From Oligoflexia bacterium (lineage in GTDB: Bacteria > Bdellovibrionota > UBA1018): a stretch of DNA of 64,000 nt. Location of the stretch: the NCBI GenBank assembly GCA_963758495.1, contig CAVWVI010000003.1, positions 736,001 to 800,000 of the forward strand. Reading direction: 5' to 3'. Below are positions 1 through 64,000 of the stretch, one piece after another (within the stretch, counting starts at the first letter, position 1; the number at the start of each line of letters is the position of its first letter). The notes beneath the pieces were generated by a model. The model was given only the letters and a program-made list of their open reading frames with translations. It was not told the origin of the DNA and made no database searches. The position numbers and the translations under genes are program-made.

Positions 1-924
1 ACTGAACTGGAATTACTTGAATACGCTGGTGACTCTTTCAACTTAGATCAAGTTCTCAAGGGAGAACTCACGCCTGTATTTTTTGGCAGCGCGATGAATA
101 ATTTTGGAGTCCAACGATTTTTGGAGAGATTCATTGAAATTGCCCCGTCTCCTTTAGCTCGTAATACAAACGAAGGATTCATCGAACCCACTTCTCAAAA
201 GTTCTCTGGCTTTACGTTCAAAATTCAAGCGAATATGGACCCATCCCATCGCGATCGCGTTGCCTTTATGAGAGTTTGTTCAGGCAAGTTTACTCGAAAT
301 ATGACGGTCAAACACGCCCGACTCAATAAAGATATTAAGTTGTCTAAGCCTTTACATTTTTTCGCTCAAGAACGGATGGTGATTGAAGAAGCGTGGCCCG
401 GAGATATTGTGGGGCTTCTTGACACAAGTGGTGAACTCCGAATCGGCGATACTCTCTGCGAAGGAAAGCGTTTCGAATATGAAGGAGTTCCTCGCTTTTC
501 TCCAGAACACTTTGCATCCGTCATGATTCTTGACCCCATGAAACGTAAACAACTTAAAAAAGGCCTGGATCAACTGTCTGAAGAAGGTGTCGTCCAGGTT
601 TATAAGCAACGTGGACTTGGAGACAAAGATCCGATCTTAGGCGCCGTGGGTGCACTTCAATTTGAAGTTTTACTCCATCGACTCAAAATGGAATACAATG
701 TGGACGTAAAAATTGAACGACTTCCTTTCGTCCACGCTCGATGGATTACAGGAACAGGATTTGATGCGGACTACTTTGAACGGAGAGAAGACAGCCGATG
801 CCTAGAGGACCGAGATGGTGAATCCGTGATCTTGTTTAAATCAGACTGGGGACTTCGCTGGGCTCAGGAAAATTATAAAACAGTTCAATTCTTAAAAACA
901 GCGCCCATGAAGCGAGTGGATTAA
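1..924 (+). CDS. prfC: Peptide chain release factor 3, C-terminal part (5' end outside the window)
   Basis: Frame is open from base 1 (..LTPVFFGSAMNNFGV..); FKIQANMDPSHRDRVAFMRVCSG and GAVGALQFEV are RF3 motifs. Confidence 0.95.
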   Translation, partial: TELELLEYAGDSFNLDQVLKGELTPVFFGSAMNNFGVQRFLERFIEIAPSPLARNTNEGFIEPTSQKFSGFTFKIQANMDPSHRDRVAFMRVCSGKFTRNMTVKHARLNKDIKLSKPLHFFAQERMVIEEAWPGDIVGLLDTSGELRIGDTLCEGKRFEYEGVPRFSPEHFASVMILDPMKRKQLKKGLDQLSEEGVVQVYKQRGLGDKDPILGAVGALQFEVLLHRLKMEYNVDVKIERLPFVHARWITGTGFDADYFERREDSRCLEDRDGESVILFKSDWGLRWAQENYKTVQFLKTAPMKRVD

Positions 925-1455
925 GAACGGCTGGATCCACTGTTTTGAAACTTCTCCACCTTGATACCAAATAGTCCCCATAAAAGGCTGCATCTTCAGT
1001 ACAAAAGGAACAAAGTAGCGATCACCTGGCCAGAGATTTAAGGATAAAATGTCTGAGTCTGGAATCCAACTGAGATCTCCTTCATGATTCTGTAACTTGG
1101 GCTCCCCTGAGTCTGTTGACTCTAACTTTACGGTGAAAACGAAAACAATCCAATCTTCACTTTTTTGAGGTTTGAAATTTGGAAATTGAATGACGCCGAG
1201 AGCTTTGAATTGGGATTCAGGTAAATCGAGTCCGGCCTCTTCTAATAGCTCTCGGCGTGCGGCTTCTAGAGGTGATTCATCCTGTTCACACTTTCCTCCT
1301 AGCCCATTCCATTTGCCTTCGTGAAAATCAATTCGTCCAGAATTTTTTGAATTCCTATGAATCATCAAAATTTGATTGTCACGACGGACATAAATCAGAA
1401 CTGCAGGAATCACCTTTCTCAAACCCGACTCAAAAGAATTGTCAGCTCTAGGCAT
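892..1455 (-). CDS. NUDIX hydrolase (8-oxo-dGTP diphosphatase-like)
   Basis: Nudix box GGKCEQDESPLEAARRELLEEAGL; LNLWPGD typical of MTH1/MutX-like enzymes. Confidence 0.9.
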   Translation of the reverse strand: MPRADNSFESGLRKVIPAVLIYVRRDNQILMIHRNSKNSGRIDFHEGKWNGLGGKCEQDESPLEAARRELLEEAGLDLPESQFKALGVIQFPNFKPQKSEDWIVFVFTVKLESTDSGEPKLQNHEGDLSWIPDSDILSLNLWPGDRYFVPFVLKMQPFMGTIWYQGGEVSKQWIQPFLIHSLHGRCF

Positions 1456-3253
1456 AGAACTGCTCTATAACCTCGTGATATTTATTTTCAATGACATTCC
1501 TTTTCATTTTCAAGGTGGGCGTCATTTCACCCGCAGCAATAGAGAATTCCTTTGTTAAAACAGCAAATTTCTTAATCTGTTCATAACTGGCTAATGAGGC
1601 ATTCACCTGATCAATGTAAGTCCGAACTTCGTTAATAATTTGTGGCGAGGTAATCAGAGTCTCTTGAAGAGTACTTTGAGATGATCCATTGCCATTCTTA
1701 AGTTCAGCCAATTTTGATTCAGATAAAGTAATGAGAGCAGAAAGGAACTTTCGGCCATCTCCCACCATACAAACCTGACTAATAATAGGCGAAACTTTAA
1801 GTGCTTCTTCTATTGGAAGAGGAGCCACCATTTTTCCACCTGAGGTTTTCAATATTTCTTTCTTACGGCCCCGGATCCGAATCATTCCCCGAGGATCCAT
1901 TTCGCCTAAATCACCTGTATAAAGCCAACCGTCCTTGAGTACTTCTGCAGTCGCTTCTTCATTTTTAAAGTAACCTTTAAAAACATGACGCCCACGAGTG
2001 AGAACCTCGCCATCTTCTGCAATTTTTACTTTAATTCCGTCGATGGGCCCTCCCACAGTGCCAGCACAATCGACACCTCGACCCGTCAAACACACGATCG
2101 CTGTCGATTCGGTTTGACCAAAGTCTTCTAGAATCTCCAAGCCAATCGAACGGAACCACTGACACACATGAGCAGGCAAAGCTGCCGCGCCCGAGGCTAA
2201 TGCTTCCGCTTTACCTAGGCCCAGGGCTTTTCTAATTTTTGAAAGAACCAGGCGATCGGCGATTTCCCATTGAAGCCGATCAGACACTCCATAAGGGGCC
2301 CCGTAGAATCGACCTGACGAAGTGCGAGCCCCTACACTTAATGCCCAGACGGCTAGCTGCTTCTTCAAGCCCGTACTTTGATCTATTTTCTTTAATACGC
2401 CTTCCATCATTTTTTCCCAAAGGCGGGGAACACAAAGCAGTAAAGTAGGCTCAGCTTCGGGAAGCTCAGTCGATACGTTTTCAAATTGAGTACAAAAATA
2501 AACTGTATATTGCTGAGTAATTCCAGCTGCAATATTTTGAAATGTTTCTGCTATGTGGCAAAGAGGGAGAAAAGAAAATAAAGTTCCTTGCCCCAGAGGG
2601 AGTTTCCAATGCTGAATGACGCAATCAATGGCATAAATAAGATTGTCATTTGAAATCAAGGCCCCCTTGGGAGTGCCTGTAGTTCCAGAAGTGTAAATCA
2701 GGATAGCGGGTGCATCTGGATTTAAACGATCCAAATAATCATTGAGGCTCTTGGCACCTTTTATAGCTGCCAACTTTTTTCCTTCGGCCAAGGCACTCTT
2801 ATAAGAAATGGCTTGAGGAGAAATCGAGGTGTCACCATCAAAAACGATGATAAATTCTATTGTATTAGGAAGTGCGGCCAGCGTGCCGTTCTCGCCTACG
2901 ATTTTCTTAAAATATTCTTTATTTTGTACTGAAAGAAATTTGGTCTCAGTATGATTCAGAATATATAAAATATCCTTAGCCGTGGAATTCGGATAAATTC
3001 CGGCTGATTTGCCACCCAGTAAAATGGCTGCCAAATCCATATGAACCCACTCAGGGCTATTGTAAGCAAAGATGGTCCCAATGTCCTGCGAAGTCACTCC
3101 TTTTGATTCTAAAAAGAGCGCCAACCAATAAACTCGGTTACAATAGTCTCGCGCCGTAATGGGTTTCCACTTCCCATTTACTTTGTAAACCTGTGCTTTC
3201 TTATCTGGTTCAGAATTTGCCCAACCTGCTAATCGGTGTAAAATCGTAGACAT
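1448..3253 (-). CDS. Long-chain fatty-acid--CoA ligase
   Basis: YTSGTTGTPKG, FLPLCH, GWLYTGDLG, MTPTLKMKR. Confidence 0.92.
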   Translation of the reverse strand: MSTILHRLAGWANSEPDKKAQVYKVNGKWKPITARDYCNRVYWLALFLESKGVTSQDIGTIFAYNSPEWVHMDLAAILLGGKSAGIYPNSTAKDILYILNHTETKFLSVQNKEYFKKIVGENGTLAALPNTIEFIIVFDGDTSISPQAISYKSALAEGKKLAAIKGAKSLNDYLDRLNPDAPAILIYTSGTTGTPKGALISNDNLIYAIDCVIQHWKLPLGQGTLFSFLPLCHIAETFQNIAAGITQQYTVYFCTQFENVSTELPEAEPTLLLCVPRLWEKMMEGVLKKIDQSTGLKKQLAVWALSVGARTSSGRFYGAPYGVSDRLQWEIADRLVLSKIRKALGLGKAEALASGAAALPAHVCQWFRSIGLEILEDFGQTESTAIVCLTGRGVDCAGTVGGPIDGIKVKIAEDGEVLTRGRHVFKGYFKNEEATAEVLKDGWLYTGDLGEMDPRGMIRIRGRKKEILKTSGGKMVAPLPIEEALKVSPIISQVCMVGDGRKFLSALITLSESKLAELKNGNGSSQSTLQETLITSPQIINEVRTYIDQVNASLASYEQIKKFAVLTKEFSIAAGEMTPTLKMKRNVIENKYHEVIEQFYA

Positions 3254-3360
3254 AACACCTCCCTAGCCACAGACATAGCTGTAAGTTAAGTCAGTTGTCA
3301 AATACAGCCTTGAGTGAACGCTAAAGATTTTCAAAGGGGAGGATTTCGAAAATCCCCCAC

Positions 3361-4752
3361 TCATTTATCAATCAAGTGCGCGACTACTTCTCGGCTTCTG
3401 ATACGAACCTTCAATACAGATAGAAAAATAAACATTCCACCTAGCTTGCGATCCAGAAATACAATTTCACGGGGTGGAGATCTGAGCTTTGAGGAAAGAG
3501 CCAATTGAGCTGCCTTTCTTGCGACACGACCCGGAAGGTCACTCTCCCCCCACAAATAAGCACCCTGATAAGCGCCCTGGGAATCGAATAAATGAGCAGG
3601 AACTCCAGGAGTGTTCGGCGCAAAAAAAGGTTCAGTAATCAAATAACAAATATCTACGAAATGAGAGCGTAACTCTTCTGAGTCGTCGGCTCTCAAAAAT
3701 CCTAATGCAACTCCACCCGATACGACTTCATCCTCATTTCTTCGAAATGCACCTCTCACCATTTTGAGATAAGGCTCCATAAACTGTTTTGAAAGCTTTC
3801 GGACCGCACCAAAGTCTAAAAGCACGATCCGATCAGGTTCACCCCCTGTTCCAATTCGAATTCGATAGTTTCCAAAATGAGGATCCGTTTGTACTGCTCG
3901 CAATAAAAACAACTCCCGAAAATACAACTCCAAAACGGCGGCACCGATCGCATTTCGCCTTTCTTGAGGAAGCTGTAAAACTTCGGGACTATCTACTGGA
4001 ACTCCGGCTTCCAATGAAGTGGTGAGAATTCGATTCGTAGACAACTCTGGAATTACTTCAGGAATAATAAATCTTGAATCATCTGCCAGGTTTTCACGAA
4101 ACTCACGCGTCGTTTGAAGCTCTCGCGCATAATCCACCTCTTGGTGAAGCATAAATCGAACTTCTTTGAAAAGATCGTCATATTTAGGACCTTTGGGTAT
4201 CATTTTCGACAGCGACAAGAGGGATCGAAATGCTTTTAAATCTCCTTCAATTGCTCGATCTACTCCTGGATATTGGATTTTCATCGCGAGCCAGCGTCCA
4301 TCTGTCTTTCTGCGAGCACGATGAACTTGTCCTAAAGAAGCAGAGGCTAGAGGTTCGTGCTCGATCTCTACCTGACTGAGCTGCTCGTCCGAAAGCTGCT
4401 GATTTAACACTTTCTGAATCGCTTTCCATTCCAACGGAGGAGATTGGCTCTGAAGGGACTTTAAAAATGAATTCGCTTCAGGAGGTAAGAAATGTTCTCC
4501 ATACATCGAGAGCATCTGCCCCACCTTCATCAAGCTTCCCTTCAACTCACCGAGTTCGCGCGTAAGTACCCCTACCTGGGAAATCAGTAACTCCTTAAAT
4601 CGCTCTGATTTATCAGACTCATTCGCGAAAAGATTTCCCATTGCATGAGACGCAGCTTTAGCTCCAACAGTGACTGAAACCTTAGCCAGAGCGATCCCAC
4701 GGGAAAATGCATTCGTCTTAATTTGACTTAAACGGTCTTTGGGTGCCACCAT
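3361..4752 (-). CDS. ABC1/UbiB (AarF/ADCK) family atypical kinase
   Basis: LMKVGQ, ASASLGQVHRA, AMKIQYPG, QTDPHFGNY, LLDFG. Confidence 0.92.
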   Translation of the reverse strand: MVAPKDRLSQIKTNAFSRGIALAKVSVTVGAKAASHAMGNLFANESDKSERFKELLISQVGVLTRELGELKGSLMKVGQMLSMYGEHFLPPEANSFLKSLQSQSPPLEWKAIQKVLNQQLSDEQLSQVEIEHEPLASASLGQVHRARRKTDGRWLAMKIQYPGVDRAIEGDLKAFRSLLSLSKMIPKGPKYDDLFKEVRFMLHQEVDYARELQTTREFRENLADDSRFIIPEVIPELSTNRILTTSLEAGVPVDSPEVLQLPQERRNAIGAAVLELYFRELFLLRAVQTDPHFGNYRIRIGTGGEPDRIVLLDFGAVRKLSKQFMEPYLKMVRGAFRRNEDEVVSGGVALGFLRADDSEELRSHFVDICYLITEPFFAPNTPGVPAHLFDSQGAYQGAYLWGESDLPGRVARKAAQLALSSKLRSPPREIVFLDRKLGGMFIFLSVLKVRIRSREVVAHLIDK

Positions 4753-4821
4753 GAAAGCATCTTACAAAATTTTGAGCGTAACAGACACCGAATTCAAGCT
4801 GGGCTCTGCATCTCCCCTAAC

Positions 4822-4922
4822 AAAAGCAGTTCCTTTGGGGCTGGTGACAAGCGCTGTAAGGAGTCCTGTTACGCCGTAAAGATTTGGATTCCCGGCGTAA
4901 CAGGACTCCTTACAGTGCTTAC
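4822..4922 (+). mobile_element. MITE-like element, copy 1 (~101 bp, long internal hairpin)
   Basis: Starts aaaagcagttcctttgg, ends cttac; 28-bp stem aagcgctgtaaggagtcctgttacgccg/cggcgtaacaggactccttacagtgctt; flanks ccctaac/ctctaac (6/7 match). Confidence 0.8.
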
Positions 4923-4945
4923 CTCTAACCTTAATTATAAAATTG

Positions 4946-4979
4946 CTTAGTTAAGGTTAGTCAGCTAACCTTAACTAAG
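4946..4979. repeat. Perfect 15-bp inverted repeat with a 4-nt loop
   Basis: cttagttaaggttag-tcag-ctaaccttaactaag. Confidence 0.85.
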
Positions 4980-5697
4980 GATAATCTAAGTTAGGCTTAT
5001 TCACCTTAAACCCCCCTGCTCCATTCGCTGCACAAGCGCCTTGCGCGGCTTCCCGCTTGATATTCACCCAAGGCAACGCGCCTACTCTTGACTTCGCAGT
5101 ATTTCCATAGCGAAATGCCTCGTATTTCATGACACAAAAACTTTTTCCCGCTGTCGGTGTTGAGTATGCCTCATTACCGGGCACCGAAATGTAGCCTTCA
5201 GGACATTCTACATTCGATCCCATTGCAGGCATCTGTCCCAGTTGTTGGCCCGCTTGCGCCATTTTGCTACGGGGTTTTCTTTTTAAAGTTTTGCAAATAT
5301 ATTCTTCAGCTTTAGGGAGACCCATGTCTTCACAAATCCTCAGGGTATTTTCAGCGTCAGCAGTATTTTTAAAGGAGACTTCGCCATATCTAAGAAAAGG
5401 TAAAACATACTTTTTCATAAGCTTTCCGTTTACATCGATTTTATGACATAATTCTTCAGCTCCATCTTCTTTCCCCTCTTCAGACAAAAGGTTACAAATC
5501 GCCGCTAACTTCCCATCCGCATCTATGTGGTAATCCAAATTATCTGGGTCACACCAAAACTTTTCCCCATCTGCAGTTTCGAAATAAACCTTCTCTCCAG
5601 CTATTACGTGGGAAAGGTGAACGAGCATGCCACTCATCACGAATGTGCTCAGCACCGACCCATACAAAACTTTATTTTTTAATTTGAATAATCTCAT
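4975..5697 (-). pseudogene. 3'-truncated paralog of the BTB-CLec gene at 7987-9216
   Basis: Collinear with 7987-9216 up to ..ACAANGAG, then an unrelated tail; most of the CLec domain is lost. Confidence 0.8.
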
Positions 5698-5768
5698 AAA
5701 TCACTTTTCTTTCTTTTATTTTCTAATTTTTTCCAAACTCAATTGATCTTGCAATAACGTGTTCAGTT

Positions 5769-6863
5769 TTAAAAATGAGGATCTCGTAATGGCTTATACC
5801 TCATTTTATCGCGCACATGGCCATGTCCACTTGGGGAGCCCTTATTCCAATCCCAATCATTGTGGCAGCGACTACAAGTCATCGCATTACATCCATCAGA
5901 CCGTTCCGTAATCACTCCACAGTGATAACAGGGTCGAAATCTACCTCGGAGATCATCGTTTGAAAGTCTAATTGCTGGAGGCTCCTCGGCACCCAAACGA
6001 AGGAGGTTTTCAAACTCTTTCATTTGTTGTGCATATTGAGAACATGCGCCCTGATGCTCATTTCCGCATCGGATGCATCCTTCCTGCTCGCATAAAAAGC
6101 ACGAGTAAAATGCAGATTTTTCCTGAGGTTGAACGATCCTTCCTCCAGCACAGCCTGCGGTAGGGCAAACTACCCAGCCCATTTGTCGAGCATTCACTCG
6201 ATCCACAATTCTCATTCTGACTTTTTCGACCTAAAATTTTGATCGCCCCTGCTGAGCTAGATACCCAGTGTGGAGAACATTTTTACACCCAGGGCATTGA
6301 TTGAGATCTTCACCATCTCGGTTGACCACCATATCGCAATATCCGGGAGCACAATCTTGACAGAGATAACATGTACAGCCAGCGGGACCGGGCTGTGAGT
6401 GATCTTGATCTATTTGTTCGTCAAAACAAGAGAGACATTGGTTTGTATTTACGGGCTCGATGGGAGCAGATGGAGCATTTGCAGTAGCAATTTCAGCAAA
6501 AGCTAATAATGGAGCTGTCTCGCTGACCTCTGATTGAGAAAATTCTGACGACTTTATCGATGATGTTACCACCGAGAACTTCTGCTGCTGAATTTCCTTT
6601 TCACGTTCATGATAGTAGAATTCCTTGGCCTTCAGATTCATCAGCTTCTTGAGCTGCTTAACATGAGTGATTAAATCCGAATTTTCGTTCTCAATTCGCT
6701 CCCCTTCAAACGAAATCGCGCACTCAGATTTAAGACTCAAAACCTCGCTTAATTTTGATGTAGCCTGACAAAAGCCCAGTTGGGTATCTCCGAATACAAT
6801 TAGGCCCGAGACTACTGATAAGACTAGAATAAATTTTCTTGCTTTCATACTGGACCAGATCAA
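5769..6863 (-). pseudogene. Secreted RBR E3-ligase-like paralog without ankyrins, split by one in-frame TAG at 6231-6233
   Basis: ORFs 6231-6863 and 5769-6215 are in frame (..GRSKF*VEKVRMRIVDR..) and align to 9315-11771 (..GRSGADVEKVRMRIVDR..). Confidence 0.85.
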
Positions 6864-6966
6864 TACACTATTTATTATTAATTATCTATAGAATATTATT
6901 ATTTAATATCAGTAATTAACAATGAAGGACATAGAGTACGGCCTCCGACTTCCCCGAAAGAGAGAC

Positions 6967-6995
6967 TTGACAGGTACTCCTAAAAGGTGTACCAT
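6967..6995 (+). promoter_or_regulatory. Sigma70 promoter of the TA operon with an overlapping palindromic operator
   Basis: TTGACA-17bp-TACCAT; imperfect palindrome GGTACTCCTAAAAGGTGTACC at 6973-6993. Confidence 0.7.
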
Positions 6996-7000
6996 GTATC

Positions 7001-7291
7001 ATGATCACCGTTGTGGAGCTGAGTGAGTTTCTCAATAAACAAATTAAAAAACGTCAAATCCCAGATTTCATTTTGATCAAGCTTCAAGACTGGGTTGAAG
7101 ATGTTGAGAATCGTGGGCTTGAAAGAGTTCGACAAATTCCAGGTTACCATGATGAACCTCTAAAGGGAAAATTGGCTGGTACGAGGTCGATCCGACTTGG
7201 GAAAGGATGGCGAGCTTACTATCAAATTAGAGAGTTCAAACGAATTACAGTTTGGGTGGAAAGGATTGATAAACATGAATATGGTAAATAG
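7001..7291 (+). CDS. RelE/HigB-like toxin
   Basis: 96 aa with PGYHDEPLKGKLAGTRSIRL, upstream of an HTH antitoxin. Confidence 0.8.
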   Translation: MITVVELSEFLNKQIKKRQIPDFILIKLQDWVEDVENRGLERVRQIPGYHDEPLKGKLAGTRSIRLGKGWRAYYQIREFKRITVWVERIDKHEYGK

Positions 7292-7595
7292 AAAAAAAAG
7301 CAAGGCACTCCAAAACTTAGAGGCAGCAACAGGCGGACCAGTAACACTGGGGAAGCTGATTGAAGCAATTCGCTTGGGAGAAGAAAAAACACAGCCTGAA
7401 TTTGCAAAAATTCTTGGGATCTCAAAGTCTCATCTCAATGACATTGAGAAGGGAAGAAAAGTGGTTAGCCCTGACCGTGCAGCACGATTTGCGAGGGCCC
7501 TGGGGTATTCTGAAGAACGCTTTGTTACTCTTTCACTTCAAGGGATAATAGACCACGCAGGTTTAGCTTTCCGCGTAGAATTGAGGTTTGCTTAG
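7275..7595 (+). CDS. HigA-like XRE HTH antitoxin
   Basis: TQPEFAKILGISKSHLNDIEKGRKVVSPDRAARFARALG; start overlaps the toxin 3' end. Confidence 0.85.
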   Translation: MNMVNRKKSKALQNLEAATGGPVTLGKLIEAIRLGEEKTQPEFAKILGISKSHLNDIEKGRKVVSPDRAARFARALGYSEERFVTLSLQGIIDHAGLAFRVELRFA

Positions 7596-7986
7596 CACAG
7601 TCGCTGAATTTTCAGTCAATTTAAAGCAAGCATTGGACTAGCGCACATACGGACTAACCGTCTCAACGTGGCAGACTTTGAAGTTGTGAAATACAAAGGT
7701 GTTCAATTAATTAATCATCCATACTAAAGAACAAAACTATCAAGATACCTTTTTCATTTCTTCTCGAACAGTTTCTCAGATTACCTCTCGTAAAGAGGCA
7801 TCAATCTGTTTTCCAAACAGTGCTTCACAAAGCTTTTCTTTCATACTAACCAGCCAACTCTTTACGAATATCTATCTCGCATCAGCAGATCGGGTGGCAA
7901 AGAGACTACTCTCAAAGCGATGTTAAGAAGCATTGAAGAGGATCCAGTGATCCAAGGGCTCTGCGCGCCCATCTCCTTGCTAGCAC

Positions 7987-9216
7987 CTAGTTCTGAGGGC
8001 TAAAAGCACACCGAAACCCGACAACCGCGTACGAGCCAGAGGCGGAATAGTTCAGAAACGCAGCGAAGACTCCAGCGTTCGTGTCAGCGGACCAGGAACC
8101 ACCCCGCAAGGCGGCCCCGGCATTATACATGTAGATTTTACCCACATTCTGTGTTGAGCTGTATGAACCGAGTGGGGCAAAAAGGAATTTATTCTGACTC
8201 CCCTCTGAGAAATAGGTAGCGTTGTTATATTCCTGCCATATATTCTGTCCTGTTCTTAGATCATCCGATACCCATTCCGATACGTTCCCTGCCATATCCC
8301 AAATCACTTCTCCATTGCTCAATGCGTGCGTCCTTTTATGAGTCCAGTCACTGTGATTAGTCCCAACGTAGGGATTCTCATCTGTGCCCGGAGCTGCGGC
8401 TGCATTTGAATTACTGTTGCCCCGCGATAATTGTCCCGCCCCTACTGCTCCACTACTCCAGTTTGCCGGGGTAGCCTCAATACCTCTTGCAATCGTCATC
8501 CACTCGTCATTCGTGATCAAATGGTATCCTGCTCCATTCGCTGCACAAGCTGCTTGCGCGGCTTCCCGAGCAATATTCACCCACGGCAACGCCCCTACTC
8601 TTGACTTCGCAGTGTATCCTTCGCGAGATGCCTCATACTTCATGACACAAAAACTTGTTCCCGCTGTCGGTGTTGAGTACGTTTCATTACCGGGCACCGA
8701 AATGTAGCCCTCAGGACATTCTACATCCGAACCTATTTTGACGGGTACCTGTCCCAGTTGTTGGCCCGCTTGCGCCATTTTGCTACGAGGTTTCCTTTTT
8801 AAAAGTTTGCAAATATATTCCTCGGCTAAAGGCAATCCCAGATCTTCGCAGATGGTTAATGTATCTTCCCGATCCGCATCATTTTTGAAATTCACTTTTC
8901 CATGTCTAAGGAAGTTCAAAATATATCTCTTGGTAAGTTCTCCATTGACATCCAGCTCGAAAGCGGTCTCTTCAGACTTTCCATCATGAATTTCAGACTC
9001 CGCCATCAGATTGCAAATTCCAGACAACTTCCCATCTGGATCCATGTGATATTCCAAATTATCTGGGTCACACCAAAACTTTTCTCCGTCTGCTGTTTTG
9101 AAGTAAACCTTCTCTCCAGCCATCACTTGAGAAGGTTGAACGACCATCCCACTGATCACGAATGTGCTCAGTGCCAACCCATACAAAACTTTATTTCTTA
9201 ATTCGAATAATTTCAT
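7987..9216 (-). CDS. Secreted BTB/POZ-like + FGE-sulfatase (CLec-fold) protein, putative DGR target
   Basis: Signal peptide (..QVMA|GE); ELDVNGELTKRYILNFLRHGKV resembles KCTD-type BTB; FCVMKYEA, LITNDEW, IWDMAGNVSEWV and RGGSW..VGFRC are FGE/CLec motifs. Confidence 0.8.
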   Translation of the reverse strand: MKLFELRNKVLYGLALSTFVISGMVVQPSQVMAGEKVYFKTADGEKFWCDPDNLEYHMDPDGKLSGICNLMAESEIHDGKSEETAFELDVNGELTKRYILNFLRHGKVNFKNDADREDTLTICEDLGLPLAEEYICKLLKRKPRSKMAQAGQQLGQVPVKIGSDVECPEGYISVPGNETYSTPTAGTSFCVMKYEASREGYTAKSRVGALPWVNIAREAAQAACAANGAGYHLITNDEWMTIARGIEATPANWSSGAVGAGQLSRGNSNSNAAAAPGTDENPYVGTNHSDWTHKRTHALSNGEVIWDMAGNVSEWVSDDLRTGQNIWQEYNNATYFSEGSQNKFLFAPLGSYSSTQNVGKIYMYNAGAALRGGSWSADTNAGVFAAFLNYSASGSYAVVGFRCAFSPQN

Positions 9217-9314
9217 AAATCACTTTTATTTCTTTCTTTTCTCTTTTTTTTTAAACTCAAGTCATCTTTACAATTCATCTTGCAACGACGTGTTCATTTT
9301 TAAAAATGACCGTT

Positions 9315-11771
9315 CTAAAAATGAGGATCTCGCAAGGGTTTGTACCTCATTTTGTCGCGCACATGGCCATGTCCACTTGGGGAGCCCTTATTCCAATCCC
9401 AATCATTGTGGCAGCGACTACAAGTCATCGCATTACATCCATCAGACCGTTCCGTAATCACTCCACAGTGATAACAGGGTCGAAATCTACCTCGGAGATC
9501 ATCGTTTGAAAGTTTAATTACTGGAGGTGCCTCAGCTCCCAACTTTAGAAGCTTTTCAAACTCTTTCATTTGTTCTGCATACTGAGAACATGCGCCCTGA
9601 TGCTCATTTCCGCATCGGATGCATCCTTCCTGCTCGCATAAAAAGCACGAGTAAAATGCAGATTTTTCCTGAGGTTGAACGATCCTTCCTCCAGCACAGC
9701 CTGCGGTAGGGCAAACTACCCAGCCCATTTGTTGAGCATTCACTCGATCCACAATTCTCATTCTCACTTTTTCCACATCAGCTCCTGATCGACCCTGCTG
9801 AGCTAGATACTCTGTATGGAGGATATTCTTACATCCTGGACATTGATTGAGATCTTCTCCGTCTCGGTTGACCACCATATCGCAATATCCGGTAGCACAA
9901 TCTTGACAGAGATAACATGAACAGCCAGCGGGACCCGGCTGTGAGTGATCTTGATCCATTCGTTCGTCAAAGCAAGAGAGACATTGGTTTGTATTTACGG
10001 GCTCGATGGGAGCAGATGGAGCATTTGCAGTAGCAATTTCAGCAGAAGCTAATACTGGAGCTGTCTCGCTGACCTCTGATCGAGGAGCCTCGATCTTGCC
10101 TATAAAGTGCTGCCAGGCTCTTTTCAATCCATATTCTCGACCCTGACTTGAAGAGGAAGCTTCTGTAGATTGAGAAGATTCTGACGATCTTATCGATGGT
10201 GTTGCTACTGGGAGTCTCTGCTCCTGGATTTCCTTCTCACGTTCCTGATAGTAGAATTCCTTGGCCTTCAGATTCATCAGCTTCTTAAGCTGCTTAATAG
10301 GAGCGATTAGATCCGAATTTTCGTTCTCAATTCGCTCCCCTTCAAACGAAATCGCGCACTCAGATTTTAGGTTCAAGATCTCGCTCAATTTGGATGCAGT
10401 TTGAGTGGATGAAAACAATTGCACCCACTTCTCAATCTGAGAACTCCAGCCTTGTCTGGCAACCAGCTCTAGAATTGCTCTGAGTTCGGAAGTTCCAAAA
10501 TACTGTTCCTCTCCCTTTTCTAAAATCAACTGAGCTATTTTAAGATTTCGTGCTTTGCTAGCCCATACCAGTGCCGGGAGACCCTCTTTACCGGGAAATT
10601 TCAAGTCACAATCATCCCTGGTAATGAATGCTGCACCAGATAGGGAAATAGAATCCAAAATAAATTTTATGATCTCTGTTTTCCCTTTTTCGGAAGCCAG
10701 AGTCAGAGGAGTATGGCCACTTGAGTGAGAGAGTAACTTCGGACAAAGTTGCGCCCCCCTGCTTGCTGCGAGCTTCACCATTTCTAGATTTCCTCGCTCA
10801 ATAGCAGACATCAATATCGGTTCGAGAGGTCCTAAATCCGCTCCATGATCTAGCGAAACTGAAATCACGTCCGATCGGTCATTCTCCACAGCCCATTTCA
10901 GAAGTGTGCGACCTTGAAGCCTCTCGTAATCTTTTTGATTCGAGTACGCGCTCTTATTTAGCGGAAAAACTTGGTTCGGATTCACTCCGCGCTCTAAAAG
11001 AATTTTGATAATCTCAAACTGAGAGGATGCGGCTGCCTGAACTAAAGGCGTTCTCCCTCGGCCATCAGGCTGATTCACTAATGCCTGTTCATTGAACTGG
11101 TTTTTTCCAAGAACTCCCTTCAAAGAAAGAAGATATTTGGCTAGATGAACTGAATTTGTTTCGATCGCCCAAGTCAGGATAGAACGATCATGAAAACGAT
11201 CATACTGCTTTGAATCCACATAGGCATTGGAGTCTGCAGGAAACAAAGAATCAGGACGAGCGCCATTTTCTAAACTCAATTTTAAAAATTTGAATTGTTC
11301 CTGCTCTGTTCTAGCAGATACGAGCGATTGCATGAGGGCTGTCCAACCCATGCTGTCCTGATGGTTCATCACCGCTCCTCGCGAAAGCAAAGTCCGCATC
11401 AGTTCAAGTTGACCCTTCTGTGTCGCAGAAAGGAGCGCGGTTCTCCCTTGGTGATCAGCTAAATTGATATCTGCGCCTCTGTCCAAAAGGGATTGCAGAA
11501 CGTCTAATCCGGTCCCAGACTCAATTGCCAAAATCAAGGCAGTCTTTCCATCCTGGTCCGTTTCGTTAACGAATTGGCGAGTGTTCTGATTTTTTTGTTC
11601 TAAGGACGCGAGAAGCTGAATCGCCAAGCTCCGATTTTTGCCCTTAATAGCTACGTGCAGATCATTAAAATTACCTGGAGCATCTCCCTGGCAATAGCCC
11701 AGTTGGGTATCTTCGAATGCAACTAGGCCCGTTATTACTGATAAGACTAGAATAAATTTCCTTGGTTCCAT
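9315..11771 (-). CDS. Secreted ankyrin-repeat + RING1-IBR-RING2 (RBR) E3-ligase-like protein
   Basis: Signal-like N-terminus; ankyrins (GKTALILA, GRTALLSA, GRTPLVQA, GHTPLTLA); RING1 CLSC..CSCYLCQDC..CPGC; IBR WVVCPTAGC..CFLC..CIRC..HQGAC; RING2 RPCYHC..ERSDGCNAMTCSRC. Confidence 0.85.
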   Translation of the reverse strand: MEPRKFILVLSVITGLVAFEDTQLGYCQGDAPGNFNDLHVAIKGKNRSLAIQLLASLEQKNQNTRQFVNETDQDGKTALILAIESGTGLDVLQSLLDRGADINLADHQGRTALLSATQKGQLELMRTLLSRGAVMNHQDSMGWTALMQSLVSARTEQEQFKFLKLSLENGARPDSLFPADSNAYVDSKQYDRFHDRSILTWAIETNSVHLAKYLLSLKGVLGKNQFNEQALVNQPDGRGRTPLVQAAASSQFEIIKILLERGVNPNQVFPLNKSAYSNQKDYERLQGRTLLKWAVENDRSDVISVSLDHGADLGPLEPILMSAIERGNLEMVKLAASRGAQLCPKLLSHSSGHTPLTLASEKGKTEIIKFILDSISLSGAAFITRDDCDLKFPGKEGLPALVWASKARNLKIAQLILEKGEEQYFGTSELRAILELVARQGWSSQIEKWVQLFSSTQTASKLSEILNLKSECAISFEGERIENENSDLIAPIKQLKKLMNLKAKEFYYQEREKEIQEQRLPVATPSIRSSESSQSTEASSSSQGREYGLKRAWQHFIGKIEAPRSEVSETAPVLASAEIATANAPSAPIEPVNTNQCLSCFDERMDQDHSQPGPAGCSCYLCQDCATGYCDMVVNRDGEDLNQCPGCKNILHTEYLAQQGRSGADVEKVRMRIVDRVNAQQMGWVVCPTAGCAGGRIVQPQEKSAFYSCFLCEQEGCIRCGNEHQGACSQYAEQMKEFEKLLKLGAEAPPVIKLSNDDLRGRFRPCYHCGVITERSDGCNAMTCSRCHNDWDWNKGSPSGHGHVRDKMRYKPLRDPHF

Positions 11772-11917
11772 ACTGGATCAGACCCATACACCATTTATTA
11801 TTTAAAATCAGTAATTGACAATGAGGGTTCTCAACTGTTGAGATTCGAGTATCTTAACGTACCTATATATAGATTTATAATGCATTTTCCTCTTAAAAAT
11901 GGTTTTCAATAACATTC

Positions 11918-12346
11918 ATGAGACTCGGAGATTGGGCTGAAAAACAAGGAATTACTTACATGACGGCATGGAGATGGTTCAAGCAGGGCAAAATGCCTGT
12001 GAAGACCATCCAAACGCCCAGTGGTATGATTTTAGTCGAACAAGAGAATGAAGCAGGGACGACGTCTCAACATAAATCAACAGCCATTTATGCACGCGTG
12101 AGCTCTCATGATCAAAAGAAAGATTTAGATGGCCAAGTGGCAAGATTGTCTATGTATGCGGCAAACCACGGACTCGTCGTCACCCAGGTTTTGACTGAGA
12201 TCGGCTCTGGTCTTAATGGAAAACGAAAAAAACTCCTCAGCACACTGGCAGATCAGTCTATCGACGTCATTTTGGTAGAGCACAAAGATCGATTAACGAG
12301 ATTCGGGTTTGAATATATTGAGACCTTACTAGAGATCTCAGTCTAG
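11918..12346 (+). mobile_element. IS607-family serine transposase TnpA, truncated; no tnpB follows
   Basis: N-terminal HTH (WAEKQGITYMTAWRWF), YARVSSHDQK, EIGSGLN, EHKDRLTRFG; premature stop removes the C-terminal helices. Confidence 0.85.
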
Positions 12347-12779
12347 AGAAGTGTTGTAGCTGACGAGAATGAGTTATTGAACCCGCCTGAAGGCACTTTG
12401 CGCTACCAAAACACAATCAAAGATTCAACCGATGATAATCACTACAAGTGTTCATTCTTTACAACGATGTTCATAAATTTATAAACATCGCATTAAAGAC
12501 AAAAGTGTTATATTCCTGATACTATGAGGAAATGGCCTGATAAGACTGATACCTTTCAATTGTACCTCATTAAGGTCAGAAAAATTGATCTGTTTTCTTT
12601 TCCTTCACTTTTTACTTTACCACTCGCCAAGTGAGAATATGGGGGAGTAAAGTAGGTACGGCAATCTCAAAACTCAAACCGTCTTGAGTTGCGATTTACC
12701 GCACTAGGTTTTTGCGTTGACTAAAACAAAGCAATACATTAAGTACTCAGCAAAATCAGATCTTCTTGAGGAGTACTAC

Positions 12780-14486
12780 TTGATTAAGAATCTTTTCGTG
12801 TTTATCTTCGTCCTCCAGTCCCTCAACGTATTTGCAGACCCATCTCCACATCAATATACAATAGGAACCTACAACGTATCTAATCTATGGGATGCTGACC
12901 CCTCAAATACGCCACAGATCTGGGCAGACTTCCAAGCTTCCTTACCGAATCATAAAAAAAATATCCATTCTCAATCGCCCCAATACGCCCAATTCGATAT
13001 AGCCACTTCAAATTATTATAATCCTAAAATTTTACAGGCCAAAGTGAACAATATCGTTTCAGCTATCAAACTGTCAGGGATACCTGATATTTTGGCACTA
13101 CAGGAATTTGAAAGTGCAGGTAATCAAAGTAAAATATGGGAAATGCCCTATGATCCACAGACCACTTTCAAAGAAGCCTTAGAAAAACTGGGTTATCAAT
13201 ATTTTTTCCTAGGCTTCCAAGAAAAAGACAACCCTGTATCTGTCACACCTGCTGTAATCAGCAAAGTTCCACTTAAACAATTACAAGCCATCTCTGTGCA
13301 CAGTGGGCATAATACCTCTGGGCGCAATATTATGGTTTTAGAATGGGATTTACCTCAATCTCGGGTTGTCCTCATCAATGGTCATTTTAAGTCTAAACGG
13401 GACGGAGGAGACTCCCTGAGAGAAAGCCAAGCACGTGCTGTCAGAGACCGAATTCATCTAGAAAAAACGCTAGATCCAACATCTCGAGTTATTGTCTTAG
13501 GAGATTTGAATAGCACTTATTATGAACCCGTAATGAAATTAATGGGGAGCACAGGAGATGAAGCATCCATGCTCACTGAATCTGGAACTCCCAACTTGCT
13601 GAATTTGTGGTATGAACTCAAGGAAGATCAACGTTGGGAATCCTCTTTTGGGGGCGCATATGGCACACTCTCTCACATCTTAATTTCCCATGATTTTTTC
13701 TATAAATATGGCTTAAGTTATGATCCCGGTAGCTTTCATGCCGTCGGACAGACCGGTCCAGAAGCAGAGGTTCTTCTGAATCCAGAAGGAGTCCCCTTTG
13801 ACTGGCAAATACAGGCACGAGGGAAGCACTTTGTTCATCATATAGGGAAGGGATATTCTGATCACCTACCCTTAGTCGCAAGCTTTACTTTCACGACACA
13901 CCCTCCTGATCTAGCTAATGTTAAAAAGAAGATTCAAGATCCTTTTCACGAAGACTCCAGTTATTCACCACACAAAATCTTTTTTAGTCATGTAAAAGTC
14001 TGCGACGAACATGAAGCATTAGACTACAAGGAAGTAGATTGGAATGATATCGACTCCTACTATGGGAAATGTGTAAAAATAATTGCAAATAAGGGATTCC
14101 CCTTAAGTCCTCGAGGAAAACACCATACTAATTTTATTACACTTCCAGTTGAAAATAAAAGTCATGAAGACAATCATACTTTTACTTTAGCCATTGGAAT
14201 GTCTCGTCATTACGATTGGCGCCCTAATATTGACGACAGCAGAGTCAGCTTAGAAGAAGCCTCCCTCCCAGAAGGGGGTAGCTATGATTTTCAAAGCCCG
14301 CATCCACATAGTAATCAGTGCTATGCTCGTAAAGTATTACAGGGTGAAGGCGGAGAGTTGCGAAAAATAGTCGGCAGAATCAGCTACCAAAATGGTAATT
14401 TATCGATTTTAGCTGCGAGCCGTGAGCCACGCCATATTGAATTGATTCATTTACCTGAGCCTAAGCTTCGTGCTTGCCCTTGGTAG
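12780..14486 (+). CDS. Secreted endonuclease/exonuclease/phosphatase (EEP) family protein
   Basis: TYNV, PDILALQE, GHFKS, VLGDLN, YSDHLP; likely TTG start at 12780 after GAGGAG, followed by a signal peptide. Confidence 0.85.
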   Translation: MIKNLFVFIFVLQSLNVFADPSPHQYTIGTYNVSNLWDADPSNTPQIWADFQASLPNHKKNIHSQSPQYAQFDIATSNYYNPKILQAKVNNIVSAIKLSGIPDILALQEFESAGNQSKIWEMPYDPQTTFKEALEKLGYQYFFLGFQEKDNPVSVTPAVISKVPLKQLQAISVHSGHNTSGRNIMVLEWDLPQSRVVLINGHFKSKRDGGDSLRESQARAVRDRIHLEKTLDPTSRVIVLGDLNSTYYEPVMKLMGSTGDEASMLTESGTPNLLNLWYELKEDQRWESSFGGAYGTLSHILISHDFFYKYGLSYDPGSFHAVGQTGPEAEVLLNPEGVPFDWQIQARGKHFVHHIGKGYSDHLPLVASFTFTTHPPDLANVKKKIQDPFHEDSSYSPHKIFFSHVKVCDEHEALDYKEVDWNDIDSYYGKCVKIIANKGFPLSPRGKHHTNFITLPVENKSHEDNHTFTLAIGMSRHYDWRPNIDDSRVSLEEASLPEGGSYDFQSPHPHSNQCYARKVLQGEGGELRKIVGRISYQNGNLSILAASREPRHIELIHLPEPKLRACPW

Positions 14487-14808
14487 CCTCTTAAAAATAG
14501 ACCTTAAAACACATGAGGTACGCTTCGTACTTTATTCTTTTAGACCTTTTTTATCCAATTCAGATATTCGACAGACTCAATCACTACAGTACCTTGTCGA
14601 ATTTCTTCAGGATAATCTTTTAGATTCCCTGTGATAAGAGCTATACTGATTCGCAAATACAGGGAATTTAGTCCCATATCAAAATTTACCGTGGGTAATT
14701 TTAACAGGTATCTAAATTCACCGTCCACTCTGTTTTTTATTAGCGCTAGAAGAACACCTCAAATCTGATTTGCTCAAGCAAGAAACTTGTGCTAGCTTCA
14801 CGCCCACT

Positions 14809-14955
14809 ATGGGTAAAAGACTTAGCGTAAAGCACAATAAACGTCGTACTGATAAACACACAGCCTATCTTGCTGGTACTGCTCCGGCTGGCCATAAAGT
14901 AGCCCTTGAGCGCAGCAAGAAAGCAAAAAAGAAAAAAGCTTACGTAATGACCTAA
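14809..14955 (+). CDS. Small basic protein (48 aa), function unknown
   Basis: MGKRLSVKHNKRRTDKH..KKAKKKKAYVMT; preceded by TTGCTC-17-TAGCTT and followed by a hairpin. Confidence 0.6.
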   Translation: MGKRLSVKHNKRRTDKHTAYLAGTAPAGHKVALERSKKAKKKKAYVMT

Positions 14956-14987
14956 TAACAGACTGCCAATAGGCTGTTTGTTATTAG
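14952..14987 (+). terminator. Probable intrinsic terminator
   Basis: ctaataacagac...gtttgttattag followed by a T-rich tract. Confidence 0.55.
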
Positions 14988-15436
14988 ATTTTTATTTCTA
15001 TTAGGCTGGACGACCATGAGTAGGGTTTAAGTGTTCTCTTTTACATTTATACAATTCAATAAAAAGGAATGCCTAAGCCCCCGGCCGTGGAGATATACAC
15101 GAACGGCCCTTGATGAAGAACGATGCCCATTACCGGTTTACGTTGTTTTTTAGCAAACCAAGTAGGTAAGTACCGCTCTCAGCTTGATGATGAAAATTGA
15201 TGATGAAAACTACAGAAAATGAAGGAAGCAGCACATGCTCTGCCTACTTACTGTAGTTTTTGATTAAAAAATGGGAGGAGAGTATATCATAAAAGCACAT
15301 AAAAGACTGAGAATGAGCTTCAACAGTGGGAAGTGGAAGTAACTGTTCTTCTAATCAAAGATTTACGTTTCTGTCATGTGTAAAGAGTGGCTTTATAAAT
15401 GACAGAAACGTGTTTTTCTCTATTCTCTCTGATGCA

Positions 15437-15757
15437 TCAAGCCTTTTGCTTGAGCATTTCCTGCAATTCGCCGCGTTCATACATTTCACAAATAATATCG
15501 CAGCCGCCTACAAATTTTCCATGCACAAAAATCTGAGGAACAGTCGGCCACTGGGTGTATTCTTCTAATGCTCCCCAGAGTGGGTCATCCGCTAGAACAT
15601 CCACTCCCACTAGGCTTTCTGCTCCTGCAGAACGAAGCACTTGGCATGCACGTGCAGAAAAACCGCATTGAGGAAACTGAGGCGTTCCCTTCATAAAAAT
15701 AACGACAGGTGATGATTTAACTTTCTCTTCTACTTGAGCAATCAATGAATTTACCAT
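15437..15757 (-). CDS. grxD: Monothiol glutaredoxin
   Basis: FMKGTPQFPQCGFS, WPTVPQIFV, GGCDI. Confidence 0.95.
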   Translation of the reverse strand: MVNSLIAQVEEKVKSSPVVIFMKGTPQFPQCGFSARACQVLRSAGAESLVGVDVLADDPLWGALEEYTQWPTVPQIFVHGKFVGGCDIICEMYERGELQEMLKQKA

Positions 15758-15766
15758 AAAATCTCC

Positions 15767-16018
15767 TTACTTCTTAAATTTACTAAACTGTTCCGGTGTA
15801 TATGTTTTCAAGGTCAGTGCATGCACATCACCTGAGTCAATTTCCGCTTGTACAAGGCTCAACACCATACGATGCTGTTCAATCATCATTTTTCCAGAAA
15901 AAATAGGAGAAATAACGACGGCCTGATAATGGTCTTGGGTCCCTGTCATATCAACCACCTCAACTTGAGTGTCGGGACCCAGGGACTCTAATCGCTGTTT
16001 TAATTGGATAGGATTCAT
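15767..16018 (-). CDS. BolA/IbaG family protein
   Basis: DHYQAVVISPIFSGK..QHRMV..VHALTLKTYTP; adjacent to grxD. Confidence 0.9.
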   Translation of the reverse strand: MNPIQLKQRLESLGPDTQVEVVDMTGTQDHYQAVVISPIFSGKMMIEQHRMVLSLVQAEIDSGDVHALTLKTYTPEQFSKFKK

Positions 16019-16113
16019 TTTAGCTCTCATAGCACATTGGGTCAAATCCTCAAATACTGCATTTAGACTCATCATTTCATCCAGCGGTGTGGGCGCCCCC
16101 CGTATGAATAAGG

Positions 16114-16140
16114 GTCAACAACTGTAAAGGAACTGCTTAC
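16114..16140 (-). mobile_element. Solo left end of the MITE-like family
   Basis: Reverse complement gtaagcagttcctttacagttgttgac. Confidence 0.65.
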
Positions 16141-16198
16141 ATAGGCCCCTTTCATGCTTATAGTTCACCGGCTCGCAATTTGCTTCTAAATCGATTAA

Positions 16199-18577
16199 AT
16201 GGAGCAAGTACCTTTGATACTTCCGGTTTTACCTATCCGGAATGCAGTTCTCTTTCCGTCGGTTTCAATGCCATTAGTGGTGGGACGTCCCCGCAGTATT
16301 CGAGCTGTTGAACAGGCGCAAGCGACTGACTCGCTACTTGTCGTTGTTGCACAACGAGTTTTAACCCAGGGAGATCCCCAAGTTGAAGACCTTTACTCAA
16401 TTGGTACCCTTTGCAAAATTGAAAGCAGCAGCACCACCACCGACGCAGGCACTCGCCAAATTATGGTCACTGGAATTGCACGATACCGACTGATTGAATG
16501 CAAAATAAGCACTGCTGATTTCTTAATTACACAAGGGGAAACCGTTCCTGATATACACAGTCCCCATTTGAGCCGTAATGAAGCACTTTTTTATAATTTA
16601 AAAGAACTCGCCCGAGAAGTCATTGAACTCTTGCCTGGTACTACGGAGCCTCTTTTAAAATTGATCGACCGGGTGGATGATTCTGCTTATCTCAGTAATA
16701 TTTGTGCAGCTTATTTAAATTTAACGCTCGCTGAAAAGCAGGAGCTACTTGAAACGGTTGAAATCGAACATCGGATGGAATCTATTTTAAATGCTATGAG
16801 AAGCGAAAGAGAAACTCTCAGCATTCAGAGAGAAATTCGAGACAAGATGTCTGAACGAATCAATAAGGCACAGCGTGAAGCCTTGCTGAGAGAACAACTG
16901 AGGACCATTCGACTCGAACTCGGTGAAGAGTCGGCAGATAATACAGTGGATGATCTCGATCTAAAACTGAAACAAGCTCATCTTTCGGAAGAGGCCTATA
17001 AACAAGCTCATGAAGAATTAAAGCGCCTGAGAAGCTTACCTGCTGCTTCAGCCGAATACCATGTGATTCGAACGTATCTGGAATGGATCTCTTCTTTACC
17101 CTGGAGTAATAAGTCAGACAGCCAACTGGATATCGCCCGTGCAAAAATAATTTTGGATGAAGATCATTACGGACTGGAGGATGTAAAACGCAGAATTATT
17201 CAGTTTTTAGCCGTAGCAAAGCTAAAAAATGACATCCATGGACCAATCCTCTGCTTGCTTGGCCCACCTGGAGTAGGAAAAACTTCCCTGGGACAATCCA
17301 TTGCACGAGCATTAGGCCGAAAATTTATCCATACGTCTTTAGGGGGAGTTCGAGATGAAGCTGAAATCCGCGGCCATAGACGAACTTATGTAGGAGCCAT
17401 GCCAGGTCGCATTATTCAGAGCATCAGACGAGCAGGAACTCGAAACCCTCTGATGATGTTGGATGAAATTGATAAACTTCGCGCTGATTACCACGGCGAT
17501 CCATCCGCAGCTATGCTCGAAGTTCTTGACCCCGAGCAAAACAAAACTTTTACAGACCACTACCTGGATGTCCCATTTGACCTCTCCGATGTCTTCTTCA
17601 TCACAACCGCCAATGTGGTTGACACGATTCCTCTAGCGTTACGAGATCGAATGGAAATTATAGAAGTAAATAGCTACACTTCAATTGAAAAACTGCAGAT
17701 TTCTAAAAAGTATTTAATCCCCAAACTACTAGCAAGCCATGGCCTTAAGCCCCATTACATTGAGCTGCCGGATGAAACTATCAAGAAAATTATCAGCAAT
17801 TATACCCGTGAAGCGGGAGTAAGAGAGCTTCAGAGAAAAATTGCAACGCTCTTTCGAGTTGCTGCCGAACTGGTTGTTGAGAAAATTTCTCAAAAAAACC
17901 TAAATTTTTCAGCTATTTACTTATCACCCGATAATCTTCAAAAATGGTTAGGTCCAGAGTTATTTATTTTAGAATCCGCTGAACAAGTTATGAAACCCGG
18001 AATAGCCACCGGCCTGGCATGGACGCCTCATGGAGGAGACCTTCTCTTTATTGAATCAACGGCGATTCCGACAGAGAAAGGGTCTCTCATCCTGACCGGC
18101 CAGATGGGTGATGTCATGAAAGAATCCGCCCAGATTGCTCTCAGTTTAGTCCGCTCTTTGGTAACCACCCAACTTCGCATTAAATTTGATTTCAGCGCCT
18201 ATGATATTCATATCCATGTCCCTGCGGGAGCAGTTCCTAAAGATGGCCCTTCTGCTGGTATTACTATTCTTGCCTCACTGACGTCTCTGATTCTGGGAGT
18301 TCCCTTAGATCCAAGTTTAGCATTGACCGGAGAAATTACTCTTCGAGGAGTGGTGCTTCCCGTAGGAGGGATTAAAGAGAAAATCCTTGCAGCTCACCGT
18401 GCTGGAATCGTTAGTATAATTATTCCAAAAAGAAATAAGCAGGATCTTTTCAACGTTCCAGTCGAAGTTAAGAATCAGTTAAATTTTATTTGGGTGGAGA
18501 CTGTAGAAGAGATGTTAAACTTTATTTTTCGCAAAGTGGATTTACATTGTACTAATGAAAATGAAATTGCCGTTTAA
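16199..18577 (+). CDS. lon: ATP-dependent Lon protease
   Basis: [23 protein letters not shown]. Confidence 0.97.
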
Positions 18578-18622
18578 AATTCACCCTGAATCCGGCCCAG
18601 AAATTGCTAAATCATTTAAACT

Positions 18623-19132
18623 ATGCTTCGATCCATAAACTGGTTTGAACACACTAACCGATCTCTTCTTTCTCACTTTCCCGAAGCCCGATTTTATAGC
18701 GTCTATTTGGTTGAACGACTTTCCGCTCTCTTACTGGAAAGACTCCCTGCTGAAATCAGCCACTCCATTCTAAAATTACTTCCGCTTACTTTAGCCAAAG
18801 ATCATTTCAGTTCTCTTATAGCAAATGTAACCCCAGATGCAGATTCGAGCATTGGGTACGTCGACTTTGTCAAACGAGCAGAATCCACTTTGGGTTGCTC
18901 AGATCTAGGTAAACAGAGTCTTCAACTCGGCTCTCTCGACTCCCTCGACTCCCTCGACTCTGAAGACGAGCTGTACAAATATTCTGAAAAACTCACTAAT
19001 GTTTTTCTTTGGGCCATTGCACAGGAACTTCCAGCCGAAATTAAAACCCGCATGGTCGAAAATCTACCCTCTGAACTTCGGGCTCGAATGGATTTATTCT
19101 CAGCGCAAACCGACGAAGCCAAAGTCAGCTAA
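18623..19132 (+). CDS. Hypothetical protein, DUF2267-like helical
   Basis: Two 'LPAEI...LP' units resembling DUF2267; LDS x3 9-bp microrepeat. Confidence 0.5.
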   Translation: MLRSINWFEHTNRSLLSHFPEARFYSVYLVERLSALLLERLPAEISHSILKLLPLTLAKDHFSSLIANVTPDADSSIGYVDFVKRAESTLGCSDLGKQSLQLGSLDSLDSLDSEDELYKYSEKLTNVFLWAIAQELPAEIKTRMVENLPSELRARMDLFSAQTDEAKVS

Positions 19133-19137
19133 GAAAG

Positions 19138-19815
19138 TCAGTTCTCATGATCCTGCTTTACAACTCCCACCTTAGGACAGAACCGAGATAGGGAACAATC
19201 TTCGCAGTAAGCTCTCCGCGATGTGCAAATCTTACGACCATGACAAATCAGAAGATGAGCATAAAGAGTCCAATCTTGATTCGGTACAAGCTTCATCATT
19301 TCTTGCTCAACCTTCACAGGATCCGTCGACTTCGTAAATCCCATTCTACGACTTAGCCTTCCTACATGTGTGTCTACCACTAGGCTAGGAATACCAAAAG
19401 CCACGCCTAGTACTACGTTTGCCGTTTTTCTACCTACTCCTCTGAGTTTTACTAATTTTTCAAGGTCTTGAGGGATTTTTCCCCCATAATCGCTCACCAG
19501 AATTCGCGACGTTTCCAAAATAGAAAGCGCTTTACTTCGAAAAAAGCCCGTGGATTGAATTAATTTTTCAATCTCTTCTAACTTCGCAGTCGCCATTCGC
19601 TGTGGAGTTGGAAATTTTTGAAATAAAGTAGGTGTCACTTTATTTACTCTTTCATCTGTACACTGCGCCGAAAGAATCGTCGCAACCAAAAGTTGAAAAG
19701 GGTCATTGTAAATTAAACTACACTCCGCTTCAGGGTACTCTCGCTTCAAAATGCGAAGAATTTCTTTCATTCGACGCACTTCGCCTTCTTTTTTATTTAA
19801 ACGAGCTTGAGCCAC
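19138..19815 (-). CDS. nth: Endonuclease III
   Basis: LSAQCTD, HhH GVGRKTANVV, C-terminal 4Fe-4S cysteines. Confidence 0.96.
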   Translation of the reverse strand: MAQARLNKKEGEVRRMKEILRILKREYPEAECSLIYNDPFQLLVATILSAQCTDERVNKVTPTLFQKFPTPQRMATAKLEEIEKLIQSTGFFRSKALSILETSRILVSDYGGKIPQDLEKLVKLRGVGRKTANVVLGVAFGIPSLVVDTHVGRLSRRMGFTKSTDPVKVEQEMMKLVPNQDWTLYAHLLICHGRKICTSRRAYCEDCSLSRFCPKVGVVKQDHEN

Positions 19816-21419
19816 CGTTCAACCTCCTGGACCGACTTAGAATTCACGATACGATCTGAAGAAAGCAAAGCTTTTCGAGCCATGGCGATACCATAGCGAG
19901 TATCACTGAGTCCCTCCGTATCGTGAGCATCGGGATTGATTGAGGTCAACGTCTTTATTTTTCTCATCTGAGGTCCCCAACGCCAATCAATATCAAGCCT
20001 TGCTGGATTCGAATTCAGCTCCACGGCCACCCCACACTTGGAGGCTTCCGTCAGAATGGCATCCATATCAAGATCATAGCCCTTACGACCTAAGAGGAGT
20101 CGACCTGTAGGGTGCCCTAAAAAGCGAGTGTAAGGATTGCGAATCGCCGTAAGAATTCGGTCCGTCATAGCTTCTCTCTCCATTTGAAACCGAGAATGAA
20201 TCGAGGCAATCACAAAATCAAAGCGCTTTAAAACACTCGGCTCGTAGTCCAAAGAACCATCTGCCAGAATGTCGCTCTCAATTCCCCAAAAAATACGAAT
20301 TTTTGGATGCTTTTTTTGAACTTTTTGGATTTCTTTCTCTTGCTCAAGAAGCGTATCTTTTTTCAATCCCTGGGCATAAAATGCAGACTGACTGTGATCT
20401 GAAATGCCAATGTACTCGTAACCCAAATCCTCCGCTGCTTGAATCATCTGCTCTAATGTCGCTGCTCCATCTGAACGATTCGTATGATTATGAAAGACTC
20501 CACGAACACCCTTCCAAGGGAGAAGTTGAGATAAATACCCATTGCGAGCGAGATCCACTTCCTCACCTGTTTCGCGCAGCTCGGGCGAAATCCACGGCAG
20601 ATTTAACCTCTGATAAAATGCATCCTCTGTTGGAGCATGAAAAGATTCTGGATTTCCAAGAGCTTTCCAATGCTCAGCGGTTCCGGTTGTTTTTGCTAAT
20701 TCGTACCCAAATTTCTCACTTGAAGCAAAATACAACTGAACTGGGAGTACTGAAGGATAGCCTTGAATGAATTGAGCGACTTGATCTTCAATTTGATTTT
20801 TTGTCTTTTCACCATTTTTCAATTCAACTAAAAACTCAAGCTTTTGTAATATTTCAAGCTTTCGTCGAAGAGCTCCTGTTTCACTCACTCGAGCACCAGG
20901 ACAAGCCTCCTGCAGTTTCTTTAAAAACTTCTCCGCTTCTGAATCTACGTCACAAATTCTCTTCAACCCCTGAGTGGCTTGACTAAATAAAATTCCTTCC
21001 AAAATTTTTGTCTGTAATTTTAAACCAAATCCCTTGAGATTGAGAAGTCGATTTTCTTTACATGCATATTCGAGTTCTACCACCGACTGAATCCCTAGCT
21101 CTTGGATCAAAAGGCTGGCTTTCTTTGGTCCTAAGCCAGGCACTTGAGTTAATTCTAGAAGTCCCTTAGGAAGGGCTTGCAATAATTCATCACGAGCACC
21201 TGTTCTTCCATGGAGCAAAAATTCTGTGACTACCTCTTCAATGCCTTTTCCAACCCCTGGCAACTCCTTGAGTGTCCCTGCTTTAGCCCGTTCGAGTAAA
21301 TCATCTTGCACGGCCAAGTTTTGAGCTGCTTTGTCAAATGCTCGGATTTTGAATGGATTCTCACCCTTAAGCTCCATGAGTCTTCGCATTTCATTTAACA
21401 AATCAATTACATTAGACAT
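19797..21419 (-). CDS. polX: PolX-PHP family protein with a degenerate polymerase active site
   Basis: GENPFKIRAF, HhH motifs, PHP motifs HNHT..SDG, SDHS, HPTGR, PDAH. Confidence 0.88.
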   Translation of the reverse strand: MSNVIDLLNEMRRLMELKGENPFKIRAFDKAAQNLAVQDDLLERAKAGTLKELPGVGKGIEEVVTEFLLHGRTGARDELLQALPKGLLELTQVPGLGPKKASLLIQELGIQSVVELEYACKENRLLNLKGFGLKLQTKILEGILFSQATQGLKRICDVDSEAEKFLKKLQEACPGARVSETGALRRKLEILQKLEFLVELKNGEKTKNQIEDQVAQFIQGYPSVLPVQLYFASSEKFGYELAKTTGTAEHWKALGNPESFHAPTEDAFYQRLNLPWISPELRETGEEVDLARNGYLSQLLPWKGVRGVFHNHTNRSDGAATLEQMIQAAEDLGYEYIGISDHSQSAFYAQGLKKDTLLEQEKEIQKVQKKHPKIRIFWGIESDILADGSLDYEPSVLKRFDFVIASIHSRFQMEREAMTDRILTAIRNPYTRFLGHPTGRLLLGRKGYDLDMDAILTEASKCGVAVELNSNPARLDIDWRWGPQMRKIKTLTSINPDAHDTEGLSDTRYGIAMARKALLSSDRIVNSKSVQEVERWLKLV

Positions 21420-21518
21420 CCTGTGGTCTTCCCATAAAACTTGAATAAGAGCCAACGGTAGTTCAATAAATGGACTTCAATATTGAATCCAAACGTCTGT
21501 AGGAGTATAAGATGATGC

Positions 21519-22532
21519 ATGTCTCAAACAATTAAAGTTGGAATCAATGGCTTTGGCAGAATCGGCAGGAAAATCGCTCGGTTAGCACTACAGAGAGAAA
21601 ACATCGAAATTACCGGCATCAATGACCTCTCTAAGCCAGAGCAAATGGCCCATCTCTTTAAATACGACTCAGTCCATGGCACTCTTAAGGAAGATGTACA
21701 CCTTGAGGGCAACACGCTCTATGTTGGAAATCGCAGAATAAAACTCTCAGCAGAAAGGGACCCGTCTGTACTGCCTTGGGGACCTCTAGGAGCCACCATC
21801 GTCCACGAGTGCACAGGTATTTTCACAGACCACGAAAAAGCGGCACTCCACATCCAGGCCGGCGCTAAAAAGGTTATTATTTCAGCTCCTTCTAAAGATC
21901 CGGATATTACAATTTGCCTAGGCGTAAACGAAAATCAGTACATCCCTTCAAAGCATAACATCGTATCCAATGCCTCTTGCACCACAAATTGCCTCGCTCC
22001 TCTGGTCAAAGTTTTAGATGATCAATTTGGAGTGGTGCGTGGCACGATGCTCACCGTCCATAGTTATACCAATGATCAACAACTTCTGGACCTTGCACAC
22101 AAAGACCCAAGACGTGCTCGTGCTGCGGCAGTTTCTCAAATTCCAACTACAACTGGAGCTGCAAAGGCCGTCACCTTAGTCATCCCTCACCTCAAGGGAA
22201 AATTAGATGGATTGGCAATTCGTGTGCCTACACCGAATGTGTCGTTGGTTGACTTTACGGGTGAACTTAAAAAAACAGTAACGCGCGATGAAATCAATGC
22301 CGCATTCAAAAAGGCATCGCAGGATTCCCTTAAGGGTATTTTAGGCTATAGTACTGAACCTTTGGTATCTATCGATTTTAATGGCTGTGAAAATAGTTCG
22401 ACGATTGATGCAGAGTTAACTCATGTGGTCGATGGCAATTTCATAAAAGTCATTTCTTGGTATGATAATGAGTCTGGTTTTTCTGCAAGAATGTTAGATT
22501 TAAGCCTATTCATGGCAAATAAAGGTTTATAA
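21519..22532 (+). CDS. gap: Glyceraldehyde-3-phosphate dehydrogenase
   Basis: GINGFGRIG, SNASCTTNCL, SWYDNE. Confidence 0.97.
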   Translation: MSQTIKVGINGFGRIGRKIARLALQRENIEITGINDLSKPEQMAHLFKYDSVHGTLKEDVHLEGNTLYVGNRRIKLSAERDPSVLPWGPLGATIVHECTGIFTDHEKAALHIQAGAKKVIISAPSKDPDITICLGVNENQYIPSKHNIVSNASCTTNCLAPLVKVLDDQFGVVRGTMLTVHSYTNDQQLLDLAHKDPRRARAAAVSQIPTTTGAAKAVTLVIPHLKGKLDGLAIRVPTPNVSLVDFTGELKKTVTRDEINAAFKKASQDSLKGILGYSTEPLVSIDFNGCENSSTIDAELTHVVDGNFIKVISWYDNESGFSARMLDLSLFMANKGL

Positions 22533-22535
22533 GAA

Positions 22536-23759
22536 ATGCCTCACTCTACAATTTTGCAAAATATAAGAACCATTCGAGGTCTAGATTTAACATCTAAATC
22601 TGTTTTCATGCGAGTTGACTTCAATGTTCCCTTAACTCCTCCTGATGCAGACGGTGAAATACAAATTGAAGATGACACCCGAATTCAGGAGTCACTTCCA
22701 ACGATTCAATACGCTATTGAAAAGGGAGCCAAACTCATTTTGGCGTCTCATTTAGGAAGACCTGATGGAAAGAGAAAAGCTGAACTGAGTATGGAACCGG
22801 TCGCACGCCGATTAGCCACCCTATTAGGGCGCGAAGTCACGCTAGCCGATGATTGCATAGGTGATGGGATCGAGCTGATGGCTCAAAGCCTGAAGAATGG
22901 CCAAATTTTACTTTTAGAAAATCTTAGATTTTATCCGGGTGAAGAAGCAAACGATCCTGAATTCGCTGCACGTTTAGCTCGCCTAGGAGAAGTTTATATT
23001 ACAGACGCTTTTGGAACAGCTCATCGAAAACATGCATCTACCTATGGTGTACCTTCCTTAGTCTCACAACGAGGCATGGGATTCTTAATCGAGAAGGAAC
23101 TTCAATATTTAGACCCTCTCCTTTATCAACCCAAGAAGCCTTTTATCGTCCTTCTCGGGGGCGTGAAGGTAACTGATAAAATAAAAACCATTGAATCCCT
23201 CATGAGAAAAGTAGATGGTTTACTGATTGGTGGCGCAATGGCTCATGCATTCTGGGCTGCACAAGGTGACGAAATTCCCGCAGGTGCAAAGCACCCAAAA
23301 CAAGAAGATATCGAGGCTGCTCGCTCCATCATGAAAGATGCTCGAAGACGTGAACTTGAACTACTCGTCCCCGCAGATACAAAAGACGGATTTGATATCG
23401 GACCAAAAACGATCCAAAAATTCACTCAAATTCTTTCCAAAGCTTCAACGATTTTTTGGAATGGCCCTATGGGCTGGTTTGAAAAGCCAGGGTACGAAAC
23501 TGGCTCTTTCGAAATTGCTCGTGCAATTGCTGCCAATACCCAGGCGGTTAAAATCGTCGGAGGGGGAGATACAGTTGCAGCAGTTAAAAAGGCTGGGGTT
23601 GCTGATCAATTTAACCATCTTTCTACGGGGGGTGGCGCTGTATTAGAATACTTAGAAGGCAAAGGTCTTCCAGGTATTGACGTTCTCAAATTATCAAACC
23701 GAGAAAAACAAGCAAACCAACATCTCACCGATGATAATGAAGGCAAGATCGTTCGCTAA
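22536..23759 (+). CDS. pgk: Phosphoglycerate kinase
   Basis: RVDFNVP, SHLGRP, LLENLRF, STGGGA. Confidence 0.97.
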   Translation: MPHSTILQNIRTIRGLDLTSKSVFMRVDFNVPLTPPDADGEIQIEDDTRIQESLPTIQYAIEKGAKLILASHLGRPDGKRKAELSMEPVARRLATLLGREVTLADDCIGDGIELMAQSLKNGQILLLENLRFYPGEEANDPEFAARLARLGEVYITDAFGTAHRKHASTYGVPSLVSQRGMGFLIEKELQYLDPLLYQPKKPFIVLLGGVKVTDKIKTIESLMRKVDGLLIGGAMAHAFWAAQGDEIPAGAKHPKQEDIEAARSIMKDARRRELELLVPADTKDGFDIGPKTIQKFTQILSKASTIFWNGPMGWFEKPGYETGSFEIARAIAANTQAVKIVGGGDTVAAVKKAGVADQFNHLSTGGGAVLEYLEGKGLPGIDVLKLSNREKQANQHLTDDNEGKIVR

Positions 23760-23767
23760 AATTCCAA

Positions 23768-24598
23768 ATGTATAAATCAAAAGGAATTTTAATAGCCGGC
23801 AATTGGAAAATGAATCTGACTTTGAAAGAAACTGAACAGTTTTTTTCAAGTCTTCGAGATTTATCCTCTACTTATTTAGATTCCGAAGCACTGACTTTAC
23901 TCAAAAGTCGGAGTTTACGTGCTTGCCTCATTCCTTCTTATCTTTCTTTGGAAAAAGCTCGATCCAAACTCAGCCTCAGTCCATTCCCGATTACTCTTGC
24001 AGCACAAAATGCACATTGGGAACAAAGGGGTGCTTTTACCGGTGAAGTTTCTGGACCGATGTTGCAAGAAATAGGAATCCATTGGGCTTTGGTGGGTCAC
24101 TCTGAGCGTAGACACGCCTTTGGTGAAACGGATGCCACTGTACGAAAGCGGGCAGAAAGTCTTTTAACTCAAGGCTTTCACGTTATTCTTTGTATCGGAG
24201 AAACCCAATCAGAACGAGAAGCGGGAAAGACTGTAGAAATACTCACTCGTCAACTCAATGAGGGTCTTCCCAATCTCCTCTCTCATTTAAAAGACTTATC
24301 AGAGAGCAAACTCATTCTTGCTTATGAACCGGTCTGGGCCATAGGAACAGGCCTCACTGCAACTCCCTCACAAGCAGAAGAAGTTCATCAAATGATCTGC
24401 AAATATCTTGAAGATCGATTGGGAGCTGAAGTTTCAAATAAAATTCCTATTCTTTACGGTGGAAGTGTTACGCCAGATAACATCGATTCTCTTCTGTCTT
24501 GTCCTCATATAGACGGTGCATTAGTGGGGGGAGCGAGTATCAAACCCGAAAGTTTTCTCGCGCTTTTAAAAGCGGGCGCAAGAACTTTAGAAAACTAA
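23768..24598 (+). CDS. tpiA: Triosephosphate isomerase
   Basis: AGNWKMN, GHSERR, AYEPVWAIGTG. Confidence 0.97.
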   Translation: MYKSKGILIAGNWKMNLTLKETEQFFSSLRDLSSTYLDSEALTLLKSRSLRACLIPSYLSLEKARSKLSLSPFPITLAAQNAHWEQRGAFTGEVSGPMLQEIGIHWALVGHSERRHAFGETDATVRKRAESLLTQGFHVILCIGETQSEREAGKTVEILTRQLNEGLPNLLSHLKDLSESKLILAYEPVWAIGTGLTATPSQAEEVHQMICKYLEDRLGAEVSNKIPILYGGSVTPDNIDSLLSCPHIDGALVGGASIKPESFLALLKAGARTLEN

Positions 24599-25435
24599 CT
24601 AAAAACTGAAGCCTAACTTTGTACCGATCGAATTAAATCCAGCAGGACTGTAGGCACCTTCTAGAGTAAGACGGAACCCTATATTAGGGACTTTTAAACT
24701 CAACCCCAAAAATGCGAGAAGGCCTCCGCCATTGCCATTCACCGGATCCAATCCCGGAATATCTATTCCTGTATTATTGATAATACTCAGCTGACCCGTA
24801 GCATACTGATACCCGATCCCCATATAGGGATCTGCGAAATCCAATTTTCTCGAGACGACAAGTTCGGGTGTCCAAGTGACTGTATCCACTGCAAGACCAA
24901 TACTTTGACTCAGGTAACTCACATCTCCAAGCGGGATATGGGTTGAACTGCGACTCAGACGAATTGCCCAAGTCAGTCCTTCTTCAGGATTAAAGACTAC
25001 CCATTTTAAATCTACTGCCCAAGTCAGGTACCCCTGAAAAGAGAGCGCTGAACCCCCTATGTCCACACAATTAGATATTCCCTTGTGTAAATTCAGCTCA
25101 GTTAAACTCGGGAGAACTGGAGGAGTCGAAATATCGACCCCCTGTGTTGCCAAAGCTGCAGACAGAAGATCTGGAACTTGAACCAGAACGACTTGAATTC
25201 CAAAATCTAACCCGAGCTGGGTACCTAAAGGCGTGGCGGGTTCGAAAGGTCTATGATCTAGGACACGTCCAAGTGTCGTCACCATCGCATTTGCAATATC
25301 ACCATTTAAAAACTGGAGCGGATCACTGAAAGCCCCACCTAAAGAAATTCCTGAAAATCCATAAGCCACTGTTTTTCCAATAAAAATTGAAAAAATGAAA
25401 ACAAACTTTCCCAGTTTGAAGAATTCGGATCCCAT
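24599..25435 (-). CDS. Putative outer-membrane beta-barrel protein
   Basis: Signal peptide, amphipathic strands, C-terminal ..TKLGFSF. Confidence 0.6.
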   Translation of the reverse strand: MGSEFFKLGKFVFIFSIFIGKTVAYGFSGISLGGAFSDPLQFLNGDIANAMVTTLGRVLDHRPFEPATPLGTQLGLDFGIQVVLVQVPDLLSAALATQGVDISTPPVLPSLTELNLHKGISNCVDIGGSALSFQGYLTWAVDLKWVVFNPEEGLTWAIRLSRSSTHIPLGDVSYLSQSIGLAVDTVTWTPELVVSRKLDFADPYMGIGYQYATGQLSIINNTGIDIPGLDPVNGNGGGLLAFLGLSLKVPNIGFRLTLEGAYSPAGFNSIGTKLGFSF

Positions 25436-25459
25436 TTATATTCAGTTTATCATGAGCCA

Positions 25460-27709
25460 TTATTTTACAGTGAAAACTCTTAATTGCCCTGTTTTCCGAG
25501 TCACTTCAACGGATGTCCCATATTGAGTGCTTCGAACTACCAAGTCGATCTCCCAGTCTCTTCCTTGGAGATTCTTGATTTCCAATACCTTCATTTTCGG
25601 CGTCAAGAGAGGAGAATTAAATACTAAATAGGACTGGTCCACATCCATGGAAATTCCCAACATTGACTTTAACATCAAAAAAATCGCCCCTGCTGCCCAA
25701 GCTTGGGGTTTACAAGCAACCTCATAGGGAACAGGAGGCTCAAAGCCCCTTTTTCGAAATCCACAGTAAAGTTCGGGAAGTCTAAAATCATCACTCGATT
25801 CCAATACCTCGATCATTGCGATGGCTAATTTTTCTAGACTTGAAGTAAAATTATAAAGCCGTAATCCTTCCATAATAATTGAATTGTCATGAGGCCAAAT
25901 TGACCCATTATGGTAGCTCAAGGGATTATAAGCTGCCTCTCCATTGGCGAGGGTACGAATACCATGTCCACTAAACATGGCTCTGGACATCAAGATTCGG
26001 GTCACTTGCTCTGCTTGATCAGGAGTTAAAATCTGAGACCATAAACAATGCCCCATATTAGAGCTTTTCACCTCACAACTCTCTAAATTCCCATCAATCG
26101 CTAAATTGATGAATTGTCCCACACTATTCCAAAAACGTTCTTTAAATTTAAGTTTGAGTTCGAGAGCTTCCCTTCGATAACGAATTGCTAAGTCTTCATA
26201 ACCCAAGACACGAGCGAGAGACGCCATATTCATTCGAGCTCTAAAAGAATATCCCTGCACTTCGCAAAGTCGAATCGGGAGTACTGCCAGACGACCATCC
26301 GCATGCATAATAGAATCATGAGAATCCTTCCAACCTTGATTGACGAGGCCGGATGCAGACTGTTTTGCGTACTCTAGAAAACCATCCCCATCTGAATCCC
26401 CCCATTTCTCAATCCATTCCATCGCTTTCAATGCATAAGGCCACCATTTTTTAAGATTTTCCTTATCCATTGTCCATCGAATGTATTCATGAAGAAGAAT
26501 TAAAGCCAAAGGGGTCGAATCTACTGAGCCGAAATAAGGAATAAAAGGCACCTCACGCGTCCTCGCCATTTCACCATGCCTCATCTCATGAAAGACTTTT
26601 CCGGGCTGTTCATCCGTGAAAGCATCTACTTTTGTCCCTAACTGATTAAATACATAGTCTAGAACCCCTTTCGCAACTGAAGGATACCAAGGCAATAATT
26701 GGTAAGCCGTAATAATTCCGTCTCTCCCAAAGGGAGCACTAAACCAAGGTATTCCAGCATAAGGATAAAGATAATTCGGATGTTCCTGAGTGAGGAGCAT
26801 ATAAATATCTGTCTTCGCGTTAAGAATCGAACGATTTACAATTCCATTATCAGATTGAAACACTAATGAAGAAAATGGAGACGTCTCCATGCCACTGATC
26901 AATAATTTCATTTTATCGGCAATCGTCACCTGAGCATATGGAATTTGGTAAAATTTACCGTCAGTCAACCGATCGAAGGAAATGACCGTCTTTAAAAGCT
27001 GAGTTCCTTTTGCAGGTACTTGTATACGCGTAAAATAGCCAGCCAATGAAGGAGAAACCCTGATCTTTTCAGCATTAAATAATCTATGAATATAAGTACT
27101 CCGAACCCGTGAATCCAAACCTTCATATTGCAATATTGTAATCTGTTCACCTTCTTTCTTAATCTCTTCAGGGGGTAGCATTCTACCCCTCTTTTTCCTA
27201 GGAAAGCCTCGTACTTCAAATACATCATCAAATCTACCCCCAGCCCACTGCTCTATTTGGAGAGAATGATGGGTTGAGCTAAAATTTTTAATCTCGACCG
27301 TTTCAAAAAGAATATCTTCTAAAAATGTTAAAACCCGACGTATCAAAAATGTGTCACGACGAATTCTACCGCCAGGTTCATCTATTTTTTGAAAATCCTG
27401 ATTAGTCATCGAAAATACAACTGTATTTCCTCCAAAACGTAATTCATGAGAAAGAGCAACAGGAGACGTTCCATTGAAAGTCATCTCCCAAATTCCAAGA
27501 TAACGAGTATCGTGATAATAAAATCCGAGTTCAGAAGCATTCGTATAGAGCCGGGGTGCCTCACCTTGAGGATCCACGACTGCAAATGATGAATTGTCTT
27601 TAAAGCTAACTTTAGGTATTCCCGTCAGCAACGCGCTGGACGGGATGTAAGATATTCCATCGATGACGATCGGACCCTGCCCCTTTAGCGGCGACATGTC
27701 GGTAGACAC
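25460..27709 (-). CDS. Amylo-alpha-1,6-glucosidase / glycogen-debranching family
   Basis: AGIPWFSAPFGRD, NQGWKDS, YHNGSIWPHDN, RLPELYCG. Confidence 0.9.
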   Translation of the reverse strand: MSTDMSPLKGQGPIVIDGISYIPSSALLTGIPKVSFKDNSSFAVVDPQGEAPRLYTNASELGFYYHDTRYLGIWEMTFNGTSPVALSHELRFGGNTVVFSMTNQDFQKIDEPGGRIRRDTFLIRRVLTFLEDILFETVEIKNFSSTHHSLQIEQWAGGRFDDVFEVRGFPRKKRGRMLPPEEIKKEGEQITILQYEGLDSRVRSTYIHRLFNAEKIRVSPSLAGYFTRIQVPAKGTQLLKTVISFDRLTDGKFYQIPYAQVTIADKMKLLISGMETSPFSSLVFQSDNGIVNRSILNAKTDIYMLLTQEHPNYLYPYAGIPWFSAPFGRDGIITAYQLLPWYPSVAKGVLDYVFNQLGTKVDAFTDEQPGKVFHEMRHGEMARTREVPFIPYFGSVDSTPLALILLHEYIRWTMDKENLKKWWPYALKAMEWIEKWGDSDGDGFLEYAKQSASGLVNQGWKDSHDSIMHADGRLAVLPIRLCEVQGYSFRARMNMASLARVLGYEDLAIRYRREALELKLKFKERFWNSVGQFINLAIDGNLESCEVKSSNMGHCLWSQILTPDQAEQVTRILMSRAMFSGHGIRTLANGEAAYNPLSYHNGSIWPHDNSIIMEGLRLYNFTSSLEKLAIAMIEVLESSDDFRLPELYCGFRKRGFEPPVPYEVACKPQAWAAGAIFLMLKSMLGISMDVDQSYLVFNSPLLTPKMKVLEIKNLQGRDWEIDLVVRSTQYGTSVEVTRKTGQLRVFTVK

Positions 27710-28730
27710 GGATATAATCCTCCGTCATTCTTTGAAGAGAAAAATTTTTTTTAACCCATTCTCTACAATGATTACGATCGATTTTGATAATGTCTTTGAC
27801 TCGACTTGCGAGCTTCTGAATATCTTTATCCACATAGCCTGTAATACCGTCCTGCAAAATTTCAGGAACTGCTCCCGAAGGCCTAGCCAATACAGGAGTG
27901 CCACAAGCAAGTGATTCTATCATCACCAGTCCGAACGGTTCGGGCCAGTCAATTGGAAAAGCCAGAGCTAAAGCATTACCCAAAAATTCAGATTTTTCAG
28001 CTTCCGTAATTTCACCTACATATTCGATGAACTTTCCATCTACATAGGGTTTTACAAAAGTGTCGTAGTATTGCTGGCTTTCTATGCCTTCAATTTTTGC
28101 TGCAATCTTAAGAGGCACGCCGGATTGAAGTGCAATTTCAATTGCCCACTCCGGTCGCTTCTCTGCAGATATCCTTCCTAAAAAAGCAAGATATTTCCCT
28201 GGGTTTTTATGGAAAACAAAATCGTTCACATTAATTCCATGATAAATCGTTCTTTCCCACGTAATTGACTTTAGAAAATCTGCTTGGCAATCACTAATGG
28301 AAACATAGGAACATTCTGGAAAACTTGAATAGGCAGCAACCAGATCTGGATGATCCAATCGACCATGAAGAGTTGTTACGAGAGGCGTTTGAGTCAGCCG
28401 ACTTAATGGAAGCATCCAATAGTCATGGTGGTTATGGATCATATCAAACTCGTGCGCCCGCTCAGCAACCATCGATAGCATTCGAAAACTATAACTTGCA
28501 GAATCAACCACCCGTTCTTTACGTAATCTTAATGCTTTTTCAACTACTGGTATTGTTTGACCTTCAATACAAGAGTCCCCAGAACCAAACAAAACTACCT
28601 CTATATGAGCGTCTTTTAATCCTCGACAAAGATTAGATATTACCCTCTCAGTTCCTCCATAGAGCCGAGGAGGTACGCTTTCAAAAAGAGGAGAAAGCAT
28701 TGCCACACGCATTAGGCAAAACAAATGCAA
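27612..28730 (-). CDS. GT4 glycosyltransferase
   Basis: VPPRLYGGTERV, FPIDWPEPFGLVMIESLACGTPV. Confidence 0.93.
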   Translation of the reverse strand: MHLFCLMRVAMLSPLFESVPPRLYGGTERVISNLCRGLKDAHIEVVLFGSGDSCIEGQTIPVVEKALRLRKERVVDSASYSFRMLSMVAERAHEFDMIHNHHDYWMLPLSRLTQTPLVTTLHGRLDHPDLVAAYSSFPECSYVSISDCQADFLKSITWERTIYHGINVNDFVFHKNPGKYLAFLGRISAEKRPEWAIEIALQSGVPLKIAAKIEGIESQQYYDTFVKPYVDGKFIEYVGEITEAEKSEFLGNALALAFPIDWPEPFGLVMIESLACGTPVLARPSGAVPEILQDGITGYVDKDIQKLASRVKDIIKIDRNHCREWVKKNFSLQRMTEDYIRVYRHVAAKGAGSDRHRWNILHPVQRVADGNT

Positions 28731-28790
28731 TCAGCAGACCAACCTTGACAGAAGAGTCGTGCGGCATGAGGATCGTGCAAATAGAGATTG

Positions 28791-30167
28791 CTATTGGCCT
28801 TGAGTTTGGGTTTGTCCTTGGGGTTGTCCTTGAATCTGTAATGACTGCTGTACTTGATTCATAATACTTTGAGTTTGTTGAATTTGTGCATTTTTCTGTT
28901 GCTGCTGTTGTTGCTGCTGTTGTGCTGCGGCTTGTTGCGCATTCTGTATCATTTGCTGGTTCTGTTGTTCTGTTGCCTGTTGATTTTGGGTGTTTTGCTG
29001 CATCTGATCCTGCATCTGTTGCATCATCATCATTTGATTATTCATTCCCATCCCGCCACCCATCATTCCCATTCCACCACCCATCATTCCCATTCCGCCA
29101 CCCATCATTCCCATTCCACTACCCATCATTCCCATTCCGCTACCCATCATTCCCATTCCGCCCATTCCGCCCATTCCGCCCATCAAATTAAAATTACTCT
29201 GGGGATGATTAGTTTGAGAATTCTGAGGATCATCAGCAGAAGAATCTTCCTGTTCTCGACTACTTCCTCTCCCTCCCACAACCTCCACTTGTGGATCTTC
29301 ACTTACTGAATTTGCATTTTGATTATTAGATAGAGATTGAGAACTAACTTGCAAATTACCTTTTAAATTACCTTTTAAATTAGATGAAGAATAAGAACCT
29401 GTGGCCTCTTCGACTTTTGACTCAGACACTCCGGCTCCAGGCGTTTGCGGCACTCCGCTTGAAACAACGGAAGGTACGGCAGGAGATCCTAAAGACTTTG
29501 ATCCTAATTGAGAACTGGATTGACTCGCCATTTTGGAATCATTTTGCTGAGGAGTAGGTTGCATTCCCGTAAGTTGCTGAGATTGAATAGAATTACGCTT
29601 TTGTAGATTCTGTTGTGGTCTATTCTGTTGTGACCGTGCGATGGGAGCGCGTGCCTGTTGTGCGTTTATTTTTTGGACGGCTTCCTTATTTTCTTCTTGA
29701 GCAGCTTCGTAATCACTCTGCTTCTTTTCCTTACTTTGAATAATTTGATCTTGTTGAGCCTTCTCCCTTGCAGCCTGTTGAGCTTTTAGCTGAGCTGCCT
29801 TTGATTTAGCCTCTGCATTCAATTGAATCTGTCGATCGTTCTGTGCCTTCAGCTTTTCTTGCTGCGCTGTTGCTATTGCTTTTGCCTTATCTTGAGCTGC
29901 CTGCAGCTGTTTCTGCTTTGCCGCTTGTTGCTGTTTAAGTTGATTCGCTCGCTCTGCTTCCTGTCGCCGTTTTGCTGCTTGTTGCTGTGCACGCTTTTGA
30001 TTCAGGCGTCTTTCTTGTTGAATTTGCCTACTTCGCTCCCTCGCTTGCTGTTGTTGCATCATTTTTTCTTCTGATGCTATTTCCTCTGCCATGTTATTAT
30101 CCGCCCACGCAGTAGGAATGCTTTGAATGACGAGTAAACAAATCAACAATATTTGATACATATTCAT
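28791..30167 (-). CDS. Secreted low-complexity Q-rich and G/M-rich protein
   Basis: Signal peptide (..AWA|D), Q/A/K coiled coil, (GMMGGGM)n, poly-Q tail. Confidence 0.75.
   Translation of the reverse strand: MNMYQILLICLLVIQSIPTAWADNNMAEEIASEEKMMQQQQARERSRQIQQERRLNQKRAQQQAAKRRQEAERANQLKQQQAAKQKQLQAAQDKAKAIATAQQEKLKAQNDRQIQLNAEAKSKAAQLKAQQAAREKAQQDQIIQSKEKKQSDYEAAQEENKEAVQKINAQQARAPIARSQQNRPQQNLQKRNSIQSQQLTGMQPTPQQNDSKMASQSSSQLGSKSLGSPAVPSVVSSGVPQTPGAGVSESKVEEATGSYSSSNLKGNLKGNLQVSSQSLSNNQNANSVSEDPQVEVVGGRGSSREQEDSSADDPQNSQTNHPQSNFNLMGGMGGMGGMGMMGSGMGMMGSGMGMMGGGMGMMGGGMGMMGGGMGMNNQMMMMQQMQDQMQQNTQNQQATEQQNQQMIQNAQQAAAQQQQQQQQQKNAQIQQTQSIMNQVQQSLQIQGQPQGQTQTQGQ
29044..29183 (-). repeat. 21-bp and 9-bp tandem repeats encoding a G/M-rich tract
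   Basis: About 5 copies of cccatcattcccattcc(g/a)c(c/t)a plus (cccattccg)n. Confidence 0.9.
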
Positions 30168-30218
30168 TCGCCCCTTAAAATTAAATCATCACTTCTCAAC
30201 AGTTACTGACAGTTTTCT

Positions 30219-30325
30219 GTAAACAGTTCCTTTATGGCTATTGATAAGCGCTGTAAGGAGAGAGTTCTGTTGTGCCGTAAAGTCTCTTGGATTCCCGACG
30301 CAACAGGACTCCTTACAGTGCTTAC
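30219..30325 (+). mobile_element. MITE-like element, copy 2
   Basis: gtaaacagttcctttatggc...cttac with the same hairpin; flanks gttttct/gttttcc. Confidence 0.8.
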
Positions 30326-30331
30326 GTTTTC

Positions 30332-31384
30332 CTATTGTGATGATCCTCCTGGTTGCTGTGGCTGCTGCTGTTGTGGTTGCTGCTGCAGTTGTTGCTGCAG
30401 TTGCTGTGCAGCCTGGAGATTTTGGCTAGTTTGAGCAGCCTGCGCAGCTGCTGCCGCTTGTTGACTTTGTTGAAATGTTGCCTGAGACTGAGAGGAATTT
30501 TGAGAATTTGTCTGCTGTTGCTGCTGAATGTTCTGGCCTGCTTGTCCCATTTGCTGAACAACATTTTGTAAATTCATCATATTCATCTGAGATTGATTCA
30601 CCTGGGACTGACCGTTAGACCCAGATATAGAACTGCTACGTGTATTCACTCGCTCAACAGAGTCCTCTTCCTGCCTGGTTACAGATACTTGCTGGGACAT
30701 AGACGGCTGTCTAGTTACAGAAGCAGGCTGATTCATAGTATTATATGAAGTAGCACTATTTGAACTAGCACTATTTGAAAACCTGTTAGCTTGACCCACC
30801 TGCTTTATTGTAGGTGGATTTTTAAATTGGCTAATGTCTCCGCCATTATAAGTATGCTGAGCTTGAATCGCATTACCAGAATTAGTTCCATAAGTACTTG
30901 TATTCCTTGCTTTACCTTCAACGTCTGAATGCTGGGAACCATAAAGTGATTTCTGATGCGACTCAATTTGACTTGCCTTTGCCTTAATAGAGTTACTATT
31001 GGCATTGATTTTTTGACGTAAGTCTACATGGTCGCTGAGTAATTTTCGAAACTGTTTTCCGTCTGTTTTATTTTGCTTACTTAATTTTTGCATTTGAGCT
31101 TCTTTATTTTTAAGCGCCTTAGTTGCTTGTAAATTCTGAGTCTGCATTTTCTTTATAGCAGCTTGATGACTATCAATTTTAGCATTATGATATTTTTTAG
31201 CAAGATACCCTGGCCCATTAAAGGTCGGCTGGGTAGTATTTCCAGAAATCGGAGCATTAGTATCGCAAAATCCACTTTTCTGAAAAACAACGTTCATCAA
31301 AAATAAAATAAAAATTATACCAAACTTCTGGATAAAATTATTTTGTACTTTAGTATTTGAAAATACCCAACTCAAAATACCCAT
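30332..31384 (-). CDS. Secreted or anchored Q/N/S-rich low-complexity protein
   Basis: N-terminal hydrophobic segment, coiled coil, poly-Q C-terminus. Confidence 0.72.
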   Translation of the reverse strand: MGILSWVFSNTKVQNNFIQKFGIIFILFLMNVVFQKSGFCDTNAPISGNTTQPTFNGPGYLAKKYHNAKIDSHQAAIKKMQTQNLQATKALKNKEAQMQKLSKQNKTDGKQFRKLLSDHVDLRQKINANSNSIKAKASQIESHQKSLYGSQHSDVEGKARNTSTYGTNSGNAIQAQHTYNGGDISQFKNPPTIKQVGQANRFSNSASSNSATSYNTMNQPASVTRQPSMSQQVSVTRQEEDSVERVNTRSSSISGSNGQSQVNQSQMNMMNLQNVVQQMGQAGQNIQQQQQTNSQNSSQSQATFQQSQQAAAAAQAAQTSQNLQAAQQLQQQLQQQPQQQQPQQPGGSSQ

Positions 31385-31571
31385 AAAATAACCTCTTACT
31401 TAAAATTTGAAGTAACGTTACACTATAGTGTAATTATATATCAATTAGGTAATTATACATACACAATAAATACAGTCTCTTTTCTTCTACATTCAGAAAT
31501 CATTCTCCTGTGTCAACCGTGACAGAGGACTCAAGGGAGACATAGGAATTCGTTAACAGTAGTCATTTTTA

Positions 31572-32036
31572 TTATTTTTCAAATTTTTCTTGAATGCGGT
31601 CTTCACGACCAGATAAATGATCTGGACTGGGCTCTTCTTCTACCATTTCTAAAGAATCCTGGGGCTCTAATTCCATCACCACTTGACTTAAACGTTCATC
31701 ACTCATGAGATCTTGACGAACAGCTTCAATGTATTTATCTGGGTATTTAAATACTAATTCATGAATGTATTGCCTAAACCGTCCGTTACTCAACAAAGCT
31801 TGCTTTTGCTTAATTTTTTTCCAATTCTTAATATAATGAAGTCGGCAATAGCCAGAAATGAGTGCTAAATTTTCACATGCTGATTCACGACAGGCAACTT
31901 CATTTCCTAACAAAGATAGTGCCGAAGGTATTTTTGAAGACGGCTCCGAAGCTGGGTGTTTGTTTTCTACGAGATGTAATTTTATAGAACGGCGCAATTG
32001 CTGACGGCCTTGGTTTTTTAAAGCTGACTTTCTCAT
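31572..32036 (-). CDS. Hypothetical protein with a C-x4-C-x8-C-x2-H motif
   Basis: CRESACENLALISGYCRLHYIKNWKKI. Confidence 0.6.
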   Translation of the reverse strand: MRKSALKNQGRQQLRRSIKLHLVENKHPASEPSSKIPSALSLLGNEVACRESACENLALISGYCRLHYIKNWKKIKQKQALLSNGRFRQYIHELVFKYPDKYIEAVRQDLMSDERLSQVVMELEPQDSLEMVEEEPSPDHLSGREDRIQEKFEK

Positions 32037-32112
32037 ACCTCGACTCTCTTCCCATTTGATGATCTATTTTAAATAATGAATGCAATTTTCGTATCTTAAA
32101 ATAGACTGAAAG

Positions 32113-32763
32113 TTATGCAGCCTTCTTAGCTTTAACCTTCTGAGTACGCCGCCTGCTCGAAACTCTTGAGCGCTCCGATACTCGATGAGGAGTCGAAAAC
32201 GAATAGACTATATAAGCTACAAACGCAGAAGGAACTCCAAATAAGGGCAACCAAATAATCGCAAATCCTAAAATATCACCTAGACCTTTTCCTGTTGCAA
32301 AATCCTCCAAAGAGGTATGAATTCCAGACCAACTTGCAGCAAAAGAAAGACCTAAACAAAGTCCATAAAAAATATGTCCCACGACATGGGCAGCTGCCAC
32401 AGTCAGTCCTGCATCTCGAAACTTAGCGACAGGATGATATTCAGCGACTACTACTGATAATAACAACCCCACCATCAAACCATGAACTAGACCAGTAAGA
32501 GTAGAGATAATCACTGCCGTTCCTGGAGTCAACACGGGAGCCGTTGCTATCAAAATCGCATATAAAAATGCAAAAAAAAGCCCAAAACAATAATGTGTCA
32601 TTAAACCGTAAAATAAAGTCATCTCGGAAGACTTAGAGAATATACTTCCTATTGCTCGCACCATGTCTGCATTCGCCCATTTCATTCGATGAACAAACGA
32701 CATCACACCAATCATTGCGGTTGTTCCGATTACCCCAGCTAATGCAATTAAATAAAGACCCAT
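32113..32763 (-). CDS. Hypothetical multi-pass membrane protein
   Basis: About 5 hydrophobic segments with intramembrane His residues. Confidence 0.65.
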   Translation of the reverse strand: MGLYLIALAGVIGTTAMIGVMSFVHRMKWANADMVRAIGSIFSKSSEMTLFYGLMTHYCFGLFFAFLYAILIATAPVLTPGTAVIISTLTGLVHGLMVGLLLSVVVAEYHPVAKFRDAGLTVAAAHVVGHIFYGLCLGLSFAASWSGIHTSLEDFATGKGLGDILGFAIIWLPLFGVPSAFVAYIVYSFSTPHRVSERSRVSSRRRTQKVKAKKAA

Positions 32764-33050
32764 AATAGTTACCCTTCTAAGTCTTTGTAAGAATGCGATT
32801 TCGCTATAAAAGAACCTTCAAGGTTTATTATATCACTTTTATTTATATTTAACTCTTTAAATTTATATAATAATGTAGAAAAGCGATTAAGCCCCGCAAG
32901 CCTTGGTAATTCCTAATAAAATCACTACACAATGTGCTGCAAATGTACTCCCTCAGATACAAGAAGTCCGTCAGCCCTAGGCAGTTGAAGTCTTCCAGAC
33001 AGGCATGCAGTGCATTCCTTATACGTCAGATGGAAGCCACTGTAACTCTA

Positions 33051-33407
33051 TTACTTCTTAGCTTCAGATGCAGGATGAGCCGATGATGCAGGGGGAGTTT
33101 GTGGCTGACCAGCAGCTCCCTTTGGAGCTGCGGATTGAGCCGAAGACTCGGCGGGTACAGCCTCAAAAAGACTTTTTCGAGACTGCCCCCCCATTAAAGT
33201 CAGAACAACAGACGTGACCATGAATAAAGCTGCGGCACCAGCTGTAAAGCGGGTAAAAAAGTTAGCTCCGCCTGAGCTTCCAAATACGGTTTGACTTGAT
33301 CCACCAAAGGAGGTGCTAATTTCAGCACCTTTCCCTGATTGAATCAAAACAACAAGTACAAGTAAAACGCAGGTAATTACATGAATCACTGTCACAAAAG
33401 TCTGCAT
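33051..33407 (-). CDS. secG: Preprotein translocase subunit SecG
   Basis: VLIQSGKGAEISTSFGGSSQTVFGSSG. Confidence 0.95.
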   Translation of the reverse strand: MQTFVTVIHVITCVLLVLVVLIQSGKGAEISTSFGGSSQTVFGSSGGANFFTRFTAGAAALFMVTSVVLTLMGGQSRKSLFEAVPAESSAQSAAPKGAAGQPQTPPASSAHPASEAKK

Positions 33408-33409
33408 AT

Positions 33410-35517
33410 TTATTTATTCTCTTTTGCTTTTTTCTCTTGGTGTTTCTTAATCATTTCTTCTTGAACGTTTCTAGGTACAGGTGAGTACTTCAGGAATTCC
33501 ATCGTAAACTCTCCTTTACCCTGTGTTGCAGACCTTAAATCCGTCGAGTAGCCAAACATTTCACTCAATGGAACTTCAGTCTCAATCACAGCATAACCTT
33601 CGTTCGTTGTACTATTCACAATCACACCACGACGTTGATTAATTTGCCCCATGACGGATCCCTGGAACTCTTCAGGTGCCTGAGTCTCCAACTTCATAAT
33701 GGGCTCAAGAACTGTGGCACCTGCTTTTTCATAGGCTTCACGGAAGCCCATCAAAGCAGCTGTTTTAAATGCTTGCTCTGAAGAGTCCACATCATGACTC
33801 GCTCCATCGTTGATCACTGCACGAACTCCAACGATTGGGAAACCAATAAGACGACCTTCCTTGATTGCCTCCTGGAAACCTTTATCACAAGCAGGAATAA
33901 ATTCACGAGGAATAGATCCGCCTGTAATATCATCGACAAATTCGTAGGTTACAGCAGCATCTGCAGGAAGCGGCTCAATAAATCCAACCACTTTACCAAA
34001 CTGACCTGATCCACCGGTTTGCTTCTTATGAGTGTAATTGAAATCGCCACGCTTGGTGATGGTTTCTCGGAAAGCCACCTGTGGCTTACCTACAATCACT
34101 TCACAATTGTATTCACGCTTAATGCGTTCACAGTAAATTTCTAGATGAAGCTCACCCATTCCGCTAATGATTGTCTGACCGGATTCCTCATCCCGATGAA
34201 CACGTAAAGTAGGATCTTCCTTAGTAAACTTATTCAGAGCCTTTGAGAAATTAGCTTGGCCCGCTTTATCCTTAGGTGCAATCGCAAGTGAAATAACGGC
34301 ATTAGGAATAAACATGGAAGTCATCGTGTACTTAATTTTACCATCTGTAAAAGTATCGCCCGATGCGCAATCCACACCAAACATAGCAACAATGTCTCCA
34401 GCTTGGGCTTCTTCAACGTCGTTCATTTCATCCGCATGCATTTGAGCGAGGCGAGGCACTTTAACTTTCTTATCGTTAGAAGAATTATAGATGACGTCGC
34501 CCTTCTTCACTGTGCCTTGATAAATTCGCATATAAGTCAACTGACCATAGCGACCTTCGTCCAATTTAAATGCCAATCCAACAAATGGAGCAGTTGGATC
34601 AGAACTTAGAACTATTTTAGCTTCGCTATTGCGTTGATCGAGAGCAATATTTTCCTTTTCAGGAGGGCTTGGTAAATAATAGGTGACTGCATCCAAGAGA
34701 AGCTGAACACCTTTGTTCTTGTAAGCAGAGCCGGTCATCACTGGAGTAAAATTCAAGACTGAGTGTCGCTTTACGAATGGCGAGACGAAGCTCATCCACT
34801 GTAATGTCTTGTCCTTCTAAATACTTGTTACCCACCAACCTCATCAAACTCACCGACTGCTGCAATGAGATCTTCTCGATACTTTTTGACATTCGCTCTG
34901 CAATATCTTCTGGAATATTCTCTTCGCGAATCTTCTCACCATTGTCGCCATCAAAATAAAAGGCTCGCATCGTGACTAAATCCACGATCACCCTTAAATT
35001 GATCTTCAGCACCAATAGGGTAGGTAATCAAGTGCGCGTTATGATTTAATTTTTCTCGGAGCATTTTCACGCCACGGAAAGGATTTGCACCTGCGCGGTC
35101 CATCTTATTAACGAAACAGATACGAGGCACTTTATAGCGCTTCATCTGACGATCGACTGTAATAGACTGAGACTGTACGCCTGCTACAGAGCAAAGGACA
35201 AGGACAGCTCCATCTAACACTCGAAGAGATCGCTCTACTTCAATTGTAAAATCTACGTGGCCGGGAGTATCAATTAAGTTAACATTGTAGTCTTTCCACT
35301 CACAATAAGTGGCAGCAGACTGAATCGTGATGCCCTTTTCGCGCTCAAGATCCATAAAGTCCATCGTAGCACCTACGCCCGATTTACCCTTAACTTCCTC
35401 TATCTTATGGATTCTCTTAGTATAAAACAGAACACGTTCGGATAGCGTGGTCTTACCTGAGTCAATGTGGGCAGAAATACCGATATTACGGACCTTATCA
35501 ATCGAAATACGAGCCAT
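33410..35517 (-). CDS. fusA: Elongation factor G, split by several clustered single-base indels (~34750-34995)
   Basis: [49 protein letters not shown] spread across three ORFs. Confidence 0.93.
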
Positions 35518-35654
35518 GACAACCTTCTCCTTAAAAACGTGTGGTGTATTCTACTCAAAAGTGATCGATTTAATCAAGTGATTTCTTTCTTTAATAAGTT
35601 TTCTTACTGCTGGATTCAACTGTTTTTTTAGCCTATCTTCATTTCTACCTTATT

Positions 35655-36203
35655 ATGAAAAAATTTTTCTGGATTGACCTTGAAATGACCGGTCTCGATG
35701 AAAACATCGATTCTATCTTAGAAGTAGCAATTGTCGTTACAAATCTCGACTTTAAACCACTAGAAGAGCTCCATAGGGTTGTCTACCAACCCCCAGAAAT
35801 ACTCAAACACATGAATGATTGGTGTAAAAAAACACATGGAGAGAGCGGACTCACCGCAGCAATTCCCCAAGGATCACCTCTCGCTACTGTAGAAACAGAA
35901 GTCTTAGCAATGATCGACCGCCACTTCAGCAGTCAGGAACGAGTTGTATTAGCCGGAAACTCAGTAGGAAATGACAAACGCTTTATAGACAAATATATGC
36001 CCTCTGTCGCCAAACGGCTTCATTACCGACTGATTGATGTCAGCTCCTTTAAGGAAATTTTTCGAGAAAAGTACAATCTAGGTTTTTCGAAGAAAAACGC
36101 CCACCGTGCTGTAGATGATATTTACGAGTCCATCCGAGAACTGAGTTTTTATTTGTCCTATTTTAAGGCCCCAGAAAGTAAAGCATTCCATGACTCTCAG
36201 TAG
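35655..36203 (+). CDS. orn: Oligoribonuclease
   Basis: WIDLEMTGLD, GNSVGND, HRAVDDIYESI. Confidence 0.95.
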   Translation: MKKFFWIDLEMTGLDENIDSILEVAIVVTNLDFKPLEELHRVVYQPPEILKHMNDWCKKTHGESGLTAAIPQGSPLATVETEVLAMIDRHFSSQERVVLAGNSVGNDKRFIDKYMPSVAKRLHYRLIDVSSFKEIFREKYNLGFSKKNAHRAVDDIYESIRELSFYLSYFKAPESKAFHDSQ

Positions 36204-36615
36204 CCGCCCTAGCTTCCAAAAAATTTATCTCGATCTCGCATATACCCTCGCAGAGCGATCAACCTGCCACCGCCTCCAAGTTGGGACTGTCATTACCAGT
36301 ACTGATTTCAGAAAAGTCCTTGCAGTCGGCTATAATGGGAATGCCACGGGTCTCCATAATGGCTGTGACCGAGAAGAACCAGGGAATTGCGGTTGCCTCC
36401 ACTCAGAGGAGAACGCCGTAATCAACTGCGATGCCCCTCGTCAAATAGAAAAAATTGTTTTCGTAACCCATTTACCTTGTATTCAATGCGCAAAACGCTT
36501 GATCAACTTAGGAAGTGTCAAGAAAGTCTATTACGGACAAGACTATAGAATCAAAGATTCCATAGAGCTTTTGCGCACGGTTGGAATTCAAGTAGAACAC
36601 TTTCAAAAGCCCTAA
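36190..36615 (+). CDS. dCMP deaminase family protein
   Basis: RSTC..VG, GYNG, HSEENA, PCIQC. Confidence 0.9.
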   Translation: MTLSSRPSFQKIYLDLAYTLAERSTCHRLQVGTVITSTDFRKVLAVGYNGNATGLHNGCDREEPGNCGCLHSEENAVINCDAPRQIEKIVFVTHLPCIQCAKRLINLGSVKKVYYGQDYRIKDSIELLRTVGIQVEHFQKP

Positions 36616-36628
36616 AGGAACTACTTAC
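36599..36628 (-). mobile_element. Solo MITE left end overlapping the deaminase stop codon
   Basis: Reverse complement gtaagtagttcctttagggcttttgaaaag; first 19 nt identical to copy 3. Confidence 0.65.
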
Positions 36629-36633
36629 AAAAA

Positions 36634-39405
36634 ATGAATCGCTTATTAAGCTACCTATGCGTCTTTGAAATTTGCGGAATTTGCTTTTTAGCTGCGTGTT
36701 CAACCGCCCCTAAGGGACAGGAACCCACCTTAACACAAACACATCAATCTCGATCGACTACTCTCACCCAAGAATCGGCAATCACTCGATCTCAGCAAAT
36801 CACTGCCGTTTCCTATCGAATTTGGATGAATTTGAGCGAAAATGATTCCGACTTTCAAGGTAAGACCCTGATTCAGTTTAACTTAAAACCTAATACTCCA
36901 ACCGTTGGACCAACCCTTAAACCAACCCTTACAAAAGACATCATCGTCGATTTCGAGGGAGGGGCCATTCAGGCAGTGATGGTCAATGGAACCACTCTAA
37001 AAAATGCAACCGTTCCTGAAAGATATGACGGTCATCATTTCTTTTTCAAACTGAGCGAACTCAAACCTGAATTCAATCAAATTGAAATTTCTTATTCTCA
37101 CCCTTACACTAGGAATGGTAACGGACTCCATCACTTTAAAGATCCTGCAGATGGTCTCATTTACCTTTATTCTCATTTTGAACCCTATTCTGCACACCGT
37201 GTATTTCCCTGCTTTGATCAACCGGATTTAAAAGCCTCCTATGAACTTACTGTAGAGGCTCCCAAAAGTTGGCAAGTGATTTCCAACACATTAGAAAAAG
37301 AAGTCAATTCCAACAAAGATAAGAAAATTTGGATATTTCCACGATCCGCTCTATTTAGCACTTATTTATTTGCAATTCACGCTGGACCTTACTCCGTCTG
37401 GCAATCTCAAGCAGAAGAAATTCCGATTAGACTTTTCGCTAGAAAATCCATAGCTAAATATGTTGATTATGAAGAATGGTTAGACGTTACACGAAAAGGC
37501 TTAGCATTTTACGGACTCCAATTTGGATATCCCTATCCGTTTGCAAAGTATGATCAAGTCATTGTTCCTGATTTCAACGCAGGAGCAATGGAAAATGTGG
37601 GGGCCGTAACCTTTAATGAAAAATATGTTTTTAGAACTCGAGTTACCCAGGATGGCCATAGAGGACGTGCCGACACTATACTTCATGAAATGGCTCACAT
37701 GTGGTTTGGAGACCTGGTCACGATGCGCTGGTGGAATGGTCTATGGCTAAATGAAAGTTTTGCAACCTTTATGTCAGCCTGGGCAGTTGATCAAGCCACA
37801 CCATTTCGAGGCAGTTGGCAGGCTTTTTTTGCGAATATAAAACAATGGGCCTATTGGGAAGACCAACTCATCACAACACATCCTATTGAACTCCCCGTAC
37901 CTGACACCGAGCATGCAGCGGCTAATTTCGATGGAATTACCTATGGAAAAGGTGCATCTACTCTTAAGCAGCTCCGTTTCTCCTTGGGCGAGGATGACTT
38001 TCGTGAAGGTCTCCAGCGATACTTTCAAAAGTATGCCTATAGAAATACCAGCATCCATGATTTTATCAAGATGCTTGCTGAGGCATCCAGTACAGACCTA
38101 GCGCATTGGGAGCGGACTTGGTTTCAAACTTCTGGAGTCAACACTCTGAGAGCGGAATGGGCATGCGAAACCCCCTCCGACACCCAAAAATCAACCCTCT
38201 CTCAATTTAAATTAATCCAGGGAAACCCTCGTTTATTAGACTCAATCCAAAAATCCAGCAATGAGATCCGCCCACATCGAATTCAAGTTGGATTCTATTA
38301 CTCGTCTCATCGGAAACAGCTCCTTCTGAAAAAAACTCTAGCTATACCTTATGCAAATGACACTAATTCTGTTTCAAGTGCGATCGGAATGCCTTGTCCG
38401 GATTTTGTTTTACCCAATGAACAAGATGATGATTACGTAAAGGTTGAACTTGACCCCATCAGCCTGAAATTCATTTCTCAATATCTTTCACAACTCAAGG
38501 ATCCGTTTAATCGGCAAATGATCTGGCACATTCTATGGGAAATGGTTGTCGATGGAAAACTACGCGCTCAGGATTATGCTGATATCGTATTTCGCCAAAG
38601 CAATACGGAAAAAGATACCTTGGTGCTTTCTAAGATTTTACGCACGCTTAACAACTCATCTCTTCACTCATCTTCGGTTCTTAAATTTCTAACAGGTCAA
38701 TTGCGAGACCAATACCACAAGAAAATAGAAAGCTTTATGAAAGACCATCTTCTTTTGGCCGCAGCAGGAAGCGACCACCAGCTCGTTTGGTATCATTCTT
38801 TCTTAGATATAGCGTCTACCCCACAATACATCGCCTTTACCCGAAGACTCTTAGAAGGCAAACAGAACCTGAAAGGCTTAAAAATCGATCAAGAGCGACG
38901 ATGGGAACTGGTTCAGACCCTCGCACGCATGGGGGAAAAAAATGCAGATCAACTCATTGCACAAGAACTCAAGAACGATCAAACAGATATGGGACAAAAA
39001 TCAGCCATTGCAGCTGAAGTCCTTATTCCGGCTAAAAACTCTAAAAATAAGTGGCTTCTACAGATCACTCGTCAGACAGGAGATTTGCCCGTAGCAAAAA
39101 TGCGCGAAGCAATGGCCAATTATCAGATCTTAGGCCAAGAGGAATTTGCAAAGGATTCAATTGACTCCTACTTCGAGACTTTGCCAAAACTCGCTCTATC
39201 TACATCTATTGAAAATGAAGAGTATGCAAGATGGTTTTCCCGTTCAATGTATCCCGCACTGTGCGATGAAAGCATGATTCAGCGTACCACGACCTTGCTC
39301 AACTCATACCCTGACTTGCCTACATCTGTAGTAAAAAATCTGAAAATAAATCGCCAAGAAGATGAACGCTGCATAAAAGCAAGAAAAATCTCAAACAATT
39401 ATTAA
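36634..39405 (+). CDS. pepN: Aminopeptidase N (M1), probable lipoprotein
   Basis: GAMEN, HEMAH..WLNESFA; lipobox-like LAAC. Confidence 0.93.
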   Translation: MNRLLSYLCVFEICGICFLAACSTAPKGQEPTLTQTHQSRSTTLTQESAITRSQQITAVSYRIWMNLSENDSDFQGKTLIQFNLKPNTPTVGPTLKPTLTKDIIVDFEGGAIQAVMVNGTTLKNATVPERYDGHHFFFKLSELKPEFNQIEISYSHPYTRNGNGLHHFKDPADGLIYLYSHFEPYSAHRVFPCFDQPDLKASYELTVEAPKSWQVISNTLEKEVNSNKDKKIWIFPRSALFSTYLFAIHAGPYSVWQSQAEEIPIRLFARKSIAKYVDYEEWLDVTRKGLAFYGLQFGYPYPFAKYDQVIVPDFNAGAMENVGAVTFNEKYVFRTRVTQDGHRGRADTILHEMAHMWFGDLVTMRWWNGLWLNESFATFMSAWAVDQATPFRGSWQAFFANIKQWAYWEDQLITTHPIELPVPDTEHAAANFDGITYGKGASTLKQLRFSLGEDDFREGLQRYFQKYAYRNTSIHDFIKMLAEASSTDLAHWERTWFQTSGVNTLRAEWACETPSDTQKSTLSQFKLIQGNPRLLDSIQKSSNEIRPHRIQVGFYYSSHRKQLLLKKTLAIPYANDTNSVSSAIGMPCPDFVLPNEQDDDYVKVELDPISLKFISQYLSQLKDPFNRQMIWHILWEMVVDGKLRAQDYADIVFRQSNTEKDTLVLSKILRTLNNSSLHSSSVLKFLTGQLRDQYHKKIESFMKDHLLLAAAGSDHQLVWYHSFLDIASTPQYIAFTRRLLEGKQNLKGLKIDQERRWELVQTLARMGEKNADQLIAQELKNDQTDMGQKSAIAAEVLIPAKNSKNKWLLQITRQTGDLPVAKMREAMANYQILGQEEFAKDSIDSYFETLPKLALSTSIENEEYARWFSRSMYPALCDESMIQRTTTLLNSYPDLPTSVVKNLKINRQEDERCIKARKISNNY

Positions 39406-39520
39406 TATTAAATTATTTAATAAATAAATAAAGAATACAACGAGTTAAAATCGTATCTTAATATTAAAAATTGTTCTATAATTTAACAATCTAGACCATT
39501 CATGACTAGTGGGGAGATTT

Positions 39521-39880
39521 ATGATTAAACACGGCAAATACAGTGCAATTAATTATATAAAATGTGTCTACACGGTTTTTTTCGCTTTCATTTCCATCAG
39601 TCTGACTTCGAGTCAGGTAAGCGTTGCAGTTGAAGAACCTCTTCAGCAAACTCAACCCAACATGACTTCCCCCAGACGCCACTCAGATAACCAGATTCAA
39701 ACAAATATTAATAAAAACACCGCAGTAGATGACTTTTATACACATCATACAGAGACAGGCCACAAAGCTAATATGTTTGTGAATGAAAAAATGAAAAATT
39801 CAGGCACTAAAGCTAGAAAGGTACTTGGAATTCCAACCCATCAAAAGCGGGTAAATATTCATGAAATTAAGACCCCCTAA
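39521..39880 (+). CDS. Hypothetical secreted protein
   Basis: Signal-like N-terminus; AT-rich orphan. Confidence 0.5.
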   Translation: MIKHGKYSAINYIKCVYTVFFAFISISLTSSQVSVAVEEPLQQTQPNMTSPRRHSDNQIQTNINKNTAVDDFYTHHTETGHKANMFVNEKMKNSGTKARKVLGIPTHQKRVNIHEIKTP

Positions 39881-39899
39881 AAAAATCCTTAACAAATGA

Positions 39900-40670
39900 T
39901 TACGAACTCACATCCACTCTTAAAACCACTGGACAATGATCTGAACCTTTAATTTCAGGCTGATGAATCATTTGTTTTAAATGTCCTTTGAACTCTTCAT
40001 TCACAACAAAGTAGTCCAAACGCCATCCAATATTTTTCTCTCTCACTCCCGGGCGATAACTCCACCATGTATAATGGCCAGGTTCTTTCACAAAATGCCG
40101 AAAACTATCTACATAGCCTTGTTGAAGTAATTGGTCCATCCAAGCGCGCTCTTCAGGCAGAAATCCTGCATTATTCTCATTTGCTTTTGGATTCTTAAGA
40201 TCAATGTCCCGATGGGCAATATTAAAATCACCACAGATCACAACATATTTTCCTTGTCTCCTTAAGCTCTCGCAAAATTGAAACAACTTTTCACAGAAGG
40301 AAAGCTTATAGCCCAAACGAGTATGCTCTCTTTGGCTATTTGGGAAATAAGCGTTAATTAAAACAAATCCCGGATACTCCGCCACGATCACACGGCCTTC
40401 ATCATCAACTTCAGGAATCCCGATTCCTACTTGTAGCCGAAGAGGCTCTTTCTTCATGTAAAACGCAACACCACTATATCCTGGTTTTTTGGCAGAATGC
40501 CAAAAGGAATGATAATTTCCTGGATGGAGTAGACTCTCATCTAACTGCTCAGGAGTAGCCTTTGTCTCTTGCAAGCAAACAACATCTGCGTCCTGTTTCT
40601 CAAACCAATCTACAAAACCATTACGTCCGGCTGCACGGATTCCATTTACGTTCCAGGAAATGAGTTTCAT
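39900..40670 (-). CDS. xth: Exodeoxyribonuclease III
   Basis: SWNVNGIRA, LQETK, GDFNIAH, GWRLDY, SDHCP. Confidence 0.96.
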   Translation of the reverse strand: MKLISWNVNGIRAAGRNGFVDWFEKQDADVVCLQETKATPEQLDESLLHPGNYHSFWHSAKKPGYSGVAFYMKKEPLRLQVGIGIPEVDDEGRVIVAEYPGFVLINAYFPNSQREHTRLGYKLSFCEKLFQFCESLRRQGKYVVICGDFNIAHRDIDLKNPKANENNAGFLPEERAWMDQLLQQGYVDSFRHFVKEPGHYTWWSYRPGVREKNIGWRLDYFVVNEEFKGHLKQMIHQPEIKGSDHCPVVLRVDVSS

Positions 40671-42469
40671 AAAAATGAATTATCACTCAATCGGTAACCT
40701 GACCAGACCCCAATTCTCCAAAATGGAGTGGGAATCTCTTTATTTATGAACTTCTCCCTCTGGGCATGGTTAATCTGACAGCGTAAAATGAGGGACTGAA
40801 TTTGCGAGGGAACTTCCAAATTACCCTCAGGATAGCGCGTGACAATAAAATCAGGGCACTGCGCAGGGAGCCAGGAAGTTTCAGGCCAGCGAGTCACGGA
40901 TAGACGTCCCGAGACCCAGGGTCCTGCTAATTCATCAGCTACAAGTTTTGAATCCGGTGAGATTTTCTGAAGTAAGGCACGCACTGGCGCGACGTCTTTT
41001 GATTCTTTCCTAAAGTCTCGTAAATCCCCGAGTGGGTTTTGATCCATTTTAAGAAATATAAAAAACACCCAGATCCAGATCAATCGATCCGATCGAATTT
41101 GACCTAACAAGATGATGGTAAGACAAGCTAAGAGGGGCCAAAGCTCCAAGACATAATGAAAGTTTTCATTCCTCAAAGGAGGATAAGTTGCCAAGGCCGC
41201 ACTCGCGAAAGAGGGTAAAAGTCCAATCATCCAAATCTTAGACGCTGGCAGGGAATCGCCCTGCTCTCTTAACTGATTATGGAACCTAGGAAAAAGCCAA
41301 AGTGGCCAGAGGGGCAAAAAAAGCCAAGGCGAAAAAACGGTCAAAAAATACTTCGCTAACTCTTTTGCCCCCACTGCTTGGATTACGACTCCAGGAGAAT
41401 GAGAAAGTGTTCTCACAAAGCCTTTTAAATCTTGCCCCAAATAAGCATAATAACGATTGAAATAATTTTTATCCACCGGATGGGCCGAATTTTCAAAGTA
41501 AATAAAAAATCCTACTAGAAATGCTGCCAATACTCCTAGAACGATCGGCTTCAACCCATGTCTCCTATTTACGGCCTGAGAGTTCACTTCATAACGAAAA
41601 AGAGTCATCGCCCAACAACATAAAAAAAGTGCCACATCCAAGAGTAAAATTTCTTTGGATGCAGCCGCTATCAAAAATAAGCCAAAAACTATCGTCTTTC
41701 TGTTAAACCCTCTGAGTAATATCGCTTCACCGCAGTCAGCGAAAAGAAGTGCAAAAGCCCATGAAAGGCTGGAAAAAGCTAAAGCATTTTCATGAAAACC
41801 CCACCTTAAATTTCCCCAGAGACTACCAAAACAAAGTACAAATACTGTAGTCGCAGCTGAAAGTTTTTTTCTAAAATCAGGTGCTACCCCAGGTACTCGA
41901 TCGGCTAAAAAAATCCAAGCGGCCCCTCCCAGAAAAAGCAAGAGGGTGTGCACGATGGGTAAATAAAACGGCGTTTTCAGTGCAAGCTGAAATCCAGGCA
42001 CGAGCAAGGCAAGACTGGGAGAGAAATGATCTTGCAAAAAATTCCCTGCCCCACTGATAGTACTATGAAATCCCAATCCGTGAGATAGGCTCCAAAGAAT
42101 CTGATGAAAAATTCCCACATCATAAAGCGTGACTCGAAGAGCTAAAGTTTGCTCAATCGCAAGAGCCACTCCAAATACCACCCCTATGAGATAAAATCCC
42201 TGCCTGAAACGACGAAAGGTCAGTAAATGGCTAAAAGAAATCGCCATACGAAAAAAACTACTCTTCTCTCTGAGCATTGGAAACGCGCCATACACAAAGA
42301 CAGCTAAAATCAGAGCGGCCCGCCTCGGATCTGCACCATGAGAAAGATAGACTTTACCACAATAAGAAATTCCCCCGTTCAAGTAGATTCCAATTAAGAA
42401 AAATACCACCAAGTCAAACAAGACTGCACAAAGACTTGTATTATTCCATCGGGGATCTGTATTAGACAT
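40667..42469 (-). CDS. DUF2079-like membrane protein (GT-C-like)
   Basis: YDVGIFHQ, DHFSP, GFHE, SKE; many transmembrane segments. Confidence 0.7.
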   Translation of the reverse strand: MSNTDPRWNNTSLCAVLFDLVVFFLIGIYLNGGISYCGKVYLSHGADPRRAALILAVFVYGAFPMLREKSSFFRMAISFSHLLTFRRFRQGFYLIGVVFGVALAIEQTLALRVTLYDVGIFHQILWSLSHGLGFHSTISGAGNFLQDHFSPSLALLVPGFQLALKTPFYLPIVHTLLLFLGGAAWIFLADRVPGVAPDFRKKLSAATTVFVLCFGSLWGNLRWGFHENALAFSSLSWAFALLFADCGEAILLRGFNRKTIVFGLFLIAAASKEILLLDVALFLCCWAMTLFRYEVNSQAVNRRHGLKPIVLGVLAAFLVGFFIYFENSAHPVDKNYFNRYYAYLGQDLKGFVRTLSHSPGVVIQAVGAKELAKYFLTVFSPWLFLPLWPLWLFPRFHNQLREQGDSLPASKIWMIGLLPSFASAALATYPPLRNENFHYVLELWPLLACLTIILLGQIRSDRLIWIWVFFIFLKMDQNPLGDLRDFRKESKDVAPVRALLQKISPDSKLVADELAGPWVSGRLSVTRWPETSWLPAQCPDFIVTRYPEGNLEVPSQIQSLILRCQINHAQREKFINKEIPTPFWRIGVWSGYRLSDNSFL

Positions 42470-43731
42470 TAATCAATACGATGGAGTTCAAAACCTCGAT
42501 GGAGGCACTCCACAGCTCGTTTCATTTCAGATTCTGCAATCAGACAAGAAATTTTGATTTCAGAAGTCGTAATTAATTTAATATTCACTTCTGATTCAGC
42601 CAACAATCCAAACATCTTGGACGCAACCCCAGGATGATGTTGCATTCCCACTCCTACAATACTGACTTTCGCAAGTGCCTCTTCTTCTGTAATTCGCATG
42701 GTCTGAAAATATGTTTTTTTCAACTCTTCTAGGACCTTTTTAGCACTTAGAAAATCTGACTTACCTACCGTAAAACTCAAAGTGAGCAATCCATTCGAAG
42801 GAATGTCCTGAACAATAATATCGACAACGATCGCCGAAGCCGACAGAGCACCAAAAATTTTTGCAGCTACGCCAGGAATATCCAAAATATTTTGAAGAGT
42901 GAATTTAACTTGCGCCGGATCTGCAGCCACTCCCGCAACAACTACGTGTTCCATTTTACTCCCTAAAGCTTCCTGTGACACCACTCTTGTACCCTCCACT
43001 GAAGCAAAACTTGACCGAACATGTAACGGTAGACGATACTTGGCCGCGAGTTCTACTGAACGAATTTGAAGAACTTTAGCCCCAAGACTCGCCAACTCCA
43101 TCATTTCCTCGTAGCAGATTTGTTTCATTTTCTTGGCTTGATTGCAAAGTCTAGGATCGGTTGTATAGACCCCATCAACGTCCGTATAGATTTCGCAATC
43201 ATCTGCCTTTAAGGCTGCAGCGATTGCTACCGCACTTGTATCAGATCCCCCACGACCTAAAGTTGTAATATTATTCTCAGGATCGACCCCTTGAAATCCC
43301 GCGATCACCGGAATGACATGTTGAATGATCTCTTGATTCAGCAGAGAGGTGTCAATGGCCTGAATTCGAGCCTTTGAAAAAATACTGTCCGTCAGAATTC
43401 CAATTTGATACCCAAGAAAACCTCTGGCTGCGTGTTTTCTCCCTTTTAAAGTTCCACGCCTTTCAGCTTCGGCATTAATCGCCAGAGTCACTAAACCTAC
43501 TGCGATCTGCTCCCCACTCGCAATCAGCATGTCGTATTCAGGTGAAAAAGGCAGAGGATGAATTCGGGTTGCCAGGTCAACCAAGCGATTGGTCTCGCCA
43601 GACATAGCTGAGACCACTAAAACAATATCATCTCCGCGCTCCTGACAATCCAAAGCCCAGCGTGCAACATGCTGGATTCTTTCGATTGTACCTACTGATG
43701 TGCCTCCAAACTTTTGTACGATTAATGCCAT
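42469..43731 (-). CDS. lysC: Aspartate kinase
   Basis: QKFGGTSV, TLGRGGSDTSA, YTDVDG, ACT domains. Confidence 0.96.
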   Translation of the reverse strand: MALIVQKFGGTSVGTIERIQHVARWALDCQERGDDIVLVVSAMSGETNRLVDLATRIHPLPFSPEYDMLIASGEQIAVGLVTLAINAEAERRGTLKGRKHAARGFLGYQIGILTDSIFSKARIQAIDTSLLNQEIIQHVIPVIAGFQGVDPENNITTLGRGGSDTSAVAIAAALKADDCEIYTDVDGVYTTDPRLCNQAKKMKQICYEEMMELASLGAKVLQIRSVELAAKYRLPLHVRSSFASVEGTRVVSQEALGSKMEHVVVAGVAADPAQVKFTLQNILDIPGVAAKIFGALSASAIVVDIIVQDIPSNGLLTLSFTVGKSDFLSAKKVLEELKKTYFQTMRITEEEALAKVSIVGVGMQHHPGVASKMFGLLAESEVNIKLITTSEIKISCLIAESEMKRAVECLHRGFELHRID

Positions 43732-43850
43732 TTGAACCTAACTTTTAACAAGCCTACAAAATTTACGTTAAAAAGCAATGAAAACCCCATTTGGTTTTCC
43801 TACTTGCGAAAATCTTCTCCCCTGCATTATAAGTCTGGGGAGGCAAATTC

Positions 43851-44636
43851 ATGTTAAATACATCAAAAAAACCATTTGAAGGTAAAAAAGCACTGATCCT
43901 AGGCGTCGCCAATGAGCGAAGTCTGGCTTGGTCAATCGCTCAGCACTTGCATCAGGGAGGCGCAACGCTCGGATTTAACTTTTTGGGTGACGCACTGGAA
44001 CGTCGAGTACGTCCTCTCGCCGAATCCGTTCAAGCTGATTTGATTGAGCCATGTAACGTCGCAAGCGATACAGAACTCGATGCTTTTTTTAGTCAGGTCA
44101 AAACCAAGTGGGGCGGATTGGATATTTTGATTCACTCGGTTGCTTTTGCAAATCGTGAGGATTTAGAAGGTCGATTTGTAAACACCTCTAGAGAAGGTTT
44201 CCGAACTGCGTTAGACATTAGTGCCTATAGCTTAATTGCAACTGCCCAAAGGGCAGAACCCCTCATGGAAGGTAGAGAAGGAGCTATTCTCACTCTATCC
44301 TATTATGGCGCTCAAAAGGTCGTCCCCAATTATAATGTCATGGGTGTAGCAAAAGCTGCACTTGAGGCAAGTGTCAGGTACTTGGCTTATGATTTGGGCC
44401 AAAAGAAAATTCGAGTCAATGCTATTTCCGCTGGTCCCGTCAAAACACTTGCCGCAGCAGGAATACGTAATTTCCGCACCATGCTTTCGGCTGATCAAGA
44501 AAAAAATCCACTACATGAAAATATTACGGGTGATGACGTAGGAGCATTAGCGGCTTTTCTTTGCTCTCCTCTTGGTAGACATATCACCGGCAGCACGCTC
44601 TATGTGGATAGCGGTGCTCATATTATGGGCGCTTAA
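43851..44636 (+). CDS. fabI: Enoyl-ACP reductase
   Basis: GVANERSLAW, YNVMGVAKAALE. Confidence 0.96.
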   Translation: MLNTSKKPFEGKKALILGVANERSLAWSIAQHLHQGGATLGFNFLGDALERRVRPLAESVQADLIEPCNVASDTELDAFFSQVKTKWGGLDILIHSVAFANREDLEGRFVNTSREGFRTALDISAYSLIATAQRAEPLMEGREGAILTLSYYGAQKVVPNYNVMGVAKAALEASVRYLAYDLGQKKIRVNAISAGPVKTLAAAGIRNFRTMLSADQEKNPLHENITGDDVGALAAFLCSPLGRHITGSTLYVDSGAHIMGA

Positions 44637-45593
44637 ATGCAAACAGAACTTCATCGTCATTTAGATATTTCCCTGAGACCTGAAACACTACTGGAATTAG
44701 CCCAAGAACGAGGACTAGAATCTCAAAGTACGAGTCTGGAATCCTTTAAAAATAAAATCATTCTTCGTACGCCTCTTTCTAATTTATCTGCTGTACTCGC
44801 AACGTTTTCACTTTTCCAAAAAGTTTTAGACCATCCCAGTGTTCTAGAACGTGTTGCTTTTGAAGTGATTGAAGACTGTTGGAATGAAGGCACTCGCAAG
44901 GTTGAACTCCGCTATTCACCTAGTTTCGTTTCTGAATACAGCGGTCTTTCTTGGGAAGAGTCTTTAGCTGCTTTCCAAAGAGGTCTGAAGCGAGGCATAG
45001 AGAGATATCCAGAAATCAACGCAGGCTTAATCTGTATTGCAAGTCGTGATTATGGCGTAGAAAAGGTGGATGAAGGAGTCGAGTTTTTCTTAAAAAATTT
45101 TGAAAGTTTCGTCGGCTTAGACCTTGCTGGAAATGAAAATCAGTTTCCTTGTCGTCTTTTTGAATCATCATTTAAAAAAGCAATTCAAAAAAACGCTAAA
45201 ATTACGATTCATGCAGGAGAAGCATCCGGCCCAGAAAACATTTGGGAAGCGATCGAACTTCTAGGTGCCGTACGAATTGGGCATGGTATTTCGAGTATGC
45301 AAGACCCTGTACTTTTGAAATATTTGGCGGAAAAGCAGATCTGCTTAGAAATGTGTCCTACAAGTAACTGGCTAACCAGTGCTGTTCCAAGTATTGCGGA
45401 ACACCCACTGCCTCAAATCCTCAGAGCTGGAATTCCAGTTTGTATCAATACGGATGACCCAGGTATTTTTGGAGTCAGCCTCACCCATGAAATTCAAGTT
45501 TGCCGAGGAAAAATGGGAATGAACTTAGCTGAGATTCAAAAATGCCATGAACATGCCTCTCAAAGCAGCTTTTTGACGTCCATCCCTGCCTAA
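44637..45593 (+). CDS. add: Adenosine deaminase family protein
   Basis: ELHRHLD, HAGE, RIGHG, CPTSN, NTDDP. Confidence 0.92.
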   Translation: MQTELHRHLDISLRPETLLELAQERGLESQSTSLESFKNKIILRTPLSNLSAVLATFSLFQKVLDHPSVLERVAFEVIEDCWNEGTRKVELRYSPSFVSEYSGLSWEESLAAFQRGLKRGIERYPEINAGLICIASRDYGVEKVDEGVEFFLKNFESFVGLDLAGNENQFPCRLFESSFKKAIQKNAKITIHAGEASGPENIWEAIELLGAVRIGHGISSMQDPVLLKYLAEKQICLEMCPTSNWLTSAVPSIAEHPLPQILRAGIPVCINTDDPGIFGVSLTHEIQVCRGKMGMNLAEIQKCHEHASQSSFLTSIPA

Positions 45594-45638
45594 ATCAATA
45601 GGACCCCAACTGCAAAAAGTCGGGTCTAAAACTTCTAC

Positions 45639-45739
45639 GTAAGTAGTTCCTTTAGGGGTGTTGACAAGAACTGCCAGGAGCCCTGTTGCGCCGTAAAGAT
45701 TTGGATTCCCGGCGCAATAGGGCTCCTGGCAGTTCTTAC
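45639..45739 (+). mobile_element. MITE-like element, copy 3, with a perfect 8-bp target duplication
   Basis: acttctac|gtaagtagttcc...gttcttac|acttctac. Confidence 0.88.
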
Positions 45740-45743
45740 ACTT

Positions 45744-46727
45744 CTACATTGGATTGAGACCGTGGTTATCCTCTAACTTAATAAGTCTCTTTTTCAAAAT
45801 CTCACGCTGCTTCACTCTTGGATCAACGGTACAGGAATGCGCTTCAGGTCTGTAGTGCTTCTCGCAGAATTCACCGCCACATCCGCATTTGTCCATCAAA
45901 AGATGCTTCTTACACTTTGGAAAACTGCATTTTTGGGAAAAAAACTGATTACTTGAATCGTGAACCGATTGAGAACCTGCATTCACAAAAGCCGTTGAAT
46001 GGGCAACCTCTTCATTTGTCTTTGGAGCTGCTTGTGCAGCTGTCTTTCTAGCTATCTGTGCAGCTACTTCATTTAACTGAAGCAAATACTCTAAATTTAA
46101 ATCACTATCATTTTCGTGATCACCTTCGATTTTTTCGAGCATCTTTTCAGGGTTAAAATCCGTTTCTAATTTTGTATCAATCACTTTTTCAGCTATTGAT
46201 TTTCTTATTTCAAATGAAATTCCAAGCTCATCGTTTCTTAAGCTTTTTTCAACGTCTGACAATAACTCACTAATCATGACAGTAACGTCAGTATTAAACA
46301 TTTGAACATAAGCAATTACTTTGTCTTTTTGCTCGCAAGCCTCTAAGGAGGCCTCGATCAAATCAGCACGTGCCTTTGAAAAATCATAATCCAATGCAAT
46401 CTGCTCTCGTGTAAACTCATCTTCTGAAGCGTTTAAGCGTTTACGCTGCATACTCAGAAGTAGCTGCTCTCGATTCCTATTTTCTTTTAAATGATCATCC
46501 AGAGTCTCATACTCTGAAGGACAGTATTTTTTCATGACTAGATTATGGAACCTTTTAAGCATGATAGCGAAATTCTTACTCAAGTTAAATTGAGCTGCCG
46601 TCATAAAATCATCCGCTTCATCCGCCCACGTCGTGCGAATGGTCTCGTAACCGCACAACGAAAATAAAAGTAGACCGATGAAAAAACTCGAAAAAGATTT
46701 TCCTTTTAAAACAGACTGAAATTTCAT
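45744..46727 (-). CDS. Secreted helical protein with a C-terminal AN1-type zinc finger
   Basis: Signal peptide (..TWA|D); CSFPKCKKHLLMDKCGCGGEFCEKHYRPEAHSC. Confidence 0.8.
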   Translation of the reverse strand: MKFQSVLKGKSFSSFFIGLLLFSLCGYETIRTTWADEADDFMTAAQFNLSKNFAIMLKRFHNLVMKKYCPSEYETLDDHLKENRNREQLLLSMQRKRLNASEDEFTREQIALDYDFSKARADLIEASLEACEQKDKVIAYVQMFNTDVTVMISELLSDVEKSLRNDELGISFEIRKSIAEKVIDTKLETDFNPEKMLEKIEGDHENDSDLNLEYLLQLNEVAAQIARKTAAQAAPKTNEEVAHSTAFVNAGSQSVHDSSNQFFSQKCSFPKCKKHLLMDKCGCGGEFCEKHYRPEAHSCTVDPRVKQREILKKRLIKLEDNHGLNPM

Positions 46728-46925
46728 TTTTTACTCCCACAACAGATTTACTAACTGCGTCAATACCTTAAAAAACTAGGAATGCCAATTTTTTTTCAAT
46801 TCTTTTCCAATCCTTTTAAAAACAAATTAAAAATTTCATTTCCTATCGATTCAGCCCCTCACGAAATGTGTCATTTGTGATACAAAGTAAAGATTCTAAT
46901 CTCCTAACATCTCAAACGGAGCCCT

Positions 46926-49160
46926 ATGCACCTCATGCCTTTAATTCATGACCTAGCCATTATTCTTGCTGTCGCCGGCATTGTATCTCTTATTTTTCAA
47001 AAAATACGGCAACCCGTGGTCTTAGGATATATTACCGCTGGAATTATCGTCGGCCCGTATACCCCACCCTACTCTTTGGTCACCGATATCGGTGGTATTA
47101 AAATCTGGGCAGAATTGGGCGTCATCTTTTTAATGTTTAGCTTGGGCTTGGAATTTAGCTTCCGCAAGCTCGCCTCCGTAGGGCTCTCGGCTGGAAGTAC
47201 GGCATTATTTGAAGTCATTTCCATGCTCTCTTTAGGTTTTTTAGCAGGAAAAGTTCTGGGTTGGTCTTCAATGGATAGCCTCTTTTTAGGTGCTATGCTT
47301 TCCATTTCCTCCACCACAATCATTATTAAGGCTCTTGATGAATTAAAGCTCAAAAGCCATCATTTCGCAGAAATCATTTTTGGCGTTCTGATTGTCGAAG
47401 ATCTTGTCGCAATTCTTATCTTAGTCGTACTGTCTACTATCGCCGCTGGGAAGTCAATTTCTGGCCTTGCCATTCTTGTTGCTGCTGGAAAGTTAGTCTT
47501 GGTCATTGGGGGATGGATTCTTGCAGGATATTTTATAGTTCCTGAACTCATTCGTTACGTGAGCCAAGTCGGGAACAATGAGATGATGACCATTGTTTCC
47601 CTCGCTCTCTGCCTTCTCTTAGTTGTATTTTCAGCATTTTTTGAATACTCCGTGGCTTTGGGTGCATTCATCATGGGTTCAATCCTGGCAGAAAGCACTG
47701 AATCTCATAGAATTGAAGAAAGAATGGAATCGCTGCGTGACGTTTTTGCAGCGATTTTCTTTGTGTCCGTTGGGATGCTGATTGATCCTATTGCCCTTTG
47801 GCACAATAAAGGTGCGGTAGCTTTCATCACGGTGATCACCATTATCGGAAAAGTGCTGAGCACCACAATAGGCGCTCTGATCTCTGGACAAACCCTACGC
47901 ACTTCTATCCAAGTTGGATTTGGTCTCACCCAAATTGGAGAATTCTCTTTTATCATTGCGGGCCTGGGAGTTACCCTCGGAGTCACTAGCGATTTTCTCT
48001 ACCCCGTCGGAGTTGCTGTATCCCTCATCACTACCTTCACTACCCCTTACATGATTCGACTGTCCTATCGGTTTGCAGCTTTTATTGAGACCAAAATACC
48101 AAACCGCGTCAAAACTATTCTTACAGCCTATGCATCTTGGACTCAAAAGAAGCGGGCTGATGCAACCCGCAATCAAGAGTTTTATCAACTTCTACTCAGA
48201 TGGGTCATCAACGGTCTTATTGTTTCTATGATTTTCGTATTGTCTGGTGAGGTAGTACTTCCTATTATTTGGGAAAAGATTTCTAATTCGAATGGCTCCA
48301 GCGCCGCAAGCTGGTTGGGTACCGCGCTGATCTCTGCTCCTTTTATTTGGGGAATGTTGACTACTTTTAAAGATTTTGAAATTAAAACTCTCAATCGCAT
48401 CGGGCCACATGGGGGTGCTTTAGTTATTTCTCGACTAGCCGCCGCTCTTTGGTTAGGTGCTCTGAGTCTTGAGTTTTTTCCGGTGAAGAATGTAATCCCG
48501 ATCGTATTCGTATTGCTCTTTGGACTTTTTGTGCTTCTTTATAAGCAAATCGAGACTTCTTACCATTGGCTGGAAAAACGGTTTATGCAGACATTTGAAG
48601 CAAAGGAGAAATCCAAGTTTCAAGAAAGCCAATTTCGCCACCTTGCCCCCTGGGATGCACATCTCGTCAGAATTAAAGTCCATCCCAATGCCGGTATTGT
48701 AGGGAAGAGCATAGCAGAAAGCCGTATTCGAACCCGATTTGGATCCAGTATTGTGGCCATTCAAAGAGGGCTAAAAACAATTGTAGCTCCAAACCCAAAT
48801 GAAATTATTTTTCCTAAAGATGAGTTACTCCTTCTGGGAACAGATGAACAATTGGACGCTATTCATCCCGAAATTGAAAAACCCCTAGGACTTGAAGATC
48901 CCCTACACACTATTTTTAACTACGAACTCAAGCAAATCCTCATTACAGAAACCTCATCCTTAAAAGATCAGAGTATTCGAGCCTCAAATATTCGAGAAAA
49001 CTATGAAGCTATGATTGTGGGTATTGAAAGAGCCGATCAAAGGATCATGAACCCTGAATCCGATATGAAGCTCAAGGGTGGGGATACCCTTTGGGTGGTA
49101 GGAGAGAAGGAAAAGTTAGATCAACTCGTGTCTCAGTTTGTCTCTGAAATTAATTTTTAA
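46926..49160 (+). CDS. CPA2 cation:proton antiporter with two RCK-C domains
   Basis: QPVVLGYI, ELGVIFLMFSLGLEFS, SST, QIGEFSF. Confidence 0.92.
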   Translation: MHLMPLIHDLAIILAVAGIVSLIFQKIRQPVVLGYITAGIIVGPYTPPYSLVTDIGGIKIWAELGVIFLMFSLGLEFSFRKLASVGLSAGSTALFEVISMLSLGFLAGKVLGWSSMDSLFLGAMLSISSTTIIIKALDELKLKSHHFAEIIFGVLIVEDLVAILILVVLSTIAAGKSISGLAILVAAGKLVLVIGGWILAGYFIVPELIRYVSQVGNNEMMTIVSLALCLLLVVFSAFFEYSVALGAFIMGSILAESTESHRIEERMESLRDVFAAIFFVSVGMLIDPIALWHNKGAVAFITVITIIGKVLSTTIGALISGQTLRTSIQVGFGLTQIGEFSFIIAGLGVTLGVTSDFLYPVGVAVSLITTFTTPYMIRLSYRFAAFIETKIPNRVKTILTAYASWTQKKRADATRNQEFYQLLLRWVINGLIVSMIFVLSGEVVLPIIWEKISNSNGSSAASWLGTALISAPFIWGMLTTFKDFEIKTLNRIGPHGGALVISRLAAALWLGALSLEFFPVKNVIPIVFVLLFGLFVLLYKQIETSYHWLEKRFMQTFEAKEKSKFQESQFRHLAPWDAHLVRIKVHPNAGIVGKSIAESRIRTRFGSSIVAIQRGLKTIVAPNPNEIIFPKDELLLLGTDEQLDAIHPEIEKPLGLEDPLHTIFNYELKQILITETSSLKDQSIRASNIRENYEAMIVGIERADQRIMNPESDMKLKGGDTLWVVGEKEKLDQLVSQFVSEINF

Positions 49161-49212
49161 AATATTTTATTTTGCCACTTGCATTCGTCCAAAAGAGAAT
49201 ATATAAATGGTT

Positions 49213-49320
49213 CATATTTTGGGTTTTCATGGGTACCCCACTTCCCCCCCACACACTGAATGTGGTACCCGTGGCTATAAAGGACCCGGAGGCTAGTTCC
49301 TCCGGGTCCTTTATTTTTTT
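49213..49320 (+). ncRNA. Candidate small RNA
   Basis: Promoter TTGCAT-17-TATAAA (49179-49207), stem with a C-rich loop, then a strong terminator. Confidence 0.45.
49277..49320 (+). terminator. Intrinsic terminator
   Basis: ataaaggacccggagg-ctagtt-cctccgggtcctttat followed by a T run. Confidence 0.9.
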
Positions 49321-49398
49321 ATAAAATCAACTATTTCCCCATCTTATCGTAACCATTTGGCTTTTGCCCTTCCTGTAAGGCAAAATCTTTCCATATAT

Positions 49399-49434
49399 GT
49401 AAACAGTTCCTTTAGGACTCCTTACAGCGCTTAC
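49399..49434 (+). mobile_element. Internally deleted MITE (36 bp) with a 7-bp duplication
   Basis: catatat|gtaaacagttcctttaggactccttacagcgcttac|catatat. Confidence 0.8.
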
Positions 49435-49463
49435 CATATATCCAATTGTGGTATTCTTAAGCC

Positions 49464-50084
49464 ATGTCTAAAAATACGCCTAATCATCTTCAGGGTGTTC
49501 AAGTCCTTTTCATCTTTCTATCATTAAGCATCACAAGCACTCACACCTGGGCAAATGAATCAAACCCAACTCCGCCACTCCCCGCACTCGATGACGAAGG
49601 ACAAGCCGAATTACTCCAATACAAGGAGAATCTAAAAAACCAAATCACTCCTCTGAATCGTTTAAACCCACTCAGTCCCGACTTTAATAAAAATCAGGCT
49701 CCTACCCCTGGCATTTCGCAAATCTCGGATCAACTGCAACAACTCTCTCCTCGAATCGAGGAGCTATTAAAAAACCCCAGCCTACAAGGTATTCTCCGAA
49801 TCTCTTCGGACCCCGACTTAGCCAACAAGACAAAAGAAATCCTCAACCATCCAGACAGACTCCGTCTTATTTATGCGCAAATGGGTTGGCTCATTTTTTT
49901 CTTTCTTTTCCGAACATGGAGATCCTCTAAACTATCTCATGGCCAATGGATCCGTAGCCTTTGGCTAAAATTTTGGACTCTCCTCCTCTATGTAACAGTG
50001 ACGGGATTAATTATTCCGGGATTGATATTAGGTGATTTATACAAACAATGGCTTACCCTTGCGTATCATGCCGCTTTTCGATAG
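49464..50084 (+). CDS. Hypothetical membrane protein
   Basis: Signal peptide plus two C-terminal transmembrane segments. Confidence 0.6.
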   Translation: MSKNTPNHLQGVQVLFIFLSLSITSTHTWANESNPTPPLPALDDEGQAELLQYKENLKNQITPLNRLNPLSPDFNKNQAPTPGISQISDQLQQLSPRIEELLKNPSLQGILRISSDPDLANKTKEILNHPDRLRLIYAQMGWLIFFFLFRTWRSSKLSHGQWIRSLWLKFWTLLLYVTVTGLIIPGLILGDLYKQWLTLAYHAAFR

Positions 50085-50836
50085 TTCTGGGCATTCAGGT
50101 GATGCCTTCTTAAAAGCCTTAGAAAATTACTACGATCTAACTTCGCTTCACGTGCAGCGGCGGAAACATTCCCATGATTGCGATTTAAAATTGAAACTAA
50201 ATATTCTTGTTCAAATGTGTCAGACCATCTCCTTTTATACTGAGTAAAGCTGAGATCACTTTTTTCAATAGCATTTTGATCCGACCGTACTAGCCGCAAC
50301 AAGGGTCCTTGTGTCTGGCCCTGCTGACCTTCAGGCTGACTTTGAAGCTGACCTTCAAGTTGACCTTCAAGTTGAGAAGACGAAGGAGGAGCAGCCGACC
50401 CACGAGCTTCCATTTCCTGAAGTCTGGTTTGCAGCATTTTGATCAGCTCTTGTGAAGAATGATCTGATAGATATTTATCATAGCATCGACTCACAGCTTC
50501 GCTGAGTTCACCTAAATCAAAAGGTTTCTCAAAAAAGTCAGAAACGCCACATCGGAACGCTTTTACCGCCAGTTGTGAATCATGATTTTGGGTAGTCACA
50601 ATAATTTTGACGTGGGGATGACTTTGATTCAATTGCTTGACCCAAGCAAAACCACTTGAGGGGTGCGCATTCAATTCCAAAATGAGAATATTCAGCTCTC
50701 GACCTTCGACAAAAAAAGGCTGAGCTTCATCTCTATTGGCAGCAAACCACACCTCATGCCCATCTTGAACTAGCTTGGAATGCAAAAGCTGACTAAGAGA
50801 TTTTTCCTGTTCTACCACTAAAATACGAGCCTTCAT
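50066..50836 (-). CDS. Atypical response regulator (receiver + Fis-type HTH, no AAA+ domain)
   Basis: Receiver fold at the N-terminus; GNVSAAAREAKLDRSNFLRLL. Confidence 0.85.
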   Translation of the reverse strand: MKARILVVEQEKSLSQLLHSKLVQDGHEVWFAANRDEAQPFFVEGRELNILILELNAHPSSGFAWVKQLNQSHPHVKIIVTTQNHDSQLAVKAFRCGVSDFFEKPFDLGELSEAVSRCYDKYLSDHSSQELIKMLQTRLQEMEARGSAAPPSSSQLEGQLEGQLQSQPEGQQGQTQGPLLRLVRSDQNAIEKSDLSFTQYKRRWSDTFEQEYLVSILNRNHGNVSAAAREAKLDRSNFLRLLRRHHLNAQNYRKAA

Positions 50837-51276
50837 CTCTTCTCCCCCAAAGTATCGTATTATTTTTATCGGAAATAGTGTGTCGGAACTTGAGTGCAGA
50901 AATTATTTTATCGAATCGCTTCATTTTACCGTCAAAATCGCATCAAAATGTTGTGATTCCTTGCCACTTATGATGGGAATAGGTTGTGGTCCAAGAAAAA
51001 AAACTCAGCCATCGGCAATTACAGATATTAGAAATTATTAATTAAAACAGTAAGTTGTACACCTCTGAACTGCTGCAAAAAACGTATTCAAATTATCATT
51101 CCGAAGTGTCGACGAAACAGAATACAAAAAGGCGATTCTTCTTTTTTATGAACGTAATAATATTTCTGCATTTAAGAAAATCTTTTTAGAGCAATCAGAA
51201 ATTGCAGTACGAAATTACTTTAGAAGTCGAGCTTAGAAGTCTGATTTGTATTCGAAACTTTAATTTAAACTTTAAA

Positions 51277-51711
51277 CTACCTCAACACTCCGCCCGATTC
51301 ATGAGCGGGCTCAATCCATTTCACAGCAATGGCTTGCGCAAGAACCTGTCCTTCCATTCCATCGTCTGAACACTCAGGGGTTGAATAGGTTTCTTGTCGC
51401 CCATCCTCTAGAAATACCACTGACTTAAGATCAATAACCGCATCCCCTCCCTTTTCCTTTGCCATGTGAATTAGATCGCGAGCTGCTTTATTGAAATAAT
51501 TTTGACAGAGTTCGGCTTCTTCGCGGGCTGGATCCAGTGAAGGGTAATTCACTTTAGCTCGCACGAGACCTAAAGTTTTGTAGGAACGCTTTACATTACC
51601 GATGAAAGCTGCCTCTTTTGGAAAAGAGTACACTTTTTTAGAAGTTGAGGGAAGAGTACTGCACGCTACAATCCCAACCACCCCAATGAGAGACAAGAGT
51701 CTGAGCATCAT
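51277..51711 (-). CDS. Hypothetical lipoprotein (possibly YbjQ-like)
   Basis: Lipobox IVAC; AKEKGGDAVI. Confidence 0.65.
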   Translation of the reverse strand: MMLRLLSLIGVVGIVACSTLPSTSKKVYSFPKEAAFIGNVKRSYKTLGLVRAKVNYPSLDPAREEAELCQNYFNKAARDLIHMAKEKGGDAVIDLKSVVFLEDGRQETYSTPECSDDGMEGQVLAQAIAVKWIEPAHESGGVLR

Positions 51712-51920
51712 AAGAAAAGTCTAACACAAGAAGCTAAAACATGAAGAATAAAGTTTTTTACTTTATATTTAATATTTTTGCCATATTTTTTTCCAGATGT
51801 AAACTCTTTAGATAGGTTTATTCTTCAAAAGTAGTCCTACTATATACTAACAATATGTAATTATTTATTTTTCTCCATGGCCTCCTACTTGCAATCACAC
51901 CAGCATTCGAGGAGCGAAAT

Positions 51921-52799
51921 ATGAAGAGATATCATGCGATCACATTAGGAATAATTTTAGTGAACTTCTCTACAATACTTGCTTCTAATGTGGTTTCGGC
52001 TGCACCAGAAAATAATTTTGAAATTCAAGGCATGCGTGTGCAGATCTCTGGTCCTGGGGCCACTGAAAATGAGGTTCGAAATGTGCGGGATCGAGTGAAG
52101 GGTCCCTGGCTGAATCATCTACTTGAAGACAAGCATAGAATGAATCAGATTGATGCTACTAGTCAGGCTGAAATTTGTCCTATCTGTTTAGACGAGATAC
52201 AGGGCAAGGATCTGATGTTGACTCCGTGTAATCATGTGTTTTGCAGCCCCTGTATTACCCAGGCTCTCGATAATCAACAGAAGTGCCCGGCATGTCGTCG
52301 AGAGCTTGTAAATTCCAAGGAACTCCAACCTTTCAGGTACACTCCTGGTGAGGAAGTGGAATTGGCACTTGAGATTAATATTCCTAATTTCGACGACCTA
52401 CTCACTCCTGAGTTTGCGGCACTTGGAGTCATGTACGAGGTGGAAGGCTTGATGTGGAGTGGGGTTGCAAAACGGCAAGGTTTTTGGAGAAGGCTTCTAC
52501 GCGAGAGTATCTGGACAATGAATTACGAGGATGCAACACGGTTTTGTCGAGATTTGGGAAGAGGAGCAAGATTGCCCACTCGGGAAGAGTATAGAGCTTT
52601 GAAAAGAGTGCTGGGGGGTCAAAATCGTTATAATCCTCGCATAATCTCAGATATGGTGGGCAATGGCTTTTGGTCGTCTTCAGTCGACCCCGACTTTCCT
52701 TCCAACTACGCCTATGAATTCAATGGCAGTACTGGTGTCAGTGGCAGCTTTGGCATGAGTCGTAAGCGTGCCGTCCGGTGCATATTGCCAGCGCGTTGA
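51921..52799 (+). CDS. Secreted C3HC4 RING + DUF1566-like CLec protein, putative DGR target
   Basis: GAGGAG RBS; signal peptide; CPICLD..PCNHVFCSPC..CPACR; GLMW..A..FC..RLPTREE..FWSSS..AVRC. Confidence 0.82.
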   Translation: MKRYHAITLGIILVNFSTILASNVVSAAPENNFEIQGMRVQISGPGATENEVRNVRDRVKGPWLNHLLEDKHRMNQIDATSQAEICPICLDEIQGKDLMLTPCNHVFCSPCITQALDNQQKCPACRRELVNSKELQPFRYTPGEEVELALEINIPNFDDLLTPEFAALGVMYEVEGLMWSGVAKRQGFWRRLLRESIWTMNYEDATRFCRDLGRGARLPTREEYRALKRVLGGQNRYNPRIISDMVGNGFWSSSVDPDFPSNYAYEFNGSTGVSGSFGMSRKRAVRCILPAR

Positions 52800-52847
52800 G
52801 CGTGGGTATAAGGAATTTGTTTTTATTGCCTTTAGGGATGCGAAAGA

Positions 52848-52912
52848 CACTGAATTGAGTCTTGAGGAGCCGTAAAGATCCCTTCCCCGGCTCCTCAAGA
52901 CTCAGTACAGTG
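52848..52912. terminator. 25-bp-stem hairpin between convergent genes, related to the MITE core
   Basis: cactgaattgagtcttgaggagccg-taaagatcccttccc-cggctcctcaagactcagtacagtg. Confidence 0.7.
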
Positions 52913-52913
52913 G

Positions 52914-54065
52914 CTACGGTTCAATGTACTCAAACTTCTGATTTTTGAAGTTTCTTAAAATCCACTTCTTACCTTCATGCTTGACCACGTAGTTAGGCAA
53001 GAGAGGAATTTTACCTCCACCGCCCGGTCCATCAATAACAAAGTGAGGCACTGCCATTCCACTGGTCCAACCTCGTAGATTCTCAATAATATTCAGTCCC
53101 ACTTCCACAGGGGTTCGGAAATGACTAATCCCTTGAGCCAAATCACATTGATAAATGTAATACGGTCGAACACGCATCATTAAGAGTTTATGATTCAACT
53201 CTTTTACAATCTTTGGACTATCATTCACACCTTTAAGCAGAACCATCTGGTTGTGTAAAACACAGCCGGCATCTGCCAAGCGAGCACATGCATCAAATGC
53301 TTCGAGGGTGCACTCTTTTGGATGATTGAAGTGAGTATGTACGAAAACAGGATGATATTTTTTCAACATATCCACAAAACTTTGCGTGACCCGATGAGGG
53401 AGTGTTACAATATTACGAGTACCCACACGAAAAACCTCGATATGCTCCATGGCTCGAATTCGTGAAATAATATACTCAAGTCGATCATCCGAATTAGAAA
53501 GAGGATCACCTCCAGAAATCACGACATCTCGGATTTCTTTGTGGCTTTCGATATAAGCCAAACTCTCTTCAAGCTGCTTATTTGCAGCAGAGGAGGAAGG
53601 ATCAGAGACTTTTCTTTTACGAGTACAGTGTCGACAATAAACCGGACAATTATGCGTCGTATAAAACAATACACGATCTGGGTATCGATGAGTAATACCC
53701 GGCACTGGCATATCTCTCTCTTCACCTAATGGATCTTCTAAGTCCGTGGGTAGAATATTGAGCTCGCCTGCTTTGGGTACAGATTGAAGGCGAATCGGAC
53801 AATTAGGATCGTCCTTGTCTATCAAGGATGCATAATACGGCGTAATTCCCATATTAAACATCTCATGGGACTGCGCAAATGCATCTCGCTCTTCTTGAGT
53901 CACGTGAATCACTTTTTCAAGCTGATCCATTGATTTGATGCGCTTTTGCTGCTGCCAAATCCAGTTATTCCAATCTTTATCTGGAACGTCCTTCCAAATT
54001 TCCGGACGTGGTGCACTCTTAAAACGATCACGTATATTATTTTTAGTAACAATATTAAAACTCAT
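52914..54065 (-). CDS. KamA-family radical SAM lysine 2,3-aminomutase-like protein
   Basis: THRYPDRV, CPVYCRHCTRKR, SGGDP, PGGGGK. Confidence 0.92.
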   Translation of the reverse strand: MSFNIVTKNNIRDRFKSAPRPEIWKDVPDKDWNNWIWQQQKRIKSMDQLEKVIHVTQEERDAFAQSHEMFNMGITPYYASLIDKDDPNCPIRLQSVPKAGELNILPTDLEDPLGEERDMPVPGITHRYPDRVLFYTTHNCPVYCRHCTRKRKVSDPSSSAANKQLEESLAYIESHKEIRDVVISGGDPLSNSDDRLEYIISRIRAMEHIEVFRVGTRNIVTLPHRVTQSFVDMLKKYHPVFVHTHFNHPKECTLEAFDACARLADAGCVLHNQMVLLKGVNDSPKIVKELNHKLLMMRVRPYYIYQCDLAQGISHFRTPVEVGLNIIENLRGWTSGMAVPHFVIDGPGGGGKIPLLPNYVVKHEGKKWILRNFKNQKFEYIEP

Positions 54066-54202
54066 TCGCCCCCCTCGCTTCGTGTCATTTTTTGACACCT
54101 TCAACCGTCTGGAATGCCAGATTATTGCATCATTGTAAATGGACTATTTGCACCACCATTGGAAGTCATTTGTATTTACGACCCACTTAGGTGTATTTTT
54201 GA

Positions 54203-54868
54203 ATGACTATGCTTTCAAAACTATTCTTAGGTATGTCTTTGATGGGGGCCGAATGGGTCCTTTATTTATTATTAGGACTTTCTATCCTCTCCGTGACACT
54301 TATTTTGGAGAGAGTGCGATTTTACCGCTCAGCATCACTCGGCTTGAAAGACTTTCGAAATCAGATTCGAAAATCAACAGCGGGCGGCAAATTGAGTGAT
54401 GCAACTCAAACTGCTCAGGACCGCACACAGCGGCAAGCGGAAGGTGCTCAAGATCTTGAATCTGAAATGGTCTTTGCACTTCTCTCTCATGCTGGGGCCT
54501 CGGCTGAAGTCTTAGGAGACGTCGCCCAAGAGGCTGTGCTTCGTGCGAGATTAGAATGGGACAAACACCTCTCCATTCTAGCGACAATTGGAAGCAATGC
54601 ACCCTTTGTCGGTCTTTTTGGAACTGTTCTGGGAATTATAAAAGCCTTTCATAACTTATCGCAACAAACAGGAACAGGCACTCAAACCGTGACTTCAGGT
54701 CTTTCAGAAGCTCTCGTCGCAACAGCAATCGGCTTGCTCGTAGCAATTCCTGCAGTCGTCGCATTTAATGTTTTTCAACGACGCGTCAAGTCCGCCATTA
54801 CCGAAGCTGAAGCACTCAAGTGTTACTTAATTGGAAAAATGAGAACTCAATCTCGAACTCAATCATAA
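54203..54868 (+). CDS. MotA/TolQ/ExbB proton channel
   Basis: LATIGSNAPFVGLFGTVLGI, EALVATAIGL. Confidence 0.93.
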   Translation: MTMLSKLFLGMSLMGAEWVLYLLLGLSILSVTLILERVRFYRSASLGLKDFRNQIRKSTAGGKLSDATQTAQDRTQRQAEGAQDLESEMVFALLSHAGASAEVLGDVAQEAVLRARLEWDKHLSILATIGSNAPFVGLFGTVLGIIKAFHNLSQQTGTGTQTVTSGLSEALVATAIGLLVAIPAVVAFNVFQRRVKSAITEAEALKCYLIGKMRTQSRTQS

Positions 54869-54892
54869 GAGTTCAACCCTAAGGAGTAATTT

Positions 54893-55303
54893 ATGGCCGG
54901 AGGTTTTGGCTCAATAGACGATGACGTCATTTCAAATATTAACGTCACACCCTTAGTCGACGTAGTCCTGGTGCTCCTCATTATTTTTCTCATTGCTGCG
55001 CCTGCCATTTACCAATCCGCCATCCAGGTGCAACTTCCAAAAGCAAAATCAGGAGATCAACCCCTGAAAACGCCATTGTCGTTTACGATCAACAAAGAGG
55101 GAACTTTATTCTGGAACAAAGATGCAGTGAATTGGGATACCTTAGAAGGACGTCTCAGCGCATTAGGAAAAACCATAGCTTCAGAAACGGCAGTCATTAG
55201 TGCTGATGAACAAACTCCCCACGGCACAGTGATTCGTTTGATGGACCTACTGCGCCAAGCAGGATTGACTCAGTTTGCATTGAGCACCCAGAATCAGCGC
55301 TGA
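54893..55303 (+). CDS. ExbD/TolR family protein
   Basis: INVTPLVDVVLVLLIIF. Confidence 0.93.
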   Translation: MAGGFGSIDDDVISNINVTPLVDVVLVLLIIFLIAAPAIYQSAIQVQLPKAKSGDQPLKTPLSFTINKEGTLFWNKDAVNWDTLEGRLSALGKTIASETAVISADEQTPHGTVIRLMDLLRQAGLTQFALSTQNQR

Positions 55304-55342
55304 ATGGACGCGTCATGAATTGCTTCAGGCTTCTACAACTAT

Positions 55343-55537
55343 TCAAGCCTTACAACTCGAACACCCTGACTTTGCTTTCACTTGTTTTCGAAGGAACATT
55401 GCAAGCTTCACATATCCCAAGTTCAGCATCCATTGAGACAGTGGTGCTACTAAAAACACACGGTAAAATCGTAGAGTCAGAATACTCATCGTAAGAGTAA
55501 CGACCCCCAGTGCAATCCATTCTTGATTCACTTTCAT
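55343..55537 (-). CDS. Small FeoB-associated membrane protein with a C-terminal CxxC
   Basis: ATG overlaps the feoB stop; one transmembrane segment; SGCSSCKA. Confidence 0.6.
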   Translation of the reverse strand: MKVNQEWIALGVVTLTMSILTLRFYRVFLVAPLSQWMLNLGYVKLAMFLRKQVKAKSGCSSCKA

Positions 55538-57426
55538 CACCCCAGTCCAACTTTCACAGCAAGATGATAAGTCAGGAACGAACCGCAATAAGCTAAGCCT
55601 GTCATATAGAGCAGCATAAATGCTGGCCACCTCCATGAATTCGTTTCACGACGAGTCACAGCAAGAGTTGAAAGACACTGACACGCTAAAATATACCAAA
55701 CCAATAAGCTTAAAGCAGTAGCAACACTCCAGTCACTCGCTAGCTGCTCACCTAGTTTTTGAGAAATTCCTTCGCCTTTGGATTCAACGGCATACACAGT
55801 TGCCAATGAACCCACCATCACTTCTCGAGCAGCAAAACTAGGAATCAAGGCAACGGCAATTTTCCAATTAAACCCTAAAGGCTTTACCCATGGCTCAAGG
55901 ACATGACCGAGCTTTCCCGCAAAACTATAAGAAATAGCAGGCTCCATTGCCCCTTGCGGTGCCTTTGGATAAGAAGCCAAGAACCAAAGAATAATCGAAA
56001 CTGCCAAAATAACGGTGCCCGCTCGACGAAGAAAAAGTTTCGAACGATCCAGGAGGCCAATCAAAATATTGCGCAGGCTTGGCCATTTATAAGTAGGAAG
56101 CTCCATCAAAAGCGCAGGCTTACTTCCTTTAATAAAAGTAAACCGAAATAGAATAGCCATCAGCAGAGCAGCCAGGATTCCAAAAAAATAAAGCCCAAAC
56201 ATGACTAGACCTTGCAATTGAATCGGTCCAAAAATGACTCGATTAGGAATAAAGGCAGCAATTAATAATGAATAAACAGGTAATCTCGCAGAACAAGTCA
56301 TCAAAGGCGCTATCAGAATCGTCGTCAAACGATCTCGTCGATTTTCGATTGTACGAGTCGCCATAATACCGGGCACTGCGCAGGCGAAAGAAGACAGTAA
56401 AGGAATAAAGGCCCTCCCATGAAGTCCCACTTTTCCCATCAGTCGATCCATCAAAAATGCAGCTCGAGGCATATAACCCGAGTCTTCCAGAAATAAAATA
56501 AACAAGAAAAGCAGTAAAATCTGGGGTAAAAACACAAGAACAGAACCCACTCCAGAAATCACTCCGTCCACAATCAAGCTCTGCAAAGGTCCTTCAGCCA
56601 TATTCTGTCCGACCATGGCCCCAACCCTATTGATAGCGAACTTAATCCAATCCATTGGAATCTGAGCCCAGGTAAAAATGGCTTGAAAAACACATCCTAG
56701 AATCAAAATCAAAATCAAACTTCCCCAAACAGGGTGCAAAATAATGCGATCAATCCGATCAGTCCACAGGGTCGGAGAAGCCGATTTTCGAATGACCGCT
56801 TTTAAAATACGATCTACTTCCGAAAATCGTTTTCGAACTTCTTCAACAACCACTTTGTGCCCAGCAGATATTTTAGCAATGGCTTTTTTATCTAGATTTT
56901 GTTGTAATTTTTTTTCAACTTCGTTTAAAAGCTCTGAGATCCCTTGCTTGCGCGTGGCTACAATAGGAATGACAGGAACTCCCAGTTCAACTGACAAGAG
57001 AGAAAGATCTAATTCCAATCCCCGTTTTTTGGCAAGATCCATCATATTCAAAGCAAGGACAAGCGGTCTTCCAAGGTCTCGAAGTTCTAATACCAAACCT
57101 AAACTTCGCTCAAGACTGGTAGCATCCGCGACCGCTAACAATAAGTCAGGATCTCTTTCTTCTTTTTTATGACCGAGGAGTACATCTCGCGTAATTGCTT
57201 CATCGGGTGTTCTCGCATCTAAGCTATAGGTCCCAGGCAAATCGAGGACACTTAATTCCAATCCAGAATCTGTAACGGTCTTACCCTCTTTGCGTTCTAC
57301 TGTGACCCCAGGATAATTCCCTACTTTGGCGTGCCCTCCAGTGAGGGCATTGAAAAGTGCTGTTTTTCCGCAATTTGGGTTTCCAGCCAAAGCAATCTTT
57401 GGATTTTGAGTCCTCGCTTCACTCAT
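55537..57426 (-). CDS. feoB: Ferrous iron transporter FeoB
   Basis: GNPNCGKT, NYPGVTV, DLPG, NMMD, LEDSGY, CSARLP. Confidence 0.96.
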   Translation of the reverse strand: MSEARTQNPKIALAGNPNCGKTALFNALTGGHAKVGNYPGVTVERKEGKTVTDSGLELSVLDLPGTYSLDARTPDEAITRDVLLGHKKEERDPDLLLAVADATSLERSLGLVLELRDLGRPLVLALNMMDLAKKRGLELDLSLLSVELGVPVIPIVATRKQGISELLNEVEKKLQQNLDKKAIAKISAGHKVVVEEVRKRFSEVDRILKAVIRKSASPTLWTDRIDRIILHPVWGSLILILILGCVFQAIFTWAQIPMDWIKFAINRVGAMVGQNMAEGPLQSLIVDGVISGVGSVLVFLPQILLLFLFILFLEDSGYMPRAAFLMDRLMGKVGLHGRAFIPLLSSFACAVPGIMATRTIENRRDRLTTILIAPLMTCSARLPVYSLLIAAFIPNRVIFGPIQLQGLVMFGLYFFGILAALLMAILFRFTFIKGSKPALLMELPTYKWPSLRNILIGLLDRSKLFLRRAGTVILAVSIILWFLASYPKAPQGAMEPAISYSFAGKLGHVLEPWVKPLGFNWKIAVALIPSFAAREVMVGSLATVYAVESKGEGISQKLGEQLASDWSVATALSLLVWYILACQCLSTLAVTRRETNSWRWPAFMLLYMTGLAYCGSFLTYHLAVKVGLG

Positions 57427-57673
57427 AAACCATCACCTCTACCACATTAGCCTCATGACGACGGAGAGCAATCAAAGAACCTCTCACCCGTATCGCAAGC
57501 GGATCTCCTCCAAAGGGAGCTTCATGAAGAATTTCTAACAGTGAACCTTCCAAAAAACCCATTTCTAAAAGCCTTTGAACGACTTCAGGACTCGTATCAG
57601 ATCTCCCCACCTTAACAATGAGTGCTAAAATTCCTTTTTTTAATTCACCTAATTTAATATTTTTTTGACTCAC
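57419..57673 (-). CDS. feoA: FeoA
   Basis: RLLEMGF..APFGGDP..ALRRHEA. Confidence 0.93.
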   Translation of the reverse strand: MSQKNIKLGELKKGILALIVKVGRSDTSPEVVQRLLEMGFLEGSLLEILHEAPFGGDPLAIRVRGSLIALRRHEANVVEVMVYE

Positions 57674-57993
57674 TCAAGCAACTCCTCTACATGCTTAATC
57701 CCTTCATGGAGGAGTCGATCAATATGAAGATCATCCAATGCATAGAAAGAAGTTCTTCCCTCACGACGAACTTTGACTAACTTAAGGTTTCGCAAGGTTC
57801 TTAGATGATGGCTCACTGCAGGTTGACTCATTTCTAGCTTCTTAGCAATTTCACCTACATTGTGCTCATTTTTTGACAATAGCCATACAATCTGAACTCG
57901 AGACGAATCCCCAAGTGCCTGAAATGTTTCGGCAAGAAGAAGAAATTTCTTTTTAGACTTAAAGCTCTCACGAGTAGGTACTGCATCTGACAT
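57670..57993 (-). CDS. ArsR/SmtB metalloregulator with an alpha5 metal site
   Basis: FQALGD..R, SQPAVSHHLRTLR, DLHx10HVEE. Confidence 0.92.
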   Translation of the reverse strand: MSDAVPTRESFKSKKKFLLLAETFQALGDSSRVQIVWLLSKNEHNVGEIAKKLEMSQPAVSHHLRTLRNLKLVKVRREGRTSFYALDDLHIDRLLHEGIKHVEELLE

Positions 57994-58037
57994 AAATATA
58001 TAAACGATTGCTTATATATTTATATACTAAATGTCAA
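57994..58037 (-). promoter_or_regulatory. Promoter and inverted-repeat operator of the arsR-feoAB operon
   Basis: TTGACA on the minus strand (58032-58037); aaatatataa-N8-ttatatattt abutting the ATG. Confidence 0.7.
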
Positions 58038-58656
58038 GACTTTGCCCAAAGCATTTTCTATAGAGCATTTCCCCTACAAACATCAGAACGAGCGTCCCCC
58101 CTCCAATCACGGATCGAAGTACAATCAAGGCTCCTAAATCGACTCGGAAAGCTAAGTATAGAAAAAGAATGGATTTTAGATAAAGATAGATGGCCCAGAT
58201 CAGAGTCAACTTCCTCAAGTAGCGACTCGTTGAATTAAAAACACGCGGACGCAATGCCTCAGGTAAAGCCCGAATAAAATAAGCAAGAATAGGTATCCGA
58301 GCAAAATAAGTAAATAAAAGGACTGTGGCGATCAGAAAATTCTGAGCAAAGGGTTCTAACCGAAAAAAGCGTGGGCTTTGGATAAAAAGATCAATTAAAC
58401 CAAAGCTCACTGTAAACCCTGAAGCTACCATAAAAAAAGGGGAAATGCTCAGACGATAGACCCAATGAACACCGAGTTGAATCCCCGTCGCCCCAATAGC
58501 AAGCGCAATAGCTGGCTTCGGGCCTAAACGGTGAAAGGCAAGATAGAATACAATGGGGGCGGCGAAATTAATAAGAACATAACTGATCCCTTTTCGAACC
58601 TTCAAGCCTGAAAAAGTGCTCACGCCGTAATATATCTCATGACAGCTTGAATTCAC
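58027..58656 (-). CDS. Membrane protein, septation (IspZ/YciB)-like
   Basis: About 6 transmembrane segments; F..LEP..N and ..RKLTLIW patterns. Confidence 0.6.
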   Translation of the reverse strand: MNSSCHEIYYGVSTFSGLKVRKGISYVLINFAAPIVFYLAFHRLGPKPAIALAIGATGIQLGVHWVYRLSISPFFMVASGFTVSFGLIDLFIQSPRFFRLEPFAQNFLIATVLLFTYFARIPILAYFIRALPEALRPRVFNSTSRYLRKLTLIWAIYLYLKSILFLYLAFRVDLGALIVLRSVIGGGTLVLMFVGEMLYRKCFGQSLDI

Positions 58657-58684
58657 GTTAAAAATCCAATAAAACTAGTGTTCT

Positions 58685-60568
58685 ATGAAGTCACAACAAG
58701 CGGCCCCCCTCAGTAAGTCTCAAGATAGCCTCCCAGGTAATTCTCAAGGCAAATCTAAAAATGATGCTCTTTACAAGATTCGCCACAGCCTCTCGCATAT
58801 TTTGGCTGAAGCGGTGATGGAACTCAGACCCGGTACAAAACTGGGCTTTGGACCACCCATCGAAGATGGATTTTATTACGACTTCATTCTACCCACTCCC
58901 ATCACGGAAGAGGATTTCCCTGAAATCGAGAAAAGGATGCGCCGACTGATTCAGGAAAATTATACATTTGATCGAGAAGAACTCCCTCGCAAAGAAGCTC
59001 TCGCCCGCCTTGATGAAATGGGAGAGCCTTACAAGCGTGAATATGCAGAAGAACTTTTTGAGAAACGTGGCATTGAAAAGCTGAGCTTTTACCGTTCAGG
59101 CCCATTTTTAGACATGTGCGAAGGACCCCACGTCGAGTCCACCCGAGCATTACCCGCTCAAGCCTTTAAATTACGAAATCTTGCGGGAGCATACTGGAGG
59201 GGAGACTCAAAAAATGCCATGATGACTCGAATCTACGCTTGGGCATTTGAATCTAAAGTGGAGCTGGATGCTAAAATCAAAGAATTTAAAGAAGCTCAAG
59301 AACGTGATCATAAAAAACTAGGTAAAGAACTTGAAATTTTCACGATCGATGAAACAGTCGGCAAAGGACTCCCTCTTTGGCTGCCCAATGGCACCGTGAT
59401 TCGCGATGAACTTGAAAAGCTGATGAGGGAGCTTGAATTTAAAGGTGGATACCAACGTGTAGCCACTCCACATTTGGCAAAAGCTGAACTCTATCATCAA
59501 ACAGGACACCTTCCTTATTATGCAAGTCATATGTACCCACTCATGGAAGTAAAAGAAAAGACTTCAGAGGGAACAGAGGGACAGGCCGCTACTGAAACCA
59601 AAGAAGTCTATTGCCTGAAGCCTATGAACTGCCCTCATCACCACAAAATATTTGCTTCAAAGATGCGCAGTTATCGTGAACTCCCTCTGCGTCTCGCAGA
59701 ATATGGCCAAGTTTATCGATTTGAAGACTCTGGAGCGCTCTCCGGACTTTTGCGAGTTCGAGGTATGTGCATGAACGATGCACACATCTATTGCACAGAA
59801 GATCAAATTAAAAAGGAATTTCTCGATGTGATGAATCTCCATCGAGAAGTCTATGATATTTTAGGTATTACTTCTTATCATATGCGTTTTTCCACTTGGG
59901 ACCCAGAAGATCCTAAAGGTCGCGAAAAATATGTGGATAATCCTAGAGCTTGGGAATGGACTCAAAAATTAGTTTATGAAGCCATGATCGACAGCGGTAT
60001 ACCGTTTGAAGAGGGAAAAGGTGAGGCCGCATTTTACGGACCTAAGATTGATGTACAGTTTAAAACGGTGACAGGCAGGGAAGAAACCGCTAGCACGAAT
60101 CAACTCGACTTTGCTGTGCCAGAACGACTCGATTTAAAGTATATCGGCGCAGACAATAAAGAACATCGCCCTTATATCATTCATCGCGCTCCATTAGGTA
60201 CCCATGAAAGATTTGTTGCGTTTTTAATTGAACAGCACGGAGGTGCCTTTCCAACTTGGATGGCGCCTGTTCAAGTACTCGTAATCACTGTGAGCGAAAA
60301 ATTTAATGACTATGCTGAAAAGGTAGTCTCAAGCTTACGAGGTCAAATGGTTCGTGCAGAGATGGAGTTCACTTCAGATACGATGGGGAAAAAAATTCGG
60401 AACGCATCCAAAAAGAAAATTCCGAACGTTCTCATTATTGGTGAACGCGAACAACTCGATGGAACTGTGACCTGGCGTCGTTTTGGCCAAGAAGAACAAA
60501 AAACCATGGCGATTGATGAATTTAAGAGTATCATTTTAGGTAAGATCCAAACTCGAAGTAAAAGCTAA
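58685..60568 (+). CDS. thrS: Threonine--tRNA ligase
   Basis: RHSLSH, DMCEGPH, KPMNCPHH, AFYGPKID, IHRA. Confidence 0.97.
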   Translation: MKSQQAAPLSKSQDSLPGNSQGKSKNDALYKIRHSLSHILAEAVMELRPGTKLGFGPPIEDGFYYDFILPTPITEEDFPEIEKRMRRLIQENYTFDREELPRKEALARLDEMGEPYKREYAEELFEKRGIEKLSFYRSGPFLDMCEGPHVESTRALPAQAFKLRNLAGAYWRGDSKNAMMTRIYAWAFESKVELDAKIKEFKEAQERDHKKLGKELEIFTIDETVGKGLPLWLPNGTVIRDELEKLMRELEFKGGYQRVATPHLAKAELYHQTGHLPYYASHMYPLMEVKEKTSEGTEGQAATETKEVYCLKPMNCPHHHKIFASKMRSYRELPLRLAEYGQVYRFEDSGALSGLLRVRGMCMNDAHIYCTEDQIKKEFLDVMNLHREVYDILGITSYHMRFSTWDPEDPKGREKYVDNPRAWEWTQKLVYEAMIDSGIPFEEGKGEAAFYGPKIDVQFKTVTGREETASTNQLDFAVPERLDLKYIGADNKEHRPYIIHRAPLGTHERFVAFLIEQHGGAFPTWMAPVQVLVITVSEKFNDYAEKVVSSLRGQMVRAEMEFTSDTMGKKIRNASKKKIPNVLIIGEREQLDGTVTWRRFGQEEQKTMAIDEFKSIILGKIQTRSKS

Positions 60569-60587
60569 CTCGCACTCTAGGAGATCC

Positions 60588-61802
60588 ATGAAGATCTGTT
60601 TTGGTATTACGGGAAGTATCGCCGCATACCGAAGTCCTGACATCGTCAAGGATTTAGTCTCCAAGGGGCACGACGTAAAGGTCGTACTGACTTCTAGTGC
60701 GCGAGAGCTGGTGAGCGCTCGAGTTCTGTCTACAGTCAGTATGAACCCTGTCCTTTCACATCATCCTTTTAATGAAGATCATGAAGGCACAGACCATATT
60801 AGTCTCGCGCGTTGGGCGGATTGTTTTATTATCTATGCGGCAACCGCTCATTTCATGGCTCGATTTGCACATGGCTTGAGTGATGATTTTCTTTCATTGC
60901 AGCTTCTTGCTGCCCAATGCCCTGTTTTCGTGGCACCTGCAATGAATCCCACCATGTGGGCTCACCCAGCAGTTCGTGAAAATTATCAAATTTTAAAATC
61001 AAGAGGTGTCCATTTTATAGACCCCATTCATGGAAAAGTCGCATGCGGAGAAGTCGGGATTGGACATATTGCTGATTCTCAAGACATCATTGCCGCCCTA
61101 TTGGCTAAAATGAATGCTCAATTGACTCCGCCCGATCTTTTTTTAAAGAATAAAAAAGTTTTAATTTCTGCAGGCCCTATGCGCACTTTTATCGATCCAG
61201 TCCGTTATGTTCAAAATCGGTCGTCTGGAAAAATGGGTTTGGAGATTGCTCAAGCAGCAATTCGCGCAGGTGCGAAAGTCACCGTACTTTTAGGCCCAGT
61301 CAATGAAACAATTGAAGCCGCTTTTCTAAATTGTGAAATTTTTAGATACGTAGGGCCTCAAGACTATGGCGAGAAGCTCGAAGAATTATTTCCTCGTTCG
61401 GATATCTTCTTGTCATTAGCTGCCGTATTAGATTTCAATTTAACACCCAATCTAAATAAAATTGAACGCAGCACTTTAGAAAAACTCGGAAATCTGAATA
61501 TTCCACTTCAATCCGTTCAAGACTTTGTAGCACTTATGGCTTCACGCAAAAAATCTGATCAACAAGTCATTGCTTTCGCAGCAGAAAGCGGGACCGATAC
61601 GGAGATTCTCGATCGAGCCACAAAAAAAATGAAAAAAAAATTAGTGAATGCAATTGTTGCGAATCCTGTCCGTCCCGGTCTTGGACCAGAAGCGGCTGAA
61701 AATGAACTTTGGATTATCAAGAGAGACCAGCAACCCTTGCATATGGGACCCGCTCCCAAAGCTCTCCTGGCAGAGCCCTTAATAAGGAGTCTTTTTAAAT
61801 GA
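60588..61802 (+). CDS. coaBC: Phosphopantothenoylcysteine decarboxylase/ligase
   Basis: TGSIAAY, PAMNPTM, ACG..G.G, IDPVRY..NRSSGKMG. Confidence 0.95.
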   Translation: MKICFGITGSIAAYRSPDIVKDLVSKGHDVKVVLTSSARELVSARVLSTVSMNPVLSHHPFNEDHEGTDHISLARWADCFIIYAATAHFMARFAHGLSDDFLSLQLLAAQCPVFVAPAMNPTMWAHPAVRENYQILKSRGVHFIDPIHGKVACGEVGIGHIADSQDIIAALLAKMNAQLTPPDLFLKNKKVLISAGPMRTFIDPVRYVQNRSSGKMGLEIAQAAIRAGAKVTVLLGPVNETIEAAFLNCEIFRYVGPQDYGEKLEELFPRSDIFLSLAAVLDFNLTPNLNKIERSTLEKLGNLNIPLQSVQDFVALMASRKKSDQQVIAFAAESGTDTEILDRATKKMKKKLVNAIVANPVRPGLGPEAAENELWIIKRDQQPLHMGPAPKALLAEPLIRSLFK

Positions 61803-62647
61803 ATAAAAAAACACGCATTTTATTACCTCTAAGCATCATTATAATCTCTATTTTAAGTTACTTTATTTATGAAAGTTTTACCTACGTATCGACAGATGAT
61901 GCGCAAGTCTCCGCTCACGTTACGATGCTTTCATCTCGAATTAATGGAACCATTGAAAAAGTCTGGGTCCAAGAAAACCAAAAAGTCAAAGCAGGACAAA
62001 TTCTCTCACAAATTGATACTTCAGAATATTTAAATGCTTTAGAAGGTGCCAAAGCTCAAGTCGCATCTCTAGAGGCCAGGCTTCAAGAGGCAGAAATAAA
62101 CTTTAAACGATCTGGCCAACTTGTGAAAACCCAAGCCATTAGTCTGGAAAAATTTGATGCGGCTAAAGCCAGCTACAGAGAGTTAGTGGGCCGACTTCAA
62201 GCTGCTCAATCCCAACTCAATCAGGCAAATCTTAATGTCACTTATACTCGGATTATTGCACCCGCCGACGGAATTATTGCGCGAAAATCTGTAGAACCTG
62301 GCCAATTTGTACCCGTCGGCCAAGCTCTTTTTGGCTTTGTAGCCAATACAGAAAGATGGGTTACTGCAAATCTAAAAGAAACAGAATTGGGAAGTATTCA
62401 ACTTAGAAATCCCGTAACCATCACTATAGATGCTCTCCAGAATAAAACAATTAAAGGTGAAGTCGAAAGTATCAGTCCCAGTACAGGTGCAATATTCAGC
62501 CTACTCCCTCCAGATAATGCCACGGGAAACTTTACAAAAGTGGTTCAAAGAGTTCCTATCCGAATTAAACTTCTCAATCTTCAAGCTGATGATAGCGATC
62601 GGCTTCAAGCGGGTTTATCCGCTGTAGTCTCGATTCGAGTACGCTAA
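61799..62647 (+). CDS. EmrA/HlyD-family efflux adaptor
   Basis: STDDAQV, ANLKET, SLLPPDNATGNFTKVVQRVP. Confidence 0.93.
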   Translation: MNKKTRILLPLSIIIISILSYFIYESFTYVSTDDAQVSAHVTMLSSRINGTIEKVWVQENQKVKAGQILSQIDTSEYLNALEGAKAQVASLEARLQEAEINFKRSGQLVKTQAISLEKFDAAKASYRELVGRLQAAQSQLNQANLNVTYTRIIAPADGIIARKSVEPGQFVPVGQALFGFVANTERWVTANLKETELGSIQLRNPVTITIDALQNKTIKGEVESISPSTGAIFSLLPPDNATGNFTKVVQRVPIRIKLLNLQADDSDRLQAGLSAVVSIRVR

Positions 62648-64000
62648 TGGCTAGTCAAGCCATTTCAACTCGCTCAAAGCTATTAGTTTTAGTAGCCGTT
62701 TTAGCTTCTCTATTGGAAATCATTGATACTTCAATTGTCAATGTTGCAATCCCTACTATGATGGGGAATTTGGGTGCGACTCTGGATGAAATAAGCTGGG
62801 TCGTTACAGGATACATTATTGCAAATGCTATTATTCTTCCTATCGCCAGTTGGATGAGCATACAATTCGGTCGAAAACTCTACTATACAGGCTGTATTCT
62901 CCTTTTTACCCTCTCGTCAGTCGCCTGCGGCCTTGCTCCTAACTTAACTACCCTTGTTTTATTTCGTATCATTCAGGGATTTGCGGGCGGTGCACTTTTG
63001 CCGACGTCCCAAGCCCTCATCTATGAAGCATTTCCCAAGGAACAAGCCGGAATGGCGGGCGCCATTTTTGGAATGAGTGTCATGATTGGTCCTACGATTG
63101 GTCCTACTTTGGGTGGCTATCTCACTGACAATTTCGGTTGGCGTTCTATTTTCAATATCAATTTACCTATTGGTCTCATCGTCATGATCCTCTCTTGGAT
63201 CTTAGTCGAAGATGTCGGATATATACATAATCCAGACACAAAAAAGAATTTTAAAGAAATTAGAAAATCTCTTTTCAAAACTAAGGAATCACGTACCCCT
63301 GTCGATAGTTTGGGTCTTACTCTTCTCATCTTAGGAATCGGTTGCATTCAATTTGTTTTAGAGAGAGGTCATGCTGAAGATTGGTTTGATTCTAAGCTGA
63401 TTACAGTGGCACTCTTAGTGGGAAGCGCATCTTTAGTGGGACTGATTATTTGGGAATTAAAAACCCCCCACCCTATCTTAGAATTACGCCATTTCAAAAA
63501 TCCAAGTTTTAGAAGTGGGGTCATTCTTATGTCTGGCCTAGGGGGCATGCTCTATGGCTTATTATTTTTAGTTCCTGTATTCGCGTCTACCATCCTGGGT
63601 ATGACTGCCACACAGACGGGGGAACTTTTTATCCCCGGAGCCTTGGCTGCCGCTTTTGCAATGCCTTTTATTGGTAATGCGATGAAAAAGACAGATCCGC
63701 GCTATTTGATTTTAATTGGAATTATATGTTTGGATTTAGGAATGTTTTTTATATCTCGCTTTAACTCACAATCATCTCCGTCTCAAATGTTTTACCCGCT
63801 TTTAATTCGAGGCGTTGCCATGTCCTTTCTCTTTGTGCCCATTAATACTTCTGTATTGACTCAGTTTAGTGGTGCCGCCATTGGGCAAGCCGCAGGCATG
63901 TTGAACTTATGTCGCCAACTCGGGGGAAGCGTCACCATTGCCGTTCTCTCTACTCTTTTTCAAAATATTCAAATAAGAGAATTTTCTTATTTATCGGAAC
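62647..64000 (+). CDS. EmrB/QacA DHA2 MFS transporter (runs off the window)
   Basis: MASQA..LLEIIDTSIVNVAIP..SWVVTGY..FRIIQG..GPTLGG; open to the window end. Confidence 0.92.
   Translation, partial: MASQAISTRSKLLVLVAVLASLLEIIDTSIVNVAIPTMMGNLGATLDEISWVVTGYIIANAIILPIASWMSIQFGRKLYYTGCILLFTLSSVACGLAPNLTTLVLFRIIQGFAGGALLPTSQALIYEAFPKEQAGMAGAIFGMSVMIGPTIGPTLGGYLTDNFGWRSIFNINLPIGLIVMILSWILVEDVGYIHNPDTKKNFKEIRKSLFKTKESRTPVDSLGLTLLILGIGCIQFVLERGHAEDWFDSKLITVALLVGSASLVGLIIWELKTPHPILELRHFKNPSFRSGVILMSGLGGMLYGLLFLVPVFASTILGMTATQTGELFIPGALAAAFAMPFIGNAMKKTDPRYLILIGIICLDLGMFFISRFNSQSSPSQMFYPLLIRGVAMSFLFVPINTSVLTQFSGAAIGQAAGMLNLCRQLGGSVTIAVLSTLFQNIQIREFSYLSE

Follow-up and report, generated by a model that had tools for sequence, protein, structure and literature searches.

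Ubiquitin-system proteins with predicted signal peptides in an Oligoflexia bacterium as candidate effectors against eukaryotic cells

Introduction

Why should a bacterium encode eukaryote-type ubiquitin-system proteins that begin with signal-peptide-like sequences? A sequence-only reading of a 64,000-nucleotide stretch of an Oligoflexia genome (the window) placed RBR, BTB, RING and AN1 modules at six loci and proposed that their products are exported into a eukaryotic cell to use its ubiquitin machinery. Here, we follow up this proposal in the genome of the window (G000) and in genomes of the same order (other G-numbers; n = 114 compared). We put at roughly 0.7 the probability that the genes form a lineage-wide effector set aimed at a eukaryotic cell, exploiting its ubiquitin system.

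Results and discussion

All six loci are present, but they resolve into four intact genes (ANK-RBR, BTB-CLec, AN1 and RING-CLec) and one tandem copy of the first pair, now broken (Table 1), whose segment 5015-6928 matches parts of 8528-11827 at 85-91% identity. One of the two RBRs claimed, 9315-11771, is borne out by PDB profile and fold, whereas 5769-6863 is a decayed copy; of the two BTB proteins, 7987-9216 has the predicted BTB fold but no Pfam match to BTB, and 4975-5697 is truncated. The RING and AN1 claims hold, both scoring above their Pfam cut-offs, and the N-termini of all six loci pass our signal rule. The set of ubiquitin modules is real, and larger than first described. Pfam also detects C-terminal FGE-sulfatase and Lcl_C domains with a C-type-lectin fold, which had been overlooked.

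Table 1. Features of the window, numbered from its first nucleotide.
Feature	Position	Strand	Basis or remark
Window, 64,000 nt, GCA_963758495.1, Oligoflexia bacterium (Bdellovibrionota; UBA1018)	contig CAVWVI010000003.1, 736,001-800,000	forward	
Hairpin repeat copy	4824..4922	.	further copies 45641-45739, 30221-30325, 52845-52915
Truncated tandem copy of BTB-lectin gene	4975..5697	-	retains predicted signal peptide and BTB; lectin-fold domain mostly gone
Decayed tandem copy of RBR gene	5769..6863	-	ankyrin region deleted; in-frame stop 6231-6233, RING1/IBR interval (assembly sequence)
HigBA-like toxin-antitoxin pair	7001..7595	+	separates two copies of RBR-BTB unit; Pfam (HigB-like match weak, E 0.014; HTH_3 41.7 bits)
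Predicted signal peptide, predicted BTB (KCTD/T1-like, about 8767-9117), FGE-type C-type-lectin-fold domain; intact, 409 aa	7987..9216	-	second gene of conserved pair; FGE-sulfatase 40 bits (Pfam)
Hypervariable C-terminal segment, DGR variable-repeat-like codon pattern	7987..8106	-	end of BTB-lectin gene
Predicted signal peptide, ankyrin repeats, RBR (RING1-IBR-RING2); intact, 818 aa	9315..11771	-	Pfam, alignment, PDB profile, fold
RING1; IBR; RING2	9831-9983; 9588-9713; 9393-9476	-	in 9315..11771; alignment/coordinates
Predicted catalytic Cys779	9435-9437	-	RING2 of 9315..11771
Serine resolvase gene	11918..12346	+	edge of RBR-BTB island; Resolvase 57.1 bits
Predicted signal peptide, unassigned domain, AN1 zinc finger (45831-45929); 327 aa	45744..46727	-	zf-AN1 30.2 bits (cut-off 27.9)
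Predicted signal peptide, C3HC4 RING (52176-52298), variable-tailed (52668-52799) Lcl_C lectin-fold domain; 292 aa	51921..52799	+	Pfam (zf-RING_2 43.9 bits, cut-off 27.3), motif readout

In the ANK-RBR protein, Pfam detects the ankyrin repeats and scores the IBR at 19.4 bits, under the 24.3 cut-off, which segment 5769-6215 of the tandem copy exceeds with 33.1 bits. A profile of the RBR matched ARIH2 in the PDB (E 5e-18), as well as HOIL-1, ARIH1, Parkin and HOIP, and a fold search with the predicted structure of the whole RBR returned RBR folds. Indeed, alignment and PDB profile show the RING1-IBR-RING2 order with its zinc ligands, and the protein shares these, its fold and the register of the catalytic Cys with eukaryotic RBRs (ARIH1/2, HOIL-1, Parkin, HOIP, RNF216). 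The catalytic Cys is invariant in all 11 rows of the alignment, aligned with the GCNHM motif of ARIH2, and is kept in all 8 further RBR loci inspected; across the same rows, the cysteines of RING1, of IBR and of the first zinc site in RING2 are invariant or nearly so. Unlike its eukaryotic counterparts, the protein has a predicted signal peptide, a putative BTB receptor gene adjoining its own, and a RING2 that lacks both the second zinc site, with W-x-W-N in place of F-C-W-x-C, and the His two residues past the catalytic Cys, a position that varies in the window's family. The second site and this His are common in RBRs, not universal. Within the window's clade, 64 of 70 representatives have the W-x-W-N type of RING2, and RING1 of RBR family 1 has a Cys at the usual His position of C3HC4. 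In the window's RBR we detected neither an Ariadne nor a UBL regulatory domain. The RBR genes are under purifying selection, with dN/dS of 0.14-0.17 in the three of six pairs that are unsaturated. By its conserved residues, the protein would probably act as a ligase, forming an E2-dependent thioester and transferring ubiquitin.

The partner gene is assigned to BTB by fold. Pfam gave no BTB match in 7987..9216 and no BTB_2 in G000, its control likewise going without a match; a profile of ten aligned BTB sequences found no BTB chain in the PDB at E<=1, and the protein atlas returned no usable match. A model of the domain (pLDDT 64) matched KCTD17 in Foldseek (E 7e-4, prob 1.0), its top rows in VIA were BTB/Skp1 folds (Z up to 8.1, with rmsd 3.1 and 87 aligned), and all six weak phmmer matches were KCTD5/17 (E 0.15-0.57). 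The best sequence and Foldseek matches are to KCTD5, KCTD9 and KCTD17, which are Cullin-3 adaptors, at 19-26% identity only, and the protein may or may not share their Cullin-3 binding and oligomer state. The order of RBR then BTB-lectin recurs at four places in G000 and in G107 and G075, the pair being kept across three genera. Complex prediction for the two proteins gave 0.41 against 0.00 for the best control (partner pLDDT 80; contact agreement, taken on the smaller set, at least 100%). Of solved pairs, 116 of 157 reached this mark, as did 2 of 215 mismatched ones, but at <=0.60 only 18 of the 157 did so, along with both mismatches; the prediction hints weakly that the two may form a complex.

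E2-contact and linchpin positions are hallmarks of RING domains. The window's RING exceeds five Pfam cut-offs and has the Ile and Pro (E2-contact) and Arg (linchpin) positions, and 13 of 14 RINGs tested fit the pattern, with both tested E2-contact positions in 13/13 and a basic linchpin in 10/13. The AN1 ligands read C-x4-C ... C-x-C-x4-C-x2-H-x5-H-x-C; among 3871 candidates of similar length, this protein retrieved only itself, and its protein atlas matches at 0.78-0.79 serve as leads only.

The lectin-fold tails carry, judging by codon pattern, the footprint of a diversity-generating retroelement (DGR). Such domains (CLec/FGE) are common surface-binding DGR targets according to the part of Wu et al. 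2018 available (PMC5758913), and the likeness extends to a variable region at the C-terminus of FGE-sulfatase or DUF1566/Lcl_C folds, the Avd-TR-RT cassette, adenine-biased TR/VR differences and remote targets; the targets described there are tail fibres, surface and signalling proteins, with E3 modules not among them. In the relative G075, an Avd-TR-RT cassette beside an E3-type target has the RT (RVT_1 50.3 bits), Avd (bAvd 37.2 bits, cut-off 40) and TR/VR differences at template adenines expected of a DGR: 14 of the 39 A in the template had changed, compared with 4 of its 98 other bases. In a departure from those DGRs, RT there and in G074 is encoded on the other strand, facing the Avd-TR unit. 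Unlike CLec-target DGRs, G000 has the footprint without a cassette: no bAvd and no TR among 38 AAY-rich windows were found in this 92% complete genome, where the five RT matches look group II intron-like by eye, and no active DGR was found. A degenerate template pattern of the FGE-type tail matched 0/114 genomes, a narrow test that also misses the G075 template, which is of Lcl type.

Genome-wide, we counted 15 RING-profile matches, 7 RBR, 6 BTB, one F-box protein and one WWE-RING-Deltex-PARP fusion. Signal peptides, predicted by an in-house rule, are enriched as the sequence-only reading would have it: 25 of 30 ubiquitin-module ORFs pass, against 872 of all 3105 ORFs (28%), 2 of 18 cytoplasmic controls and 0.9 of 30 shuffled sequences, and the 30 include no twin-Arg and one lipobox-like start. 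Other eukaryote-facing families with signal-like starts comprise 81 Ank_2 matches, protein kinases, HEAT repeats and Deltex-PARP. No U-box was found by Pfam in G000 (control without a match), and motif scans for USP, OTU, Ulp1, HECT, SET and kelch returned nothing, being insensitive enough to miss kinases and PARP that Pfam found. Of the 114 genomes, 10 have RING matches, and these are mostly of one clade.

GspC, D, E, F and G of a T2SS are over cut-off in the genome. Of the markers searched for, VirB4 (T4SS), TssC/VipB (T6SS) and a contractile sheath, none was found in 5 genomes in which controls matched, and no second FlhA/SctV was found. The count of T2SS-type secretins (4) and the single FlhA are equal across the genomes tested; therefore, the clade is not marked by a dedicated delivery system. 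That the signals differ from the T3SS/T4SS route holds as far as they are Sec-type, but this is less unusual than it had seemed: in Dependentiae (Chromulinavorax), 78% of a large ankyrin set have signal peptides and are read as Sec-exported host effectors, although that host-dependent parasite's genome is reduced and the accessible part of the paper describes no ubiquitin-ligase modules (PMC6561590). The same combination of many ankyrin proteins and signal-peptide-like starts is seen here.

Together, the recognisable domains, the signal-like N-termini and the bacterial contig support the earlier reading, and none of its three refuting conditions held. Domains, motif conservation, purifying selection, gene pairing, clade distribution and the cassette of G075 are observed; export, host, ligase activity and substrates are inferred. 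The protein plan would be a Sec-type signal peptide, a ubiquitin module (RING, RBR, BTB, F-box, Deltex or AN1) and usually an ankyrin or C-type-lectin binder. After Sec export, T2SS or vesicles would release the proteins from a bacterium that is probably inside the host cytoplasm and therefore needs no injection needle. RING proteins would activate host E2-ubiquitin, and a host E2 on RING1 would hand ubiquitin to the RBR, which would pass it via the invariant RING2 Cys to the substrate. The BTB-lectin protein may serve as substrate receptor, with the co-encoded ANK-RBR or host Cullin-3, while DGR mutagenesis and gene birth and death may have diversified the lectin tails, shifting targets. Points against these proteins being effectors are the RING2 without second zinc site and His, the lack of a dedicated delivery system that marks the clade, a BTB recognised by fold only, the failure to find a DGR in G000 itself, and a genome that differs from those of many obligate intracellular parasites in being unreduced (3.66 Mb) and encoding no TLC-type ATP/ADP translocase. 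Cysteine-rich zinc fingers would also have to cross an oxidising periplasm and stay reducible under Sec export.

The modules could instead be exported as decoys, sequestering host E2-ubiquitin, Cullin-3 or p97/proteasome partners without productive transfer. The incomplete RING2, the non-enzymatic binding nature of AN1 and BTB, and the basic linchpin missing in 3 of 13 RINGs agree with this, but the invariance of the catalytic Cys in the 11 aligned rows and 8 further loci does not, and fusion to variable binding domains suits substrate targeting better than titration; we regard decoys as rather unlikely. Somewhat less probable again is that domains acquired from eukaryotes or giant viruses do another extracytoplasmic job in which the lectin folds are what matters, be it in adhesins that cysteines stabilise or in attack on bacterial prey. 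Surface binding by CLec/FGE domains, several lectin-fold paralogues without any ubiquitin module, and the flagellum, type IV pili and Tad loci retained in the lineage fit such a role, whereas the parallel recruitment of six unrelated ubiquitin-system modules, the conserved E2-contact and catalytic residues and the lack of RING matches in 104 of 114 related genomes argue against it.

It is very improbable that the proteins partner a ubiquitin-like system of the same cell. A ThiF-like ORF at C4:183247, called by motif, and the incompleteness of the genome leave some room for one, but the signal peptides would take ligases out of the cytoplasm, at the loci listed, genes of such a system are not among the neighbours of RBR or RING genes, and the absence of E1, E2 and Ubl genes noted for the window extends, for E2 and ubiquitin, to the genome (zero matches to UQ_con, ubiquitin and Prok-E2_B, in searches without positive control at 92% completeness). 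An assembly artefact merging eukaryotic or viral DNA into a bacterial bin is scarcely credible, and for the families already refuted: assembly frameshifts in essential genes (ribosomal-protein genes, EF-G) and the 36-51% identity of the Deltex part to mostly eukaryote-labelled proteins would fit it, but the genes are intronless, sit amid bacterial housekeeping genes on all five contigs (the window's being 1.68 Mb), have GC 0.435 and GC3 0.381 near the genome's 0.426 and 0.367, and belong to families that recur in other genomes of the family and in records labelled Bdellovibrionia, Bdellovibrionales or Oligoflexia (3 of 20 looked-up RBR relatives are labelled Bdellovibrionia, 15 carry no source name).

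An effector set has precedents. In Parachlamydiaceae, F-box, BTB and RING/U-box families are expanded T3SS substrates with LRR/TPR repeats, and Chlamydiae were called the sole bacterial lineage with BTB (Domman et al. 2014, PMC4209131); shared, on the text available, are the fusion of an E3-recruiting to a protein-binding module, birth-and-death expansion and presumed use of host ubiquitin. Unlike those obligate intracellular bacteria, the present Bdellovibrionota have Sec-type signals, RBR, Deltex and lectin-fold receptors; the terms "IBR" and "signal peptide" are absent from the available portion of that paper. SneRING of Simkania is likewise a RING ligase of a bacterium without its own ubiquitin system (PMC12591485, in part), but known intracellular bacteria have one or a few genes for RING/U-box effectors of its type, in contrast to the 15 RING-profile matches of G000 alone, with their predicted signal peptides and their ankyrin or lectin-fold partners. 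Alga-invading Oligoflexales are another precedent (PMC12865303).

An effector set would make lifestyle testable, giving a genomic signature and a clade for eukaryote-attacking members of a group known mainly for preying on bacteria. More tentatively, a Bdellovibrionota clade may have switched to eukaryotic hosts or prey, its active RBRs, exported by Sec and T2SS, pairing with their own BTB-lectin receptors while DGR hypermutates the substrate surface of E3 effectors. This would amount to an evolvable library of protein degraders and link DGR hypermutation to E3 substrate choice. As far as our literature searches go, in which no earlier case of either turned up, bacterial RBR ligases and a DGR acting on ubiquitin-ligase receptors would both be described here for the first time. 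An October 2026 review states that bacterial RBR counterparts are not yet identified, a gap which, as worded in the part available, this family, present with its catalytic Cys in 7 of the 114 genomes from a single order, would fill (PMC13720258). With one RING2 zinc site and no known autoinhibitory domain, such a stripped-down RBR would be useful for mechanism.

Several of the loci had also been described as lying next to MITE hairpins or AT-rich flanks. Of the 30 ubiquitin-module ORFs, 2 have a member of the hairpin family (64 loci in the genome) within 300 nt, as do 113 of all 3105 ORFs, and the family therefore does not mark them out. Six flanks are indeed 67-75% AT and three are 51-56%, against 58% for the whole window, which is the standard here rather than intergenic DNA. 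The serine resolvase at the edge of the RBR-BTB island is presumably of the IS607-like family.

A host-directed reading of four intact window genes

We read the proteins described here as predicted host-directed ubiquitin ligases and adaptors, with a probability of about 0.72. The sequence-only reading had proposed six such loci in the window, of which four are intact genes, while the remaining two form a decayed tandem copy of the ANK-RBR (signal peptide, ankyrin repeats and RING1-IBR-RING2) and BTB-lectin (BTB and an FGE-type C-type-lectin-fold domain) genes. A HigBA-like pair sits between the intact unit and the copy, in which the RBR gene lacks ankyrins and has a single in-frame stop, and the BTB gene is shortened. 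Since dN/dS between this copy and the intact RBR core is 0.17, the decayed RBR was either under selection until recently or its stop is a base error. Frameshifts in EF-G and several ribosomal-protein genes (window 33410-35517; locus L085, G000:C3:896059-899415) point to indel errors in the assembly (3.66 Mb, five contigs, 92.1% complete, 2.1% contaminated), in which the window occupies G000:C3:736001-800000.

Ubiquitin-module genes of the source genome (G000)
Feature	Position	Remark
ANK-RBR	window 9315-11771	intact
BTB-lectin	window 7987-9216	intact
AN1 protein	window 45744-46727	intact; AN1 above Pfam cut-off
RING-lectin	window 51921-52799	intact; RING above Pfam cut-off
WWE-RING-Deltex-PARP protein	L023:1637-4231 = G000:C1:146136-148730	minus strand; one chain

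A third RBR-BTB remnant (L021, G000:C3:865249-865711) is heavily deleted: part of the middle of the RBR is fused to a lectin tail whose variable segment differs. Window 28791-31384 holds two signal-bearing ORFs of 458 and 350 aa that are Q-rich, of low complexity and marked by a GMGMM repeat, and that have no convincing Pfam family. A hairpin repeat of ~100 nt with 28-nt arms, present at 64 loci genome-wide, lies at 4824-4922, 30221-30325, 45641-45739 and 52845-52915, with no Rfam match in the window; an AAY scan located long (AAY-ACY)n simple repeats at G000:C3:655800-668100 and near 99783 on C4.

Domain identity

The domain assignments of that reading held in Pfam for RING and AN1, by profile and model for RBR, and by fold only for BTB. 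A profile of 11 RBR sequences matched ARIH2 best (E 5e-18, 198/223 positions), followed by HOIL-1, ARIH1, Parkin and HOIP, and Foldseek matched the RBR model (pLDDT 71) to the same proteins. The TM-scores were low, which is normal where three domains are flexibly linked in one chain. The RING2 catalytic Cys is invariant in the RBR alignment, and neither the second zinc site nor the His after the catalytic Cys is conserved. We consider it unlikely that the proteins are decoys. BTB was undetected by Pfam and by the alignment profile. Its model matched KCTD17, KCTD9 and KCTD5 in Foldseek, and across 48,161 chains an independent search placed BTB or Skp1 folds in the top rows, with a best Z of 8.1, a value that by itself may reflect a common arrangement. 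Overlooked until now, the C-terminal part of the BTB and RING proteins is an FGE-sulfatase or Lcl_C domain, and each of these is a C-type-lectin fold. That the ubiquitin-type domains have been repurposed seems to us less probable still than decoys.

Export signals and host ubiquitin

Consistent with the host-directed reading, the signal peptides claimed earlier are enriched genome-wide as predicted starts: our own rule passed 25/30 ubiquitin-module ORFs (leaving out fragments without an N-terminus at C4:966681, C3:865249 and window 5769-6215) versus 872/3105 ORFs overall, 2/18 cytoplasmic controls and 0.9/30 shuffled sequences. A T2SS operon has GspC, D, E, F and G above cut-off and I and K below it; the four secretins belong to this operon, one PilQ pilus locus and two Tad-like loci. 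FHIPEP gave one protein in each of 25 genomes, which we read as flagellar FlhA, while VirB4, TssC/VipB and sheath were found in 0/5 genomes, with positive controls detected. TLC translocase was absent from G000 and gave partial matches only, in 10/41 genomes. No E2 or ubiquitin-like gene had been seen in the window, and genome-wide searches, run without a working positive control, likewise matched no UQ_con, ubiquitin, U-box or Prok-E2_B; that the proteins partner a ubiquitin-like system of the bacterium's own is very improbable.

An Oligoflexales bacterium described in PMC12865303 replicates within Nannochloropsis, which shows that such presumed relatives of G000 are able to enter eukaryotic cells. 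Bacterial E3 mimics are already known as a kind, according to PMC4209131, PMC12591485 and PMC13720258, the last of which states that bacterial HECT, RBR, RCR and RZ ligase counterparts "have not yet been identified". No contradicting report was found in a literature search that covered few subscription journals. The novelty lies in the class (RBR), the lineage, the conserved pairing of RBR with BTB, the fusion of Deltex to PARP and the link to diversity-generating retroelements.

A genome-wide set of ubiquitin modules

The set extends beyond the window, with 15 zf-RING_2, 7 RBR and 6 BTB profile matches in G000 and a single F-box-FGE protein (21.1 bits, cut-off 20.5). The RBR matches form two families, ANK-RBR and RBR-Lcl_C, and two further genes, judged by eye, have a RING1-like unit and a RING2-like one but no middle domain between them. 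At L033:1326-2822, L031:1390-2911, L046:3706-5136, L047:4073-5620 and L173:43-1620, a RING1-like unit is directly followed by a RING2-like unit, which keeps the GCN motif and second-site cysteines, and then Lcl_C; in the G020 member (L048) that motif's cysteine is substituted. This family is possibly an RBR without IBR.

One 864-aa protein with a signal peptide combines WWE, RING-H2, DTC (Deltex C-terminal), ARTD15_N and PARP domains, an architecture predicted to place a Deltex-type ligase and an ADP-ribosyltransferase in the same protein. A PARP domain is listed in 0/15 relatives found for the Deltex part, whose best named matches are animal proteins (38-51% identity) that do not identify a donor.

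Ank_2 reaches 81 matches in G000, the highest of 25 genomes tested (next 35). Expanded signal-bearing families (L127-L131, L138, L143) include seven protein kinases (four scanned), eight HEAT-repeat proteins (one scanned), and ankyrin-AAA and PT-HINT polymorphic toxin-like proteins.

A recurrent RBR-BTB gene pair

BTB-lectin directly follows ANK-RBR at four places in G000 and at G107:C142 and G075:C7 in other genomes of the order. Such units hold 8/10 BTB matches; of the other two, one is a fragment next to insertion sequences and the second is preceded by no RBR gene. Many RBR genes have no BTB gene next to them. Complex prediction scored the pair 0.41, against 0.00 for the best of three controls, with contact agreement of at least 100% of the smaller set and partner pLDDT 80. 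The mark was reached by 116/157 solved and 2/215 mismatched pairs, and at 0.60 or under by 18/157 solved pairs and both mismatches; the prediction thus hints that ANK-RBR may bind BTB-lectin. Eukaryotic Ariadne RBRs act with cullin-RING ligases, a pairing also seen in PDB titles, and therefore direct binding or a shared host Cullin-3 would explain the gene pair.

Distribution and phylogeny

Bacterial housekeeping genes surround the window loci, and the same modules recur in the order (RING in 10/114 genomes, RBR in 7/114), which argues against a eukaryotic or viral chimera; an artefact is hardly credible. BTB matches occur in 3/114. In a ribosomal-protein tree of 29 hand-picked genomes (11 positive, 18 negative; no marker came from G074), a single clade (FastTree 0.99, SH-aLRT 94) unites G000, G044, G085, G086, G107, G108, G008, G075 and G076, the last of which is RING-negative; further negative genomes might nest in this clade. 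IBR-positive G020 and G041 adjoin it (FastTree 0.946 with negative G052 inside; SH-aLRT 89.5 without G052), and RING-positive G060 lies outside. G060, of another family, has two strong RING matches (C4:40262 and C4:113382). Among the proteins inspected, RING and RBR starts of relatives are mostly signal-like by eye. The closest RBR relatives come from Bdellovibrionales, Bdellovibrionia or Oligoflexia records, which may overlap with the genomes examined.

A midpoint-rooted tree of the best 150 representatives matched by the RBR profile, a sample biased towards the query, puts the window RBR into a 70-tip group (64 tips with the one-zinc RING2, 42 with signal-like starts; support 0.865); another group of 32 tips, mostly canonical RBRs, has one signal-like start (0.948). 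A separate group of 15 representatives (P0114, P0124, P0132, P0135, P0076, P0161, P0107, P0126 and neighbours) has 11 signal-like starts and a canonical two-zinc RING2, and probably comprises RBRs of another bacterial lineage; we take its N-termini to resemble Dependentiae proteins.

Lectin tails and diversity-generating retroelements

Within the lectin domains, variation is fastest over the last ~36 codons, where dN/dS is 0.33-1.28, compared with 0.10-0.31 in the core. Hypervariable codons end in C/T in 62/72 vs 69/144 cases in FGE tails and 140/160 vs 59/104 in Lcl tails, a skew that persists in four-fold codon boxes (0.62 vs 0.41; 0.75 vs 0.54; control tails 0.53) and whose p-values are overstated because paralogues are not independent. 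No template, accessory protein (Avd) or reverse transcriptase (RT) of a diversity-generating retroelement (DGR) was found in G000. Clade member G075 carries on C26 (L155:1-3226) an Avd and a template (1848-1984), with the RT gene running in the other direction. The adjacent target, with a RING2-like unit and Lcl_C, appears to be an E3-type gene; it is truncated at the contig start and interrupted by a frameshift. Template and variable repeat differ at 14/39 adenines and 4/98 other bases. Another six genes of G075 show 67-79% matches to the template; in them, 17-25 of 38-39 adenines and 8-19 of 86-93 other bases are mismatched. One of these genes gives an IBR-profile match that falls short of the cut-off, another has ankyrins together with cysteines in a RING-like pattern, a third contains a stretch that looks F-box-like by eye and was not confirmed by Pfam, and the remaining three have no ubiquitin module. 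G074 (L156 = G074:C418) also has an Avd and a template, again with the RT gene in reverse orientation to them. Between the G075 template and 13 Lcl tails of G000, mismatches are most frequent at A (0.60, against 0.40 at C, 0.29 at G and 0.23 at T). Taken together, these observations lead us to read the G000 lectin tails as descendants of DGR targets.

Follow-up and report, generated by a model that had tools for sequence, protein, structure and literature searches.

A RING1-IBR-RING2 ligase module behind ankyrin repeats in a gene of a Bdellovibrionota-related bacterium

Can a bacterium encode a complete ubiquitin ligase of the RING1-IBR-RING2 (RBR) type, and if so, what would it do with one? 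To our knowledge, RBR ligases, which form the third main E3 class, are treated as eukaryotic, and we found no description of a bacterial RBR in the literature, including among the listed bacterial E3 families. The question is raised by a gene in the window, by which we mean the whole 64,000-nucleotide stretch of DNA analyzed here. An earlier note, made from the sequence alone, had proposed that this gene joins a full RBR module to ankyrin repeats, and our analysis confirmed that 9315..11771 encodes the full module. The gene (ANK-RBR) and its parts are as follows.

9315..11771, minus strand: ANK-RBR gene, 818 amino acids, ATG start (open reading frame list, Pfam)
11688..11771, minus strand: signal-peptide-like N-terminus, about residues 1-28, with a presumed cleavage site (hydrophobicity heuristic, peak 2.69)
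10416..11669, minus strand: ankyrin-repeat region, about residues 35-452, presumed to bind substrate (Pfam Ank_2; approximate boundaries)
9831..9983, minus strand: RING1, residues 597-647, with eight Cys ligands, presumed to bind E2 (superposes on the RING1 of HOIP and HOIL-1)
9588..9713, minus strand: IBR, residues 687-728, C6HC (Pfam IBR)
9537..9590, minus strand: helix between IBR and RING2 with hydrophobic L741/L742 (helix 139-156 of the model)
9411..9476, minus strand: first zinc site of RING2 (Rcat), with Cys779 at the catalytic position (codon 9435-9437; aligned to Parkin and ARIH2)
9318..9410, minus strand: family-specific tail in place of the second RING2 zinc site (D792, H803, Y810, P812, H817; conservation, model)

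The three zinc modules occur in canonical order within one chain, as the earlier note had claimed, and their ligands could be placed residue by residue. Conservation was counted over 64 close-relative modules or, for N-termini, over 54 full-length close relatives. RING1 is all-Cys, with Cys in the usual His position, and its ligands (C597/C600/C617/C619/C622/C625/C644/C647) are conserved in 56-64 of the 64 relatives; those of the IBR (C687/C692/C709/C712/C717/C720/H724/C728), which has two zinc sites and lacks a catalytic Cys, are each kept in 59-64. The ankyrin repeats in the same gene matched Pfam strongly (Ank_2, E 6e-46, 6 stretches). The Pfam IBR model (PF01485) matched residues 678-726 with an E-value of 0.0012 and 19.4 bits, below the curated cut-off of 24.3 bits, and IBR_1/IBR_2 matches at 764-793 also fell under the Pfam cut-off; the Pfam IBR score reaches 33-35 bits in three paralog ORFs. 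A family profile matched HOIL-1 (E 7.6e-15), ARIH2 (8.6e-15), and Parkin (8.7e-11), which is beyond chance.

Comparison of folds gave the same answer. The model of the RBR module is confident (pLDDT 93.8), and Foldseek returned 52 matches at E<=0.001; the 41 among the matches listed are all RBR ligase entries, with HOIL-1, Parkin, ARIH1/2, HOIP, and RNF216 among the names. By structure alignment, RING1 corresponds to HOIP RING1 (Z 6.3, rmsd 3.2, 83 residues) and RING2 to HOIL-1 RING2 (Z 4.5, rmsd 2.8, 64 residues). The 10 ESM Atlas clusters listed are all 100% eukaryotic, eight of them with IBR and one with RNF216-type families. Sequence, profile, and fold thus all speak for the module being an RBR. 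In trees, the query fell into a group lacking the canonical second zinc site and comprising 100 of the 143 rows, with aLRT values of 59-85; because this support is weak and most rows carry no taxonomy, the donor cannot be named.

The quoted RING2 string, RPCYHCGVITERSDGCNAMTCSRC, is present in the sequence, and the first-site ligands of RING2 are C766/C769/C784/C787. C779 is not a zinc ligand, yet it is kept in 63 of the 64 close modules and aligns with the catalytic Cys of Parkin and ARIH2, which bears out the claim that this residue is retained. The neighboring His is Ala, also as claimed (A781, the Cys+2 position), and only 8 of the 64 relatives have His there. The further claim that the last zinc ligands are lost holds for the cysteines: WDWNK replaces F-C-W-x-C, no Cys follows C787, and the canonical second site is absent. 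It does not hold in the sense of a mere loss, in that the 31 residues between C787 and the end of the chain form instead a conserved, well-predicted His/Asp tail (pLDDT 93-97) with the family-wide pattern W-H/D-W-N-x-G..HD..P-H-aromatic. We did not count the missing second site as defining, because the cited part of PMC9834252 treats the C-terminal half of RING2 as variable. Together, the remodelled tail and the absent Cys+2 His may be read as recalling the C-terminal His of HOIL-1. Absence of the Cys+2 His was linked to the HD motif in a simple count (Fisher p 0.0007), an association that was unsupported after correction for the tree (2 independent pairs). In the helix before RING2, the L741/L742 positions are hydrophobic in 97-100% of the 64 relatives; hydrophobic helix residues of HOIL-1 and RNF216 contact the donor ubiquitin (PMC9834252, in the part cited), and by analogy L741/L742 are a putative contact of this kind.

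Regarding function, we think it probable that this eukaryote-type E3 is an exported effector with which a Bdellovibrionota-related bacterium acts on or in a eukaryotic cell. Indirect support comes from the hydrophobic N-terminus, a type II secretion cluster, the absence of ubiquitin and E2 matches, and the presence of other mimics. By a crude hydrophobicity heuristic, signal-like N-termini occur in 38 of the 54 full-length close relatives and, in the source genome (G000), in 18 of 29 RING/RBR/BTB proteins versus 569 of 2179 other ORFs. The gsp cluster includes GspC/D/E/F/N above NCBIfam cut-offs. Ubiquitin had no match in this genome, which is 92% complete, or beside any RBR locus, and E2 likewise had none in either place, in a search whose control was silent. 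Other mimics of the ubiquitin system comprise USP, F-box-CLec, zf-AN1, and RING-Lcl proteins, and the genome has 34 ankyrin ORFs and 17 RING ORFs. The several putatively export-tagged RBR copies of this uncultured bacterium suggest a life on or within a eukaryotic host whose protein disposal it redirects.

The protein would be exported by Sec via its signal peptide and then released by type II secretion. RING1 would bind a host E2~ubiquitin and Cys779 would take the ubiquitin as a thioester, while the ankyrins, presumably the substrate-binding part, would hold a host protein. A tail His (H803 and/or H817) may take the place of the absent Cys+2 His or of the zinc site that was lost, much like the C-terminal His of HOIL-1. 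No Ariadne or RING0 cap is seen, so the usual auto-inhibition may be missing. ANK-RBR would then be one member of a modular arsenal in which RBR, RING, BTB, or F-box domains are joined to ankyrins or CLec domains. Several features count against the exported-E3 reading: Cys-rich zinc domains are known to pass an oxidising periplasm with difficulty, the RING1 E2-contact position is Ser (S599; I/V in 41 of the 64 relatives), the Cys+2 His is absent, and the Pfam IBR match lies below its cut-off. Searches of the source genome for injection systems found none (VipB 0, VirB4 0, FlhA flagellar), and one for an ATP/ADP translocase, whose control was silent, gave no match. At 3.66 Mb and with flagellar and pilus genes, this genome is not that of a reduced endosymbiont, and the reading offers no account of how the protein would reach the host cytosol.

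The peculiarities of RING2 could mark a decoy or weak enzyme, which we regard as unlikely; it would dampen host ubiquitin signalling, by holding on to host E2~ubiquitin or by trapping the thioester, without transfer to a substrate. Such an enzyme would fit the rarity of the Cys+2 His (8/64) and the loss of the canonical second zinc site, and HOIL-1 deprived of its catalytic His keeps a stable thioester (PMC9834252, in the part cited). However, fusion to varied binding modules suits substrate modification, the conserved, His-rich tail is ordered, and active RBRs do not universally carry a Cys+2 His, according to the same part of PMC9834252.

A co-oriented BTB-CLec gene had been placed about 100 bp away, and it indeed starts 98 bp downstream of ANK-RBR.

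7987..9216, minus strand: downstream gene with a signal-like N-terminus, a KCTD-type BTB domain (8797-9117), and an FGE-sulfatase/CLec domain (7990-8724)

The CLec domain is evident from Pfam (PF03781, E 4.8e-10). The BTB domain is undetected by sequence searches and seen by fold comparison alone: in a model with pLDDT 74.7, it matches the BTB domains of KCTD5/9/15/17 (Foldseek prob 1.0, TM 0.60-0.65, E 4e-6 to 2e-5), so the BTB label was right. Some KCTDs do not bind CUL3. In the exported-effector reading, this neighbor most likely mimics a Cullin-3 adaptor, being co-expressed with the RBR but acting on its own.

The earlier note had gone further and suggested that the two proteins might work as a pair, in the manner of Ariadne RBRs and Cullin-RING ligases; the cited part of PMC3817463 describes Ariadne RBRs as bound and activated by neddylated cullins. 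Modelled on ARIH1, the two proteins would form one E3-E3 unit in which the BTB protein loads host Cullin-3 with a substrate to which the RBR adds ubiquitin, a proposal to which we give little credence. It draws on a KCTD-like BTB fold with a KCTD5/Cullin3 entry among the matches, a BTB dN/dS of 0.17, and an adjacency kept in the source genome (four loci plus a fused remnant), in G418 and G250, and in the metagenomic L049. Co-inheritance of the two genes spans three genera, 8 of 10 BTB matches immediately follow either an ANK-RBR gene or the first BTB gene behind one, and each of the 3 genomes among 75 with a BTB is also RBR-positive. Nevertheless, the paired RBRs belong to a single subclade, so the pairing represents one inherited cassette rather than repeated evidence. 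Most RBR genes have no BTB gene next to them: BTB is absent from 4 of the 7 RBR-positive genomes and from beside 3 of the 7 RBR loci in the source genome. The RBR has its own ankyrin binding module and no Ariadne domain, and HOIL-1 and ARIH2 receive equal profile scores, so it is no closer to ARIH than to HOIL-1. Pfam UBA gave no match at E<=1 in the ANK-RBR protein, which has a helical linker (453-520). Thus, co-inheritance within the subclade stands, and the case for an Ariadne-style pairing is weak.

It is far less probable that the protein serves the bacterium itself, in a prokaryotic ubiquitin-like system or as a zinc/thiol protein directed against bacterial prey. Preying on bacteria is a known habit of the phylum (PMC9944714, in the part cited), and the source genome carries flagellar, type IV pilus, and Tad pilus genes and, as stated, gave no match to an ATP/ADP translocase in a search whose control was silent. 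On the other hand, neither ubiquitin nor E2 was matched there or adjoining any RBR locus, signal peptides would keep the RBR apart from a cytoplasmic system, and the co-occurring F-box, BTB, and USP domains have eukaryotic partners.

The exported-effector reading concerns a family of genes rather than a single one. The source genome has seven RBR modules across four large contigs, and the paralogs exchange ankyrins for CLec domains. The window itself holds remnants of a second pair.

5769..6863, minus strand: degenerate second RBR copy, ankyrins deleted, with an in-frame stop between RING1 and IBR
4975..5697, minus strand: truncated second BTB-CLec gene with a shortened CLec

A search with a full-length alignment (A4) scored 55 of 75 genomes of the family as positive; because ankyrins dominated the matches, it was replaced by a module-only profile (A6), which found RBR modules in 7 of the 75 and in 0 of 52 other genomes of the class. 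This profile drew in part on five of the seven positive genomes, which leaves only G410 and G338 as independent finds. The dN/dS was 0.12-0.19 for the four module pairs with computable dS (three pairs were saturated, and one BTB pair was discarded as out of frame), showing that the modules are under purifying selection. Promoter and terminator scans gave chance-level results. Viral contigs yielded 74 pattern matches, of which 0 were confirmed, and phages and plasmids yielded no match. That the gene is a contaminant from a eukaryote or giant virus, or a Cys-rich ORF arisen by chance, has next to no probability: the nearest large ESM Atlas clusters are eukaryotic and the assembly is of metagenome type with 2% contamination, but the gene is intron-free, lies on a 1.68 Mb contig amid bacterial housekeeping genes, has a GC3 of 0.41 against 0.37 +/- 0.05, and belongs to a set of seven modules on four contigs that is under selection and recurs in six further genomes of the family.

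The CLec partners add a possible source of variation.

7990..8094, minus strand: variable 3' end of CLec, showing mismatches that resemble those left by a diversity-generating retroelement (DGR) when set against a remnant copy located at another site of the contig

In the closest CLec pair, 13 of 14 mismatches fall at codon positions 1-2 and 12 involve A; in more distant pairs the pattern shows no excess over upstream sequence. No template repeat (TR) was found in the source assembly (14 CLec ends scanned; 92% complete), nor one for the BTB-CLec gene in the viral contigs. The assembly also lacks a DGR reverse transcriptase (RT), and of its five RT matches, the four viewed look like the group II intron type. 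The relatives G250 and G410 have a complete target-Avd-TR-RT cassette, and in a relative a DGR targets a catalytic-RING2/CLec gene, which, if true, is a route to fast-changing ligase specificity. We tentatively entertain, as possible though doubtful, a broader proposal: that a family-level lineage of Bdellovibrionota switched from bacterial to eukaryotic hosts or prey with a modular arsenal of exported E3s, including the first bacterial RBR family, active, un-capped, and using tail-His catalysis in a rebuilt RING2, together with CLec substrate receptors varied by DGR retrohoming, which would hypermutate ligase specificity. If true, the arsenal indicates a eukaryote-associated lifestyle in a phylum known for predation on bacteria.

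Among known RBRs, HOIL-1 (RBCK1) is the closest, being the top profile match and the top Foldseek match among those listed. The cited part of PMC9834252 describes a canonical N-terminal half of RING2, Trp at Cys+2, a rebuilt C-terminal half, and a C-terminal His (H510), all with counterparts here in a non-His Cys+2 and a terminal His. However, HOIL-1 has a Zn2/Cys6 cluster, whereas the bacterial family is Cys-free after C787 and has the W-H/D-W-N-x-G..HD..P-H tail; ANK-RBR also lacks UBL and NZF domains and has ankyrins and a signal-like N-terminus. ARIH1/HHARI, ARIH2/TRIAD1, and Parkin share the order of the three domains, the spacing of the zinc ligands, and the catalytic loop G-C-N/x; unlike them, ANK-RBR has an all-Cys RING1 and no Ariadne domain, RING0, Ubl, Cys+2 His, or second RING2 zinc site. 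If true, a bacterial, apparently un-capped RBR with a rebuilt RING2 is a natural test of which active-site parts are needed. Eukaryotic ANKIB1 also has ankyrins N-terminal to its RBR (PMC3940038, in the part cited), but it has two repeats, places the RBR centrally, and carries an Ariadne domain, in contrast to the long ankyrin array and C-terminal RBR of the bacterial protein, whose family swaps ankyrins for other domains. DGR target proteins with CLec domains (Lcl_C / FGE-sulfatase) have a similarly variable 3' CLec end; here, CLec is fused to E3-type domains, and the source assembly is without TR or DGR RT. Further bacterial mimics of the ubiquitin system include the Simkania RING ligase and HECT-like SopA, and the cited part of PMC13728172 (2026) puts the number of bacterial E3 families at seven or more, of which just one is similar to the RING ligases of eukaryotes. 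The nearest parallel to the arsenal as a whole is Babela massiliensis, for which the cited part of PMC4378268 describes signal-peptide ankyrins, F-box and RING proteins, C19 DUBs, and T2SS as the sole detected system; the arsenal described there mentions no RBR, the module that distinguishes the present family.

The ANK-RBR feature is real and conserved, and is probably best explained as an exported RING1-IBR-RING2 (RBR) E3 effector directed at a eukaryotic host. At its N-terminus a hydrophobic stretch precedes ankyrin repeats (Pfam Ank_2, E 6e-46), which a helical, Ser-rich linker separates from the C-terminal Cys-rich modules:

9315..11771, minus strand: ANK-RBR gene from the ORF list, 818 aa
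residues 597-647: RING1, Cys-rich module
residues 687-728: IBR, Cys-rich module
residues 766-787: RING2, Cys-rich module with C779 at the catalytic position

The complete RBR module described in the earlier note is borne out, with RING1, IBR and RING2 in order and with profile and fold matches to RBR ligases; the sequence also has the RING2 string that it quoted, with Ala in place of His and without the later cysteines. As a single sequence the protein gives weak matches to Parkin (E 4e-4) and HOIL-1 (E 8e-4), and a 15-sequence module profile matches HOIL-1 (7.6e-15), ARIH2 (8.6e-15) and Parkin (8.7e-11). The AlphaFold2 model of the module, built from a 67-row alignment, has a mean pLDDT of 93.8, high through the last residue, and a pTM of 0.73; among the Foldseek matches listed, of 52 at E<=0.001, 41/41 are RBR ligase entries. 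Against RBR ligases the whole chain gives low TM-scores (0.18-0.40) and a large rmsd, as would be expected of three modules joined by flexible linkers; its sub-domains, taken one by one, fit to about 3-4 A, with Z values of 4.5-7.4 that are middling by themselves. By domains, modeled fold and catalytic Cys, the protein appears to be built as an RBR, and ligase activity is predicted.

Conservation was counted in the 64 modules scoring >=85 bits, among 142 modules from 154 proteins. Zinc ligands are kept in 59-64 of the 64, except C619 (56), and C779, which is no zinc ligand, is kept in 63. His occupies the Cys+2 position in just eight; in place of the first Cys of the canonical second zinc site, 45 have His and 11 have Asp. 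The tail is conserved as well (W793 in 60, N794 in 57, G796 in 60, Y810 in 51, P812 in 50 and H817 in 41); among 69 modules with W-x-W-N-x-G, an HD motif, with whose His H803 of the ANK-RBR protein aligns, occurs in 39 and a terminal P/A-H-aromatic in 40. Judged from these alignments, the active site appears rebuilt, not decayed. In HOIL-1, according to PMC9834252, Cys+2 is Trp and transfer from the thioester needs the C-terminal H510; by analogy, the tail His of the bacterial RBRs may be a HOIL-1-like solution or part of a His/Asp zinc site. Cys+2 His and HD are anti-correlated in raw counts (HD in 1/11 vs 38/58, p 0.0007), a relation unconfirmed after tree correction, with two independent pairs on supported branches. 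In the IBR-RING2 helix, L741/L742 are hydrophobic in 97-100% of modules; HOIL-1 and RNF216 need hydrophobic residues in this helix to bind donor ubiquitin (PMC9834252). We consider it unlikely that the RBR is a decoy. S599 lies at the RING1 E2-contact position, where I/V is usual, and would count against full activity of the window's copy, although in RNF216 a small residue at that position is tolerated (PMC9834252). The rarity of the Cys+2 His suits a decoy, whereas the conserved, ordered tail and the lack of that His in HOIL-1, an active RBR, speak against one.

The neighboring gene lies 98 bp downstream, close to the 100 bp first estimated. Its C-terminus is FGE-sulfatase/CLec by Pfam, and its N-terminal domain, with no match in Pfam or sequence searches, folds like the BTB domains of KCTD5/9/15/17 (pLDDT 74.7; E 4e-6), in agreement with the BTB identity proposed for it. 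The cassette and its relatives are:

7987..9216, minus strand: KCTD-like BTB + CLec gene
4975-6863 of the window: degenerate cassette duplicate
865201-865716 of source-genome contig G000:C3: cassette remnant, RBR linker fused to CLec 3' end

The RBR-BTB cassette was copied as a unit, and co-expression of the two genes is plausible. The expected co-occurrence held in part: the neighbor-type BTB family is found in 3/75 family genomes, all three RBR-positive, and 8/10 BTB matches are directly behind an ANK-RBR gene or behind its first BTB gene, but the other RBR genes with flanks viewed, including five in two clusters of one relative (G025), have no BTB neighbor. Adjacency would suit direct pairing of the two proteins as an E3-E3 unit, which we nevertheless think doubtful, as the paired RBRs are all one subclade in the tree and the ANK-RBR protein lacks the Ariadne domain. 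Ariadne ligases are capped by that domain (PMC3940038) and activated by neddylated cullins (PMC3817463); for want of it, we rejected Ariadne membership.

Between the two RBR-BTB copies is a HigB/RelE-like + HTH toxin-antitoxin pair (7001-7595, plus strand). A short serine resolvase, presumably IS607-like, is divergent from the RBR gene (11918-12346, plus strand), with no TnpB-sized ORF after it. The second BTB-CLec truncation point has a perfect 15-bp AT-rich hairpin (4946-4979) and an inverted repeat nearby (4849-4919).

Iterative searches of the source genome yielded ORFs with ankyrin (34), RING (17), BTB (6) and two types of CLec domain (11 and 20), in mixed combinations. Other ubiquitin-related genes are:

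G000:C3:1170125-1171063: USP-type deubiquitinase domain, above cut-off
G000 C4:466022-467104 and C3:1533946-1535070: two F-box + FGE-CLec genes, signal peptide
window 45744-46727, minus strand: signal-like N-terminus, helical region and C-terminal zf-AN1, a eukaryote-type domain
window 51921-52799, plus strand: signal-like N-terminus, C3HC4 RING and Lcl CLec; paralogs on other contigs

By a crude hydrophobicity rule, 18/29 E3-like proteins have export-like N-termini vs 569/2179 other ORFs. The genome has four secretins: PilQ, two of Tad-like type and one that belongs to a gsp type II cluster. Its single FHIPEP protein is flagellar FlhA, and searches found neither VipB nor a VirB4 domain. An endogenous or anti-bacterial role is very improbable, as the genome gave no match to ubiquitin or to E2, the E2 search being silent on its control too. 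Elsewhere in the window are two low-complexity proteins rich in Gln/Ser/Gly-Met with signal-like N-termini (28791-31384, minus strand) and an EF-G seemingly split across two ORFs (33410-35517, minus strand).

Contamination can be dismissed: the contig that holds the window is 1.68 Mb long, with bacterial housekeeping genes around it, and RBR modules occur on 4/5 contigs of the source genome and, by a module-only profile, in 7/75 genomes of the family (5/48 genera). ANK-RBR is a bacterial gene and a member of a family. The source genome's seven RBR matches are four intact ANK-RBR genes, the window's broken copy and two RBR-CLec fusions; two RING1+RING2-type CLec genes without IBR, one split, come in addition. 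Such IBR-less RING1 + RING2-like modules fused to CLec are at G000:C3:187822-189318, G000:C2:116829-118407 and locus L115. Family loci duplicating already numbered ones were counted once. The module-only profile was negative in 52 other genomes of the class, and a narrower profile found 4/401 sampled phylum genomes, all in the same family. A representative protein library gave 917 matches at E<=0.001, of which 113 reach 1e-10 and 40 reach 1e-30. Most of 30 looked up had no taxonomy; P0046, a family member, is labeled as a Myxococcales MAG, and P0129, with ankyrin and a canonical RBR including RING2, has a locus tag that we interpret as possibly a Dependentiae bin. Given these matches, the range outside the Bdellovibrionota family is real, and further bacterial phyla may also have RBRs. 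Module dN/dS is 0.12-0.19 (four unsaturated pairs of seven).

Loci L022 and L023 (G025:C176, C219; genome 54% GC) hold three and two RBR genes in tandem, respectively, whose N-terminal domains are of other kinds. On a metagenomic contig (29% GC; L050:2381-3124), a signal-peptide LRR gene follows an ANK-RBR gene and has a stretch F-box-like by eye, Pfam F-box not being detected. P0088, P0089, P0092, P0094, P0108, P0115 and P0128 stand apart as a group that has parts of the rebuilt RING2 tail and whose members mostly lack signal peptides; they are possibly protist relatives or donors.

Past the junction, 14 positions separate the window's CLec 3' end from the remnant; 13 of them fall at codon positions 1-2, and an A takes part in 12. 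As more distant CLec pairs have no adenine excess and no template repeat (TR) for this gene was found in the source genome, it is not counted as an active target of a diversity-generating retroelement (DGR). Two RBR-positive relatives have complete target-Avd-TR-RT cassettes, at L117:1-3226 (G250:C26) and L101 (G410:C418). In G250, adenines make up 30% of the TR, and 14/17 TR/VR mismatches fall on them. The gene of its cis target, in which an Lcl-type CLec comes after a RING2-like catalytic module, runs off the contig end and is broken by a frameshift in the present assembly; RING1 + RING2-like + CLec make up a paralog that looks intact. This TR matches five other G250 CLec genes, including ANK-RING-CLec and F-box-like CLec, and in the source genome it best matches an RBR-CLec fusion (73% over 89 bases). 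Adenines account for 53-76% of the mismatch positions in the remote matching genes, a pattern that would fit descent from DGR targets, active today or not. The available text of one DGR survey (PMC11661182) mentions no RING or ankyrin targets.

In the literature searched, which included few subscription papers, bacterial RBRs are nowhere described, and passages on RBRs in PMC8003559, PMC11354881, PMC4327156 and PMC12591485 name none; supplementary domain tables of papers on Babela or on ubiquitin evolution may include bacterial IBR proteins. A 2026 paper (PMC13728172) puts the number of bacterial E3 families at seven or more, one alone like eukaryotic RING ligases. ANKIB1 is an architectural parallel only. 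Ankyrin-rich Bdellovibrionota MAGs are reported from sponges (PMC9944714). The amoeba parasite Babela massiliensis is described as having signal-peptide ankyrins, F-box, RING, C19 DUBs and type II secretion alone (PMC4378268). Unlike it, our source organism has a 3.66 Mb genome with flagellar genes and, on searching, no detected ATP/ADP translocase, which makes an obligate lifestyle and an attached or facultative one equally likely; the two are alike in their set of mimics and type II secretion system.

Follow-up and report, generated by a model that had tools for sequence, protein, structure and literature searches.

Layout of the locus

The window, by which we mean the whole stretch of 64,000 nucleotides that was analysed, belongs to an assembly (G000) of 5 contigs that is 92.1% complete. 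The focal gene in it encodes a RING domain followed by a C-type-lectin-fold domain, the latter referred to below as the tip. The features that matter for the argument are the following.

51909..51914, plus strand: ribosome-binding site GAGGAG 5' of the ATG, read off the sequence
51921..52799, plus strand: focal ORF, 292 aa, consisting of signal peptide, linker, C3HC4 RING, linker and C-type-lectin-fold domain (Pfam, structure model, fold matches)
51921..52001, plus strand: probable Sec signal peptide, residues 1-27, with a basic start, a hydrophobic core and a VSA-AP end (by eye and hydropathy)
52176..52295, plus strand: C3HC4 RING, residues 86-125, with all eight metal ligands present and a CPxC-R end (PF13923, alignment to RNF4 and RING2)
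52416..52796, plus strand: Lcl_C-like C-type-lectin-fold domain, residues 166-292 (PF07603 below cut-off, fold matches, local profile)
52668..52781, plus strand: very probably a former DGR variable region (FWSSS...AVRC), with codons ending in C or T, aged (codon and paralog comparisons)
52773..52806, plus strand: IMH-like 3' end, including GCGTGGG right after the stop, common to other tip genes and to the variable repeats of relatives (sequence similarity)
52825..52921, plus strand: divergent copy of a dispersed palindromic repeat, arms 52845-52872 and 52888-52915, between convergent genes and not a DGR part
7987..9216, minus strand: FGE-sulfatase-class tip (Pfam) on an N-terminal domain that is BTB-like by eye only
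9315..11771, minus strand: ankyrin-repeat and IBR protein (Pfam), directly upstream of 7987..9216

The make-up of the focal gene is mosaic: over bases 1-456 it shares 85-90% identity with two RING paralogs, and over bases 621-761 its nearest relative is a stand-alone tip gene (80%). The signal peptide proposed in an earlier, sequence-only reading of this DNA was recognised again by inspection and by a hydropathy peak of 2.3 over residues 6-16, and on these grounds it is kept as probable rather than confirmed. A word-index search with the focal protein returned the focal gene and its split paralog only. Downstream, a lysine 2,3-aminomutase-like radical SAM gene (52914-54104) converges on the focal gene. 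Elsewhere in the window, the product of 45744-46727 looks secreted and has at its C-terminus an AN1 zinc finger (PF01428, over cut-off), which is a eukaryote-type domain tied to proteasome biology.

The arms of the long hairpin that had been noticed 3' of the focal stop codon are real, but the element is not a DGR-specific signal. With an E value of 2e-8 it matches, in diverged form, a palindrome of about 105 bases that occurs at 80 sites in the genome and adjoins just 1 of the 20 genes carrying this tip, and on these grounds a DGR cruciform is rejected. Since such hairpin repeats are present in only 34% of DGRs according to the accessible part of PMC5758913, the lack of a target-specific hairpin is not decisive. 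Further copies of the palindrome are found in the window at 4824-4922, 30218-30329 and 45638-45741, and some copies are split by short inserts, REP- or MITE-like.

The RING and the lectin tip

The intact C3HC4 RING of the sequence-only reading is well founded. The match to PF13923 is over cut-off (E 2.6e-11), and the best solved relatives are RNF4 (E 5.7e-22, in a tandem construct) and RING2/RING1B (1.4e-12); the eight ligands as well as the E2-facing I and P-x-C-R residues agree with both RNF4 and RING2. In an AlphaFold model of the protein (mean pLDDT 76.5) the RING superposes on that of RING1B with a Z of 9.2 (rmsd 2.8, 66 aligned). The genome holds 19 RING matches as compared to none in 14 control genomes, along with 6 IBR matches and F-box-like genes. 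Profiles for E2 enzymes (PF00179) and nucleotide translocases (PF03219) were silent in this genome, but they were silent on the controls as well and hence do not speak for an absence of these genes.

A CLec-like domain of the DUF1566 type, which we take to be the former name of the Lcl_C family, had been assigned to the C-terminus, and this assignment is upheld by a weak Pfam match in combination with C-type lectin folds. The match to PF07603 covers residues 174-288 and, with an E value of 4.9e-6 and 27.3 bits, stays below the curated cut-off of 34.9, which is exceeded by none of the 13 PF07603 matches in the genome. The modelled domain resembles InvE (Z 12.3), Bdellovibrio Bd2740 (Z 11.6) and Legionella Lcl (Z 11.3, rmsd 6.5, 107 aligned), and also the DGR proteins TvpA (Z 10.1, rmsd 3.5, 133 aligned) and Mtd (Z 8.5, rmsd 3.3, 125 aligned). 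Because the C-terminal fold of Lcl is matched, the tip is called Lcl_C-like despite its sub-cut-off score. Two cysteines are almost invariant across the tips, which makes a disulfide formed outside the cytosol probable.

A family of tip fusions

With a local profile, 20 ORFs carrying this Lcl_C-like tip were found in the genome, always with the tip at the C-terminus. Genes of E3 type account for nine of them: three have a RING (in one case the gene is split), two a RING with ankyrin repeats, two a full RBR and two a part that is RING2/IBR-like. In the other 11 the tip is joined to a metallophosphatase, to Sel1 repeats, to an unexplained domain of 770-890 aa, or to no partner. Fifteen of the ORFs have a hydrophobic N-terminal stretch and the remaining five are pieces. 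A stop or an insertion sequence breaks up two of the 20 tip genes, and further ones are fragmented. The closest RING paralog (L008:11212-13970, G000:C2) has an IS607-like element, with a resolvase and a TnpB-like ORF by eye, inside its variable region.

The two full RBR genes, L013:3199-4998 (G000:C4:41195-42997) and L014:2949-4535 (G000:C4:226948-228537), combine a signal-peptide-like start, a complete RING1-IBR-RING2 and the lectin tip. The former (C4:41195) aligns with ARIH1 across RING1-IBR-RING2, including the position of the catalytic cysteine (E 3.4e-10). According to the accessible part of a 2026 review, bacterial RBR counterparts have not been identified (PMC13720258). In the focal protein, as in L113, a protein with an F-box and a tip, no recognised domain other than the tip is left for substrate binding. 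Of the best 150 matches in a library-wide search, which in part are proteins of this genome or its relatives themselves, 91 carry the tip, and rough pattern matching placed an upstream RING, RING2 or F-box motif in 24 of these 91.

Secreted-looking proteins of 770-950 aa that have a conserved DCGET motif and the lectin tip occur in this genome (L010, L011, L020, L021) and in relatives (L098, L106, L110, L123, L124). Their large domain gave no Pfam match outside the tip in the members scanned, and taking it for a cysteine protease or a deubiquitinase would be guesswork.

The sequence-only reading further proposed that the focal gene is a second, independent fusion of an E3 module to a diversifiable binder, 43 kb from a first one with another lectin class, and that this points to a recurring design. 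The different lectin class of the gene 43 kb away, at 7987..9216 (FGE-sulfatase), is correct, but its E3 module was not confirmed: searches for a BTB domain at its N-terminus gave no Pfam match, no solved-structure match and no usable Atlas match, and a model of this part (pLDDT 46) had no fold match above Z 3.4. The recurring design itself is more strongly supported than could be seen from the window, with the Lcl_C-like tip on RING, ankyrin-RING and RBR-type genes, and FGE-class tips on ankyrin-RING and F-box-like ones. Among the 18 FGE-class ORFs examined in the genome, two are ankyrin-RING, three F-box-like (one over the Pfam cut-off) and four Sel1-type (one scanned), while four look like BTB by eye, 7987..9216 included. 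At three places (window 7987-11771; G000:C5 ~156050-157774; G000:C2 ~80082-81787) an FGE-tip gene with the same BTB-looking N-terminus is immediately preceded by a long IBR-containing ORF. RBR and cullin-adaptor ligases cooperate, and by analogy the IBR ORF and the adjoining FGE-tip gene could form a working pair.

The probable variable region of the focal gene

The codon signature that first drew attention to the 3' part of the gene is real: 29 of the 33 codons in 52683-52781 end in C or T, as compared to 128 of 254 upstream in the same gene. The mean share of such codons in the genome is 0.53, and at least 29 are reached by 598 of 841,054 windows of 33 codons; windows as extreme as the focal one occur in 33 of 1,956 long ORFs. 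With the amino acids kept fixed, the FW..AVRC stretch has 31 of 38 codons ending in C or T where 23.8 are expected (P 9.8e-4, for a window picked post hoc).

When the focal gene is set against 16 paralogs, the differences at codon positions 1, 2 and 3 are 0.44, 0.42 and 0.57 in the core, versus 0.57, 0.59 and 0.49 in the variable region. Against three paralogs with distant cores, third positions differ at 50-51 of 75 codons in the core and at 8-10 of 28 codons in the variable region (Fisher p 0.0006-0.007), where first and second positions together differ at 27-34 of 56 sites. Within those three close paralogs the variable region has a lower third-position share of differences (p 0.005-0.04). 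No significant difference in third-position share was found between the focal tip and its four closest tips (p 0.16-0.69), and a leave-one-out test of third bases in the focal gene gave p 0.04 for the variable region and p 0.003 for the core, and so did not discriminate. The third-position effect is in part compositional. The public runs listed for this DNA comprise one DNA run, with a small share of it, and no RNA run. A contig from the DNA run (depth 2.6) covers only 52650-52862, with 0 differences; rare variants are lost in contigs, and the run may not be independent.

A search of the genome for paralogous 3' ends, as envisaged in the sequence-only reading, did reveal a short end that reaches just beyond the stop codon and is common to tip genes. 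Of the 10 genomic copies of the motif TGAGCGTGGG, 5 are at tip ends, and a variant is present on two further tips. The GCGTGG after the stop is also found in the variable repeats of complete DGRs in three relatives (G042, G041, G058), the templates of which differ at this site.

Search for DGR machinery

That the focal tip can be diversified at present, as had been suggested, is not borne out by the assembly, in which a template, a DGR-type reverse transcriptase (RT) and Avd were all not found. An A-rich template of 52668-52790 was sought over the genome with six focal windows in an ungapped scan allowing mismatches at A only, and the best non-self match had 25 non-A mismatches in 123 bases. 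The same scan with two windows for each of 18 tips gave none, and scans for AAY-rich stretches and motifs showed no template-like stretch among the matches listed. A DNA profile of tip ends, tried as a template finder, retrieved other tips only, and the A-richest piece, C2:123870, was rejected as a template, being the far half of the RING paralog that is split by the IS607-like element.

Five RT matches in the genome are over the Pfam cut-off. The two that were scanned are group II intron RT/maturases, and a third, which is broken, closely resembles one of these. Taken together (L001-L005; two scanned singly), the five appear to be of the group II intron type and of two kinds, and several adjoin transposase genes. 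A profile for the DGR RT clade had no match in this genome versus matches in 7 of 75 family genomes; there is a weak tblastn match for a DGR RT at C3:1673650 (E 0.026). For Avd (PF22296) the genome gave no match versus 10 of 75 family genomes, and tblastn with the Avd of three relatives was also empty. Given the 92.1% completeness of the assembly, it is likely that this genome lacks a DGR.

Complete DGRs in relatives

Of the 75 family genomes, 26 have the Lcl_C-like tip; the four g9 genomes show 7-14 matches and G084 shows 10. Eleven of the 75 contain IBR domains, and these are mostly the genomes that have the tip. Complete cassettes for this tip, comprising target, avd, template and a convergent RT, were found in G042, G041, G047, G058 and G001. 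The target in cis on contig G042:C26 has an IBR/RING2-like part (PF01485 E 0.0012; ARIH1 RING2 weak, E 0.055) followed by the lectin tip, and its variable region is mismatched to the template at 14 of 39 A positions as compared to 4 of 97 other bases (p 4.6e-6). This target begins at the contig end, and a frame break, which may be real or an assembly error, separates its RBR-like part from the tip.

An excess of differences at template A was also found, at p<0.05, in 8 of 12 tip genes of G042, intact RBR-like ones included, and, at p<0.01 against the G042 template, in 11 of 19 tips of the genome under study, although the outcome of such tests is skewed by the conserved scaffold positions, most of which are not A. 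The focal tip is not among these 11, with mismatches at 23 of 42 A and 38 of 96 other bases (p 0.07); five other foreign templates gave p 0.03-0.29. The G042 tip genes other than the cis target have 8-24 non-A differences from the template, and for that reason are read as old or irregular targets. Downstream of one RBR-like tip gene in G042 (L089:9327-11036, G042:C4) stands not the usual target end but the 3' flank that belongs to the template of G042, possibly a trace of new targets arising from template copies. In another relative, G055, the same tip is found on a Peptidase_C58-like domain (L125:888-2672).

From the genome collection 80 DGR loci were obtained, 47 of which have a template-variable pair. 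An E3-like gene accompanies 1 of these 47, on the G042 contig, and the link with E3 enzymes is thus specific to this branch. It is this relative that provides the strongest case for the link to a DGR.

Proposed mechanism and alternatives

The focal gene reads best as an orphaned and frozen former DGR target. That its tip was once such a target we regard as very probable, and that the tip serves as a substrate receptor is somewhat more probable than the opposite; for the complete picture, in which an exported eukaryote-type RING E3 has a lectin tip that picks substrates and was once written by a DGR since lost, we would give an even chance. An ancestor would have possessed a cassette of avd, template and reverse transcriptase, by which the tip was rewritten at template adenines. 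Copies of the tip would then have been spread by shuffling over various N-termini, among them RING, RBR, ankyrin-RING and F-box, and after loss of the cassette the focal tip would have been frozen and left to drift. Export of the protein by Sec, probably followed by type II secretion, is suggested by the N-termini and by a gsp-like cluster around one secretin in the genome (gene names by eye). VirB4-type (PF03135) and contractile sheath (PF04984) genes were not found in the 92% complete assembly. Upon reaching a eukaryotic cell, the RING might bind a host E2~ubiquitin and the tip a target, which would become ubiquitinated. Against this picture speaks that the tip is also joined to non-E3 proteins (metallophosphatase, Sel1, the 770-890 aa family, Peptidase_C58-like) and to ankyrin-RING proteins, which own a binding domain already.

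At the level of the family we tentatively propose, with a little less than even confidence, that a branch of the Bdellovibrionota has turned a DGR onto the tips of secreted ubiquitin ligases (RING, RBR, F-box). This would provide a renewable library of degraders against a eukaryotic host, with the cassette kept in G042 and a frozen library in the genome under study, and would include bacterial RBRs.

The main rival keeps the same DGR history, but has the tip as a delivery or docking module for the host surface or a membrane ligand, which would bring varied enzyme heads (RING, RBR, phosphatase, protease) to the cell or into it in the manner of the binding half of a two-part protein, with substrate choice residing elsewhere. 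Several observations agree with this: the same C-terminal tip is attached to unrelated enzymes (metallophosphatase, Peptidase_C58-like) besides E3 modules, its nearest folds are surface adhesins and lectins, the two near-invariant cysteines fit an extracytosolic disulfide, and the one FHIPEP gene found lies within the flagellar cluster. On the other hand, the RING-tip and F-box-tip proteins have no other detected domain for substrate binding, and a delivery module has no obvious need for a variable region that differs per paralog. We consider this rival unlikely.

The RING might also not be a working E3 for a eukaryotic host, but a decayed or structural zinc finger, or part of a bacterial ubiquitin-like system. 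The periplasm is oxidising and a Sec-exported zinc finger has to pass through it, and turnover of the family is rapid, as the interrupted and fragmented tip genes testify. The conservation of all eight ligands and of the E2-facing residues shared with RNF4 and RING2 argues against such a loss of function, while the set of 19 RING, 6 IBR and F-box-like genes suggests a eukaryotic partner, and there is but a small chance that this explanation is correct.

A slim chance is left for the focal gene as an active remote target, served by a template and RT in DNA outside the assembly (a gap, plasmid or prophage). The assembly is incomplete and in 5 contigs, the IMH-like end is intact, and non-adjacent targets do occur among CLec2/DUF1566 DGRs in the accessible part of PMC5758913. 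Against current activity stand the duplicated tips C3:243227 and C3:235983, whose variable regions are still almost identical, the one additional codon and the changes at scaffold positions that the focal variable region has acquired relative to its paralogs, and the 20 tips of the genome, which do not have one recent template pattern in common.

Finally, the notion that no DGR was ever involved, and that the C/T bias stems from the high G, S, N, F, Y and D content of a binding loop, the family owing its diversity to ordinary duplication and selection, agrees with the equally extreme windows in other long ORFs and the non-significant test of the focal tip against the G042 template, but is very improbable in view of the C/T excess after amino-acid control, the non-coding post-stop motif common to unrelated genes and the true template-variable pairs that relatives hold for this tip, and at the family level it is largely refuted by G042:C26.

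Significance and comparison with known systems

Among the known targets of DGRs are phage tails, surface adhesins and putative immune sensors, and the Bdellovibrionota are known for preying on other bacteria. If a DGR has indeed been coupled to ubiquitin ligases, a bacterium could evolve new degraders of host proteins through directed hypermutation, a eukaryote-associated lifestyle would have gone unrecognised in a phylum known as bacterial predators, and ARIH1-like RBR ligases would exist in bacteria.

A DGR-E3 fusion was not encountered in the literature searched, which had most subscription journals outside its reach. Within the accessible parts of the sources, the survey of DGR targets in PMC5758913 lists no ubiquitin-related ones, PMC8144416 and most of its supplements do not mention ubiquitin, RING families, F-box or IBR, the word ubiquitin is absent from PMC10907252, and PMC7159879 handles DGRs and ubiquitin-like systems apart.

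The closest DGR counterparts are the CLec2/DUF1566 targets, such as Legionella LdtA (category d in the accessible part of PMC5758913), which resemble the focal gene, whose product is apparently exported too, in a C-terminal lectin domain of the DUF1566/Lcl_C type, a 3' variable region and an IMH-like tail. Their N-termini are, as far as described there, adhesion, Ig-like or fimbrial modules, whereas the focal gene has a ubiquitin-ligase module, and a template, RT and Avd were not found in its genome. Multi-target DGRs with enzyme-lectin fusions (kinase, protease, TIR, vWA) similarly have a lectin tip on varied effectors and several targets per genome, but in the accessible parts of the reports they are mostly of the FGE class, occur in multicellular bacteria and are thought to act inside the bacterium (PMC5758913, PMC7159879, PMC10907252), whereas here E3 heads lie behind signal peptides.

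On the side of the ligases, the C3HC4 RING sequence is shared with eukaryotic RNF4 and RING2/RING1B, the fold of RING1B being matched as well, whereas the focal protein is bacterial and apparently secreted, and a lectin tip takes the place of their SUMO- and nucleosome-binding parts. The bacterial RING/U-box and F-box effectors LubX, RavN and SnRING, as treated in the accessible part of PMC13720258, also join a mimic of a host E3 to a binding domain. The focal protein differs from these by a probable Sec-type signal peptide and by a binding domain that very probably derives from a DGR, and its genome in addition encodes ARIH1-like RBR proteins with a lectin tip. The focal architecture is real and unusual, resembling both a CLec2/DUF1566 DGR target and a bacterial E3 effector rather than belonging to an active DGR, and this copy is most likely a frozen target.
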